The notes beneath the pieces are model-generated. The model saw only the letters and a program-made list of their open reading frames with translations. It was not told where the DNA came from and made no database searches. Positions 1 to 24,922 of a stretch of DNA of 24,922 bases are shown piece by piece (positions within the stretch are counted from its first letter, which is position 1; the number at the start of each line of letters is the position of its first letter). Both the position numbers and the translations under genes were made by a program. This stretch comes from a bacterium. Lineage in GTDB: Bacteria > Patescibacteriota > CPR2 > UBA1875 > JAJYID01. The stretch spans positions 1 to 24,922 of the forward strand of contig JAKANV010000001.1 in NCBI GenBank assembly GCA_021823605.1. The letters run 5' to 3'.

Positions 1-478
1 GATATAAAATCTTAATTTTCTCAGTGCTTGAAAAATCAAACTCAGTGCCTCTTAATCCGTCAGTAACCGGTATTTTCTTATCACGTACCAGAGCCAAAAA
101 TTCCTTGTATTCCGGAGACGTGTGTACAGCTTTCGTCATTACAACCCTCCCGACTTCATACCTCTTTAGAACATAAATCAACCCGGCTAAATGATCGGCA
201 TGGGGATGAGACAAGAAAATTATATCGATTTTGCGCTTGTAAAACGGCATATTCTTACCCAAACCTTCAAGAACGGCTTTATCGGGGCCACCGTCTATAA
301 GAGCATTTTTCCCGTCAGAAAACTCAACGTAAGTGCCATCGCCCTGACCAACATTAAGAAAGACAACTTTTAACTTTTTATCAGAGGTGGCGAAAACCGA
401 TGACCAAATACCAACAGAAGCAACCAAAAGAACTATTAAGGCAATCGGCGAAAATATTTTTCTTACTTTATTTTCCAA
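1..478 (-). CDS. ComEC/Rec2-family metallo-beta-lactamase-fold (nuclease) protein with its own N-terminal TM anchor; runs off the window edge (3'-partial)
   Basis: Not in the ORF track; hand-translated from TTG at 478 (in-frame TGA at 484-482; AGGAG 11 nt upstream): MENKVRKIFSPIALIVLLVASVGIWSSVFATSDKKLKVVFLNVGQGDGTYVEFSDGKNALIDGGPDKAVLEGLGKNMPFYKRKIDIIFLSHPHADHLAG... It shows the ComEC-MBL motifs LNVGQGD, LIDGG and HxHxDH, and overlaps the comEC stop by 11 nt. Confidence 0.9.
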   Translation of the reverse strand, partial: MENKVRKIFSPIALIVLLVASVGIWSSVFATSDKKLKVVFLNVGQGDGTYVEFSDGKNALIDGGPDKAVLEGLGKNMPFYKRKIDIIFLSHPHADHLAGLIYVLKRYEVGRVVMTKAVHTSPEYKEFLALVRDKKIPVTDGLRGTEFDFSSTEKIKILY

Positions 479-1913
479 AGATCAGACTTCTCCTTCTGAC
501 AGCTTTATATATAAACAATGCTTCCAAAACTGTGACGTAATAGATGGCCAGATTCAGCGGGGAGAAGTTTAAACCCTCCAAAGAAGCAAATGGTAGGGAG
601 GCCGAAAAATGTATTAAGTATATTATCGCTCTTAGAGAGAAAAGAACCGTCCACGAAATCACATATCCAAAACCCGTCCAAATCATGCCTAAAAAGGCGC
701 TTACAAATCCTATCAGCATCACAAATGGAATAAATGGCAAAACAATAAGGTTTATGAGAAGCGAAATGACAGAAAAGTTCCCAAAATAATAGAGAATTAC
801 CGGATAAGCCATGATTTGCGCGCCAAGACTCATTGCCAGTAGCTCTTTTACCGACTCATTTTTGAAAGGCAAAACCTGTTTTATCACCGGAGCAAGATAA
901 ATAATGCCGATAAAAGCCGCGAAAGAGAGCTGGAAGCCAAGATCAAATCGCAAAATAAATGGATTCGCAGCAATCATTACTGCCGCTGCCAATATGATAG
1001 CCATGCTGGCAGATGATTGCCGACCAATGCGGTATGCCAGAAGCATCATTGCTCCCATGAGACCGGCTCGAACAGCAGAGCTTTGAGAGCCCGTCATTAC
1101 CACAAACCCAGCAATGGCAGTAAGCGGCATGAAGAAACTCATCTTGGCTGATTTCTTAGAAAAGACCAGTCTCAAAGCCTCAATAATTACGGTGATATTA
1201 AATCCTGATAGTGCTATCAAGTGGGTAGTACCTGTTTTCTGTAAATCTTCCATCAGCCAGTCCGGGAGGTTTCTTTTGATTCCCAGAAGCAGTCCCGCCA
1301 AAAAAGAAGCCTCCGGTTCGGGGAAAATAGAGTTAATAGTTTCCTCGAAACGATTTCTTACAGAATAAAGCAAGTTTTTAGCCTTCATACTAAGGCTCAT
1401 GTTCTTTATAACGCTGGCTTTTTCAACTTTCGGAAAAACCATTTGGGCCGATATGCCCTTCGCAAGCAGAGGATTCTTTAACTCATCAGTTTCGGACACA
1501 ACCACCTTCCCCTCGCTTGTTATATAGTCTCCATATTTTATCCCAGAAAATGGCCTCAAAATGAGGAGAATTTTGGCTTTTTTTGCCTGGTCGTAAAGCA
1601 CAACTTTTGTCGCCTTTTTGGTATCCTCCGGCGGTTCAACTACCTGACCTGTTATTTTTAAATTGTTATCTTTAGGATACAGGATGTTCTGCAAACTCAA
1701 ACTATACTGCTGATATCGCAAAACTCCGAGGAAAAAAAATCCAATCGCAATCATGGAAATCCAAAGCCACTTTTGAGGGATTACGGACAAGCTAATGACA
1801 AAAAATATAGCAAAAAGTGCAAGGATAGCAGCACTTGAAAGACTAAAATAAGGCGCAAAAAATACTCCTGCGACAAAAGATAGGAGGATAACCCCGGCAA
1901 AGACTGCTTTCAT
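468..1913 (-). CDS. comEC: ComEC/Rec2 competence membrane channel (DUF4131/OB-like + Competence domain, no MBL domain)
   Basis: Multi-TM protein with GLLLG, HLIALSGFN, SAVRAGLM and FDLGFQLSFAA motifs. Start placed at ATG 1913 because of the promoter geometry; the ORF track uses TTG 1940. Confidence 0.93.
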   Translation of the reverse strand: MKAVFAGVILLSFVAGVFFAPYFSLSSAAILALFAIFFVISLSVIPQKWLWISMIAIGFFFLGVLRYQQYSLSLQNILYPKDNNLKITGQVVEPPEDTKKATKVVLYDQAKKAKILLILRPFSGIKYGDYITSEGKVVVSETDELKNPLLAKGISAQMVFPKVEKASVIKNMSLSMKAKNLLYSVRNRFEETINSIFPEPEASFLAGLLLGIKRNLPDWLMEDLQKTGTTHLIALSGFNITVIIEALRLVFSKKSAKMSFFMPLTAIAGFVVMTGSQSSAVRAGLMGAMMLLAYRIGRQSSASMAIILAAAVMIAANPFILRFDLGFQLSFAAFIGIIYLAPVIKQVLPFKNESVKELLAMSLGAQIMAYPVILYYFGNFSVISLLINLIVLPFIPFVMLIGFVSAFLGMIWTGFGYVISWTVLFSLRAIIYLIHFSASLPFASLEGLNFSPLNLAIYYVTVLEALFIYKAVRRRSLIFGK

Positions 1914-1919
1914 AGAAAG

Positions 1920-1948
1920 ATTATGGTGGAATAAGTTCAAATGTTCAA
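1920..1948 (-). promoter_or_regulatory. sigma70-type promoter for comEC, probably leaderless
   Basis: TTGAAC (1948-1943), 17-nt spacer, CATAAT (1925-1920), 6 nt, ATG 1913; no SD. Confidence 0.6.
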
Positions 1949-1958
1949 GTAGACTTAC

Positions 1959-1987
1959 TTTAATTTTGAGATTTTGTGTCGTACAAT
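1959..1987 (+). promoter_or_regulatory. sigma70-type promoter for the Xer recombinase, probably leaderless
   Basis: TACAAT (1982-1987), 6 nt, ATG 1994; weak -35 TTTAAT (1959-1964) at 17 nt; no SD. Confidence 0.5.
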
Positions 1988-1993
1988 ATAGTT

Positions 1994-2938
1994 ATGGCGA
2001 GCGTTAATGAACTTATCGGTGACTTCCTAGAATACTGTGAGATAGAGAAAAATCACTCTGACTTAACCATCAGAAACTATGAACATTATCTCGGGCGATT
2101 CTTAGACTTTGCCGAGAAAGACCGAAGCCGAGATCTACGTCCAGAACAAATTAATATTGAACTCATTCGCAAATATCGTTTATATCTAAACCGCCTAAAT
2201 ACAGAACTTGGGGGGAATCTAGCAAAAATCACTCAGACCTACCACATCATCGCACTCCGGGCATTCCTCAAATATCTAGCAAAAAGAGATATTAAATCCT
2301 TATCGGCCGAAAAAGTAGAGCTCGGCACCATGGAACGTCGGCAAATTGAATTTTTGGAAATATCTGAAGTCGATGACTTACTCTCTGCACCTGAAAAATA
2401 TCCTTCAAAGAAGGAATTGATAAATTTTCGTGATAGCGCAATTTTAGAAACACTTTTTTCTACCGGACTAAGAATTAGCGAACTTGTGAGTCTAAATCGT
2501 GACCAGATTAATCTCGAACGGGGTGAATTCACAGTGAGAGGTAAAGGAGGAAAAGACCGTGTAGTTTTCCTCTCTGACAGCGCTTCAAAGAAAATTAAAA
2601 GTTATTTGTCAAAAAGGGATGACAACACCAAGCCGCTCTTTACTCATTGTTCCGGCGTAAAAGACGGGCTGGATGAAGGCGAATATATGCGCCTCACCCC
2701 CAGAAGCATTCAGCGGATGGTTTCAAAATACGCCAAACTTGCCGGAATAACAAAAAAAGTAACCCCACATATGCTGAGGCACTCTTTCGCTACAGATCTT
2801 TTAATCAACGGCGCAGACATCAGAAGCGTTCAGGCAATGCTCGGCCACTCATCTATTACAACGACTCAAATCTATACCCACGTCACGAACACCCGACTTC
2901 GTGAAATCCACAAAAACTTTCATGGGAAAAGACACTAG
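1994..2938 (+). CDS. XerC/XerD-family tyrosine recombinase
   Basis: N-terminal SAM-like region and intact catalytic set: R (GLRISE), K (GKGGK), HxxR (HMLRH), H (LGH), Y (TQIYT). Start ATG 1994 preferred over GTG 1976. XerC versus XerD cannot be told apart by eye. Confidence 0.93.
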   Translation: MASVNELIGDFLEYCEIEKNHSDLTIRNYEHYLGRFLDFAEKDRSRDLRPEQINIELIRKYRLYLNRLNTELGGNLAKITQTYHIIALRAFLKYLAKRDIKSLSAEKVELGTMERRQIEFLEISEVDDLLSAPEKYPSKKELINFRDSAILETLFSTGLRISELVSLNRDQINLERGEFTVRGKGGKDRVVFLSDSASKKIKSYLSKRDDNTKPLFTHCSGVKDGLDEGEYMRLTPRSIQRMVSKYAKLAGITKKVTPHMLRHSFATDLLINGADIRSVQAMLGHSSITTTQIYTHVTNTRLREIHKNFHGKRH

Positions 2939-4551
2939 GGTTTTATCCAAGTATTAGCGCCCGTATCTCCTCTATAAGTCCCGACCGTGCCAGTATCCAT
3001 GACTCTTAAATAGTCGTTACGAGTAAAACAACATATACCACTGGCCCAATAGTAGCCAGCAGGGGTATAGAGCACCAGGTTTGCATCAGTCTGCATAACA
3101 GCAAATCCAGCGGTACCACTCGGAGAAGCTGGAGAAGACCAAAGTGGAGTTGTATTACCAATCCGATAAAGCTCTAGTTTGCCATCGGCTTGATATATCA
3201 ATTTATACTGTCCGTTTTCTGAAATTCGATAATTACCAGCATAAAGGACCTCTCCACTATACATGGTGTTAGAGACAAAGCTTGCATTTACTGTCTTGTC
3301 GGCATTCATTATTACACTGCAAGCTCCTGTGCCTGTACAGTCACCTGTCCAACCGTCAAAACCATAGCCTGCTGGTTTAGTATAAGTAATTGTAACGCTA
3401 GTCCCTTCGTCATACTTTCCGGTGCTAGATGCAGGTGATGCTGTGACTGTACAAGTAGGACAACCTGACTTGTTAATATTGAGTGTATATTGCGGTAGCT
3501 CTGTGGCAGCATCTGCTTTAATATACAAATTTTTTAAATATATGCTGCTTCCAGTATTTGTTTGGACTACAAACTTACTAGAATCGTTAGCTGGATCAGG
3601 CCCTGAGCCTATACTTGAACTCAAGGTAGTCGGACCAACTGTGGTTGGAAGGAATAAAGCGCGAGGAACTATATCAGGGTTATAAGACGCAGTTTGAATG
3701 TCGAGACAATCATCATTAGCATCTGTTACCTTCAAACTAAATGTTGAGTTTGTACTTTCCTTACGATAAGTTATTACAAATTTGATAGCCGAATTATTCC
3801 TCAAATCAATGGTCACTAATGTACCCGCCGTGTTAAGAGTTCCACTAGAGGCTGCCGTTGCTCTATTTAGATATATCTTTCCCTGGTATATATCTAATGA
3901 AACACCCGTTTGAGATCCTTGATTAGTAGGATCAACAAAGCCCAAATGGTAATGCTTTACGGACGTCGGATCAATACCACTTATATCACCACTGAAGATA
4001 ATATATTTAGCAGTGGCAGAGATTGAGATACTCGGGGGATCGGGAGATGTTGTTAAATCTATCTCATTATTCGTAATAGTAGTTGCACTATTATATAGAT
4101 TGGTCCATTTTGATACATAACCATCATCGCTTACCCCACCATCTATTTTCCTTCTGATGTTACCGACCTTGCCTTCACTGTAATAACAATATTGCCAGTC
4201 AACACAAGTTCTGGCCGGTGATACTGAGCTATCATACGGGCTACCAGAACCTCCGACCTGGAAGTCATACGTAACATTCGCCAGCTCCTGGTCACTTGAG
4301 ACTGCCACCTTCTGGCCGGTCTTTGTAACCGCTTGCCCGGGATTTGCCGAGGCATAGTTTCTCGCTCTCTCCTCACCAGACTCAGCCGCCATATAGGCTT
4401 CAACGGAACTATCAAGTTGTCGCGTCTGTTTAATTTCAGAAATTAGAATAGTGGTAACTGTACCAATAACTAGAAAAAACAAAGTTATATACAAAGTACT
4501 CCACAGAAGCACCGTACCGCTTTCATTCTTTAAGTATTTGTACATTTTCAT
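2935..4551 (-). CDS. PilX-like minor pilin / pilus tip adhesin with C-terminal InlB B-repeat-like domain and bulb-type (B-type) lectin domain
   Basis: ESG|TVLLW prepilin site lacking Glu5, TM helix and PilX-type 'AYMAAESG'. aa ~355-425 read YTLNINKSG...GYGFDGWTGDCTGTGACSVIMNADKTVNASF. The C-terminus contains QTDANLVLY, matching QxDxNxVxY. ATGA overlap with the upstream pilW-like gene. Confidence 0.82.
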   Translation of the reverse strand: MKMYKYLKNESGTVLLWSTLYITLFFLVIGTVTTILISEIKQTRQLDSSVEAYMAAESGEERARNYASANPGQAVTKTGQKVAVSSDQELANVTYDFQVGGSGSPYDSSVSPARTCVDWQYCYYSEGKVGNIRRKIDGGVSDDGYVSKWTNLYNSATTITNNEIDLTTSPDPPSISISATAKYIIFSGDISGIDPTSVKHYHLGFVDPTNQGSQTGVSLDIYQGKIYLNRATAASSGTLNTAGTLVTIDLRNNSAIKFVITYRKESTNSTFSLKVTDANDDCLDIQTASYNPDIVPRALFLPTTVGPTTLSSSIGSGPDPANDSSKFVVQTNTGSSIYLKNLYIKADAATELPQYTLNINKSGCPTCTVTASPASSTGKYDEGTSVTITYTKPAGYGFDGWTGDCTGTGACSVIMNADKTVNASFVSNTMYSGEVLYAGNYRISENGQYKLIYQADGKLELYRIGNTTPLWSSPASPSGTAGFAVMQTDANLVLYTPAGYYWASGICCFTRNDYLRVMDTGTVGTYRGDTGANTWIKP

Positions 4552-5918
4552 AATTGGTTCCCCATGGTCAAATAACCATTCATTATTATACTCTCTCCGT
4601 ATAATGGGTTCGTCGGATTAGCTATCCCTGACTTAGCAATCTCAAGTGTATACTCAAGTGTCTTTGGATATGTAGAGGTATTGTTTGTAATTTTAAAATT
4701 CCTGATAGATACTCCACTTGTTGTCAGGAGAGGAAGCTTTGCAAGATCGGTCGATGAGGATGCTGGCGAAGATATTGTCACTGTGGGTGCCGAGGTGTAG
4801 CCAGAACCTGCATTTGTAACATTAATCCCAATAATTGTGCCAAGACCATCCGTTGATATAGTTGCTGTTGCTGTAGCACCAATCCCCCCACCTCCGGATA
4901 TCGTAACCGTGGGTGCCGAGGTGTAGCCAGAACCTGCATTTGTAACATTAATGCTGTTAAGTGTATACGACATGCTGGCAGTACCTGAAAAACTTGTACA
5001 ACCACCACCCGATAAAGAGACGGTCGGTCTAGAAGTATAACCAGAACCTCCACTTGTCATAGTAACCCCAGCTACACCATTCGTAATAGCTATCGTTGCT
5101 GCTGCATTCATTGTCGCTCCTCCTCCTGTGAATGTAACTGTAGGGTTAGATGTATAGCCAGAACCTTCATTGGATATATTCGTATTATTCACCTGTCCAC
5201 CTAAAATATCGACAAACCCACTCATACCCGTTCCACCACCACCAGAAAAAGTCATCGTTGGTGGTAATGTATAACCAGAACCTCGCGTTGAATAATTGAT
5301 GTTACCAAATCTTCCTGTTATTGAGGCAAAACCTGACGCACCAGTTCCTCCACCTCCTGAAAAAACGATTCCAGGATTAGATGTACAACCCCTACCTGGA
5401 TTACCAATAGTGACACCTGTTACTGAACCCGAAATACCCGCAGTTGCCGTCGCTTGTGTATTCCCAAATGTAGCTGGGGTCTGTCCTAATCCAAGGTATC
5501 GAGTAGCACCAACTCCAGTACTAGTTTGCGAACAAAAGAAAATAAGTTTGTCAGTTGAATCTTTCATTTTTAATGTTACATAATCCTTAAAAACTATTCT
5601 TTTCAAGCTACCATCACCATTATTCACTGTATCATAGTTACCACTCGTATAGTCGGTATCACTGCATATACCATTATTACCTGTATCTCTTATATCTACC
5701 ACCTCAGCTTCTCTTGCTTGCCTAGCAAAAATCTCTGACACTGTTCTAGACTCCTCCTGAAGGTTGGCCACCATTGTATAGTCCGTTTGCAGCTTATTTA
5801 AGACCAAAAAGAATCCTACGGTTATGGTCATAATGGTAGCAAAAAGACCCATCCCGATAATCAACTCGACGATAGTCGTACCATTTTTCTTGTTAAGATA
5901 TATGAAATATTTTTTCAT
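4548..5918 (-). CDS. PilW-like minor pilin with an inserted array of six Gly/Ser/Thr-rich repeats
   Basis: KNG|TTIVELIIG prepilin motif with Glu5 and TM helix; third position in the fimU-pilV-pilW-pilX order; ATGA overlaps at both ends. Confidence 0.82.
   Translation of the reverse strand: MKKYFIYLNKKNGTTIVELIIGMGLFATIMTITVGFFLVLNKLQTDYTMVANLQEESRTVSEIFARQAREAEVVDIRDTGNNGICSDTDYTSGNYDTVNNGDGSLKRIVFKDYVTLKMKDSTDKLIFFCSQTSTGVGATRYLGLGQTPATFGNTQATATAGISGSVTGVTIGNPGRGCTSNPGIVFSGGGGTGASGFASITGRFGNINYSTRGSGYTLPPTMTFSGGGGTGMSGFVDILGGQVNNTNISNEGSGYTSNPTVTFTGGGATMNAAATIAITNGVAGVTMTSGGSGYTSRPTVSLSGGGCTSFSGTASMSYTLNSINVTNAGSGYTSAPTVTISGGGGIGATATATISTDGLGTIIGINVTNAGSGYTSAPTVTISSPASSSTDLAKLPLLTTSGVSIRNFKITNNTSTYPKTLEYTLEIAKSGIANPTNPLYGESIIMNGYLTMGNQL
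4765..5457 (-). repeat. Six degenerate ~38-42 aa coding repeats, consensus I-x-V-T-N-x-G-S-G-Y-T-S-x-P-T-V-T-x-S-G-G-G
   Basis: Units: NPGRGCTSNPGIVFSGGGG, TRGSGYTLPPTMTFSGGGG, NEGSGYTSNPTVTFTGGG, SGGSGYTSRPTVSLSGGG, NAGSGYTSAPTVTISGGGG, NAGSGYTSAPTVTISSP. The last two share an exact 44-bp repeat (4783-4826 = 4909-4952). Confidence 0.92.
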
Positions 5919-6511
5919 TCAGGTGTTTCCTTTGATATTATACCTGCAGTTGATAATTTTTTCGAAGATCCATCTTGACTCGTCCAAGTTACCTCAACCC
6001 TCACATAGTAGTATTTATCTCTACAGTCGTAGTCAGCCGCTGTGTTACAGTTGCCATCATTTTGAAAACCTGAAGCAATGCTGCTAAAAGCACCTGTACT
6101 AAAGCCATCACTACCCATGTCGTAAGCATAAATATTTCTTTCAAAACCATTAAACCCGTCTATCTGATTTGGCACCTTGCTTCCGTTGTCAGCAAACTCT
6201 CTGATAGACTCATCCGTAGTTGCATCTGTATCACTTTTAATAACAAACCGGTTGCTGCCCGCATCAATAAATGTTTTAATGTTGCTGAAACTACACCCGA
6301 TATCTCTCTGGTGTTTAGCCATCTCTATACCTTCCTGAGTAAGTGAATTTGCTTTCGTATAATCTTGTGCATCAAAGAGCAATTTTTTTGAAATAACCAC
6401 TAGGTTCATCATAGCGGTCAAAGCAATGCTGATAAGCATTAGAGAGACAACAACCTCCAGGAGGATTTGTCCTTTACTACTTTTTAAAATTCTGCTTTTT
6501 ATTAAATTCAT
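5915..6511 (-). CDS. PilV-like minor pilin
   Basis: SKG|QILLEVVVSL prepilin motif, TM helix, C-terminal 'YYVRVEVTW' strand typical of PilV/GspI-like pilins; position in the minor pilin operon. Confidence 0.8.
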   Translation of the reverse strand: MNLIKSRILKSSKGQILLEVVVSLMLISIALTAMMNLVVISKKLLFDAQDYTKANSLTQEGIEMAKHQRDIGCSFSNIKTFIDAGSNRFVIKSDTDATTDESIREFADNGSKVPNQIDGFNGFERNIYAYDMGSDGFSTGAFSSIASGFQNDGNCNTAADYDCRDKYYYVRVEVTWTSQDGSSKKLSTAGIISKETPE

Positions 6512-6526
6512 AATCTTTAAGCCCGA

Positions 6527-7297
6527 TTATTTTAATTCTACTCCACCTTCCTCACTAATGAAAACTGAACGAACCAAACCCTGGCCTCCGCTTATACTTG
6601 TGTTTGAATCAAAATTTATTTCTAGAGAGTTAGGGTAATATTTGGGTGAGCTCTTCGGAACATACTCTTGAGTTTTCGGGGTCTTCTCCCATTCCGGCGT
6701 TCCACCCGTAAATTTAGATAAAAAAGCAGATTCATCTGCTGAGGGTGACGTCTTACTACCAAACATACAATAGCTATAAAACTTTCCATAGGGACTGGTA
6801 TAAATTAAATATAAATAACCCAACGCATCACTATTAGCACCCCTACAATAGCCGGTAATTTTAGTCCCAAGGTCGTTTGTAAGTGTATATTTACCTTCTA
6901 TCTGTATATCTTGTGCATAATTTAAAGATTCTGATAAATCTAATGTTTTAACTGTTCCCTCAGTCAAAACACCACTAACTTCACAATATGGGATAATACT
7001 GATGGGGTTGCGTGATACCACATTATTAGTACCATCACCAGTTTGAATCCTTATGACTTTGAGTTTGATTGGTTTACCATCACAAGCGCCACTAGATTCA
7101 GTTTTCGTAGATAACGTATCAGTGAATCCTTCTCTAATAGTCGTTTGCAGCCTGTTTGCCACATAACCCATATAGGTGCTTTTCCTGCTTATATAATAAC
7201 TGCTTATACTAAGAGTCATAATAACAGCCATAACAGCCATAACAACTATGAGCTCTGTTAACGTATACCCTCTTTTGTTTTTTAAAAGCTTAAACAT
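6527..7297 (-). CDS. FimU/FimT-like minor pilin (prepilin-type N-terminal cleavage/methylation protein)
   Basis: KRG|YTLTELIVVMAVMAVI motif; first gene of the minor pilin run after pilD. ATG 7297 preferred over TTG 7306. Confidence 0.8.
   Translation of the reverse strand: MFKLLKNKRGYTLTELIVVMAVMAVIMTLSISSYYISRKSTYMGYVANRLQTTIREGFTDTLSTKTESSGACDGKPIKLKVIRIQTGDGTNNVVSRNPISIIPYCEVSGVLTEGTVKTLDLSESLNYAQDIQIEGKYTLTNDLGTKITGYCRGANSDALGYLYLIYTSPYGKFYSYCMFGSKTSPSADESAFLSKFTGGTPEWEKTPKTQEYVPKSSPKYYPNSLEINFDSNTSISGGQGLVRSVFISEEGGVELK
7221..7244. repeat. In-frame 9-bp tandem repeat (ATAACAGCC x2.7) in the pilin TM helix
   Basis: 7221-7229, 7230-7238, partial 7239-7244; encodes VMAVMAV on the minus strand. 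Confidence 0.6.
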
Positions 7298-7342
7298 GGC
7301 GTTCAAATTAGTCCAAATAAATAGGAATTTTATGAAATTAAT

Positions 7343-8146
7343 CTATAAGAAAAGTTTAACATAAAAACTTACCAAATGCTCTCCCAAAAAAAGACCGACA
7401 AATGTACCAATGACTAAGAAGGGGCCAAAGGGTATTTTCGAGCCCAGCTTCTTCTTTCCGGAAATGAGCGTAAAGACTCCGACGAGCGCCCCCAAGAAAA
7501 ATGCAGCATAAAGAGCAACCAAAGTACCCTGCCAGCCTAAAATTAATCCCATCAGCGCTACTAGTTTGATGTCTCCGCCCCCCATCCACTTTCCGTTTGA
7601 TATGGTAGCGAGTGTGAAGAAAAATCCTCCGGCAAGCAAGCCAGATAAAAGATGGTCAATTAAGTAGCTAATATTTCCAGTAAGAACAACATTTGTTAAA
7701 ACGTAAATCAAAGCCACGGCTAGCGCAGTGTAAATAATCTCGTCCGGGATAATCCGATGTTTTAAATCGTAAACAAAAATAGCAATCAAAGATGAAATAA
7801 AAAACAGCCAAAAAACAATATTGATAAAGTTCAAAGCTGTAAAACGACCAAATTGAAGAAAAAAATAACCAGTTGCTGCAAAGATTAATCCGGTTGATAA
7901 CTCAACTAAAGGATATTGGATAGAAATTTCCTTCTTACAGCTCCGGCACTTGCCCCGTAATATTAGCCACGAAATAACGGGAATATTATCAGACCACTTA
8001 ATCTTTTCCTCACAATGCGGACAAAAAGACCGTCCATTCAAACTTTTTCTTTTCTTGGCTTCTAGCCGATAGATAAGGACATTCAAGAAGCTGCCGATAC
8101 ATAGACCGACAAGAAATAAGAAAAACAAAATCAGATAAAAAGACAT
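7343..8146 (-). CDS. pilD: Prepilin peptidase / N-methyltransferase (A24)
   Basis: GSFLNV, two CxxC motifs (CPHC, CRSC), catalytic Asp motifs VYDLKH and MGGGDIKL, and IPFGPFL. ATG 8146 preferred over TTG 8164. Confidence 0.96.
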   Translation of the reverse strand: MSFYLILFFLFLVGLCIGSFLNVLIYRLEAKKRKSLNGRSFCPHCEEKIKWSDNIPVISWLILRGKCRSCKKEISIQYPLVELSTGLIFAATGYFFLQFGRFTALNFINIVFWLFFISSLIAIFVYDLKHRIIPDEIIYTALAVALIYVLTNVVLTGNISYLIDHLLSGLLAGGFFFTLATISNGKWMGGGDIKLVALMGLILGWQGTLVALYAAFFLGALVGVFTLISGKKKLGSKIPFGPFLVIGTFVGLFLGEHLVSFYVKLFL

Positions 8147-8152
8147 AAGAAT

Positions 8153-8158
8153 ATTATA
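8153..8158 (-). promoter_or_regulatory. -10 box for pilD, probably leaderless
   Basis: Perfect TATAAT (8158-8153), 6 nt, ATG 8146; no SD; no clear -35. Confidence 0.55.
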
Positions 8159-8162
8159 CACC

Positions 8163-8182
8163 AAAAAAAACTCCTTTCGGAG
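8163..8182 (-). terminator. Intrinsic terminator after the LamG pilin pair
   Basis: Minus strand CTCC-GAAA-GGAG followed by T8. A second imperfect hairpin lies at 8195-8221. Confidence 0.65.
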
Positions 8183-8219
8183 AATTTTAAAATCAACTAG
8201 GGGAGTTAACTTCCGTTAG

Positions 8220-9038
8220 TTAGAAAGATTTGCTATAATACCTCAAGTTATCCACTGTAACGCCAGTATCAAAATAACCATTACCACAAAAAATACCTGA
8301 GCCAATTCTCACATAGCCAATCTTAGGTACTATATAAGATGAAAGATCACTAACAGTAGCACCACTACCATTAACGGGAGATTGACATTGTCCATCCAAA
8401 CATATTTTAGTATCGACCGATTGGCTAAAAGCAACATGATGCCACTTTGTATCCGATATATAAAGATTACTATATAGGGACTGTGTAGTCGCCGCTCCAA
8501 TGTTTACTGCCAATCTATAAATACCATTAGTACTACTGGCAGGTCTATAAATATAAACTGTAACGGCACTTGTACAACCACTGCCAGAATCACGACCAGC
8601 GGCAACAAGAGTGCCACCAGTCGTCTCATTTATATCTGGCAGTTTAAACCAAAAAGAAATGGTGCTAAGAGGCCCTATTGATGAACTGAGTGCTTGTGAA
8701 CTTGAAGAAGCATTCGCTATTTTTATTGCATTACCGCCATCAAATCCTGCATCAGAAGTGCCCGCACCAAATGCGAAGCTAGTGTTACCCATTTCGTCCG
8801 CAGCTGGACTTGAGCCCTCATCAAACTTCCATCCAACTATTTGAGAATCCTTCATACTAGAATCTATACCATGATCAAAGTTGATTGCCTGAGTCATCCT
8901 CGCCTGCTCTCTAGCTAAAATAATTGCTCCTACGATCAACATAGCAAGGACTGCCAATATCGCCATTACTACAAGTATTTCTATAAGGGTAAAGCCTTGC
9001 TCGGCCTTTTTCTTCAACTTTTTCGGTAATGTTTTCAT
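8220..9038 (-). CDS. Type IV pilin with C-terminal LamG/concanavalin A-like head (copy B)
   Basis: QG|FTLIEILVVMAILAVL motif. The head has GWKFDE, TISFWFK, DTKWHHVAFS and VDNLRYY, typical of Laminin_G_3 domains. Confidence 0.88.
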   Translation of the reverse strand: MKTLPKKLKKKAEQGFTLIEILVVMAILAVLAMLIVGAIILAREQARMTQAINFDHGIDSSMKDSQIVGWKFDEGSSPAADEMGNTSFAFGAGTSDAGFDGGNAIKIANASSSSQALSSSIGPLSTISFWFKLPDINETTGGTLVAAGRDSGSGCTSAVTVYIYRPASSTNGIYRLAVNIGAATTQSLYSNLYISDTKWHHVAFSQSVDTKICLDGQCQSPVNGSGATVSDLSSYIVPKIGYVRIGSGIFCGNGYFDTGVTVDNLRYYSKSF

Positions 9039-9047
9039 TACATAATA

Positions 9048-9076
9048 ATGATAATGTATGCAATCTCTTTTTACAA
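9048..9076 (-). promoter_or_regulatory. Candidate sigma70 promoter for LamG pilin B
   Basis: TTGTAA (9076-9071), 17 nt, TATCAT (9053-9048), 9 nt, ATG 9038; no SD. Confidence 0.45.
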
Positions 9077-9112
9077 TATAACGATAACTTTCGAACTTAT
9101 ACCTTTATCGCT

Positions 9113-9886
9113 TCAAAATGCTTTGCTATAGAGGGCCAAATCATCAATAATAATACCCTGAGTAAACTGTCCCCAACCACAACCTCCGGCGCCGTTAAAA
9201 TCAAGGGCATAGGCAGTCTTAATGGTACTAGCTGGATCAGGGGTAGTAAACGTTTTACAATTTCCATCTAAACATATCTTCGTATCCACATTTTTACTCA
9301 TCGTATAGTAGTGCCAGCTGTCATCCTTTACGATAAAGCTACTATCCGACCATATATTCGTGGGAGAACTTGGACAAAATTTGTTTCCATAACTCTGTGG
9401 AGATGTTGTCCCAAAGTTACCAGCAGCATCTTCAGTGACAGAGCTACTATCTAGAGTGGATATAAACGTTCCATCTAAGTCAGTGGTATTCGGAAGCCTG
9501 AACCAAAAAGCGATCGTTTTGACCGGACCGACAGGGTTAGACAGACTACTTACAACCCAACCAGTACCAGAAAACTGATAGGCTGAGGTTCCATTCATGC
9601 CTTGTACCCAAGTGCCTACCTTTCCGGGACTTTCTACTGTAATATTATTGTTTCCCCAATCATCTTTGGTGGTGCTCCCACTATTTTCATTAAAACTCCA
9701 ATGACCAAGAGTTGAGTCTTTCATACTAGACTCGACACCATGAGCAAAGTTGGTAGCCTGAGTCATTCTTGCCTGTTCTCTGGCTAAAATAATCGCTCCC
9801 ACAATCAACATAGCGAGTACTGCCAATATCGCCATCACTACGAGTATTTCTATAAGGGTAAAGCCTTGTTTGCCTAACTTCTTCAT
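9113..9886 (-). CDS. Type IV pilin with C-terminal LamG/concanavalin A-like head (copy A)
   Basis: QG|FTLIEILVVMAILAVL motif. The head has GHWSFNENSGSTTKD, TIAFWFR, DDSWHYYTM and IDDLALYSKAF. Confidence 0.88.
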   Translation of the reverse strand: MKKLGKQGFTLIEILVVMAILAVLAMLIVGAIILAREQARMTQATNFAHGVESSMKDSTLGHWSFNENSGSTTKDDWGNNNITVESPGKVGTWVQGMNGTSAYQFSGTGWVVSSLSNPVGPVKTIAFWFRLPNTTDLDGTFISTLDSSSVTEDAAGNFGTTSPQSYGNKFCPSSPTNIWSDSSFIVKDDSWHYYTMSKNVDTKICLDGNCKTFTTPDPASTIKTAYALDFNGAGGCGWGQFTQGIIIDDLALYSKAF

Positions 9887-9920
9887 TTTTTTCTTAAATC
9901 ACCTTAAAACTCTTAAGATA

Positions 9921-9949
9921 ATAATATAATTAACCTTTACAAAAGTAAA
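9921..9949 (-). promoter_or_regulatory. Candidate sigma70 promoter for LamG pilin A
   Basis: TTTACT (9949-9944), 17 nt, TATTAT (9926-9921); SD-like AAGGTGA at 9905-9899. The region is AT-rich, so a chance match is possible. Confidence 0.4.
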
Positions 9950-9974
9950 CTTTAAAATGCTTATACATTTGATG

Positions 9975-10003
9975 TTGTTGAAAGGTACTAAAAAATCTAT
10001 AAT
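9975..10003 (+). promoter_or_regulatory. sigma70 promoter for the O-antigen-ligase-like gene, probably leaderless
   Basis: TTGTTG (9975-9980), 17 nt, TATAAT (9998-10003), 6 nt, ATG 10010; no SD. Confidence 0.6.
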
Positions 10004-10009
10004 GGTTAC

Positions 10010-12442
10010 ATGAACAAGCAGGAGATAGCTAAGCATAAATCTCTACCCATTGATCTAGTGGGTATTTTTAGAAAAAGTTTCCTATCAGGCGGTGAAAACC
10101 TTTGTCTGACCATCATTAAAATAGGGATTTATTTAATACTTACCTTACCCCTAACTGCATCATACGGGTTTCTCATGCTGAATATGGAAGCCAAAGTATA
10201 TCTTTTTAGAATTCTCGTTGAAATCATGGCAATAGCATGGACTTGGTTAATCCTTTTCTACCCCGAGTGGAGGAAACCTTGGCGGAAAATCCATGGGATC
10301 AGTAAGCTGATTTTAGTATTCATCGCTCTTTTCATGCTGTCTGCACTCCTTTCCACCATAATTAGTGTAGACCCTTCGTTTAGTTTCTTTTCGGATGTGC
10401 AGAGAGGAATGGGATTTTTAACCGTCTCTCATGTCTTCTTATTTTTTGCCATACTTTTCACGGTTTTTAACGCTAAATCATTTATCAGTCTTTTTAAATT
10501 TTCCGTCATAGTTTCTCTAGGTGTCTCTTTCTTTGCAATAATCCAAAATAACTTTGCCGTTTTGATGAATACACAAAGGATTCAGGGTACCATGGATTAC
10601 CCGAGCTTTTTTGCCGCATATCTGATATTCAATATCTTTTTTGCCTTCTTGGTAGCATCTGATTCAAAAAGAAAACAAGAAAGACTTATCTACTACCTCA
10701 TCTCAGCTATCCTCATAATAACACTGGTTTTTGCGGGTATTAGGGGGGCTATGGTGGGCTTTGCCGCCGGCATACTTGTCTCTTTTCTCTTAGTTTTAAT
10801 TTCCACAAGATTTAATCCGTTTCAAAGAAAGAATCTCCGAAAACCATATGTCCTCGGAATTATTTTATTGGCTATTCTATCTGTAGGTTTAATTGTTTTC
10901 ACCTATACAAACAAAAACTCAGTTTGGGTTACAAAAACTCCCCTGAAATACCTATCAAAAATAACATTGTCTGAAGGAAGCAGACGTATTACCGTATGGA
11001 AACTTTCGTATAATGCCTTCAAGGAAAAGCCAATCATCGGGTGGGGAATAGAGAATTTCGATGCTGCATACGCCAAATATTATGACCCTAAACTTTATGA
11101 AGGGGAGGGCCTTTCAAGGCAAAAATTTGACAAAGCCCATAATGTTTTGGTTGATACCTCTGTTACTCAGGGTCTACTTGGAGTTATTTCATATATTGGA
11201 ATATTTGGACTGTCAGCATTCGGACTATATCGATCTGTCAAAGATAGAAAAGTAAAAGAAAGGTTAACAAGAAGCAAGACCTTAAGGTCGCCTCCTTTAG
11301 CAGCATCTTTCCTAGTTGGGTTACTCGTTGCTTATCTCGTACAAAACCTTTTTGTCTTCGATACAGTCACTTCCTACTTTCTCTTCTTTCTTTTATTAGT
11401 TTACATACTCAAGATAAATATCGCTTCTGAAAGTACAATAAAGAAAACAAAAATTCAGGCTCAAAGTAAAAAAACGGTAGATAGCTTCCCACTTGATGCA
11501 AAATATTGGAAATTACCTTTATTCATAATTTTCTCTCTACCGATAATCTACTTCATTTGGTTATTTAATTTGTCATTCGGTTACTCCTCGCACCTTTTTG
11601 TTAGAGCTGTCCAAATCAGCAATCAAGGCGATTATAAGAAGGCCCTGCCCTTATACGAAAAATCTCTAAAAACATCCCACATTGAAGGAGCCGAAATAGA
11701 TGATAACCTCATAAATGTAACGACTAATGTCTTTAAAAAAGGAAGCTCTGACCTCGCTTGGCAGTATTTCTACTTGGTTGAAATGAGGGAAAAAGATAAA
11801 ATCAGCTCCAAAATATACCCGTATCTATATCTAGCCAATATTTATGAAACCGCATCCGACAAAAACCCTAAATATCTCGACCCGGCTGTCAAATACTATG
11901 AAGATGCAATTTTGCTGTCTCCAAAACAACTATTTATCTATTACGACTTAGCCAATTTGTATGCAGATAAGCATTTGTACAATAAAGCTTACACAACCCT
12001 AGACAGAGTCAGATCCTTTGACCCCGAGATAAATCCGGAAACCAACAGACATTACTTTGAAACAGCGCTTCGTGAAGAAAATAAGGAGCGAGCATTCAAA
12101 GAACTTGAGAATATGAGAGCTAAAATATCGAGAAATAATAGTATAGCTGACAAGAGTGATGCCTTCATCCAAGTTTTGTTAGAAAGTTCAAGAGGAGCAG
12201 TAGTCTATGACAGGACTGATCTTTTCCGAGACATAATTGACAATAATTATCATAAATACCTAGAAGCTTACGCAAACTCTGAGGGTTCAAAGACTGACAC
12301 GCTTTTTAAAATAGTACTCATAAACATTAACTTGAAAGAAAAAGAACAGGCCAAGAAAATAGCGAAAAGAATAGTCGTTTCTGACCCCGAATCCAAAGCA
12401 GATATCGATGGAGTTCTAAAAGCGATAGATTCTCTTAAATAA
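10010..12442 (+). CDS. O-antigen ligase family (Wzy_C) membrane protein with C-terminal TPRs; candidate pilin oligosaccharyltransferase
   Basis: About 12 TM segments; RIQGTMDYPSFFAAYL, IRGA, RITVWK...KPIIGWGIENF and AHNVLVD...GLLG motifs; TPR-like helices (KALPLYEKSL, AVKYYEDAILLSP, YYDLANLY). Confidence 0.88.
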   Translation: MNKQEIAKHKSLPIDLVGIFRKSFLSGGENLCLTIIKIGIYLILTLPLTASYGFLMLNMEAKVYLFRILVEIMAIAWTWLILFYPEWRKPWRKIHGISKLILVFIALFMLSALLSTIISVDPSFSFFSDVQRGMGFLTVSHVFLFFAILFTVFNAKSFISLFKFSVIVSLGVSFFAIIQNNFAVLMNTQRIQGTMDYPSFFAAYLIFNIFFAFLVASDSKRKQERLIYYLISAILIITLVFAGIRGAMVGFAAGILVSFLLVLISTRFNPFQRKNLRKPYVLGIILLAILSVGLIVFTYTNKNSVWVTKTPLKYLSKITLSEGSRRITVWKLSYNAFKEKPIIGWGIENFDAAYAKYYDPKLYEGEGLSRQKFDKAHNVLVDTSVTQGLLGVISYIGIFGLSAFGLYRSVKDRKVKERLTRSKTLRSPPLAASFLVGLLVAYLVQNLFVFDTVTSYFLFFLLLVYILKINIASESTIKKTKIQAQSKKTVDSFPLDAKYWKLPLFIIFSLPIIYFIWLFNLSFGYSSHLFVRAVQISNQGDYKKALPLYEKSLKTSHIEGAEIDDNLINVTTNVFKKGSSDLAWQYFYLVEMREKDKISSKIYPYLYLANIYETASDKNPKYLDPAVKYYEDAILLSPKQLFIYYDLANLYADKHLYNKAYTTLDRVRSFDPEINPETNRHYFETALREENKERAFKELENMRAKISRNNSIADKSDAFIQVLLESSRGAVVYDRTDLFRDIIDNNYHKYLEAYANSEGSKTDTLFKIVLININLKEKEQAKKIAKRIVVSDPESKADIDGVLKAIDSLK

Positions 12443-12465
12443 GCACCGACAAATCATAATATTTT

Positions 12466-12474
12466 TGGTATAAT
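12466..12474 (+). promoter_or_regulatory. Extended -10 promoter for the sugar transferase operon
   Basis: TG-G-TATAAT at 12466-12474; GAGG SD 7 nt before ATG 12505. Confidence 0.5.
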
Positions 12475-12504
12475 GTTTAGTACTGTTTATGATGAGGATT
12501 TTAT

Positions 12505-13857
12505 ATGGGCTTCAAAAAACTTTTGCTATTTGTCTGTGACGCTTTTGTTTTCTATGGAAGCCTGGCATTATTTATTACCATAAGATATCCCAACGACTTT
12601 CTGTATAACTGGAACTTGCACTATAAGATTTTCTCCATTCTATTTTTGATTCTTATCTTCAGCTTTTATGCTGTCGATCTTTACGAACTTGACTACTGGA
12701 AGAGTAAAGCCGACCTTTTCTCTAAAACTTTAAAAGTGGTGACTATAAACTTTGCTCTTGCCATAACACTTTTTTACTTCTTCCGCACACCTATCGCCCC
12801 TAAGACAAACCTATTTCTTTTCACCTTTCTTTTCACCTTTCTTTTCCTGCCAGCCAGGCTTTTCATGGCAAGATTTTTAAGGCTAACCCTACCATCAAAA
12901 AAGGCTCTTTTCCTGGGCAATGACAAATATTTTCAAAAAATATCTGATTTTCTCCGTGAAAATCCCCATGCAGGATATAAGATTGTTGCATTTGCACCTA
13001 CTGAAAAAATAAAATCTGCTGATAAAAAGATAAAGATAATATCTGACCATGAGAAACTTTTTAGCTTTTTGCAAAAAAGCAGTGTCAAAGTCGTCATCTC
13101 AAGCCTTAACCCCCACTTAACTAAAGAAAGTGTCAGCAGTCTTTATAACAGCATCCCCCTAAACATAGAGTTCCTATCCATCAACAAGTTCTATGAAAGT
13201 ATCAACACTAGAGTTAGTTTAGATACACTCGACGAATTCTGGTTCTTGGAGAACCTGGCAAAGGGTGAGAAAAAGATTCAAGGAATGATAAAGAGAGGCT
13301 TTGACTTCTTTGTTAGTCTAGCACTCGGAATTATTTGTCTACCCTTTATCCCATTTATAATTATCGCTATCAAGCTGACAAGCTCGGGCTCCATCCTATT
13401 CAAACAAACCCGGGTTGGGCTAGTTGGGAATAATTTCCAAATCATCAAGTTCCGGACAATGGTTAAAGATGCTGAAAAAAATGGGCCACAATGGGCAACA
13501 CAGAATGATCCTAGGATTACAAAAATCGGAAAATTCCTTCGTAAAACTCATCTGGATGAAATACCTCAACTTTATAATGTAATCATTGGGAATATGTCAC
13601 TTGTCGGCCCCCGACCTGAAAGACCAGAGTTTGAGGAAAAACTTTCAAAAGAAATTCCTTTTTATTCTATTCGGCACTTAGTGAAGCCGGGCATAACAGG
13701 CATGACCCAAATCCGCTCATTTTATGAGTCAACCACTGAGGACGCCAAAGATAAACTTGAGTATGAGCTTTTCTACATAAAAAACAGAAACTTCTTCATG
13801 GATTTGAAAATTATACTAAAGACTATCCATCAGATATTTAAGGCGTCAGGTAGGTAG
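12505..13857 (+). CDS. Polyprenyl-phosphate hexose-1-phosphate transferase (WbaP/WcaJ-like initiating sugar transferase)
   Basis: Four N-terminal TMs, CoA_binding_3-like middle region, and Bac_transf motifs KRGFD, IIKFRTM, DPRITKIGKFLRKTHLDEIPQLYNV and MSLVGPRPERP. Confidence 0.94.
   Translation: MGFKKLLLFVCDAFVFYGSLALFITIRYPNDFLYNWNLHYKIFSILFLILIFSFYAVDLYELDYWKSKADLFSKTLKVVTINFALAITLFYFFRTPIAPKTNLFLFTFLFTFLFLPARLFMARFLRLTLPSKKALFLGNDKYFQKISDFLRENPHAGYKIVAFAPTEKIKSADKKIKIISDHEKLFSFLQKSSVKVVISSLNPHLTKESVSSLYNSIPLNIEFLSINKFYESINTRVSLDTLDEFWFLENLAKGEKKIQGMIKRGFDFFVSLALGIICLPFIPFIIIAIKLTSSGSILFKQTRVGLVGNNFQIIKFRTMVKDAEKNGPQWATQNDPRITKIGKFLRKTHLDEIPQLYNVIIGNMSLVGPRPERPEFEEKLSKEIPFYSIRHLVKPGITGMTQIRSFYESTTEDAKDKLEYELFYIKNRNFFMDLKIILKTIHQIFKASGR
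12814..12846 (+). repeat. In-frame 12-bp tandem repeat (TTTCTTTTCACC x2.75)
   Basis: 12814-12825, 12826-12837, partial 12838-12846; encodes FLFT-FLFT-FLF in a TM helix. Confidence 0.75.
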
Positions 13858-13858
13858 C

Positions 13859-15157
13859 ATGGAAGCAGCAGTAGCAAAAATCAGAAGCATATTCCTCGGA
13901 ACACAAGAAAAAAGGATCATCGCAGAAAATACAGCCTGGCTCACTGTCGCTGAAGCAATAACCCGACTGTCAAAGTTTGCATTGATAGTTTACGCAACTA
14001 GAATCTTGGGGCCAACCGGCTTCGGCCAGTTCTCCTTTGCCCTTTCATTTGTGATGATATTTACCGTCTTCGCAGATTTAGGACTTTCGCAAATAATTTC
14101 AAGGGAGATTTCGCAGAGAAAAAAGGGTGAGCTAGAATTCAATAATATTTTAAGCTTAAAGATTATTATTTCGTTTATAGTACTTCTTGCCGTGGTTATA
14201 ATTGCACAGATCACTATTAGCGATTTGTTGGTAAGACAATCTGTTTTAATCTTGCTGGTTTTTATGTTCACTAATACTATTAGTGACTTTCTATTTTCCT
14301 TTTTCCAGGCGAGAAAAAATATGAGATATGAGGCTTATACTAGGATTATCCAGGCTGTAGCCAGCACAATCCTAGGTTTCTTATTATTGAGTCAGACTCA
14401 AACAACAGTCGGATTGACCATAAGCTATGCTCTGGCAGGTTTGATATCTCTAATTTATATTTCGATACTTTATTTCTTAAAAAGAAGGAAATCTTCTAGT
14501 GTAAAAACCCGATGGCTTCAATTCCAAACCTGGAAAAAATATCTTATGATGTCTTGGCCACTTATCTTAACTGGTATATTTGCAATGATATATAACGAAA
14601 TAGACTCTGTGATGATGGGTTATTATGGTCAAATAAAAGAAGTGGGTCTTTATAACGCCAGTTACAGAGCGATGTGGGTTATTCTTGTCCCCTGCTTGTT
14701 AATATATAGGACTTTTTTCCCAATTATAAATGAGAATTATTTTAAGTCGACAGAGACTTATAAAAGAATATGGAAATATTATTTGCGAATAAGTCTATTT
14801 ATGGCTGTTCCCACACTACTTTTCGGAATTTTGTTGGCAAATCAAATAATAATCTTTGTTTTCGGGCCAGATTACTCAGGAGCGGTAACCTCATTCCAAG
14901 TTCTCATCGGTGTCGCCGGCTTAACCCTTCTGTCTTTCCCCTTTAACCAAGGCTTGATTGCTGCAAATAAACAAAAAAAGGTATTTTTCGCTACTTTTTG
15001 GGGAGCTTTGATTAACATAATACTGAATCTTGTTTTGATACCCCGGTACTCTCTAAATGGTGCCGCTTTAGCCACTCTTATAGCTGTTTCAGTAGTCCTT
15101 TTGTTACAAGGTGCGTATTATTTAAAGATCGACAAAGTGCAAAGAGGCTTAGTATGA
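13859..15157 (+). CDS. wzx: Wzx/RfbX-type oligosaccharide flippase (MOP superfamily)
   Basis: About 12 TMs; RILGPTGFGQFSFALSF, DLGL, EIDSVMMG, VGLYNASYR and LIPRYSLNGAALAT motifs. Confidence 0.9.
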   Translation: MEAAVAKIRSIFLGTQEKRIIAENTAWLTVAEAITRLSKFALIVYATRILGPTGFGQFSFALSFVMIFTVFADLGLSQIISREISQRKKGELEFNNILSLKIIISFIVLLAVVIIAQITISDLLVRQSVLILLVFMFTNTISDFLFSFFQARKNMRYEAYTRIIQAVASTILGFLLLSQTQTTVGLTISYALAGLISLIYISILYFLKRRKSSSVKTRWLQFQTWKKYLMMSWPLILTGIFAMIYNEIDSVMMGYYGQIKEVGLYNASYRAMWVILVPCLLIYRTFFPIINENYFKSTETYKRIWKYYLRISLFMAVPTLLFGILLANQIIIFVFGPDYSGAVTSFQVLIGVAGLTLLSFPFNQGLIAANKQKKVFFATFWGALINIILNLVLIPRYSLNGAALATLIAVSVVLLLQGAYYLKIDKVQRGLV

Positions 15158-15705
15158 AGCAACTAAAAATTCTAGAGATTGGGTCCGGCAAGAATTTCTA
15201 CAAAGGCAAGAAAACTGAAGATGTGGTTCATCTTGATGCTGTTAAGTTACAACATGTTGAAATAGTCCATAATCTTAATAACTTCCCCTATCCTTTTGAG
15301 AAGGATACTTTTAATGTTGTTATTGCAAATCACGTACTGGAACACCTAGACCATTTCTTAGAAACTATGAATGAAATCCATAGAATACTTAGACCGGGAG
15401 GAACTGTCAAAATAAAGGTACCTTACTTTGGCTCACCGAATGCTTTTACTGACCCAACACATAAAAAATTTTTCACCAAAGAATCTTTTGATTATTGGGA
15501 CAAAACGACAGAATATGGATTTGAATATAACCATCAAGTTAATAAGTCGTTTTACCTGATTGAGAAAAAATTGATATTTGCGAAGGGATTGAAATATAGC
15601 CTTGTCAGTTGGATAGAAAACAAGAAACCCGCTTTCTATGAGGTCCACATTTCAAGGATAATCCCGGCAGACGAAATATACTTTGAGTTGGGAAAAGATA
15701 AATGA
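15154..15705 (+). CDS. Class I SAM-dependent methyltransferase (Methyltransf_11-like), of the type common in glycan clusters
   Basis: Motif I ILEIGSGK, PYPFEKDTFNVVIANHVLEHL, EIHRILRPGG, DPTH; ATGA-coupled at both ends. Confidence 0.88.
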   Translation: MKQLKILEIGSGKNFYKGKKTEDVVHLDAVKLQHVEIVHNLNNFPYPFEKDTFNVVIANHVLEHLDHFLETMNEIHRILRPGGTVKIKVPYFGSPNAFTDPTHKKFFTKESFDYWDKTTEYGFEYNHQVNKSFYLIEKKLIFAKGLKYSLVSWIENKKPAFYEVHISRIIPADEIYFELGKDK

Positions 15706-16811
15706 AAATAGCAGTAAATTTAATACCTTATACAACATATCAAGGGATTGAGACATATACAAGAAATCTCATTTTAAGCCTGCAGAAAACGCCCGATATT
15801 GAGATAATTCTGATAAAACACAGCAAATCGCCTAAGTTTCTAGATCTTTCTGGGTCGAATATCAAAAATTTTACTATTGCAATAAAGAAAAGAAAAAGGG
15901 GCAAATTGGCAATATTGCAACAAACAAAGCTTTTTTTTATTTTAAAAAAGACAAATCCTGATTTTCTGCTCTGCACATCGCCCGCTGCTCCTATTTTTTA
16001 TAGAAAATCAATTATCACCATACATGATTGCGCATACGATAGATTTCCGGAGTTTACTTCTCTAATTAGCAAAGTCTACTTTAAGGTAATGTACTATAAT
16101 GCAAAGATTTTTTCACGGATGATTCTGACAGATTCAGAATTCTCAAAATCTGAGCTGATTAAACGCTATCATATTAAACCTGAAAAAATTAAGGTTGTCT
16201 ATTTAGCACTTCCTAAATTACCTGCTCAAAAAAATAATGCTTTGAATCATTTTAAACTAAAAAACAAAAAGTACTTTATTTATGTAGGGAATACTCGGCC
16301 GAGAAAAAACATCGGGGGGTTATTGAGAAGTTTTAAAATTTTCTTATCTTCACATCCATCTTACAAGCTTGTCATTGCCGGTCGCATAGACGATAGATTT
16401 GTGAACTTGAAAGCTATTATCAAAGAACTCGGGTTAAATAATAACGTTATTTTGACCGATTTTATAAAAGACAGTGAAAAGGTTAATTTAATAAAACACT
16501 CTGCTGCTCACACATTCCCCTCATACTATGAAGGTTTTGGGTTGCCTATCTTGGAAGCACAAAGCTTGGGGGTTCCTGTCCTCACATCAAATACTTCTTC
16601 TATCCCTGAAGTTGCCGGAAAAGGCGCCCTCTACATCGACCCCTGCAATGTCCAAGATATCGCAAGGGGCATGGAACAGATTGTGACTGATACCAAACTA
16701 AGAAAGGAACTGATAGAAGAGGGTCATAAAAATGTAAAGAGGTTTTCTTGGGAGAAAACGGCTAAAGAGTTGGCTGATATACTTGAGGAGCTCAAAAATG
16801 AAGATTCTTGA
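15702..16811 (+). CDS. GT4 glycosyltransferase (MtfB/WbdA-like, mannosyltransferase-type subgroup)
   Basis: TIHD, FIYVGNTRPRKNI and FPSYYEGFGLPILEAQSLGVPVLTSNTSSIPEVAG. Sugar specificity cannot be determined by eye. Confidence 0.9.
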   Translation: MKIAVNLIPYTTYQGIETYTRNLILSLQKTPDIEIILIKHSKSPKFLDLSGSNIKNFTIAIKKRKRGKLAILQQTKLFFILKKTNPDFLLCTSPAAPIFYRKSIITIHDCAYDRFPEFTSLISKVYFKVMYYNAKIFSRMILTDSEFSKSELIKRYHIKPEKIKVVYLALPKLPAQKNNALNHFKLKNKKYFIYVGNTRPRKNIGGLLRSFKIFLSSHPSYKLVIAGRIDDRFVNLKAIIKELGLNNNVILTDFIKDSEKVNLIKHSAAHTFPSYYEGFGLPILEAQSLGVPVLTSNTSSIPEVAGKGALYIDPCNVQDIARGMEQIVTDTKLRKELIEEGHKNVKRFSWEKTAKELADILEELKNEDS

Positions 16812-17904
16812 GATAACAAAACTATATTCTCCCTGGATAGGCGGCGTGGAAAAGGTTGTCCAGGATATTGCTGAGGGGATAAACGGCAAAAACGGCCTGA
16901 AGATTGAGGTTTTATGCTGCCAGCCGAAAGGCAGAGGCGAATCTAAGAAGATAAATGGGGTAACAATCCATAAATCTTCAAGCTTGGGCATCGTAAAAAG
17001 CATGCCTGTTTCTTTTTCTTTCTTTACTCAGTTTAAAAAACTTACCAAGGGCTTTGACACGCTCGCTATTCATCAACCATTCCCTTTGGCCGATCTTGCA
17101 GTATTCATTTTCAGGCCAAAAAAGAAGATAATCGTCCATTATCACTTTGACGTGTACAAACAAAAAATTTTGGGGCCCTTTCTTAAACCCTTCGCACTAT
17201 ATACGCTCAAAAAGGCGCAAAATATTATAGTATCCAACCCAAATGTAATCAAAAACTCACCTTATTTGAAGAAATTTAAGGGTAAATGCGTTATCATCCC
17301 CTTCGGTGTAGATGCTAAGAATATTCAGTCATCGACCGATGAGAAAAAAGTATCTGAACTAAAAAAACAATATGGTAATTTCGTCCTTTTCGTTGGTCGT
17401 CTCAGTTATTACAAAGGCATTCAATATTTAATTGAGGCAATGAAAGACATTTCAGCGAATCTCCTGATTGTCGGCTTGGGGCAAGAAGAGAAAAGCTTAA
17501 AGACACTCACTCAAGAGCTTGGGATTGGGAAAAGAGTCTTTTTCTTGGATAAACAGTCAAATGAAGACTTAGGTAACTACTACAAAGCCGCTTCAGCCTT
17601 CGCCCTACCGTCAATATACAAAAGCGAGGCATTTGGCATCGTTTTAATAGAATCGATGGCCTGTGGGACACCCCTGGTGACGACAGAGATAGGTACGGGG
17701 ACCAGTTGGGTAAACAAAGATGGTACAACCGGTTTTGTAGTCCCTCCAAAGGATTCTCTCGCTCTTTCTCAAGCTTTAAAAAAAATATTAGAAAATGATA
17801 ACTTAAGAAAAGATTTCTCTGAAAATTGTCTAAAAATGACGGCTTCAGTCTTCACAATTTCAAAGTTCAAGAAAGAGATTGTCGGCGCTTATACTCAAGA
17901 CTAA
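16798..17904 (+). CDS. GT4 glycosyltransferase (WfcD-like subgroup)
   Basis: YSPWIGGVEKVV, FVGRLSYYKG and LPSIYKSEAFGIVLIESMACGTP. ATG 16798 has GAGGAG 7 nt upstream; the ORF track uses TTG 16783. Confidence 0.9.
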   Translation: MKILEITKLYSPWIGGVEKVVQDIAEGINGKNGLKIEVLCCQPKGRGESKKINGVTIHKSSSLGIVKSMPVSFSFFTQFKKLTKGFDTLAIHQPFPLADLAVFIFRPKKKIIVHYHFDVYKQKILGPFLKPFALYTLKKAQNIIVSNPNVIKNSPYLKKFKGKCVIIPFGVDAKNIQSSTDEKKVSELKKQYGNFVLFVGRLSYYKGIQYLIEAMKDISANLLIVGLGQEEKSLKTLTQELGIGKRVFFLDKQSNEDLGNYYKAASAFALPSIYKSEAFGIVLIESMACGTPLVTTEIGTGTSWVNKDGTTGFVVPPKDSLALSQALKKILENDNLRKDFSENCLKMTASVFTISKFKKEIVGAYTQD

Positions 17905-17953
17905 AAAATAACCCCTCATTTCTTTTTTATCTCCCGAGAAAATTACTTTTCAA

Positions 17954-17980
17954 GAAGGTTGAGAATGAACTGCAACCTTC
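17954..17980. terminator. Probable bidirectional intrinsic terminator between the convergent GT4 and pilA genes
   Basis: Perfect 8-bp inverted repeat GAAGGTTG (17954-17961) / CAACCTTC (17973-17980), 11-nt loop, with A/T-rich flanks. Confidence 0.55.
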
Positions 17981-18003
17981 CTGGAAAAACAGATTTTCTT
18001 GGA

Positions 18004-18384
18004 TTAAGGACCTGAAATAGTTCCTATGCTACCACTACAGTTGCTATCAAATATAGTGAGAGTATAACCAGTCGTTGAAGAGTTAACGCTACCACCACCA
18101 TTAGCACAGTCAGCTGCACCAGTGTTTATACTAACTCCGGTCACTGTTCCTGTTGCAGCAGTAAATGCAGTTCCAGATGTTATAGAAGGATAGTTTCTGT
18201 TTCTGGAATAGTAAGCTTCCATCCCAGCCTGCATTGCCTTTGCGTTGGTTCTGTTTGATGTCTCCTTAGCAGTGTTTCTTGCTACCAAGATGGCACCGAT
18301 GATAAGAGCTGCAAGTACGGCAATGATTGCCATAACAACAACTACTTCGATAAGTGTAAAACCTTGTCTATTTAACTTTTTCAT
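18004..18384 (-). CDS. pilA: Probable major type IVa pilin
   Basis: MKKLNRQG|FTLIEVVVVMAIIAVL motif; 118-aa mature protein; 'EAYY...YP' motif; one Cys pair; strong SD AAGGAGGTG before ATG 18384; directly follows pilC. Assignment as the major pilin is inferred from size and expression signals. Confidence 0.85.
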   Translation of the reverse strand: MKKLNRQGFTLIEVVVVMAIIAVLAALIIGAILVARNTAKETSNRTNAKAMQAGMEAYYSRNRNYPSITSGTAFTAATGTVTGVSINTGAADCANGGGSVNSSTTGYTLTIFDSNCSGSIGTISGP

Positions 18385-18433
18385 TTTCACCTCCTTCCCC
18401 CCTTTTACAGGGTTTTTCTTTTGTTATGTTAAT

Positions 18434-18462
18434 ATTGAACCAATATGCTTATGTAAAGTCAA
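18434..18462 (-). promoter_or_regulatory. sigma70 promoter for pilA
   Basis: TTGACT (18462-18457), 17 nt ending TGG, TTCAAT (18439-18434). Confidence 0.5.
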
Positions 18463-18471
18463 TTCCTTTTT

Positions 18472-19695
18472 TTACTTTTTCGGCGTGAAGTTTTGGAAGT
18501 TCTGAATACTGTAAACCGGTAATAAAATACAGATTATTATCGTACCGACGATACCGCCCATTATCACAATCATTATCGGCTCCAGGAGCGACTGCAAACT
18601 CTTCGTCATATTATCAAGCTCATCATCATAGTAATCCGCCATATTTTGTAGCATCGTATCCAACTCACCGGTACTTTCACCGACTGCTATCATTTGTGAG
18701 ACCATTATCGGGAAAAGCTCCTCTTCTTTCAGGGAAGCCGAGAGTGCTTTACCCTGTTTTACCTTATCTTTTACTCTCGTAATTGAATCCGAATATATTA
18801 CATTCGGCATGGCTTCTGAAACTATTTGTAACGCGTCAAGAATAGGAACACCCGACGCGATTAAGCTGGCAAGAGTACGAGTAAAGATAGATAAATATGA
18901 AAGAGCTACAAATTTACCAACCAACGGAACGTTTATCTTTATCCTATGCCAGATGTATTTTCCCGTCTCATTTGTCCTTGTATATATTCTCGCGCTTATA
19001 AATGCTGCTACCGCTACTAACAAAACCAGCAAGAAATATCTAGCTAGAAAATGGCTTGTTGCAATCAAAAATCTCGTAGGCAGCGGGAGGGTGGAGTTAA
19101 AACTTTTATACAAACTTTCCATTTGCGGCAGAATGAAAATTATAAGACCAGCAACGACACCTATAACAACTACTGATAGAAAGGCAGGATAAATAAAAAC
19201 AGTTTTTATCTTCTTTAGGGTTTTATACGTTTTTTCTGTTTGATCTGCCATATGAACCAAAACTTCATCAATCTTACCACTGGCCTCACCGGCAGCAATA
19301 ATGCTAATGTCGGTTTTGTTAAAAGTATCGGGAAAAGCACCAAAAGCAGAAGACATGCTTCCGCCTGCTTCTATGTCACGAGTCATCTGCTCTATCATCT
19401 TTTTTACATTTTTCCGGGAAGTCTGTTCAAGAAGTGTAGATAGAGCTTGAGATATCGGCAATCCAGCATGTGTCATAGTCGCAAGTTGCCTAATAAAGAA
19501 CACTTTATCCTTTCTTGAAACTTTATTGCCGAATGAAATGCCACCCAAAGAGCTCTTTGAAGCTTCCTTAATATCAATAGGAACGATGCCTTTTGAAATC
19601 AAAAGTGTAGATGCAGCCTGTTCACTCTCCGCTTCTATTATGCCCTGTGCTGCCGCACCATCTTTACCTCTTGCTTTGTAGCTAAACTCTCTCAT
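18472..19695 (-). CDS. pilC: Type IV pilus inner-membrane platform protein (GspF/PilC family)
   Basis: FSYKARGKDG, FIRQLATMTHAGLPI, AGEASGKIDEVL, YPAF, VGESTGELD and LLEPIMI motifs. Confidence 0.95.
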   Translation of the reverse strand: MREFSYKARGKDGAAAQGIIEAESEQAASTLLISKGIVPIDIKEASKSSLGGISFGNKVSRKDKVFFIRQLATMTHAGLPISQALSTLLEQTSRKNVKKMIEQMTRDIEAGGSMSSAFGAFPDTFNKTDISIIAAGEASGKIDEVLVHMADQTEKTYKTLKKIKTVFIYPAFLSVVVIGVVAGLIIFILPQMESLYKSFNSTLPLPTRFLIATSHFLARYFLLVLLVAVAAFISARIYTRTNETGKYIWHRIKINVPLVGKFVALSYLSIFTRTLASLIASGVPILDALQIVSEAMPNVIYSDSITRVKDKVKQGKALSASLKEEELFPIMVSQMIAVGESTGELDTMLQNMADYYDDELDNMTKSLQSLLEPIMIVIMGGIVGTIIICILLPVYSIQNFQNFTPKK

Positions 19696-19698
19696 TTT

Positions 19699-20772
19699 TT
19701 ATCCGTGAAGAAGCCTTTCAAGCTCTTTTATATCAATTGCATAACCTTTAGCCTCATCGAGCGTGATTCTGCCGGTTTTAATAAGACTTGCGAGCGTTCT
19801 ATCCATTGCCTGCATTCCTTCTGAAGCGCCGGTCTGAATAACTGCCTCAAGCTGGTGAGTTTTCTGCTCACGAATGATATTTCTGACGGCCGGAGTAACA
19901 ACTAGAATCTCAGCCGCCGCAATACGTCCTCCGCCAATTGACGGGATAAGACGCTGAGAGACTATACCCTGTAAAATATTTGAAAGCTGAACTCTTATCT
20001 GTTGCTGCTGATGCGGCGGAAATACGTCTATCATTCTGTCTACTGACTGAGCAGCATTGTTTGTATGTAAAGTAGCGAAAACCAGATGCCCAGTTTCAGC
20101 AATGGTAATAGCCGCTGCGATAGTTTCAAGGTCACGCATTTCACCGATTAAAACTACGTCAGGATCTTCACGGAGAACACTCCTTAAAGCAGCCGCGAAA
20201 GAACGTGTATCATAGTGCACCTCACGTTGCTCAACAATAGATTTTTTATGAGAGTGGGTATACTCAATCGGATCCTCTACTGTAATAATATGGCACGCGC
20301 GTTCGCTATTTATCTTATCCACCATAGCTGCCAAAGTCGTAGATTTACCTGAACCGGTAGGACCCGTCACAAGCACTAAACCTCTCGGATATTCGGTAAA
20401 CTTATCCACTATCTTTGGCATTCCAAGCTGAGTTAGATTTCTAATGGCAACCGGTATCAAACGAAGTGCAAGCCCAACATTACCCTTTTGATGATATGCA
20501 TTTGCCCTAAATCTAGCCAAATCACCATAAGTAAAGGAGAAGTCCACTTCTTTATCGCGTTCTAATATATCTTTTTGTACATCATCAAGAATAGAAAGAG
20601 TCAAATCGTGTACATCTTTATCAGTTAAAGCCCTGGCACCTTCTACTGGGACAAGAGCACCGTCAACCCTAAGCATCGGCGGCACACCAACTGTTAGATG
20701 AAGGTCACTTGCGTCTTTCTTTATAACTTCCTCTAGGAAGTTTTCAATTTTTAGTTTTGCTGTTTCTGCCAT
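19699..20772 (-). CDS. pilT: Type IV pilus retraction ATPase
   Basis: ASDLHL, Walker A GPTGSGKSTT, EDPIE, Walker B LREDPDVVLIGEMRD, HLVFATLHT, and AVRNIIRE (AIRNLIRE motif). Confidence 0.97.
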   Translation of the reverse strand: MAETAKLKIENFLEEVIKKDASDLHLTVGVPPMLRVDGALVPVEGARALTDKDVHDLTLSILDDVQKDILERDKEVDFSFTYGDLARFRANAYHQKGNVGLALRLIPVAIRNLTQLGMPKIVDKFTEYPRGLVLVTGPTGSGKSTTLAAMVDKINSERACHIITVEDPIEYTHSHKKSIVEQREVHYDTRSFAAALRSVLREDPDVVLIGEMRDLETIAAAITIAETGHLVFATLHTNNAAQSVDRMIDVFPPHQQQQIRVQLSNILQGIVSQRLIPSIGGGRIAAAEILVVTPAVRNIIREQKTHQLEAVIQTGASEGMQAMDRTLASLIKTGRITLDEAKGYAIDIKELERLLHG

Positions 20773-20796
20773 GTCTTTGGCCCTCCTTCTACTATT

Positions 20797-20825
20797 ATTC
20801 TATGGAAATACAGTAAATTTTACAA
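20797..20825 (-). promoter_or_regulatory. Internal sigma70 promoter for pilT-pilC
   Basis: TTGTAA (20825-20820), 17 nt, TAGAAT (20802-20797); SD AAGGAGG before ATG 20772. Confidence 0.6.
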
Positions 20826-20838
20826 TGCTTTTGCTCTA

Positions 20839-22608
20839 TTACTCTGTTGTTGTTCTTACTACTTCCTCAAGTGTGGTAATACCTGCAAGAGCCTTCAAGA
20901 AGCCATCTTGGCGCATTGTCACCATACCTTGCTTAACTGCTGCCTCTTGAATATCGCTGGAGGAAGCATGCCCGACAATGAGATCTTCAATCTTTTCAGT
21001 TACACTAAATATCTCATAAACACCGGTTCTGCCCCAGTAACCCGTATTCTTACAATAGTCACAGCCTTTTCCTTTATATAACTTAAATTTTTCATCTTCC
21101 ATAAAAGGCAGGCTGTCGAATCCCAACTCTTGTGTTTTTTCTTTCGGGTCACTCTTTGAAGGCAAAATACCTTTTAAAGATAATTTAATAGCTTTAACAA
21201 GGCTCGGACTGGCCTCATATTCTTCCTTACAATGATCGCATATCTGCCTTACAAGTCTTTGGGCTATAACAGTATTTACTGTTGAGGCAATAAGAAATGG
21301 CTCAATATCCATTTCGAGAAGTCTTGGCAGTGCTCCGGCAGCAGAATTGGTATGAAGAGTGGAAAGTACAGTATGGCCGGTAAGCGCTGACTGAACTGCT
21401 AACTCAGCGGTTTCTTTATCACGAATTTCTCCGACCATTATCACATCAGGATCCTGACGCAAGATGGAACGTAAACCGGAAGAAAATGTCAAACCTACCG
21501 CATTATTCACTTGTATCTGGTTAATGCCATTAATATTATATTCTACCGGGTCCTCAACCGTGATAATGTTGACGCTTGGTTTATTTATCTTTGATAAAAC
21601 GGCATACAAAGAAGTAGATTTACCCGAACCGGTTGGACCTGTCGCCAAGATCATGCCATGAGGTTTCTTCGTGCCTTCCTCAATGATTCTAAAAGCTCTT
21701 CCTTTTATGCCAAGATTTTCAAGTGTAATGATGCCGCTTGTCTTGTCCAAAAGCCTGATAACAACTTTTTCGCCGTAAACAATTGGGGTTATAGAAATAC
21801 GAAGGTCAATTTCCCGGTCTTCAAGATTTAACTGAAAACGACCGTCTTGCGGAACACGATGCTCGTCTATTTTCAGGTTCGAAAGTATTTTGATACGTGA
21901 AACAAGTGCGGGATGGATGTGCTTGGGCAACGTCATTGTATTATACAAAATACCATCAATTCGATATCTGACCTTAATCTCTTTTTCCCTCGGTTCAATA
22001 TGGATGTCTGATGCCCTAGACTTAGCCGCATATTCTAATATCGTATTTAAAGCTCTGGTAATCGGTGCGTCTTGGGTAATAACAGCGGCATCACCCTCTT
22101 TACCCTCGTCTTCCTTTAAGTTTATCTCAGGAGGCTTCTCCATATTGCCAATAACATTTTGAACCTCAACCGAGTAATCGTCATATTGATTTAGGGCCTT
22201 CCTCATACCTTCTTCAGAAGCAAAGTAAGGCTTCAGTTTCAACCCGGTCTTTTTCTCAACATACTCGATGGCCATAATATCGTTGGGGTCAGTCATGGCT
22301 ACATTCAGGAAATCACCGACTTTGCCGAAAGATACCAGCTTGTATTTCTCAGCTATATCTTTACTGACAATATTTAGAATCGCCTTATCAATTTTTTTCT
22401 GGGATAAATCGACATAAGGCAAGCCCATGGTTACCGCCATAGCCTTTGTCAGGCCTTCTTTTGGTATCTCTGGCATATCATTTAATATCTTTTGTATTGG
22501 TTTGCCAGTTTCAGCGCTCTCAACCTTAATAAGGTCAAGCTGCTTTTGTGTCAGTAGACCTAGCTTGACCAGAAAATCTTCAAGTTTTTTTTCGTTTCTA
22601 ACAGCCAT
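20839..22608 (-). CDS. pilB: Type IV pilus assembly ATPase (GspE/PilB family)
   Basis: N-terminal GSPII_N/MshEN-like region, ASDIHIEP, RVPQDGR, Walker A GPTGSGKST, LRQDPDVIMVGEIRD, and tetracysteine Zn site (CDHC...CDYC). Confidence 0.97.
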   Translation of the reverse strand: MAVRNEKKLEDFLVKLGLLTQKQLDLIKVESAETGKPIQKILNDMPEIPKEGLTKAMAVTMGLPYVDLSQKKIDKAILNIVSKDIAEKYKLVSFGKVGDFLNVAMTDPNDIMAIEYVEKKTGLKLKPYFASEEGMRKALNQYDDYSVEVQNVIGNMEKPPEINLKEDEGKEGDAAVITQDAPITRALNTILEYAAKSRASDIHIEPREKEIKVRYRIDGILYNTMTLPKHIHPALVSRIKILSNLKIDEHRVPQDGRFQLNLEDREIDLRISITPIVYGEKVVIRLLDKTSGIITLENLGIKGRAFRIIEEGTKKPHGMILATGPTGSGKSTSLYAVLSKINKPSVNIITVEDPVEYNINGINQIQVNNAVGLTFSSGLRSILRQDPDVIMVGEIRDKETAELAVQSALTGHTVLSTLHTNSAAGALPRLLEMDIEPFLIASTVNTVIAQRLVRQICDHCKEEYEASPSLVKAIKLSLKGILPSKSDPKEKTQELGFDSLPFMEDEKFKLYKGKGCDYCKNTGYWGRTGVYEIFSVTEKIEDLIVGHASSSDIQEAAVKQGMVTMRQDGFLKALAGITTLEEVVRTTTE

Positions 22609-22610
22609 GG

Positions 22611-22850
22611 CTAGAAGTTAGCAAATGGATTATCTCTTCCTATATTATCCATTGGGGGTGAGCCATAATCTTTTCTCTTCTGCAGTTTGTTAATCGTGTC
22701 TGTATCAATCTGACCGGTAAACTCTATGGTTGCTTTATTCTGAGTAGTTGTCGGTTGGGATTTTGGCATTAAGCCTTTTGAAACAAAGTATGCAGCTAGA
22801 ATGATAACCAGCGCACAAATGACTACTACGATGATATCTGTTTTCTTCAT
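22611..22850 (-). CDS. Small single-TM protein in the PilP position, ending in GRDNPF
   Basis: 79 aa from ATG 22850 (GGAGG SD; 1 nt after the pilO stop): basic N-terminus, TM helix without lipobox Cys, low-complexity linker, C-terminal GRDNPFANF. Confidence 0.8.
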   Translation of the reverse strand: MKKTDIIVVVICALVIILAAYFVSKGLMPKSQPTTTQNKATIEFTGQIDTDTINKLQKRKDYGSPPMDNIGRDNPFANF

Positions 22851-22851
22851 T

Positions 22852-23439
22852 TTACTTTGCCTCCTCCGGTTGGCCACTATTCTCGCTTCTATAATAAGCC
22901 GTATAACTTAAGCTCACTGTAAAACTGTTTTGGCTGTTTATTTGGAAACTATTTAAGTGCAAATACCTTAAAGTGTTTTCAGACTCACTAAGAAGTCTTT
23001 TTAGGGTCGCATAGTCAGGAAAAGTAACACTGATATTAGAACCCAGCGTACTGATACCTTCTGTCCCTGCAGCAGCACTAGTACCAGCACCCTCGCTAAC
23101 AGAATTGCCTGTGCCATTGCCTGTGCCGCCTATGCTTGTGGCCAATCCATTTAACTGGATAAATAAATCTCCAACTTCCTTTTTGGTCGGTATTGCTCTA
23201 TACACAACTCGTGACTGTTCGCGAAGTTCATCTTCTTTGACTTTAAACTCTTTGAGTTTTGCCAGTTTTTGTTCGGCTATGCTAAGTTCCTCTTTGTTTT
23301 CTTTAAGATCTTTGTCGACTTTTCCGATGCTCTTAAATGATGGCACGATAATAAAAATCAAGGCCAAAATTACTACCAACGAGGTAACAGCAATTACCCC
23401 TCCAAACCAATAATACTTATCAAGTTTTTTATCTACCAT
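22852..23439 (-). CDS. pilO: Type IV pilus alignment protein PilO
   Basis: TM, coiled coil, 'AIPTKKEVGDLFIQL', ferredoxin-like C-terminus ('LRYLHLNSFQI'); follows pilN. Confidence 0.85.
   Translation of the reverse strand: MVDKKLDKYYWFGGVIAVTSLVVILALIFIIVPSFKSIGKVDKDLKENKEELSIAEQKLAKLKEFKVKEDELREQSRVVYRAIPTKKEVGDLFIQLNGLATSIGGTGNGTGNSVSEGAGTSAAAGTEGISTLGSNISVTFPDYATLKRLLSESENTLRYLHLNSFQINSQNSFTVSLSYTAYYRSENSGQPEEAK
23104..23127. repeat. In-frame 12-bp tandem duplication (ATTGCCTGTGCC x2)
   Basis: 23104-23115 = 23116-23127; encodes GTGN-GTGN in a Gly-rich loop of PilO. Confidence 0.65.
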
Positions 23440-23990
23440 AATATTCCTTGTTCCATCTCAAAACTTATACTAAAATCTATCGCATCTCCACTAGCGCTAT
23501 AGCTGGTTACACTAACATTTTTGAACAAGTTTCTACCGGTTTTTTCATCTTTATAGCTATCTAATGTATTCATCAACCTGGGGATAGAATATAGCTGCCT
23601 ACCCTTTATTTGTGCAGTAAATTTGTTGTCAGTTTGGCTTAAACTCAAAAACTGTACATCGTTTGGGGTGACCTTTTCCAAAACCGGAAAGAATCTCGAC
23701 CATTTTGGTTCGCTCTGCTCAATGTTATTTATCGCCTTTGTGCCCTGCTCAATATTAACAACCATATCTTCAATATCTTTGTATCCTTTCAGCTCATCAT
23801 TGGTACTGGCAATTTTCTTCTTTGTTTGGTCTAGCAGATAAATCTTAGACCATTTATATCCTTGCAGAACAAGTATAAATGCAACCATACCCGCTAAAAT
23901 AATTATAGCTGTAATAGTCACCATGAAGTTTCTTCTCTTTGTTTTTAGCTTATCCAGCCTTACATCTGGTGCAAGATTTATCTTTGTCAT
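23433..23990 (-). CDS. pilN: Type IV pilus alignment protein PilN
   Basis: N-terminal INLAP (INLLP PilM-binding motif), TM, coiled coil, and 'WSRFFPVLEKVTPNDVQF'. Confidence 0.88.
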   Translation of the reverse strand: MTKINLAPDVRLDKLKTKRRNFMVTITAIIILAGMVAFILVLQGYKWSKIYLLDQTKKKIASTNDELKGYKDIEDMVVNIEQGTKAINNIEQSEPKWSRFFPVLEKVTPNDVQFLSLSQTDNKFTAQIKGRQLYSIPRLMNTLDSYKDEKTGRNLFKNVSVTSYSASGDAIDFSISFEMEQGILW

Positions 23991-23991
23991 C

Positions 23992-24922
23992 TTAAAAACC
24001 CCTCATTGCGAGTCCAACAGCCACAGCAAAATCTGTGGCACTGGAGTTTAGTTGATTTGTTATGTCGGGTTTGTGTGCTACCATTCCCCAAGGATTACCA
24101 TAAACAACATTAACACCCAAGCTTTCCGTAAGAAAGCCTTGAATTCCTAAAGTTCTTGATCCCCCGCCTGTAATCTTTATAAGAGGAACATTCTCACCGA
24201 ATTGGTCTGAATAATATTTCATCGATCTGTCAATTTCTTCTTTTAAATTATGCAAAATTGATTTTGACGCCTTATAAAGCTGGCCTTCCATTTTGTCCTG
24301 TTCTATACCAAACTTTATTTTAAACTGCTCTGCCTGTGACTCTTCCATCCCCAGACTTTGTGCTATTGCTCTTGTTATGACCTGCCCACCAACAGGGATA
24401 GACCTTATAAGGGAAGCTATACCGTTTTTTACCACAGTTATCTCGGATAGGTAAGTGCCTATGTCAACTATCATGTACAATGGTTCGCTAGTAGCCAACG
24501 ATCTGGCGGCAGCAATCGCATTAATTTCAACTGCGCTAAGTTCTAAACCAGCTTCTTCACAGATGTCCATCATTTTTTGAGTTTTTGAGATGGGAGCCGC
24601 AATAATCATAACCAAAACCTGATCCTTAGACGGAACTTCTCCAATAATCTGCCAATCAATTTTCACATCAGAAATCTTAAGCGGAATGTTTTGTTCAGCC
24701 TGATAACTTATAGCTTTTTTCAGTTCTGATGCGGGCATTTTGGGAAGAGAAATGACCGTTGTAAAAACGGCGCTACCCGGCAAAGAAACCATAACATTCT
24801 TGGTTACTAAATGCATAGAATGTATAAGCTTTTTTATTTCTTCTGCCAGCTTTTTCTTGTCAATATTACTATCACTTTGTGAAACCCCCTCCGGCACTGG
24901 CGCGCTGCCAAAAGATGATCGG
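23992..24922 (-). CDS. pilM: Type IV pilus assembly protein PilM (actin/FtsA-like); 5'-partial
   Basis: Frame is open to the window edge (...RSSFGSAPVPEG...); QAEQNIP, IDWQ, IVDIGTYLSEI, RSIPVGGQVIT, ITGGGS and AVAVGLAMRG motifs. Confidence 0.95.
   Translation of the reverse strand, partial: RSSFGSAPVPEGVSQSDSNIDKKKLAEEIKKLIHSMHLVTKNVMVSLPGSAVFTTVISLPKMPASELKKAISYQAEQNIPLKISDVKIDWQIIGEVPSKDQVLVMIIAAPISKTQKMMDICEEAGLELSAVEINAIAAARSLATSEPLYMIVDIGTYLSEITVVKNGIASLIRSIPVGGQVITRAIAQSLGMEESQAEQFKIKFGIEQDKMEGQLYKASKSILHNLKEEIDRSMKYYSDQFGENVPLIKITGGGSRTLGIQGFLTESLGVNVVYGNPWGMVAHKPDITNQLNSSATDFAVAVGLAMRGF

Follow-up and report, generated by a model that had tools for sequence, protein, structure and literature searches.

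The window analysed here is the whole of a 24.9-kb contig (24,922 nucleotides), of which 97.6% is coding. Its pilus genes are pilM-N-O, an 88-aa gene, pilB-T-C-A, pilD and six more genes of prepilin type. These are joined by a Xer-type recombinase gene, six glycan genes and a comEC divided between two overlapping ORFs. Pfam matches and gene position placed every gene listed in an earlier note on this DNA where that note had put it. TGA is a stop codon, as had also been noted, and ends 6 of the 23 complete genes. The pilus machine is encoded as follows:

23992-24897, minus strand: PilM (actin-like); Pfam PilM_2, E 1.7e-39
23433-23990, minus strand: PilN-like alignment protein; no Pfam match, called from position and conservation in relatives
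22852-23439, minus strand: PilO-like alignment protein; weak Pfam PilO match (E 5.9e-4, below the gathering score), position and sequence kept in relatives
22611-22877, minus strand: 88-aa single-TM protein in the PilP position; no Pfam match, 40-62% identity and same place in relatives
20839-22608, minus strand: extension ATPase PilB; Pfam T2SSE, E 3.7e-134, plus MshEN
19699-20772, minus strand: retraction ATPase PilT, 357 aa; T2SSE without an N-terminal domain, family identity 90-96%
18472-19695, minus strand: platform protein PilC; Pfam T2SSF twice, E 5.9e-65
7343-8164, minus strand: prepilin peptidase PilD; A24_N_bact, E 2e-33, and Peptidase_A24, E 1e-17

Between the 88-aa gene and pilB there is no secretin ORF, as the earlier note had observed for the interval from pilO/P to pilB. 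The genome-wide search that it proposed found no Secretin, LpxC or Omp85 in this 677-kb genome (86% complete), and Secretin was found in none of the 41 genomes searched (this one and 40 relatives). Relatives have genomes of 0.5-1.2 Mb, and the nearest ones, at family and order level, were titled Candidatus Saccharibacteria by their depositors. The small genome, these titles and the lack of hits to the three envelope markers support the proposed placement in Patescibacteria. PilM, PilN, PilO, the 88-aa protein, PilC, PilB and PilT would assemble and retract a fibre across an envelope having neither outer membrane nor secretin.

Seven prepilins, predicted to be processed by PilD, are encoded in the window:

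18004-18390, minus strand: major pilin PilA, 128 aa, 46% Gly/Ala/Ser/Thr, with a C-terminal disulfide loop; N_methyl, E 4e-8; leader G↓FTLIE; directly after pilC, as in relatives
9113-9886, minus strand: LamG-type pilin, 257 aa; paralogue, 42% identical over its full length to the 272-aa pilin, with a ~40-aa identical stretch at the N-terminal helix
8220-9038, minus strand: modular pilin, 272 aa, alpha1 helix plus LamG/ConA-like jelly-roll head; N_methyl and Laminin_G_3; AF2 pLDDT 78
6527-7306, minus strand: minor pilin, 259 aa; N_methyl, E 4.3e-7
5915-6511, minus strand: PilV-like minor pilin, 198 aa; N_methyl, E 0.0038; orthologues in all relatives
4548-5918, minus strand: PilW-like minor pilin, 456 aa, enlarged by ~42-aa Gly-rich repeats; leader G↓TTIVE; Atlas neighbours are N_methyl/PilW clusters
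2935-4551, minus strand: PilX-like tip pilin, 538 aa, with an InlB B-repeat (Flg_new_2, E 4e-10) and a C-terminal bulb-type lectin module

The canonical leader, G↓(F/Y/Q/T)xxxE, is present in six of the seven; the PilX-like protein lacks Glu5. The fibre would consist of the 128-aa major pilin, primed and tipped by the PilV/W/X-type minor pilins, among which the PilW-like protein is much enlarged (456 aa versus 173-216 aa in its orthologues).

The earlier note had described these pilins as bearing lectins. Lectin-type folds do occur on them, but direct domain matches were obtained for two pilins only, the third (9113-9886) being a paralogue of the LamG pilin. Laminin_G_3 scored 28.0 bits on the LamG pilin against a cut-off of 27.6, and PDB fold matches to the AF2 model of this pilin include the calreticulin lectin domain, neurexin LNS and alginate lyase. 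Residues 445-519 of the PilX-like protein match the NCBIfam putidacin-L1 lectin-like bacteriocin model (E 1.8e-8) at 34 bits, below the curated cut-off of 275, and one of the three sites in this module retains the QxDxNxVxY motif. The LamG assignment is made at the level of fold. Many LamG domains bind proteins, not sugars; the likeliest ligands of the LamG/ConA-like and bulb-lectin heads would be host-surface glycans.

The remaining minus-strand genes and the recombinase gene complete the scaffold:

1976-2938, plus strand (opposite to the pil genes): XerC/D-type tyrosine recombinase; Pfam Phage_integrase and SAM-like N domain
468-1940, minus strand: ComEC channel part, 490 aa, DUF4131 and Competence; Pfam Competence, E 1.7e-49
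2-478, minus strand: metallo-beta-lactamase ORF, the separately encoded C-terminal part of ComEC; Pfam Lactamase_B, E 7.9e-10; cut by the contig end (~290 aa in relatives)

The Lactamase_B ORF overlaps ComEC_N by 11 nt and has its own TTG start and GGAG-like motif, an arrangement shared by six genomes. Orthologues of the channel part are 60-73% identical within the family and linked to pilus genes, and pilus and ComEC genes were linked in 5/5 family members carrying both on one contig, in agreement with the earlier proposal of a secretin-less retractile pilus tied to ComEC. In family members and in ~20 Saccharimonadia-labelled loci the recombinase gene occupies the same place and points the same way (50-89% identity). 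With DprA and an HHH_3 ComEA-like gene elsewhere in the genome, the two-gene ComEC (channel and overlapping nuclease ORFs) would give DNA uptake, presumably through this pilus. A Saccharibacterium has been shown to depend on ComEC for transformation (PMC10633639).

Comparison of this genome (G000) with relatives gave the same picture for the scaffold as a whole. The order pilM..C-A-(pilins)-pilD-minor pilins-Xer-ComEC is kept in the same-genus relative G001, in G002 and in the family or order relatives G004, G006 and G007; in the further such relative G009 and in the ~20 Saccharimonadia-labelled loci it is kept up to Xer. This scaffold is conserved across the family and corresponds to the "T4P locus one" published for cultured Saccharibacteria. 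The synteny check suggested in the earlier note thus showed the pilus, Xer and ComEC blocks to be linked, but the glycan block to be often absent.

That block consists of six genes spanning 8 kb (10010-17904, plus strand):

10010-12442, plus strand: WaaL/PglL-like Wzy_C ligase, 810 aa, 13 TM helices plus an extracytoplasmic TPR domain; candidate O-oligosaccharyltransferase; Wzy_C, E 3.8e-18
12505-13857, plus strand: initiating polyprenyl-phosphate hexose-1-phosphate transferase (WbaP/WcaJ type); Bac_transf, E 4.8e-67; TIGR03025, 391.6 bits, above cut-off
13859-15157, plus strand: Wzx-type flippase; Polysacc_synt, E 7e-39
15154-15705, plus strand: class I SAM methyltransferase, 183 aa; Methyltransf_11/23
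15702-16811, plus strand: GT4 glycosyltransferase; Glycos_transf_1, E 6.8e-38
16783-17904, plus strand: GT4 glycosyltransferase; Glycos_transf_1, E 1.3e-46

With the initiating transferase as query, no other Bac_transf-type match was found in the genome. This enzyme would start a glycan on undecaprenyl phosphate, the two GT4 enzymes and the methyltransferase would extend and cap it, and Wzx would flip it to the outer face of the membrane. The ligase would then move the glycan en bloc onto a protein acceptor, most likely pilins. In the ligase, R190, R245, R326 and H377 are invariant, and H377 falls on the AHN histidine of WaaL (7TPG) in the alignment. Its AF2 model (pLDDT 83.6) has WaaL as best fold match (TMt 0.65). 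The positive-inside rule gives 13 TM helices, of which the thirteenth places the TPR domain outside the cell. Since no LpxC or lipid A pathway gene was found, the classical WaaL acceptor, lipid A-core, is missing.

The cassette was found in just three genomes (this one, the congener G002 and a distant relative, L003), always inserted between pilA and the pilin gene that follows. It is inverted relative to the pil genes in G000 and G002 and co-oriented, directly downstream of pilA, in L003; the methyltransferase slot holds other genes in G002 and Methyltransf_21 in L003. Cassette proteins have diverged as much as the pilus proteins (36-50% identity, versus 39-45% for PilC, PilM and PilD). It was not found in G001, G004, G006, G007 or G009, nor in the ~20 further Saccharimonadia-labelled scaffold loci. 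Its GC content is 0.35-0.39, that of the pil genes 0.36-0.43 (most at least 0.40) and that of the genome 0.41. The cassette is accessory, dispensable, low in GC and self-contained.

On this evidence the window rather probably represents the main, conserved locus for type IV pili in a Saccharibacteria-like Patescibacterium, equivalent to T4P locus one of cultured strains, with an accessory cassette that transfers glycan to protein, most likely pilins. We infer pilin O-glycosylation as the best reading of the cassette. Counting against it, PilA ends in ...TISGP, unlike the C-terminal Ser/Thr used by TfpO/TfpM, and has the same ending in G006, which has no cassette.

A tenable but doubtful alternative is that the cassette is a general cell-surface glycoconjugate pathway, O-glycosylating other envelope or S-layer-like proteins or making a lipid- or wall-linked glycan, that the pilus is unglycosylated, and that the cassette lies between pilin genes only because a hypervariable stretch tolerates insertions. 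The pilin genes next to it are indeed the most variable part of the locus, its distribution is patchy, its GC lies below that of the pil genes and genome, as in an acquired island, and it lies here on the strand opposite pilA, so that the two are not co-transcribed. Wzy_C-TPR homologues in other Patescibacteria adjoin glycan clusters, SecA or ~1200-aa proteins without a Pfam match, never pili (0 of 45 other contexts), and in five other genomes of the class full-length members are on contigs that do not carry the main pilB, indicating that the family has non-pilus acceptors elsewhere. However, three genomes with PilB proteins only 61-76% identical to this one have the cassette in the same slot, and in one of them it is co-oriented directly downstream of pilA. 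The genome also already has a separate envelope-glycan cluster on contig C50, with a WecA-type initiator and a Wzy_C protein to itself, which makes the pilus-embedded cassette an extra pathway.

The earlier note had joined glycan, lectin heads and ComEC into one surface machine; the tip lectins might, for example, read the cell's own methyl-capped glycan or tell self from host, all being selected as a unit. All parts are adjacent within 25 kb of such densely coding DNA, and a mannose-type lectin motif co-occurs with GT4 transferases, but we consider this improbable. PilX orthologues differ in their heads: in G004 PilX carries a B-lectin and the cassette is missing, in G001 an FG-GAP propeller likewise occurs without the cassette, and no lectin domain was detectable in the cassette-bearing G002 and L003. 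The trend in the eight loci compared was no association of lectin-type heads with pilus-embedded cassettes, and ComEC and Xer are linked whether or not either module is present. The heads are species-specific swaps or lineage-specific grafts (LamG twice here; a bulb lectin on the PilX of this genome and of G004). The block is missing from the congener G001, four other family or order relatives and the ~20 Saccharimonadia-labelled loci. As heads and cassette vary independently, they are not one co-evolved design; of the earlier interpretation, the Patescibacteria placement, the secretin-less pilus linked to ComEC and the lectin-type folds stand. Least probable of all is that the Wzy_C-TPR protein is an O-unit polymerase in a Wzx/Wzy route to a capsule-like polysaccharide: Pfam Wzy_C also covers some Wzy polymerases, and the cassette has a Wzx flippase and a WbaP-type initiator, but Pfam detected no chain-length regulator or wall-ligase gene within it, the catalytic His that is characteristic of WaaL/PglL-type ligases does not vary, the extracytoplasmic TPR domain suggests a protein partner, and distant family members adjoin Wzm/Wzt ABC-type glycan clusters, which need no polymerase and so favour a ligase.

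To return to the favoured reading, glycan transfer to pilins, its closest parallels are the pilin ligases TfpO/PilO, TfpM, PglL and PglS. The known pilin O-OTases all contain Wzy_C, in which a His is essential, and their genes usually lie beside a pilin gene (PMC9829042), as does that of the candidate here; a flipped undecaprenyl-PP-linked oligosaccharide is likewise its predicted substrate. It differs in size (810 aa versus 420-620 aa), in its 13th TM helix and ~270-aa extracytoplasmic TPR domain, and in a putative cognate pilin without C-terminal Ser/Thr. The full glycan pathway is co-located here, whereas elsewhere it is borrowed from O-antigen or capsule loci, and the host is of CPR type, with no outer-membrane or LPS marker genes found. 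The best structural match, the O-antigen ligase WaaL of Cupriavidus metallidurans (PDB 7TPG), aligns at the catalytic Arg/Arg/His but has neither the added TPR domain nor this absence of a lipid A-core acceptor.

Among the pilins, Streptococcus sanguinis PilC likewise fuses a class III signal peptide and alpha1 helix to a ConA-like/LamG module. Here, in contrast, the modelled jelly roll directly follows the alpha1 helix, without a separate pilin beta-sheet module, there are two tandem paralogues, and glycan binding is predicted only. LamG-type modular pilins have been listed as a common architecture (PMC8179133), and PF13385-pilins are among the commonest modular architectures, CPR included (PMC8179133, PMC9934059). 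The PilX-like protein resembles bulb-type (GNA/MMBL) lectins and LlpA/putidacin bacteriocins in its intact site and partial putidacin L1 match, but has a single, partly degenerate domain at a pilin tip.

Taken as a whole, this is a standard locus for a type IV pilus and DNA uptake in a Saccharibacteria-like ultrasmall bacterium, and it matches the description of locus one (T4P-1) in Nanosynbacter lyticus TM7x, known also from Southlakia epibionticum (PMC11623550). These organisms, too, have no secretin and have ComEC-based competence (PMC11623550, PMC10633639). Unlike T4P-1, the present locus has an 8-kb glycan cassette after pilA, two extra LamG-type pilins and a repeat-expanded PilW-like protein; its PilX carries an InlB repeat and bulb lectin where theirs has an L-type-lectin-like jelly roll, and its organism is uncultured, its PilB sharing only ~51-55% identity with loci titled Saccharimonadia. 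Besides the scaffold, published work on Saccharibacteria has already described minor pilins resembling lectins, competence that depends on ComEC and, as a prediction, glycosylation of pilins (PMC11623550, PMC10633639). The new element, and the main unusual feature, is the glycan cassette: a complete sugar-chain assembly pathway beside the main pilin gene, and hence a good candidate for pilin glycosylation in a little-studied group.

The unusual element of this locus is a self-contained accessory pathway for en bloc glycosylation, which lies beside pilA in three diverged genomes. The pilus machine, ComEC and the modular pilin heads are a species-level version of a system already described. The source genome (G000) comprises 677 kb in 95 contigs, is estimated to be 86% complete and has a GC content of 0.406; the window is its entire contig C39. 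The 24 ORFs of the window cover 97.6% of its length, and in gene order they are:

Minus strand, first group: pilM, a PilN-like gene, pilO (weak match) and an 88-aa gene with a single transmembrane (TM) segment
Minus strand, next: pilB (T2SSE plus MshEN), pilT (357 aa), pilC and a 128-aa major pilin, pilA
10010–17904, plus strand: the glycan block of six genes, as follows
Glycan gene 1 (10010–12442, plus strand): 810-aa Wzy_C plus TPR protein
Glycan gene 2 (plus strand): WbaP/WcaJ-type phosphoglycosyltransferase, TIGR03025 above cut-off
Glycan gene 3 (plus strand): Wzx flippase
Glycan gene 4 (plus strand): small class I methyltransferase
Glycan genes 5 and 6 (plus strand): two GT4 transferases
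Minus strand, beyond the glycan block: paralogous 257-aa (9113–9886) and 272-aa pilins, then pilD
Minus strand, after pilD: four prepilin-type genes of 259, 198, 456 (PilW-like, 4548–5918) and 538 aa (PilX-like, 2935–4551)
Plus strand, next in order: Xer-type recombinase
Minus strand, last in order: ComEC, in two ORFs

The gene inventory of the earlier note, with TGA as a stop, is correct. Six prepilin leaders are canonical, with Glu5, which the 538-aa PilX-like protein lacks. TGA terminates 6 of 23 window genes and 119 of 568 long ORFs genome-wide, ruling out its recoding (code 25). Scans of the window for promoters and terminators gave counts not above those in shuffled sequence. A perfect in-frame 12-nt tandem repeat of 2.8 copies is present in the phosphoglycosyltransferase gene (12814–12846).

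The type IVa pilus set is complete by Pfam matches and leader sequences, with PilB, PilC, PilM/N/O, PilD and major and minor pilins bearing class III signal peptides; the PilN-like protein has no Pfam match and was assigned by its conserved position. PilT, a 357-aa T2SSE protein without an N-domain, is 90–96% identical across the family and, as judged from its sequence, would drive retraction of the pilus. The genome-wide search for pilQ, lpx and bamA proposed earlier gave no match to Secretin, LpxC or Omp85 profiles in the source genome (86% complete), and none of the 41 genomes screened for Secretin, of which 30 are of high quality, gave a match. The pilus system is thus type IVa, secretin-less and of monoderm type. 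Placement of the organism in the Patescibacteria is well supported by its small genome, the lack of matches to LPS or outer-membrane markers and its Saccharibacteria-labelled relatives, which make it Saccharibacteria-like. The genomes of 40 relatives all measure 0.5–1.2 Mb. PilB is 85% identical to that of a same-family relative and 69% to that of a same-order relative, both labelled Candidatus Saccharibacteria, and the next tier (51–55%) is labelled Candidatus Saccharimonadia. Additional genes for ATPases of the PilB and PilT types occur on other contigs (C7:1–1314, C14:7046–8110 and C83:1807–2235), which makes it probable that the organism has more than one kind of type IV filament, as reported for TM7x. 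At many Saccharimonadia-labelled loci (L009, L010, L012, L015–L018, L024–L026 and L032) the stretch of pilB that matches the 589 query residues is about 2.6 kb long and not 1.77 kb, pointing to an insertion of about 290 aa in those lineages, possibly an intein, which is absent from the window.

Comparison of the window proteins with fetched loci by tblastn revealed a conserved scaffold, pilM-N-O-88aa-B-T-C-A-(pilins)-pilD-four minor pilins-Xer (opposite strand)-ComEC-MBL, where MBL is the metallo-beta-lactamase ORF. Its order is kept in the congeners G001 (whose contig begins inside pilB) and G002 and in three further family members, G004, G006 and G007; in G009, a family/order relative, it is kept up to Xer, where the contig ends. 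About 20 Saccharimonadia-labelled loci have pilM...pilB-T-C...pilD...Xer spaced as in the window. The scaffold corresponds to T4P locus one as described in print for TM7x (PilC1, PilB1, PilT, PilM1/N1/O1, PilD and five pilins), which encodes an essential pilus (PMC11623550). Because the order, ComEC included, is kept across the family, the linkage of pilus and ComEC claimed in the earlier note withstands synteny comparison at that level; outside the family the main pilB and comEC are usually far apart or on separate contigs.

All three ComEC domains are present: DUF4131 (OB fold), Competence and the metallo-beta-lactamase nuclease. In all six family genomes they are divided between a channel ORF of about 490 aa and a separate MBL ORF of about 290 aa, the latter lying in the +1 frame with an 8–14 nt overlap, its own ATG or TTG start and a purine-rich, SD-like motif upstream. 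Recurrence of this overlapping layout, with its own start codon, in six genomes rules out an assembly error or a pseudogene, and the two-gene layout is real. The ComEC open frame is only about 500 aa in most phylum-level relatives as well. The source genome has genes for DprA and a ComEA-like HHH_3 protein at other sites, and experiments with a cultured Saccharibacterium have demonstrated natural transformation that depends on ComEC (PMC10633639).

The pilin heads are more variable than the scaffold. The 272-aa pilin matches N_methyl and, just over the gathering score, Laminin_G_3 (Pfam). In its AF2 model (pLDDT 78) the alpha1 helix runs straight into a ConA-like jelly roll, whose best PDB neighbours are jelly rolls of lectin or carbohydrate-active type, namely the calreticulin lectin domain, neurexin LNS, alginate lyase and the trans-sialidase lectin domain. 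It is accordingly modelled as a modular pilin that joins a class III signal peptide to a ConA-like jelly-roll module. The 257-aa pilin is a paralogue with 42% identity and an identical N-terminal helix. At the level of fold, these LamG-type heads are candidate carbohydrate binders; no orthologous heads were found in the relatives compared. The PilX-like protein contains an InlB B-repeat and, as a possible bulb-type lectin module, a C-terminal region of about 100 aa with one intact and two degenerate copies of QxDxNxVxY, the site motif of mannose-binding lectins with a beta-prism II fold; this region partially matches the NCBIfam model of putidacin, a lectin-like bacteriocin (E 1.8e-8; 34 bits against a 275-bit cut-off). 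Pfam B_lectin did not match this protein but did match the G004 orthologue (E 1.4e-6); the G001 orthologue carries a five-repeat FG-GAP propeller, and those of G002, G006, G007 and G009 gave no domain match in the head. Among close relatives (2935–4551 in the window; L086:8397–10421, L087:14542–15996 and L002:3828–5417) the N-terminal 140 aa or so of the PilX-like pilin is kept while the C-terminal module is swapped. A search for the combination of InlB repeat and bulb lectin in other pilins returned matches almost entirely through the InlB repeat, none with N_methyl. Lectin-like PilX in TM7x is already published, as are LamG/ConA-type modular pilins generally (PMC8179133).

The PilW-like minor pilin is 456 aa long, compared with 173–216 aa in relatives. 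Its extra length is an internal Gly-rich repeat array of about 42 aa per unit, of GSGYTS-PTVT-SGGGG type, with no family or fold match; a tandem repeat finder detected no array at the DNA level in this region, and an Atlas search with the protein returned only generic N_methyl/PilW clusters, with scores below 0.9.

To follow the distribution of the glycan cassette, the Wzy_C-TPR protein and the initiating transferase served as queries. The cassette was found in G002, of the same genus, in the same inverted orientation as in G000, but not in G001, also of that genus, nor in any other family or order member searched. The distance from pilB to comEC is about 10–12 kb in relatives without the cassette, compared with 18–19 kb in the window. 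On a Logan contig from a distant relative (L003; PilB 61% identical) the same six-gene cassette occupies the same slot; it follows pilA directly and is read in the direction of the pil genes. Its proteins are 36–50% identical to those of G000, a divergence similar to that of PilC, PilM and PilD (39–45%). The methyltransferase slot is filled differently in each of the three cassette genomes. The GC content of the cassette (0.35–0.39) is below that of most pil genes, and no inverted repeats, the sign of an invertible segment, were found at the borders of the glycan block. Neither the PilA C-terminus nor its Gly/Ala/Ser/Thr content correlated with presence of the cassette (three loci compared with five).

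The earlier note had proposed a single integrated design of lectin-bearing pilins and glycans. As a unit this is unsupported, because lectin heads and cassette assort independently among the eight loci compared. In its evolution the locus combines an unchanging scaffold of machine and ComEC with adhesin heads that can be exchanged and a glycan island that is optional, a pattern that bears on host range and on phage or immune evasion in CPR bacteria.

The Wzy_C domain of the 810-aa protein is clear (Pfam, E 3.8e-18). R190, R245, R326 and H377 are invariant in 23 Patescibacteria Wzy_C plus TPR proteins, and in alignment with WaaL (structure 7TPG) H377 falls on the histidine of the AHN motif. WaaL is also the best PDB match (TMt 0.65) of the AF2 model (pLDDT 83.6, pTM 0.82). 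Thirteen TM helices are predicted from hydropathy and the positive-inside rule, and this number would place the TPR domain outside the cytoplasm, on the same side as the catalytic loop. Wzy_C plus TPR proteins of 630–850 aa are widespread in Patescibacteria. Among the 32 species sampled from the class, the family profile matched 12 genomes, some as fragments only, and the gene lies in the pilus locus in G000 and G002 only. Pilus genes adjoined none of 45 homologue contexts, and a metagenome scan for close subfamily relatives gave only homologues of at most 34% identity, none near pilus genes. Two distant homologues adjoin glycan clusters with a Wzm/Wzt ABC transporter, for which a polymerase is unnecessary; others accompany a Bac_transf initiator or form tandem Wzy_C pairs near large proteins without a Pfam match. 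In Portnoybacteria-type genomes (L004, L101 and L100, the last a mirror-image contig and possible assembly artefact) a Wzy_C and Wzy_C-TPR tandem pair follows the genes for a 230-aa TPR protein and for a protein of about 1200 aa without a Pfam match, with a sigma factor or DUF5667 protein close by; this pair may serve another acceptor system.

The source genome has a second glycan cluster (C50:5189–16914, locus L099), which resembles a pathway for a wall glycopolymer. It encodes a 1193-aa multi-domain transferase (methyltransferase, two GT2 and GT4), epimerase and dehydratase enzymes, a member of the WecG/TagA family, a Wzy_C protein of 433 aa that lacks TPR, a pair of GT4 enzymes and an initiator of WecA/MraY type. 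The cluster is patchy among relatives, its Wzy_C occurring in about half of the class and in neither congener.

The best reading of the cassette, and on balance a slightly favoured one, is a candidate pathway by which the pilins would be O-glycosylated, because LpxC is unmatched, leaving no lipid A acceptor, and known Wzy_C enzymes encoded beside pilins are pilin O-oligosaccharyltransferases (PMC9829042). Against it stand the absence of the TfpO-type C-terminal Ser/Thr signature, the position of the G000 cassette on the strand opposite pilA, and the functioning of the Wzy_C-TPR family away from pili elsewhere. A further-reaching proposal, which we regard as rather doubtful, is that Patescibacteria have a new class of protein O-oligosaccharyltransferase, founded by the Wzy_C-TPR protein, in which the WaaL fold is joined by a 13th TM helix and by a TPR domain that recognises the acceptor outside the cell. 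In this small lineage the enzyme would have been captured into the pilus operon along with its entire glycan pathway and would glycosylate the pilins. If true, CPR bacteria would have their first defined system of protein glycosylation. Type IV pili are essential to the epibiotic life of Saccharibacteria, and pilin glycosylation has been named as an open, unexplored point (PMC11623550). For candidate pilin O-glycosylation the locus offers a compact six-gene pathway in a Saccharibacteria-like CPR bacterium, with a recognisable catalytic histidine; most of the remaining parts of the finding are published knowledge.

Of the known systems, the O-antigen ligase WaaL has the matching fold, but ligation to lipid A-core is not indicated in G000, where LpxC is unmatched. 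WaaL/PglL-type enzymes are similar overall, though the window ligase is larger and has an external TPR domain. General O-oligosaccharyltransferases of PglL/PglS type move a lipid-linked glycan onto internal Ser/Thr residues of pilins and of other proteins. With the pilin-specific O-oligosaccharyltransferases TfpO and TfpM it shares Wzy_C with a conserved catalytic histidine, and also adjacency to a pilin gene, its gene being divergent from that at 9113–9886 here and co-oriented after pilA in L003. The TfpO/TfpM acceptor, a pilin C-terminal Ser/Thr, is absent, PilA ending in ...SGP and the flanking pilins in ...KAF or ...KSF. TfpO and TfpM are 420–470 aa long, whereas the window enzyme reaches 810 aa with its TPR domain.

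Follow-up and report, generated by a model that had tools for sequence, protein, structure and literature searches.

A bulb-type lectin head on a PilX-type modular minor pilin from an uncultured Patescibacteria-type bacterium

Examination of a 24,922-nucleotide stretch of DNA (hereafter the window) revealed that the last of its minor-pilin genes encodes P0001, a 538-amino acid protein that joins a PilX-type pilin body to a distal lectin domain of the beta-prism II type. We are moderately confident that P0001 is a pilus-tip cap in the PilX position, whose sugar-binding beta-prism head grips a glycan on the surface of a partner or host. The original prediction had described an adhesin fused directly to PilX, and every part of it that could be tested was supported by the analyses reported here.

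The gene coding for P0001 occupies positions 2935..4551 of the minus strand, stop codon included, as given by open reading frame translation, and its start codon shares the ATGA junction with the stop codon of the pilin gene upstream. The source is an ultrasmall, uncultured Patescibacteria-type bacterium from mine drainage. All parts of the protein are given here with their positions on the minus strand. At the N-terminus, a leader-like segment (MKMYKYLKNESG, aa 1-12, 4516..4551) ends in Gly12, a residue that is invariant in the family alignment. It is followed by a long N-terminal alpha-1 helix (4345..4515), placed at aa 10-69 in the full-length AF2 model with a pLDDT of 82-93 over aa 10-70; this region includes a box conserved in the family alignment, EI(R/K)Q..ID.S..AY.AAE.G.ERA. 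A small pilin-head beta-sheet (aa 79-140, 4132..4317) is predicted next, with strands at aa 79-83, 93-101, 121-129 and 132-140 and a pLDDT of 86-91. The remainder consists of a ConA/galectin-like jelly-roll beta-sandwich (aa 144-350, 3502..4122), a Flg_new_2 or InlB B-repeat-like spacer (aa 355-428, 3268..3489) and the beta-prism II domain, also called bulb-type, MMBL or B-lectin (aa 432-538, 2938..3258). Modular type IV pilins are defined by an N-terminal pilin module fused to at least one functional module that is not specific to pili (Raynaud et al., PMC8179133), and P0001 is such a protein, its pilin module being joined to the ConA-like jelly roll, Flg_new_2 and B-lectin. The signature used in that survey, IPR012902/N_methyl, gave no match in P0001 in a Pfam search.

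On the evidence of sequence and of the predicted model, the last ~107 residues of P0001 are a beta-prism II bulb-type lectin. A phmmer search with aa 425-538 against the PDB retrieved pyocins L2 and L1 at E values of 6e-18 to 1e-17, and the GNA-type agglutinins of daffodil and snowdrop at 1e-9 to 3e-9, while a profile built from the domain family reached pyocin L1 at E 4e-44 and UmbA4 at E 8e-15. For aa 428-538, AF2 gave a model with 11 strands and a mean pLDDT of 94.3. When this head was compared with the PDB by Foldseek, the Marasmius oreades mannose lectin and gastrodianin (4tkc, 4pdt, 1xd5, 1xd6) aligned with TM scores of 0.85-0.86 and an rmsd of 1.5-1.7 Å, and lower scores were obtained with GNA (TM 0.81; 1msa), UmbA4 (0.78; 9oee) and pyocin L1 (0.74). 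The model thus predicts, with high confidence, the beta-prism II fold first read from the motifs. The Pfam family with which the domain was expected to be recognised, B_lectin (PF01453), performed less well: its HMM did not match the whole of P0001 and, on the C-terminus alone, gave a sub-threshold 14 bits (E 0.07) against a cut-off of 32.4, but homology to B-lectins was established by the phmmer matches between 6e-18 and 3e-9. This sub-threshold result was not counted against the lectin because the sequence and fold searches against the PDB were decisive.

The jelly roll (aa 144-350), which is the conserved body of the PilX-type family, is the first lectin-like module of P0001. A wide structure search with VIA-align related it to the CBM2 of the phage J-1 Dit protein (Z 11.9; 5ly8) and to galectins and legume-type lectins (Z 10-11), and aa 145-347 aligned with the ConA-like module of Streptococcus sanguinis PilC (7oa7) at Z 9.9. 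Between the jelly roll and the head, an InlB B-repeat-like unit had been proposed at 3277-3487, and the Flg_new_2 match (PF18998, aa 374-428, E 4.1e-10, 39.9 bits, cut-off 23.6) falls within it. The TIGR02543 repeat gave 21.3 bits on the same spacer, and phmmer matched about 30 Flg_new_2 segments to it; a locus search seeded with P0001 returned only Flg_new_2 matches, in unrelated phyla. The jelly roll did not figure in the original prediction, nor did the B-lectin as one of several alternative heads. With the whole model, Foldseek ranked highest the receptor-binding domains of clostridial neurotoxins, together with sialidases, Slit and WD40 proteins, all with TM scores of 0.1-0.2 and an rmsd above 20 Å; these matches are read as a generic arrangement of a jelly roll plus a three-fold domain, with no toxin relationship suggested.

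Alignment of the head with 17 bacterial B-lectin domains, to which it is 26-37% identical, revealed a full QxDxNxVxY motif in the second of its three sugar sites only. This motif, QTDANLVLY (aa 487-495, 3067..3093), is canonical. The first, QADGKLELY (aa 454-462, 3166..3192), is degenerate (N to K, V to E), as is the third, MDTGTVGTY (aa 518-526, 2974..3000), in which Q, D, N and V are lost. All three lie exactly where they had been placed originally, and the claim of a single intact motif stands. In pyocin L1, the sugar bound by the QxDxNxVxY motif is D-rhamnose, from the common polysaccharide antigen (CPA), and mutants with D replaced by A in the two motifs served there to examine both the binding of CPA and killing (PMC3916391). 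The affinity of single MMBL sites for monosaccharides is millimolar, with a Kd of 5-10 mM for D-rhamnose in pyocin L1 (PMC3916391); a lone site on a single head could prove too weak unless helped by an extended site or by multivalency.

The state of these sites also bears on the suggestion that the beta-prism domain has lost its sugar binding and serves as a protein-binding module or structural cap, the real site being in the ConA-like jelly roll. In support of this, two of the three sites are lost and the head of P0001 sits on a long branch of the tree (1.65 changes per site), which could reflect relaxed constraint or an altered ligand; the jelly roll is conserved in all 38 relatives of the body, a jelly roll also forms the head of the TM7x adhesin PilX1 (PMC11623550; bioRxiv 10.64898/2026.10.06.756255), and the Foldseek matches include the MMBL-fold sweet proteins neoculin and curculin, for which no sugar binding is described there. 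The middle motif nevertheless has all five specified residues (Q, D, N, V, Y) in canonical form, and D-x-N-x-V-x-Y persists in each of the three PilX lectins amid flanking sites that have decayed, which suggests selection on the middle pocket. We regard a loss of sugar binding as unlikely. In the two other PilX lectins, the middle motif has its Q displaced by one residue, so that conservation of the perfect motif does not extend to the whole group.

The N-terminal ~350 amino acids of P0001 belong to a Patescibacteria PilX-type family that lacks Glu+5 and is encoded by the last gene of the minor-pilin operon. Most of the 38 relatives of this body are 310-400 aa long, and comparison of their C-termini showed that these differ: the protein encoded at the same locus position is either headless or ends in an FG-GAP propeller, an unknown domain or a B-lectin. 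Within this genus, the head is different in each of three species, the positional counterparts of P0001 ending in an FG-GAP propeller (674 aa; G001) or in an unknown 180-aa domain (529 aa). We read the distal head of P0001 as an exchangeable cassette. B-lectin heads were found in two other members of the family, P0052 and P0060 (G004). The lectin modules of the PilX proteins cluster together (75/81 support), while the bodies that bear them lie dispersed over the tree of bodies. Within the phylum, B-lectins are a rarity, present in 5 of the 401 genomes sampled, and among these genomes they were fused to a pilin in this PilX-type family only. We propose tentatively, and with some doubt, that distal heads (B-lectin, FG-GAP and others) recombine between PilX genes at the end of the jelly roll (~aa 347-355) and so re-target the pilus to a new partner glycan, much as phages swap their receptor-binding proteins. 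In contigs from four DNA runs of one mine-drainage study, the matching fragments had zero differences and no alternative head.

In a rival reading, the lectin recognises a glycan of the cell's own, carried for instance by pilins or envelope, and mediates bundling, auto-aggregation or self-recognition instead of host capture. Such a glycan could be provided by a six-gene island within the pilus locus (10010-17904), which codes for a Wzy_C ligase-like protein, an initiating sugar transferase, a flippase, a methyltransferase and two GT4 glycosyltransferases. However, the loci of the B-lectin-headed relatives P0060 and P0052 have no such island between their pilus genes, and the replacement of the head by unrelated domains in relatives is easier to reconcile with external targets that change than with a self ligand that stays the same. 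We consider this self-directed role to be improbable.

The absence of Glu+5 is a hallmark of the GspK/PilX-type cap subunits. The N-terminus of P0001 reads NESG/TVLLW, with Thr at +1 and Trp at +5, and in the alignment of its PilX-type family Gly12 is invariant and position +5 is W or F throughout. Glu+5 is present in all three upstream minor pilins, P0001 alone being without it. Neither PilX_N nor N_methyl matched P0001, aa 1-140 gave no PilX_N match at E<=10, and the GspK and T2SSK HMMs did not match the protein either. Among relatives, PilX_N (PF14341) gave 33.8 bits with P0077 (cut-off 25.5), 21.5 with P0059, 19.3 with P0060 and 16.7 with P0062, and 4 of the 28 family members matched it at E<=0.01. 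The missing Glu+5, the position at the end of the operon and these matches in relatives support the assignment of P0001 as a PilX-type pilin lacking Glu5.

P0001 is the last of four co-oriented minor-pilin genes in H-I-J-K order (7306-6527, 6511-5915, 5918-4548 and 4551-2935, with stop/start overlaps), downstream of pilD. The latter (7343..8164, minus strand) encodes a prepilin peptidase matched by A24_N_bact (E 2e-33) and Peptidase_A24 (E 1e-17), by which P0001 would be cleaved after Gly12. The first minor pilin, in the FimU/GspH position (6527..7306, minus strand), has 259 aa, Glu+5, an N_methyl match (E 4e-7) and a weak GspH match; the second, in the PilV/GspI position (5915..6511, minus strand), has 198 aa, Glu+5, N_methyl and a weak TIGR02523 PilV match (E 1.6e-4). 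The third, in the PilW/GspJ position (4548..5918, minus strand), is a presumed partner in the tip complex; it has Glu+5 and a Gly-rich repeat insert and measures 456 aa, against 205-216 aa for its orthologues in the same genus. Loci of relatives repeat the gene order seen here, namely PilB-PilT-PilC, then PilD, three minor pilins, the P0001 homologue, a convergent Xer gene and ComEC. A complex predicted from aa 13-350 of P0001 and the two upstream minor pilins scored 0.54, compared with 0.51 for the control, which speaks neither for nor against such a complex. As with the caps GspK and PilX of the GspHIJK and FimU-PilVWX sets, the bulkiest subunit is encoded by the last of four minor-pilin genes and has no Glu+5; in P0001, PilX_N is seen only through relatives and the adhesin is fused, whereas diderms have a separate PilY1.

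As the original prediction had noted, the Pfam search detected no PilY1 among the proteins of the window. Across the genome, which is 86% complete so that a PilY1-like protein could be unassembled, PF05567 gave no match at E<=1, a weak test given that control genomes also had no match above the cut-off.

It is very unlikely that P0001 stays out of the pilus, its uncleaved helix anchoring a cell-surface lectin stalk in the membrane: the unmatched HMMs with Thr at +1 and Trp at +5 would allow it, and the TM7x PilX proteins likewise have no predicted PilD signal, but Gly12 is invariant, the lack of Glu+5 marks cap subunits of the GspK/PilX type, the gene's place as the last of the minor-pilin operon near pilD is conserved together with ATGA coupling, a pilin-type alpha-1 helix and sheet are predicted by AF2, and in TM7x deletion of pilX2 causes the same binding defect as deletion of the major pilin gene (PMC11623550).

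As a tip cap, P0001 would work as follows. Its alpha-1 helix without Glu+5 and its small pilin sheet would insert it into a priming complex with the three upstream minor pilins, and it would therefore end up at the pilus tip. With no PilY1, the adhesive parts would be fused to PilX itself, as the ConA/galectin-like jelly roll, the Flg_new_2 spacer and the distal single beta-prism II lectin. The intact QxDxNxVxY pocket would bind a mannose-configured sugar (mannose, or one of the 6-deoxy-mannose/rhamnose type) in the surface polysaccharide of a partner or host; the surface sugars of a partner cell are probably gripped by the lectin head in this manner, and retraction of the pilus would then pull the cells together.

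The nearest known systems are pilus adhesins. TM7x (Nanosynbacter lyticus, Saccharibacteria) belongs to the same phylum-level group, and its PilX1, with a jelly roll, and PilX2, with a beta-propeller, are minor-pilin adhesins of lectin-like character for host surfaces or cell-wall polysaccharide (PMC11623550; bioRxiv 10.64898/2026.10.06.756255). Like P0001, each exceeds the other minor pilins of its locus in size and has C-terminal lectin-like domains. Their role as pilus adhesins for host cell-wall polysaccharide is proposed, and partly shown for PilX2, whose gene deletion halves host binding (PMC11623550); no separate PilY1 is described. By description, the jelly roll of PilX1 can be likened to aa 144-350 of P0001, and the beta-propeller of PilX2 to the FG-GAP head of G001. 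The beta-prism II head behind a Flg_new_2 spacer is reported in neither TM7x paper, and P0001 comes from an uncultured mine-drainage organism. Streptococcus sanguinis PilC (7oa7/7oa8), whose glycan binding was shown experimentally (PMC9934059), resembles P0001 in having a pilin module, an Ig-like spacer and a lectin module and in forming a tip complex with minor pilins. In contrast to P0001, with its additional beta-prism II lectin and its PilX-type anchor without Glu+5, PilC carries a canonical class III signal peptide, and its only lectin is ConA-like.

The pilus-adhesin concept has thus already been published for TM7x PilX1/PilX2 and S. sanguinis PilC; P0001 is a new head on a described kind of system, and the gain is incremental for that reason. 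If heads are indeed exchanged to re-target the pilus, no bulb-type lectin before this beta-prism II head would have been shown to function on one. How ultrasmall, host-dependent Patescibacteria choose and hold their partners is little known beyond a few oral Saccharibacteria, and P0001 offers, from an uncultured mine-drainage lineage, a candidate receptor-binding head of ~110 aa that is expressible and has one defined pocket with well-understood chemistry. Moreover, the family constitutes a natural series of positional orthologues (headless, lectin, propeller) in which a correspondence between head type and the identity of the partner can be sought.

The head itself has its best sequence matches in the LlpA bacteriocins pyocin L1/L2 and putidacin L1 (E 6e-18, 35% identity when structurally aligned; 4le7, 9pxj, 3m7h; PMC3916391), with which it shares the QxDxNxVxY pocket that, in pyocin L1, targets the protein to particular cells. 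These secreted toxins have two tandem MMBL domains and a C-terminal extension and use the two sites of the C-terminal domain, whereas P0001 has one MMBL domain with a single site, lacks the extension and is anchored by a pilin module. An LlpA-type bacteriocin was considered and rejected, NF033557 (LLB_putidacin) giving 34.1 bits against a cut-off of 275 over model positions 155-227 only, in a protein with a single MMBL domain and a pilin anchor. Streptomyces UmbA4 (9oee; PMC13274773) also has a bulb-type lectin domain and an interbacterial targeting role of the kind proposed for P0001; it differs in domain context, being part of a secreted toxin particle and not of a pilus. In the umbrella toxin particles, diversified lectins confer species-specific binding to cell-surface glycopolymers (PMC13274773), and complexes of UmbA4 with S. 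griseus TUA have been solved (9oee).

The best-supported reading of P0001, the 538-aa PilX-type protein encoded at 2935..4551 on the reverse strand, is that of a modular cap pilin, and the lectin feature in the 3' third of its gene is real. A check with the Pfam B_lectin profile alone would have failed: the whole protein gave no match, and aa 425-538 taken alone reached 14 bits (E 0.07, cut-off 32.4). A phmmer search of these 114 residues against all PDB chains, in contrast, retrieved pyocins L2 and L1 at 6e-18 to 1.4e-17, the daffodil, snowdrop and Hippeastrum agglutinins at 1e-9 to 9e-9 and the Mycobacterium smegmatis MSL lectin at 6e-8. Multi-domain bacterial B-lectin proteins were retrieved by a word-based search, and 17 of their domains could be aligned well to aa 428-538 (26-37% identity); the profile built from this alignment found pyocin L1 at 4e-44 and GNA at 1e-25. 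AlphaFold2 run on the same alignment gave a model of 11 strands with a mean pLDDT of 94.3, for which Foldseek against the PDB returned bulb-type lectins in essentially all of the top 50 rows, with a TM of 0.85-0.86 and an rmsd of 1.5-1.7 A to the Marasmius oreades mannose lectin and monomeric gastrodianin, and TM values of 0.81 for GNA, 0.74 for pyocin L1 and 0.78 for UmbA4, the umbrella-toxin lectin whose structure was solved in complexes with S. griseus TUA. Because these three lines of evidence agree, a beta-prism II fold is predicted as the original prediction had claimed, and its reading of the domain was essentially right.

The three sugar-site motifs lie where they had been placed, all on the reverse strand. 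Site 1 (QADGKLELY, aa 454-462, 3166-3192) keeps Q, D and Y with N replaced by K and V by E, site 2 (QTDANLVLY, aa 487-495, 3067-3093) is a full QxDxNxVxY, and site 3 (MDTGTVGTY, aa 518-526, 2974-3000) retains only the tyrosine, without Q, D, N or V. A beta-prism serving as a degenerate cap without sugar binding would be in keeping with the decay of sites 1 and 3; the complete site 2 speaks against such a cap, which we regard as unlikely. In pyocin L1, D-rhamnose is bound by the canonical motifs of the C-terminal domain, Asp-to-Ala motif mutants were made for testing CPA binding and killing, and monosaccharide affinity is only 5-10 mM (PMC3916391), so by analogy the one intact predicted site of P0001 can plausibly function, though with weak single-sugar binding. 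Two adjacent cysteines (GICCF, aa 505-506, 3034-3039 (-)) occupy the loop after the intact motif; they are absent from all 17 aligned B-lectin domains and from the other two PilX lectins, and might form a vicinal disulfide close to the binding face.

These other two PilX lectins, P0052 and P0060, share 35-36% pairwise identity with P0001 and with each other. Common to the three are decayed sites 1 and 3, a DxNxVxY kept in site 2 and a terminal W-x-[K/R]-P; only P0001 has the canonical-position Q of site 2. The domain tree groups them with modest support (75/81), P0001 being on a long branch, and in the body tree lectin carriers are scattered, with P0060 sister (100/99) to the lectin-less P0059. 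On these sequences, the scatter would fit either an old fusion that was lost repeatedly or the transfer of a cassette from one PilX gene to another. B-lectin domains are rare, with 2 carriers among 28 genomes of the order and 5 among 401 sampled phylum-wide; the other three carriers among the 401 are non-pilin proteins, secreted or anchored, with one to six tandem B-lectin domains (L052:598-3300 in G331, L050:226-2484 in G091 and L046:1483-3297 in G367). In P0039 and P0040, two metagenomic relatives, tandem B-lectins occur together with CHAP (PF05257), so that these proteins may be glycan-targeted cell-wall hydrolases.

The InlB B-repeat-like spacer preceding the lectin was likewise recovered, as an above-cut-off match to Flg_new_2 (PF18998; aa 374-428, E 4.1e-10), with the TIGR02543 Listeria-Bacteroides repeat as second match; about 30 Flg_new_2 segments of unrelated proteins match aa 351-432 at 1e-9 to 5e-18. 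In its succession of pilin, small beta spacer and lectin, P0001 is arranged like S. sanguinis PilC, where an Ig-like module stands between the pilin module and a ConA-like lectin (PMC9934059). Modular lectin-bearing pilins are thus already known (PMC8179133, PMC9934059), as are lectin-like heads fused to PilX in Patescibacteria (PMC11623550). The feature that appears new here is the attachment of a bulb-type lectin with the beta-prism II fold to a pilin, of which we could find no published case in a literature searchable only incompletely: the main text of the modular-pilin survey mentions neither bulb nor mannose (PMC8179133), and the one paper pairing monocot mannose-binding with type IV pili concerned P. 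aeruginosa lipopolysaccharide, and no pilins.

The N-terminal body was compared by exhaustive phmmer of aa 1-370 against 1.84 billion representatives, which yielded 38 relatives (20 at E<=1e-10), mostly 310-400 aa long. They usually end at P0001 aa ~347 (IYLKNLYIKAD), and everything beyond is therefore an add-on. The family has an invariant Gly12 followed by [A/V][L/I][L/I][W/F], so that Glu+5 is absent, and shares the box EI(R/K)QS..ID.S..AY.AAE.G.ERA and conserved Cys116, Arg134 and Cys282. P0001 itself matches neither the N_methyl nor the PilX_N profile; PilX_N is reached by its relatives P0077 (33.8 bits, above cut-off), P0059 (21.5) and P0060 (19.3), and at E<=0.01 by 4 of 28 family members. 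The full-length AlphaFold2 model (mean pLDDT 70; 80-94 over most of aa 10-300) comprises a 60-residue helix (aa 10-69), a four-stranded sheet (aa 79-140) and a beta-sandwich (aa 144-350). A Foldseek-independent structure search assigned the latter to the ConA/galectin/legume-lectin jelly-roll class, with a best Z of 11.9 to the phage J-1 Dit carbohydrate-binding module, 10-11 to galectins, thrombospondin-type and GH32/GH43 beta-sandwiches, and 9.9 to the S. sanguinis PilC lectin module. As modelled, P0001 has two lectin-like modules, the conserved one being this jelly roll, which the original prediction had missed and which agrees with the description of PilX1 from TM7x (Nanosynbacter lyticus). 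Across the PilX body family, Cys116 and Cys282, recorded with the region at 3502-4122 (-) (aa 116, 122, 282), vary hardly or not at all, and a disulfide between them may link the pilin head to the jelly roll.

Comparison of positional orthologues at the PilX position revealed variable heads. The head is absent in G006 (345 aa), G005 (357 aa) and G007 (318 aa) of the same family and in G009 (364 aa) of another family of the order, and the B-lectin directly follows the body, without the Flg_new_2 spacer, in P0060 (G004, 484 aa) and P0052 (505 aa). Within the genus, G001 encodes a 674-aa protein with five FG-GAP repeats and G002 a 529-aa protein with a ~180-aa extension; the more distant P0077 combines PilX_N with Flg_new_2. 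The FG-GAP head of G001 (L004:1492-3516) contains an exact tandem duplication of ~60 aa (GETPAVGDFNNDGKADIVTF...NFGRAG, twice), which is absent from the 614-aa representative P0055 and reflects either a blade duplicated very recently or an artefact of assembly.

The locus runs from pilB, pilT and pilC (22608-18472 (-)) through a glycan island of six forward-strand genes, two reverse-strand LamG-type pilins, pilD (8164-7343 (-)) and three reverse-strand minor pilins with Glu+5 (259, 198 and 456 aa) to P0001, which begins with an ATG that shares bases with the preceding pilin gene's stop codon (TTATGAAAATG); its own stop codon lies directly next to the end of a convergent gene for an Xer-type recombinase (1976-2938 (+)), and ComEC (Competence + Lactamase_B, 2-1940 (-)) lies beyond. 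The minor-pilin order is that of FimU-PilV-PilW-PilX / GspH-I-J-K, the largest, Glu+5-less subunit being last. The same gene order surrounds P0052, P0060 and the genes of two other species of the genus, which are therefore positional orthologues. No PilY1 domain was found in the window or in the 677-kb genome (86% complete).

In GspK/PilX systems the subunit without Glu+5 takes first place, at the tip. By analogy, the alpha-1 helix would make P0001 the first member of the priming complex and so bring it to the pilus tip, with jelly roll, spacer and beta-prism projecting outward. Binding of a mannose-configured sugar in the surface polymer of a partner would fall to the single canonical pocket, and PilT-driven retraction would draw the cells together. 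PilX1 and PilX2 of TM7x, from the same phylum, provide the experimental precedent: both are reported to bind host surfaces or cell-wall polysaccharide (PMC11623550; bioRxiv 10.64898/2026.10.06.756255), pilX2 deletion halves host binding (PMC11623550), and exogenous rhamnose and mannose inhibit attachment (PMC11623550; bioRxiv 10.64898/2026.10.06.756255), although the 2026 preprint argues that the rhamnose-sensitive component is not PilX2 (bioRxiv 10.64898/2026.10.06.756255). That the head binds the cell's own glycan would suit the glycan island in the locus, fits less well with the exchange of the head for unrelated domains among relatives, and seems to us quite improbable. A membrane-anchored lectin never assembled into a pilus, to which the missing N_methyl and PilX_N matches might point, is also quite improbable given the conserved minor-pilin order.

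The arrangement of PilX, convergent Xer-type recombinase and ComEC is kept across the family (L039, L003, L006-L008), and identity within the genus is 84-93% for the flanking Xer, 33-43% for the minor pilins and about 30% for the PilX body. The PilW-position minor pilin (4548-5918 (-)) has 456 aa versus 216 aa (L004:845-1495) and 205 aa (L009:875-1492) in the genus's other two species; the excess is a Gly-rich repeat block, and is therefore a lineage-specific insertion in a tip-complex subunit. An independent Logan contig from a mine-drainage metagenome covers 1976-4812 with zero differences, although this run may be the source of the assembly. Four runs, all belonging to one mine-drainage metagenome study, contain low-depth fragments of 1976-6511 that show zero differences, so the strain persists across the samples of this study.

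Follow-up and report, generated by a model that had tools for sequence, protein, structure and literature searches.

A GxGYT repeat array inserted in the head of a PilW/GspJ-class minor pilin from a Patescibacteria type IV pilus locus

The stretch of DNA analysed here (the window, 24,922 nucleotides) carries a complete type IV pilus (T4P) locus of a member of the Patescibacteria. One of its minor pilins is 456 aa long, about twice the usual size for its class, owing to a lineage-specific insertion of six tandem β-repeats within the pilin head (table 1). The repeats belong to a family of 7,962 clusters (E ≤ 1e-3) that is shared with phage virion proteins and with pilus proteins of other bacteria. 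We favour the view that this is a modular PilW/GspJ-class minor pilin in which the inserted array probably provides an extra contact arm or spacer at the pilus tip.

The host pilin and its insertion

The pilin (P0001) is the product of an intact open reading frame, the third of four consecutive pilin genes and the one before a PilX/GspK-like gene, in an order that is kept in nine related genomes. Its 4-nt overlaps with both neighbours suggest translational coupling. PilB, PilT, PilC and a prepilin peptidase complete the locus, in which the assembly ATPase and platform genes (T2SSE twice, T2SSF once) occupy positions 18472–22608.

The protein has the hallmarks of a type IV pilin, namely a short basic leader that ends in Gly, Glu at +5 and a hydrophobic N-terminal helix. 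The junction between leader and mature protein reads KKNG followed by TTIVELIIGMGLF, the mature part beginning with TTIVE. All aligned orthologues keep G13 and E18, while the residue at +1 is Thr here versus Met or Phe in the orthologues. The Pfam N_methyl model (PF07963) did not match the 456-aa pilin, in which the motif, with Thr at +1, is visible by eye; it scored above the curated cut-off in three neighbouring pilins, and only weakly in the PilV-like one. No Pfam family, PilW included, matched the protein at E ≤ 0.1, the curated PilW/GspJ models gave no match and the sole NCBIfam match was a weak one to ComGE (E 0.12). The GspJ/XcpW (PilW-class) fold was nevertheless found for the host pilin, and together with the operon position this supports its assignment to the PilW/GspJ class, whose members GspJ/XcpW/EpsJ in type II secretion (T2SS) and PilW in T4P are tip-priming minor (pseudo)pilins.

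Table 1. Features of the pilin gene, its repeat array and the surrounding pilus locus (positions in the window)
Feature	Position	Strand	Remarks
PilX-like tip pilin, 538 aa	2935..4551	-	InlB B-repeat-like domain; presumed tip-complex partner; downstream
PilW/GspJ-class minor pilin gene, 456 aa	4548..5918	-	4-nt overlap with each neighbouring gene
Pilin head part 2, aa 397–456	4551..4730	-	three β-strands; orthologue match including TYPKTL motif
Return linker, aa 384–396	4731..4769	-	Ser/Ala/Pro-rich; SPASSSTDLAKLP
Inserted array, six ~39-aa β-repeats, aa 152–383	4770..5465	-	absent from orthologues examined
Unit 6 core	4770..4808	-	GSGYTSAPTVTIS; last unit, without GGGG turn
44-nt exact direct repeat, unit 6 copy	4783..4826	.	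126 nt (42 codons) from the other copy, in frame
Unit 5 core	4896..4934	-	GSGYTSAPTVTIS
44-nt exact direct repeat, unit 5 copy	4909..4952	.	
Unit 4 core	5010..5048	-	GSGYTSRPTVSLS
Unit 3 core	5127..5165	-	GSGYTSNPTVTFT
Unit 2 core	5244..5282	-	GSGYTLPPTMTFS
Unit 1 core	5358..5396	-	GRGCTSNPGIVFS; degenerate (GRGCT)
Pilin head part 1, aa 70–151	5466..5711	-	β-strands; orthologue match to about aa 147
α-1 helix, pilin N-terminus, aa 14–69	5712..5879	-	model: helix 16–69, pLDDT 83–90
Class III (prepilin) leader, aa 1–13	5880..5918	-	last residue Gly13; Glu18 is +5 of the mature protein
PilV-like minor pilin, 198 aa	5915..6511	-	upstream
First pilin of the four-gene minor-pilin operon, 259 aa	6527..7306	-	N_methyl motif
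Prepilin peptidase	7343..8164	-	A24_N_bact + Peptidase_A24
Wzy_C (O-antigen-ligase-like) + TPR protein	10010..12442	+	first in glycan island; candidate O-oligosaccharyltransferase

Orthologues at the same operon position in the nine relatives are 173–216 aa long and align to the 456-aa pilin only over aa 8–147 and 382–456, which identifies the array as a lineage-specific insertion. In place of its ~230 residues they have 5–19, and the insertion site is the only loop whose length differs between them. The array was absent from every orthologue examined; three larger ones (237–305 aa) contain extra sequence that is unrelated and without repeats, and a search with aa 1–150 among proteins of 250–798 aa returned the query alone. 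Pilin sequence resumes at ...LPLLTTSGVSIRNFKI, as shown by the orthologue alignment, which picks up again there, so that ~60 alignable residues of the head follow the array. The initial annotation had described a PilW-like pilin whose head is interrupted by the array and continues beyond it, and these observations agree with it throughout. Combined alignments of the orthologues and the repeat segments (MAFFT) were misaligned and were left out of the results.

The repeat array and its family

The GxGYTxxPxV cores of the six units begin at aa 175, 213, 252, 291, 329 and 371, a spacing of 38–42 aa (114–126 nt). The array consists of 22% Gly, 17% Thr and 13% Ser, with four Arg, two Asp, one Glu and no Lys, in keeping with the Gly-rich and Ser/Thr-rich repeats noted at first reading. 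AlphaFold2 modelling of the array with an alignment yielded an all-β structure of high confidence (pLDDT 92, pTM 0.68); in the whole-protein model, where no alignment covered the array, its pLDDT was below 50. About two repeats appear to make up one small β-barrel, in which case the six units would form about three barrels. The alignment ranges, taken by themselves, suggest that the two ends of the array lie next to each other and both return to the insertion point.

Neither Pfam nor NCBIfam gave a family match for the array, and the repeat family is without a Pfam model. The initial annotation had linked this repeat type to virion proteins of T4-like (cyano)myoviruses and pointed to PHROGs, among other collections, as the place to look for phage homologues. 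These were found, well beyond chance, with E-values of 1e-19 to 1e-35 for PHROGs of virion structural, baseplate wedge, head closure and tail fibre proteins (phrog_701, 708, 460, 19630 and 5342). The unit consensus of the phage repeats, ...TNxGSGYTSAPTVTxxGGGGxGATATA... in tandem at ~39 aa, fits the array. Cultured phages provided 69 matching records, all 69 from cyanophages, among them Synechococcus phage ACG-2014d/g proteins with 40–42% identity to the array. By predicted shape, BFVD gave 41 viral matches at E ≤ 1e-3, and 9 of the 10 clusters among the Atlas matches listed were viral. Among cyanomyovirus proteins the carriers are of the structural, sheath, neck, baseplate and nozzle types. 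On phage sheaths, necks, baseplates and nozzles the family acts as an insertable module at the surface: sheath proteins have the array in an exposed position, with Gp18_domIII_N on one side and the sheath core on the other, and it was also seen nested inside DUF2460. The 456-aa pilin thus shares with these virion proteins a repeat that is the same by sequence and predicted shape and is likewise nested in a host protein, but its carrier is a chromosomal pilus subunit whose gene sits in a pilus operon syntenic with those of relatives.

No solved structure for the repeat family was found by sequence search, a single-sequence search of the PDB returned nothing and Foldseek against the PDB gave nothing at E ≤ 1e-3. 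The sole PDB match to the array profile was BurrH, a TALE-like repeat protein of α-helical fold, with low accuracy, a summed E-value of 2e-8 and 0.0016 for its best stretch; we read this as a coincidence of period and Gly/Ala pattern, since the array is confidently all-β. Domain I of T4 gp18 (PDB 3FOA and 3FO8, residues ~98–188), a six-stranded barrel, was considered as a relative and gave no significant signal by sequence, with an hhalign probability of 0.2% and nothing above noise with the unit HMM. A literature search on the motif string found nothing relevant, and we know of no binding function for any member of the GxGYT family.

The composition of the array might instead be that of a passive stalk or glycan carrier: a spacer, or a heavily O-glycosylated, mucin-like shield of the tip supplied with glycans by the island in the same pilus locus. 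The 30% Ser + Thr, the near absence of charge and the Ser/Ala/Pro-rich return linker all agree with this, as does the island itself, 4.5 kb away, where the gene of the Wzy_C-type ligase-like protein is accompanied by those of a sugar transferase, a flippase, a methyltransferase and two GT4 proteins. Ser/Thr richness and the Wzy_C-type gene are circumstantial pointers to a pilin with a glycan on Ser or Thr, like the substrates of PilO/TfpO or PglL. Typical O-glycosylation sites, however, are disordered segments, whereas most Ser and Thr residues of the array fall within β-strands predicted with confidence, and the repeat is common in phage virion proteins, for which no such glycosylation machinery is evident. 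We therefore regard a purely passive or glycan-bearing array as unlikely.

Growth and origin of the array

The 44-nt exact repeat in units 5 and 6 was confirmed at the positions and 126-nt spacing given in the initial annotation, which had taken it as evidence that the array grew recently by duplication. The surrounding sequence fits this less well. The identity cannot be extended in either direction, the two units are alike over only 68 nt of the 126-nt period (86–88% identity) and the other 36 nt, upstream of this patch, are 25% identical, no more than expected at random. Duplication of a whole unit would also have copied these 36 nt. A patch of less than unit length between unrelated flanks fits short-tract gene conversion better. 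The cores of units 1–4 are only 46–65% identical, and since the units have already diverged, arrival of the whole array in a single block is most likely.

These observations weigh against a scenario in which a phage fibre module was captured and then enlarged by recent whole-unit tandem duplication, leaving a copy number that is now variable. The in-frame 44-nt repeat would suit it, and the closest arrays do include phage tail and structural proteins, with P0004 adjoining a tape-measure-like gene and P0122 on a contig with major-head and terminase-like genes. Yet these arrays, ~50–55% identical to ours, are partly phage and partly pilus proteins, an equally similar array (47–54%) occurs in a PilX-like pilus protein, and cellular carriers are numerous, among them proteins on contigs of 0.3–1.7 Mb, Bacteroidota lipoproteins, oxidase fusions and secreted Patescibacteria proteins. 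Comparison with the PilX-like protein P0154 gave 41–49% identity throughout in alternative registers, so there is no position-specific signal for a donor. The GC3 of the array, 0.27 against 0.395 for the genome, would also suit capture, and GGT is over-represented among its Gly codons (p 1e-4); the GC3 shift may simply mirror a GGT preference in Gly runs, and codon usage was set aside as a sign of foreign origin because composition and G-run avoidance confound it. The repeat occurs in 4 of 301 Patescibacteria genomes, with a pilin as its carrier only in this one, and the 86%-complete assembly holds no second copy that could be an in-genome donor. Phage capture is thus plausible but unproven, as no donor closer than ~55% identity was found. 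What survives of the captured fibre module originally proposed is a repeat type typical of phage virions; its phage origin does not follow, given the cellular carriers and the distance of the closest arrays. Capture followed by duplication as a whole is improbable.

The cellular carriers include further pilus proteins. P0154 (1131 aa), P0056 (719 aa) and P0198 (834 aa) are PilX-like, the gene of each directly following a pair of small N_methyl pilins in a T4P locus, and P0032 (772 aa) is TadG-like and follows TadE in a Tad locus; each has 6–9 strict repeat motifs. They share with the 456-aa pilin the repeat family and a place in a pilus locus, but differ from it as the last and largest subunits, without the Glu5 pilin motif. 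The GC content is 0.47–0.53 for loci L020–L022 compared to 0.39 for the window, and PilC is 32% identical. Because the host subunits differ and the genomes are unrelated, these repeat fusions on pilus proteins are independent.

A recently disrupted, non-functional pilin or a mis-assembled contig would fit a singleton in an assembly of 95 contigs, whose N-terminal part is common to no other protein of 250–798 aa and whose array is found in no orthologue, but this is very improbable for an in-frame insertion that leaves the reading frame intact and overlapping both neighbours, falls exactly in the one length-variable loop, has flanks from the same gene on both sides (a rare outcome of a chimeric join), encodes an array predicted to fold confidently and lies in an assembly with no second PilW-class gene, where a search with P0001 matched this gene alone.

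A modular pilin with a probable place at the pilus tip

Modular pilins (sensu Raynaud et al. 2021) are widespread and probably exposed at the tip (PMC8179133), as in Streptococcus sanguinis, where PilB joins a pilin to a vWA module and PilC joins one to a lectin (PMC8179133, PMC9934059). Like them, the 456-aa pilin combines a pilin module with a further one that has no specific tie to pilus biology. In contrast to PilB and PilC, where the module is C-terminal and attached through a linker, the array here lies inside the pilin head between two strands, and it is a tandem repeat without a database signature. For insertions into the pilin sheet the known example is GspK rather than GspJ (PMC8179133). 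The modular pilin design is known, and what is new is a repeat array inside a PilW-class head.

Our preferred explanation, the modular pilin with an array acting as arm or spacer, would run as follows. The host was a small PilW/GspJ-class pilin, ~200 aa in relatives, which would be processed by the prepilin peptidase of the locus and sit in a priming complex of the PilV–PilW–PilX type at the tip of the pilus. This lineage has acquired the 230-aa array between two strands of the head. With hardly any charged residues and a high content of Gly, Thr, Ser and Asn, the array would project from the tip beside the PilX-like protein, and we infer that it is exposed there. As an arm or spacer it may contribute to reversible attachment to the surface of a partner cell. 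Patescibacteria pili bind hosts via lectin-like minor pilins (PMC11623550).

More tentatively, the GxGYT repeat could represent a very large family of insertable β-barrels, of about two repeats each and maybe akin to domain I of the T4 sheath protein, gained repeatedly and independently by phage surfaces and by PilW-, PilX- and TadG-type tips because both would need a weak, reversible grip on cell-surface polymers. The array of the 456-aa pilin would then serve as another binding arm next to the lectin-bearing PilX-like cap, its length changeable by one unit via the 44-nt in-frame repeat. We hold this wider proposal to be doubtful as it stands.

Attachment to other microbes is the way of life of Patescibacteria, and T4P are the best candidates for the means by which they recognize their partners (PMC11623550). 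The locus described here shows a presumed tip complex rebuilt with borrowed parts, a PilW-class subunit having gained a type of array that elsewhere is characteristic of the sheath, neck and baseplate of phages. The PilX- and TadG-like carriers in unrelated bacteria point to a common surface function for this family of ~8,000 clusters. As the family has no Pfam or NCBIfam match, characterizing one member would provide an annotation for surface proteins of phages and bacteria by the thousand, and the pilin with its 230-residue insert is a small and tractable subject for doing so.

The minor pilin P0001 and its insert

The window is a type IV pilus locus from a small genome (0.68 Mb, 95 contigs, 86% complete) whose nearest named relatives are Patescibacteria MAGs. 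It contains PilB-, PilT- and PilC-type genes, those for a prepilin peptidase and two LamG-type pilins, an operon of four minor-pilin genes, ComEC and a glycan island of six genes, the first encoding a Wzy_C + TPR protein. The third gene of the operon, which shares 4 nt with each of its two neighbours, encodes the minor pilin P0001. Its N-terminus has a leader up to Gly13, Glu18 at +5 and then a hydrophobic helix. The GxGYTxxPxV cores of its six repeat units begin at aa 175, 213, 252, 291, 329 and 371, with copies spaced by 114–126 nt in the DNA. The array is rich in Gly (22%), Thr (17%) and Ser (13%) and contains four Arg, two Asp, one Glu and no Lys. On recomputation, the six units, the exact 44-nt repeat and the Ser/Thr-richness reported in the initial annotation were all correct.

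Positions of features in the window (forward strand) and, in the last two rows, on other contigs
Feature	Position	Description
P0001 gene	4548-5918 (-)	ORF for the 456-aa minor pilin
Repeat array	4770-5465	Six units, aa ~152-383 of P0001
44-nt repeat, units 5 and 6	4783-4826; 4909-4952	Exact identity, no extension possible
18-nt direct repeat	5616-5633; 5670-5687	89% identical, 54 nt apart; codes for DTGNNG / DTVNNG in the non-repeat pilin head of P0001
9-nt tandem repeat	7221-7244	Perfect, ATAACAGCC x2.7; codes for VMAVMAVIM in the N-terminal helix region of a 259-aa pilin
12-nt tandem repeat	12814-12846	Perfect, in frame, TTTCTTTTCACC x2.8; within the Bac_transf gene
Bac_transf sugar-transferase gene	12505-13857	Glycan island
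L012 (Patescibacteria genome G223, contig C9)	826-2274	482-aa protein, predicted Sec-type secreted, six strict motifs
L030 (phage-like contig of P0122)	15236-17857	Contig also codes for a 6277-aa protein (ddrB-ParB, SNF2-helicase, sigma-70 region 2)

P0001 was searched against 41 related genomes and found a match in 29, its own genome counted. The orthologues lie in the same four-gene order, are 173–216 aa long and cover only aa 8–147 and 382–456 of P0001, placing 5–19 residues opposite approximately 230 in the alignment. Even the closest, from the same genus (41% identity, 216 aa), has no array, and the repeats are absent from three larger orthologues (237–305 aa). Among 5.8 billion proteins searched with aa 1–150 of P0001, none was an enlarged relative of 250–798 aa. 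Judged by these sequence comparisons, the array is a lineage-specific insertion in P0001. The variable loop preceding it holds the 18-nt repeat, a small local duplication. Elsewhere in the locus, the 9-nt tandem repeat is in frame, so that slippage would lengthen or shorten alpha-1 of the 259-aa pilin by three residues.

The whole of P0001 was modelled with the orthologue alignment as input, giving a helix (16–69), strands to residue 147, the insert and three further strands (403–451). After trimming of the low-confidence insert, the best structural matches were pilins without exception: Thermus pilin TTHA1219 (score 9.5), XcpW (8.7), EpsJ (8.3), GspJ (7.6) and the S. sanguinis PilB pilin module (7.6). 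The earlier label ‘PilW-like’ therefore holds by operon position and fold, but no curated sequence model matches.

The array was also thought to have grown by recent duplication. Units 5 and 6 are 86–88% identical over 68 nt (44 nt exact, then three synonymous differences), while the upstream 36 nt are only 25% identical and the downstream sequence differs too. In this X-Y-X pattern Y occurs once, as expected if a short tract was converted, or part of a unit duplicated, between two units already present. Recent duplication of a whole unit is less likely, as all 126 nt would then have been copied. The cores of the remaining units are 46–65% identical, and from this divergence it is probable that several units arrived together as one block or that the array is old. 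The paired 44-nt copies could plausibly serve as a substrate through which exactly one unit is lost or gained in frame.

The repeat family and its predicted fold

Pfam, NCBIfam and PDB sequence searches with the array were blank. PHROGs, on the other hand, gave strong matches (E 1e-19 to 1e-35) to virion structural protein, baseplate wedge, head closure Hc2 and tail fibre families. Among cultured phages, 69 of 50 697 records matched, all Synechococcus or Prochlorococcus cyanophages, and those listed are annotated ‘virion structural protein’. These matches bear out the initial annotation on the presence of the repeat in T4-like cyanomyoviruses, which are only part of its distribution. When 1.84 billion cluster representatives were searched exhaustively with HMMER, 7962 clusters matched at E ≤ 1e-3, of which 434 reached E ≤ 1e-30; the best 150 of the 7962 were mostly proteins of 1000–7000 aa, with top identities of 50–55%.

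Carriers include multicopper-oxidase fusions, and a crude regex count over 119 near-length homologues gave 27 lipoprotein-like and 20 signal-peptide-like N-termini; several carriers of these types sit on contigs of 0.3–1.7 Mb. Other Patescibacteria carriers have a predicted signal peptide or membrane anchor. One such genome, G223, has six repeat matches on three contigs (C9, C31 and C33); of the three repeat-bearing ORFs read, that on C33 has a membrane-anchor-like N-terminal region and that on C9 is L012 (see table). In G004, a genome of the same family as ours, a giant ORF (L013 on contig C3, 1580 aa open frame) has two repeats beside a LamG-like-looking region, placing the repeat in this family outside pilins.

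The array was modelled from an alignment of 60 homologous segments (pLDDT 92, pTM 0.68). The model is all beta, each unit consisting of a long bent strand or hairpin, the GxGYTxxP loop and a short strand. Foldseek found no match in the PDB and 41 viral models in BFVD. Nine of the ten Atlas matches shown were viral (neck, sheath, nozzle, YHYH and DUF4815 proteins), the tenth being a Verrucomicrobiota enzyme family. Three features fit a possible match of the array to domain I of the T4 tail sheath protein gp18: this domain has GSNY and GKNY spaced by 41 residues; its GSNY coincides with the GSGY of unit 2, provided that the superposition has no early gap; and array-bearing sheath proteins carry the array where T4 has its exposed domains. 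Against the match, an hhalign comparison of array and gp18 gave a probability of 0.2%, and the unit HMM did not pick up gp18. We treat this relationship as a lead only. The alpha-helical, TALE-like BurrH (PDB 4cj9_A; repeat pattern GFSxxDIVKIAGNxGGAQAL), of similar period, matched the array profile (E 2e-8); this is a pattern coincidence, the array being predicted all-beta.

Many weaker structural matches align 70–90 residues running from model residues 1–5 to 235–240, which suggests that the two ends of the modelled array pack together. Paired ends are required for insertion into a loop, and P0103 (469 aa) is consistent with this: its array is apparently nested in DUF2460, a family associated with phage tails, which is matched in two stretches. 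In the sheath proteins P0104 and P0017 the array lies between Gp18_domIII_N and the sheath core. Taken together, these placements indicate that the repeat behaves generally as an insertable module.

Origin of the array and recurrence on pilus tips

The initial annotation proposed capture from phage, and the repeat is indeed phage-prominent: annotated and structural neighbours are mostly viral, and phage-like contigs carry two of the arrays that most resemble that of P0001. The gene for P0004 adjoins a tape-measure-like gene, and P0122 is encoded on a contig that also has major-head- and terminase-like genes. The low GC3 of the array (0.27; the remainder of the gene has 0.34 and long ORFs genome-wide 0.395) was counted for phage origin, though a preference for GGT may explain it: GGT makes up 58% of its Gly codons against 30% genome-wide. 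The rarity of the repeat, found in 4 of 301 genomes of the phylum, argues for horizontal acquisition. Against a firm claim of phage origin stand the many cellular carriers, among them the multicopper-oxidase fusions and the other Patescibacteria proteins, a PilX-like pilus protein as similar to the array as any phage protein (47–54% identity), and the lack of a second copy in the genome of P0001. As alternative alignment registers score alike, no donor can be named. The module is common to phage and cell surfaces.

Screening the N-termini of 260 homologues identified the PilX-like P0154 (1131 aa), P0056 (719 aa) and P0198 (834 aa), each encoded after two small N_methyl pilins, the first and last in loci with T2SSE/T2SSF genes, and the TadG-like P0032 (772 aa), from a Tad locus with secretin, TadE and TadZ-, TadA- and TadB-type genes. 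Locus GC is 0.47–0.53 (L020–L022) versus 0.39 for the window, and PilC identity is 32%. Because the genomes are unrelated, the module has been joined repeatedly and independently to tip subunits of type IV filaments, in our view the strongest argument for a useful role at the filament tip. P0056 and its two pilins (L021/L022) sit amid toxin–antitoxin genes (HicB, PIN, MazE, DUF4160/DUF2442) and a Y1 transposase, which suggests a mobile context for this pilus module.

A modular pilin and its possible role

P0001 is a modular pilin of the PilW/GspJ class; nested within it is a beta array of six repeats, from a family that phages and cells share in their surface proteins. Modular pilins have been described already, some of them repeat-bearing and from Patescibacteria, as have pilin-sheet insertions in GspK (PMC8179133). 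New here are a module that is uncurated and phage-typical, its nesting in a GspJ/PilW-class subunit as host, and its recurrence on PilX- and TadG-like proteins. The array or the Ser/Ala/Pro-rich return linker may be glycosylated, since the glycan island neighbours the gene. After processing, P0001 would join its PilV-like and PilX-like neighbours in a tip-priming complex, and the uncharged Gly/Thr/Ser/Asn-rich array, forming roughly three small barrels, would jut out at the tip. There it may act as an additional contact arm or spacer for attaching to a partner cell. Such a role would be in line with how modular pilins are known to work (PMC8179133) and with the part that Patescibacteria pili play in binding hosts (PMC11623550).

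Follow-up and report, generated by a model that had tools for sequence, protein, structure and literature searches.

Our analysis of a 24,922-nt stretch of DNA (the window) revealed a six-gene glycan block at positions 10010-17904 on the plus strand, nested in a type IV pilus locus on the minus strand. With moderate confidence, we interpret this island as a Wzx-dependent Und-PP oligosaccharide pathway ending in an en bloc O-oligosaccharyltransferase (O-OTase), the substrates of which would be type IV pilins and perhaps further surface proteins. The host genome (677 kb, 86% complete) is Patescibacteria-like, and all homologues come from Patescibacteria MAGs; the source sample was mine drainage, and the organism is an ultra-small uncultured bacterium. 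Cultivated Patescibacteria locate their host cells and attach to them by means of type IV pili. For this group, the literature searched offers pilin glycosylation solely as a software prediction (PMC12206443) and names no transferase. A pilus locus equipped with its own pathway for a glycan and with a ligase-like enzyme is a concrete, clonable candidate; close relatives offer a natural presence/absence contrast, and CPR pilus glycosylation, together with its enzyme, becomes directly testable. The window contains the following genes:

7343..8164, minus strand: pilD, prepilin peptidase (A24_N_bact and Peptidase_A24), left anchor of the variable pilin region
8220..9886, minus strand: two pilin genes (N_methyl), 257 and 272 aa, the second with a Laminin_G_3 head
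10010..12442, plus strand: Wzy_C protein with C-terminal TPR (Pfam Wzy_C, TPR), 810 aa, candidate O-oligosaccharyltransferase/ligase
12505..13857, plus strand: initiating polyprenyl-phosphate hexose-1-phosphate transferase (phosphoglycosyl transferase, PGT), WbaP/WcaJ/CpsE-like, 450 aa (Bac_transf, 225 bits, and CoA_binding_3)
13859..15157, plus strand: Wzx-type flippase, 432 aa (Polysacc_synt, 134 bits)
15154..15705, plus strand: small class I SAM methyltransferase, 183 aa (Methyltransf_11/23)
15702..16811, plus strand: GT4 glycosyltransferase, 369 aa (Glycos_transf_1, 130 bits)
16798..17904, plus strand: second GT4 glycosyltransferase (Glycos_transf_1, 159 bits), start revised
18004..18390, minus strand: pilA, major pilin, 128 aa (N_methyl), candidate acceptor
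18472..24897, minus strand: pilC, pilT, pilB, a small ORF, pilO, a pilN-like gene and pilM (Pfam), right flank

The families of the block genes were called with Pfam and NCBIfam profiles. The gene content (Wzy_C-TPR, PGT, Wzx, methyltransferase, GT4, GT4, in this order) and the placement of the block between pilA and the minor pilins with pilD agree with the first-pass annotation of this DNA, as does the tight translational coupling from 12505 onward: the PGT/Wzx junction reads TAG-C-ATG (13855-13861), ATGA overlaps join Wzx to the methyltransferase (15154) and the latter to the first GT4 gene (15702), and the two GT4 genes overlap by 14 nt. For the second GT4 gene, ATG 16798 with its upstream GAGGAG is a more probable start than TTG 16783, given in the ORF list. 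The PGT clears the TIGR03025 model (392 bits, cut-off 296) and is the sole Bac_transf gene of the genome; the flippase is its sole Wzx-like gene, the other match being MurJ. The methyltransferase is intact (motif I ILEIGSG at residues 6-12). Genes for nucleotide-sugar synthesis are absent from the cassette, as annotated earlier, but not from the genome, which encodes GalU (above cut-off), GlmS and epimerases elsewhere. Together these data support a self-contained Wzx-dependent pathway for a lipid-linked oligosaccharide. The block spans 7.9 kb and is of low GC content, with a minimum of 0.348 in the methyltransferase gene. A TATAAT hexamer (a consensus match only) lies 6 nt upstream of the Wzy_C-TPR ATG, and a separate promoter-like site precedes the PGT gene at 12505. 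Chimeric assembly at the island borders is unlikely, since both junctions are covered by contigs: the left one, between the pilin and Wzy_C genes, by one single-run contig (9029-10768) and the right one by two contigs, 17044-18013 and 17975-18349, which overlap. All of these contigs come from one mine-drainage study.

In the proposed pathway, the WbaP/WcaJ-like transferase would charge the lipid carrier with hexose-1-phosphate, whose sugar probably derives from UDP-Glc made by GalU. The two GT4 enzymes would then lengthen the chain, the small methyltransferase could cap or modify one of its sugars, and Wzx would flip the lipid-linked product across the membrane. A short methylated chain is expected; its length of about three sugars and the roles in phage shielding or host mimicry, both put forward in the first-pass annotation, are conceivable. 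On the outer side, the Wzy_C core (R245, R326 and H377, with an outward-facing loop at 301-378) may transfer the chain to Ser/Thr (or Tyr) residues of membrane-anchored pilins, while the putatively extracytoplasmic TPR tail would help to hold the protein substrate.

In the candidate transferase, a 12-TM WaaL-like core is followed by an extra TM helix (residues 497-529) and a TPR tail (residues 530-810). Of the profiles suggested by the first-pass annotation, Wzy_C (PF04932) matches residues 231-396 with 66.1 bits (cut-off 31.7) and recognizes all 79 examined family members; the suggested PglL_A (PF15864) and Wzy_C_2 (PF11846), regions flanking Wzy_C in O-OTases of the PglL/PglS class, matched neither the window protein (E <= 0.01) nor a single one of the 79 proteins (E <= 1). 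Pfam TPR matches at 537-795 are weak. An Arg-Arg-His triad (R245/R326/H377) aligns with all three residues in the WaaL of Cupriavidus metallidurans (7TPG), which lacks the 13th helix and the TPR tail, and has the same spacing as in E. coli WaaL (R215/R288/H338) and PglL (R224/R298/H349) (PMC3643930). Conservation of R245 and R326 is complete in A1 and at least 90% in A2; that of H377 is at least 90%. The His motif H377-N-x9-G388-x2-G391 is present, and 106 of 120 homologues carry a His motif of the WaaL/PilO type. WaaL 7TPG was the sole solved structure matched by sequence (phmmer, E 7.5e-4), as well as the only one matched by the AF2 model (pLDDT 87.4, pTM 0.89) in Foldseek (E 6.7e-8, probability 1.00, TM 0.54/0.68). 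In the fold search against Swiss-Prot, the best E-values belonged to two A. baylyi O-OTases, including PglS (520-550 aa), and WaaLs had TM scores of 0.68-0.72. Judging by the triad, the WaaL fold and these top matches, the protein looks like a ligase/oligosaccharyltransferase. The 13th helix and the positive-inside rule (16 K/R in the inner short loops versus 2 in the outer ones) predict that the TPR tail lies outside the cell.

A Wzx/Wzy-dependent surface polysaccharide is an unlikely alternative that nevertheless has to be considered. According to it, Wzy_C-TPR would polymerise flipped repeat units outside the membrane, the polymer being attached to peptidoglycan by an LCP ligase or released as capsule or EPS, and the position in the pilus locus would merely reflect a recombination-prone variable region; the block would then be an ordinary surface-polysaccharide island in an unusual place. 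A PGT passing the 'EPS_sugtrans' model, Wzx, glycosyltransferases and Wzy_C form the standard layout of such systems, two LCP ligases are encoded elsewhere in the genome, and the low GC content of the island resembles that of O-antigen and capsule loci. In the fold ranking, TuaE and ExoQ, both putative polymerases, also stood high, whereas the reviewed O-antigen polymerases had E-values of 1.9e-4 and 2.4e-3 versus 6e-8 to 3e-5 for O-OTases and WaaLs, which match better than these reviewed polymerases. The conserved His motif described above is typical for ligases and OTases, and none of the literature searched describes a Wzy polymerase with a large extracytoplasmic TPR domain. Neither Wzz (PF02706)/PCP nor a tyrosine kinase was found in the genome (86% complete), which extends beyond the cassette the absence of Wzz noted there earlier.

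The statement that there is no second polymerase gene holds for the cassette but not for the genome, as a second Wzy_C protein (433 aa, without TPR) is encoded in a separate glycan locus on contig C50. ABC-transporter glycan pathways need no Wzy polymerase. As the C50 protein sits in such a pathway, the Wzy_C proteins of this genome may plausibly act as ligases. A role as WaaL, i.e., ligation to lipid A-core, was ruled out because the order lacks the lipid A pathway, and this acceptor thus cannot exist in the host: in line with the earlier expectation, a search for LpxC was negative in the host genome (86% complete) and throughout the order (28 genomes, 19 with a completeness of at least 90%).

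The pilus locus surrounding the island is conserved in all of the approximately 20 sampled genomes of the order, with synteny kept in the pilM-pilC flank (18472..24897) and pilD conserved as well. The island itself was found in only two of them, the host and its congener G020 (locus L005), where it occupies the same spot. G021, the closest of the sampled congeners, has no island, and its pilus locus is intact; hence, the island is an accessory element, dispensable for the pilus. A third carrier (L007), from a more distant lineage, also has the island at this spot, in a co-directional and uninterrupted order pilM...pilC-pilA-island-pilin-pilD with gaps of 81 and 47 nt, the Wzy_C-TPR gene following pilA after 81 nt on the same strand. 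In the window and in L005 this gene is divergent from the adjoining pilin gene (123 and 34 nt, respectively), so that it adjoins a pilin gene in every pilus-locus carrier. The Wzy_C-TPR proteins of the carriers form one clade (SH-aLRT 99); that of the window is 46% identical to its counterpart in G020 and 36% to that in L007. Between the host and G020, Wzy_C-TPR is the most diverged island gene, while PGT is 81% identical and the second GT4 is 71% identical to the final GT4 of the G020 island. The inner glycosyltransferase and methyltransferase genes vary among the carriers, which suggests strain-specific pilus glycoforms; the island could be exchangeable as well as accessory, lying in a variable stretch of pilin genes that the conserved pilC and pilD flank. 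On the other hand, Wzy_C-TPR and Wzx diverge fastest between carriers with differing inner glycosyltransferases, as unit-specific enzymes of a polymerization system would.

Outside the pilus locus, the Wzy_C-TPR family (about 120 loci examined) is widespread in Patescibacteria and not linked to pili, its recurrent partner being PGT. No pilB, pilC or pilT gene was found within 10 kb of the distant family loci (0 of 80 and 0 of 42), while one locus has pilD and a pilin. Many members occur alone or in tandem paralogue arrays outside complete glycan clusters, and one cluster consists of PGT, Wzx and Wzy_C-TPR with no further glycosyltransferase nearby, both of which argue against a polymerase. The linkage to type IV pili effectively has one evolutionary origin in three known loci, i.e., one or two events.

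The same distribution bears on a second alternative, in which the en bloc chemistry is retained but the acceptor is not pilin: general O-glycosylation of surface proteins (e.g., S-layer) or ligation to lipid or cell wall, with an incidental position in the pilus locus. We regard this as fairly improbable. It agrees with the frequent pairing of the family with PGT only, outside pilus loci, and with G020, where Wzy_C-TPR is the only Wzy_C enzyme and a general role would be suitable; moreover, PglL-type general OTases are not tightly linked to their substrates (PMC12645811). However, the pilus-locus clade has kept its position, including the tight co-directional packing in L007, across family-level divergence (PilB 61%, PilC 44%), and pilin is also a substrate of general OTases, Neisseria PglL among them; the two readings therefore overlap.

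From the position of the island we infer that pilin is the acceptor. This target had been proposed in the first-pass annotation, and the recurrence of the island at this position in two further genomes speaks for it; the wider family loci and the pilin sequences do not. The PilA head is rich in Ser/Thr/Gly, contains a Cys95-Cys118 loop and terminates in ...GTISGP, but the heads in island-free relatives are just as rich in Ser/Thr (0.20-0.32), one such relative has an identical ...IGTISGP end, and no island-specific sequence feature was found in the alignment of PilA with its orthologues, which would also suit a non-pilin acceptor. The pilins at 8220..9886, directly adjoining the divergent Wzy_C-TPR gene, are alternative candidate acceptors; full-length counterparts of them were not found in the sampled relatives. 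Attachment to a C-terminal Ser/Thr as in TfpO/TfpM was ruled out, since PilA ends in ...ISGP, confirming the earlier observation of a terminal Pro; the pilins adjoining the Wzy_C-TPR gene end in F or K.

More tentatively, it is possible that Patescibacteria have a class of O-oligosaccharyltransferases of their own (Wzy_C core, 13th helix and extracytoplasmic TPR) and that one clade of it, along with a complete pathway for a lipid-linked glycan, was captured by the type IV pilus/competence locus in its hypervariable pilin region. In naturally competent cells, recombination between the conserved flanks pilC and pilD could then exchange this 'pilus glycotype' island, which would alter pilus recognition by hosts and phages.

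Several known systems resemble the proposed pilin O-glycosylation pathway. [quoted passage not shown] In TfpO/PilO (P. aeruginosa 1244, Acinetobacter), TfpM (Moraxellaceae) and PglS (A. baylyi ComP), this neighbour is a type IV pilin gene, as it is in the window, L005 and L007, and the glycan is transferred en bloc from a lipid carrier, as proposed here. The catalytic His is common to TfpM (H286), PglL (H349) and the island protein (H377). PglS and TfpM accept a reducing-end hexose (PMC12645811, PMC9829042), which is what the WbaP/WcaJ-like initiator predicts in our case; an enzyme that accepts hexose-ended glycans and selects proteins by its TPR would be a new scaffold for the small set of O-OTases used in glycoconjugate engineering. 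TfpO and TfpM are approximately 420-470 aa long and have no extra domains (PMC9829042), whereas the island protein, with 810 aa, an extra TM helix and a TPR tail of about 280 aa, is outside this range and that of the three enzymes together (420-550 aa). Furthermore, these enzymes borrow O-antigen or capsule units, while here the entire glycan pathway travels with the enzyme in the pilus locus, and the host cell, unlike theirs, is monoderm-like and has no LPS.

Second, the general O-OTase PglL/PglO of Neisseria, Burkholderia and Acinetobacter shares with the island protein, besides the triad spacing, a P-x2-G-x-G motif after the second Arg (P313/G316/G318 in PglL, P341/G344/G346 here). The pgl pathway builds a short Und-PP oligosaccharide by a PGT, a few glycosyltransferases and a flippase, similarly to the island gene set, and the substrates of PglL include pilin, in which internal Ser residues of low-complexity segments are modified (PMC3643930). 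In contrast to PglL, the island protein lacks the PglL_A/PglL_B signature and has a much larger TPR tail; its PGT is of the WbaP rather than the PglB/WecA type, and the genes, which are scattered in Neisseria, are gathered here in one island.

Third, WsfB, the S-layer O-OTase of Paenibacillus alvei, combines Wzy_C with a C-terminal TPR and is paired with a WbaP-like initiator, WsfP (PMC2943079). Compared with this published description, the island protein has the same Wzy_C core, C-terminal TPR, WbaP-like partner and LPS-free cell; WsfB, as well as WsaB of Geobacillus stearothermophilus (with the TPR protein WsaA), acts with WsfP/WsaP in an LPS-free envelope of the Gram-positive type. Low GC content and ORF overlaps also characterize the WsfB cluster. 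The wsfB gene is transcribed separately (PMC2943079), which the promoter-like site before 12505 would likewise permit here.

A large periplasmic C-terminal TPR domain on a polytopic membrane transferase is also found in TfpW (P. aeruginosa Pa5196/PA7). Its gene directly follows pilA, and glycosylation of the pilin depends on this enzyme (bioRxiv 10.1101/2020.04.19.049825). TfpW is, however, a GT-C (ArnT/Emb-like) enzyme using decaprenyl-phospho-arabinofuranose, not a Wzy_C enzyme, and its likeness to the island protein is one of architecture, not descent. As to the products, WsfB and WsaB glycans are long, ABC-exported polymers attached to S-layer proteins, whereas the island glycan is Wzx-dependent and probably a short chain. 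The C50 locus is more similar to the slg clusters than the pilus-locus island is.

The window is the entire contig C39 (24.9 kb) of a 677-kb metagenome-assembled genome (MAG; 95 contigs, 86% complete, 41% GC), in which gene families were assigned by Pfam and NCBIfam models. An island of six plus-strand genes is surrounded by a minus-strand type IV pilus locus:

Left flank, minus strand: two large pilins (8220-9886), one with a Laminin_G_3 head, pilD, more pilin-like genes, Xer recombinase (1976-2938), comEC
10010-17904, plus strand: the island, containing the following genes
Island, plus strand: Wzy_C-TPR protein, 810 aa (Wzy_C at residues 231-396, weak TPR matches at 537-795)
Island, plus strand: phosphoglycosyl transferase (PGT), 450 aa, Bac_transf/CoA_binding_3, passing TIGR03025 'EPS polyprenyl glycosylphosphotransferase'
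Island, plus strand: Wzx flippase, Polysacc_synt (Pfam)
Island, plus strand: class I methyltransferase, 183 aa, SAM motif I at residues 6-12
Island, plus strand: two GT4 enzymes (Pfam)
Right flank, minus strand: pilM, pilN-like gene, pilO, small ORF, pilB, pilT, pilC, pilA (18004-18390)

Among the NCBIfam equivalogs, WcaJ was top-scoring for the PGT. Translational coupling, proposed in the first-pass annotation, is seen at the island junctions: TAG-C-ATG at one, ATGA overlaps at two more, and overlapping genes at the final one; for the second GT4 gene, ATG at 16798, with GAGGAG 5' of it, appears a better start than TTG at 16783. Given the family membership of the proteins and this coupling, a pathway that would make a lipid-linked, methylated short glycan flipped by Wzx is well supported. 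The island contains the only Bac_transf PGT and the only Wzx of the genome, the remaining Polysacc_synt match being MurJ. The genome also encodes GalU, which passes its model and thus makes UDP-glucose available to a hexose-1-phosphate initiator. No Wzz was found in the 86%-complete genome, which agrees with the first-pass annotation and extends its observation beyond the window. Its premise that a lipid A acceptor is lacking also held: LpxC was not detected in the window's genome or elsewhere among the 28 genomes from the order, which excludes a WaaL role.

A TATAAT is located 6 nt 5' of the ATG of the Wzy_C-TPR gene (9998-10012), and a TG-extended TATAAT, followed by GAGGA, about 30 nt 5' of the PGT gene (12466-12507). 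Both are consensus matches only, and a promoter and terminator scan of 9000-18600 yielded counts not above those of shuffles. Judging by the position of the first TATAAT, the Wzy_C-TPR transcript may be leaderless; as consensus matches, the two sites would define two transcription units, the enzyme alone and the pathway operon. A search for phase-variable homopolymer tracts in the island gave only short runs, normal for the GC content.

With a PilC probe, each of the 28 genomes in the window's order yielded the same pilus locus; 20 of these loci were retrieved, and every window protein was mapped onto them. All 20 share the gene order pilB-pilT-pilC-pilA (one to three copies)-pilD-pilins-xer-comEC, while the six-gene block occurs only in the window and in the congener G020. 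Another congener, G021, is nearer to the window than G020 (PilB 91% vs 79%, PilC 76% vs 60%) and, on a single contig, its pilC is followed directly by three pilin genes and pilD, without the island. The Wzy_C-TPR protein was detected in 3 of the 28 genomes (E <= 1e-10), as was a Bac_transf gene (3/28); G007 and G012, of the same order, carry a PGT or a Wzy_C fragment on contigs too short for context. The island is accessory. Its GC content is 0.369, compared to 0.40 in each flank, with the methyltransferase and first GT4 genes lowest (0.35), a low-GC pattern known for O-antigen and S-layer glycan gene clusters (PMC2943079). Direct and inverted repeats, tRNA-like anchors and mobile-element genes were sought at the borders, and only short chance-level repeats were found. 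The Xer recombinase was considered as an island-specific mobility gene and rejected, as it is kept in all relatives.

In G020, the Wzy_C-TPR protein is 46% identical to that of the window, and the layout is the same except for GT2-GT2 in place of methyltransferase-GT4. In the locus of a third, more distant lineage (L007; PilB 61%, PilC 44%), the Wzy_C-TPR protein is 36% identical, and the island points the same way as the pil genes and is closely packed with them, in the order pilC, pilA, Wzy_C-TPR (81-nt gap), PGT, Wzx, Methyltransf_21, two GT4, pilin (47-nt gap), pilD. Thus, the island occupies the same pilus position in both loci, and the synteny with pilA that the first-pass annotation had proposed to look for does exist in relatives. 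The Wzy_C-TPR proteins of the pilus-linked loci (n=4) form one clade (SH-aLRT 99, quick IQ-TREE) within a large Patescibacteria family; hence the pilus linkage probably had one origin, followed by inversion. Statistically, it is one or two events, not many.

Four runs, all of one mine-drainage study, gave single-run contigs that cover the island with 0-1 differences; the left junction is bridged by one contig and the right one by two overlapping contigs. No single-run contig joins the pilins without the island, and none of the RNA runs contains the window stretch. Contigs of three runs end loosely at 16526/16558, inside the first GT4 gene (window 16526-16743), and one contig omits 184 nt (16558 to 16743) within this gene; these breaks probably come from other organisms whose conserved GT4 motif cross-matches at 90% likeness, not from a genome variant. 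Contig C83 of the same MAG (3.1 kb; positions 6-2550) contains a second pilT and a truncated pilC, 93% and 72% identical to those of the window, values that resemble those of another genus in the family. C83 represents a co-binned relative or else a recently arisen paralogue, and some contigs of the MAG may therefore belong to another population.

By sequence and predicted structure, the large island protein is a Wzy_C/WaaL-fold enzyme. In sets of 26 and 79 homologues, R132, G135, H141, P341, G344, G346 and G388 do not vary, and R245, R326, H377, N378 and D451 vary little or not at all. H377-N-x9-G-x2-G, the ligase-type His motif, is present in 106 of 120 homologues. R245, R326 and H377 have the same spacing as R215/R288/H338 of E. 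coli WaaL and R224/R298/H349 of Neisseria PglL, and P341-x2-G-x-G matches P313/G316/G318 of PglL (PMC3643930). As TPR proteins dominated the PDB matches of the full-length profile, the membrane domain was used instead, and the only solved structure found by sequence was C. metallidurans WaaL, with the triad aligned. The same WaaL was the sole PDB fold match (E 6.7e-8) of the AlphaFold2 model of residues 1-530 (pLDDT 87.4, pTM 0.89). Among reviewed proteins, the general and ComP-specific O-oligosaccharyltransferases (O-OTases) of A. baylyi gave the best E-values, followed by TuaE, HI_0874, three WaaLs (TM by hit 0.68-0.72) and ExoQ; two O-antigen polymerases ranked lower. The model has 13 long helices, 12 of them corresponding to the WaaL core and the 13th (497-529) following a Lys-rich loop. 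As the short loops assigned to the inside contain 16 Lys/Arg residues and those assigned to the outside 2, the TPR tail after this helix should be extracytoplasmic, on the same side as the catalytic loop.

Several features favour ligase/OTase-type transfer over polymerisation as the last step: conservation of the His motif, the ranking of the fold matches, the predicted extracytoplasmic position of the TPR domain and the missing chain-length regulator. The family's occurrence fits as well, since its genes may stand alone, lie in arrays of paralogues or have a PGT as their only partner. A polymerase role is less likely; in its favour, TuaE and ExoQ score well in the fold search, LCP ligases, two in number, are available in the genome, and the enzyme diverges fast between carriers with differing inner glycosyltransferases.

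Pilin-specific O-OTases adjoin their pilin, and PglL homologues lie beside pilin genes in 21 of 31 cases (PMC3643930, PMC12645811). TfpW and WsfB, described below, add to this precedent. Of the pilin-glycosylation cassette in the first-pass annotation, the self-contained Wzx-dependent pathway stands, while the pilin acceptor is inferred from position and precedent. PilA ends in ...GTISGP, and TfpO-type attachment to a C-terminal Ser, which the annotation had already excluded, can indeed be dismissed. Two observations speak against pilins as the acceptor: the pilus locus is intact in relatives lacking the island, and the PilA heads of island-free relatives are just as Ser/Thr-rich, one of these proteins having the C-terminal heptapeptide of the window's PilA. 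On balance, pilin O-glycosylation by the island has about an even chance, while a ligase acting on acceptors other than pilins is about as unlikely as a polymerase. Neither Ser/Thr content nor Cys loop nor C-terminus of the pilins separates island carriers from non-carriers. The pilC-pilD stretch varies in its pilins throughout the order, with one to three pilA-like copies that differ in length (loci L091-L110), and the two large pilins of the window have no full-length counterpart in the sampled relatives. Complex prediction for the full-length Wzy_C-TPR protein and the PilA head (36-128), run on custom alignments, scored 0.01, which is evidence neither way.

The enzyme differs from the known classes: from WaaL because there is no acceptor, from TfpO/TfpM because the pilin C-terminus, protein size and extra domains differ, and from PglL/PglS because their HMM signatures are absent. 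The PglL_A and Wzy_C_2 models, markers of the PglL and PglS classes that the first-pass annotation had named as a check, matched none of the 79 family members. In functional terms, pilin-linked O-OTases and Gram-positive S-layer O-OTases come closest. TfpW has a periplasmic TPR domain and a gene site downstream of pilA (bioRxiv 10.1101/2020.04.19.049825); WsfB, a predicted O-OTase of a cell lacking LPS, joins a Wzy_C domain to TPR (PMC2943079), and the reported separate transcription of wsfB resembles the putative enzyme-alone unit of the island. In the literature searched, no transferase is named for pilin glycosylation in Patescibacteria. New are the phylum, the extra helix with a large, predicted-outside TPR domain, and the whole glycan pathway that accompanies the enzyme as an exchangeable island in that part of a pilus/competence locus where the pilins vary.

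The absence of a second polymerase candidate and of nucleotide-sugar genes, noted in the first-pass annotation, applies to the island only, as contig C50 carries a second glycan locus (167-16914):

Initiation and transfer: WecA-type initiator, TagA/TarA-like protein, two methyltransferases, GT2, two GT4
Large enzyme: 1193-aa multi-domain protein, MT-GT2-GT2-GT4
Sugar genes: epimerase, PseB/FnlA-like UDP-GlcNAc 4,6-dehydratase; GlmS adjacent
Exporter: ABC2_membrane and ABC_tran with Wzt_C glycan-binding domain
Wzy_C protein: 433 aa, without TPR

In ABC-transporter pathways the glycan chain is finished in the cytoplasm, which makes a polymerase role for this Wzy_C protein very doubtful. The locus is a candidate for a general surface-protein or cell-wall glycosylation pathway; it resembles the S-layer glycan (slg) clusters of Geobacillus, where the Wzy_C protein is an O-OTase (PMC2943079).

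Wzy_C proteins of 720-820 aa with TPR tails, annotated as 'O-antigen ligase family protein', are common in Patescibacteria MAGs. At 80 species-representative loci (24-30% identity), pilB, pilC or pilT was never found within 10 kb (0/80), and pilD with a pilin only once (1/80); a homologous WbaP-like PGT is present at 13/80, often directly adjacent. The same non-pilus picture was obtained for 39 metagenome loci and three looked up singly, and a scan of metagenome contigs with the clade alignment retrieved only distant relatives (24-34%), none pilus-linked and none a new clade member. These surveys point to the initiating transferase as the family-wide partner, with linkage to the pilus as the specialisation of a single small clade. 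Some Patescibacteria loci contain tandem arrays of two or three Wzy_C or Wzy_C-TPR paralogues (L117, JGI Ga0172379_10003506; L118, a Logan SRR22387871 contig). In L117, a separate 230-aa TPR protein 5' of the array recalls WsaA/WsaB; the gene order there is a near-perfect mirror image and looks like an assembly palindrome or inverted duplication. At a well-assembled locus of a Parcubacteria MAG (VMGF01000001.1, 4665-17134; L063), a distant Wzy_C-TPR, Wzx and a WbaP-like PGT occur with NeuB, UDP-glucose dehydrogenase-like and cytidylyltransferase genes and no further glycosyltransferase within ~8 kb, a gene set that hints at transfer of a very short unit, perhaps containing nonulosonic acid.
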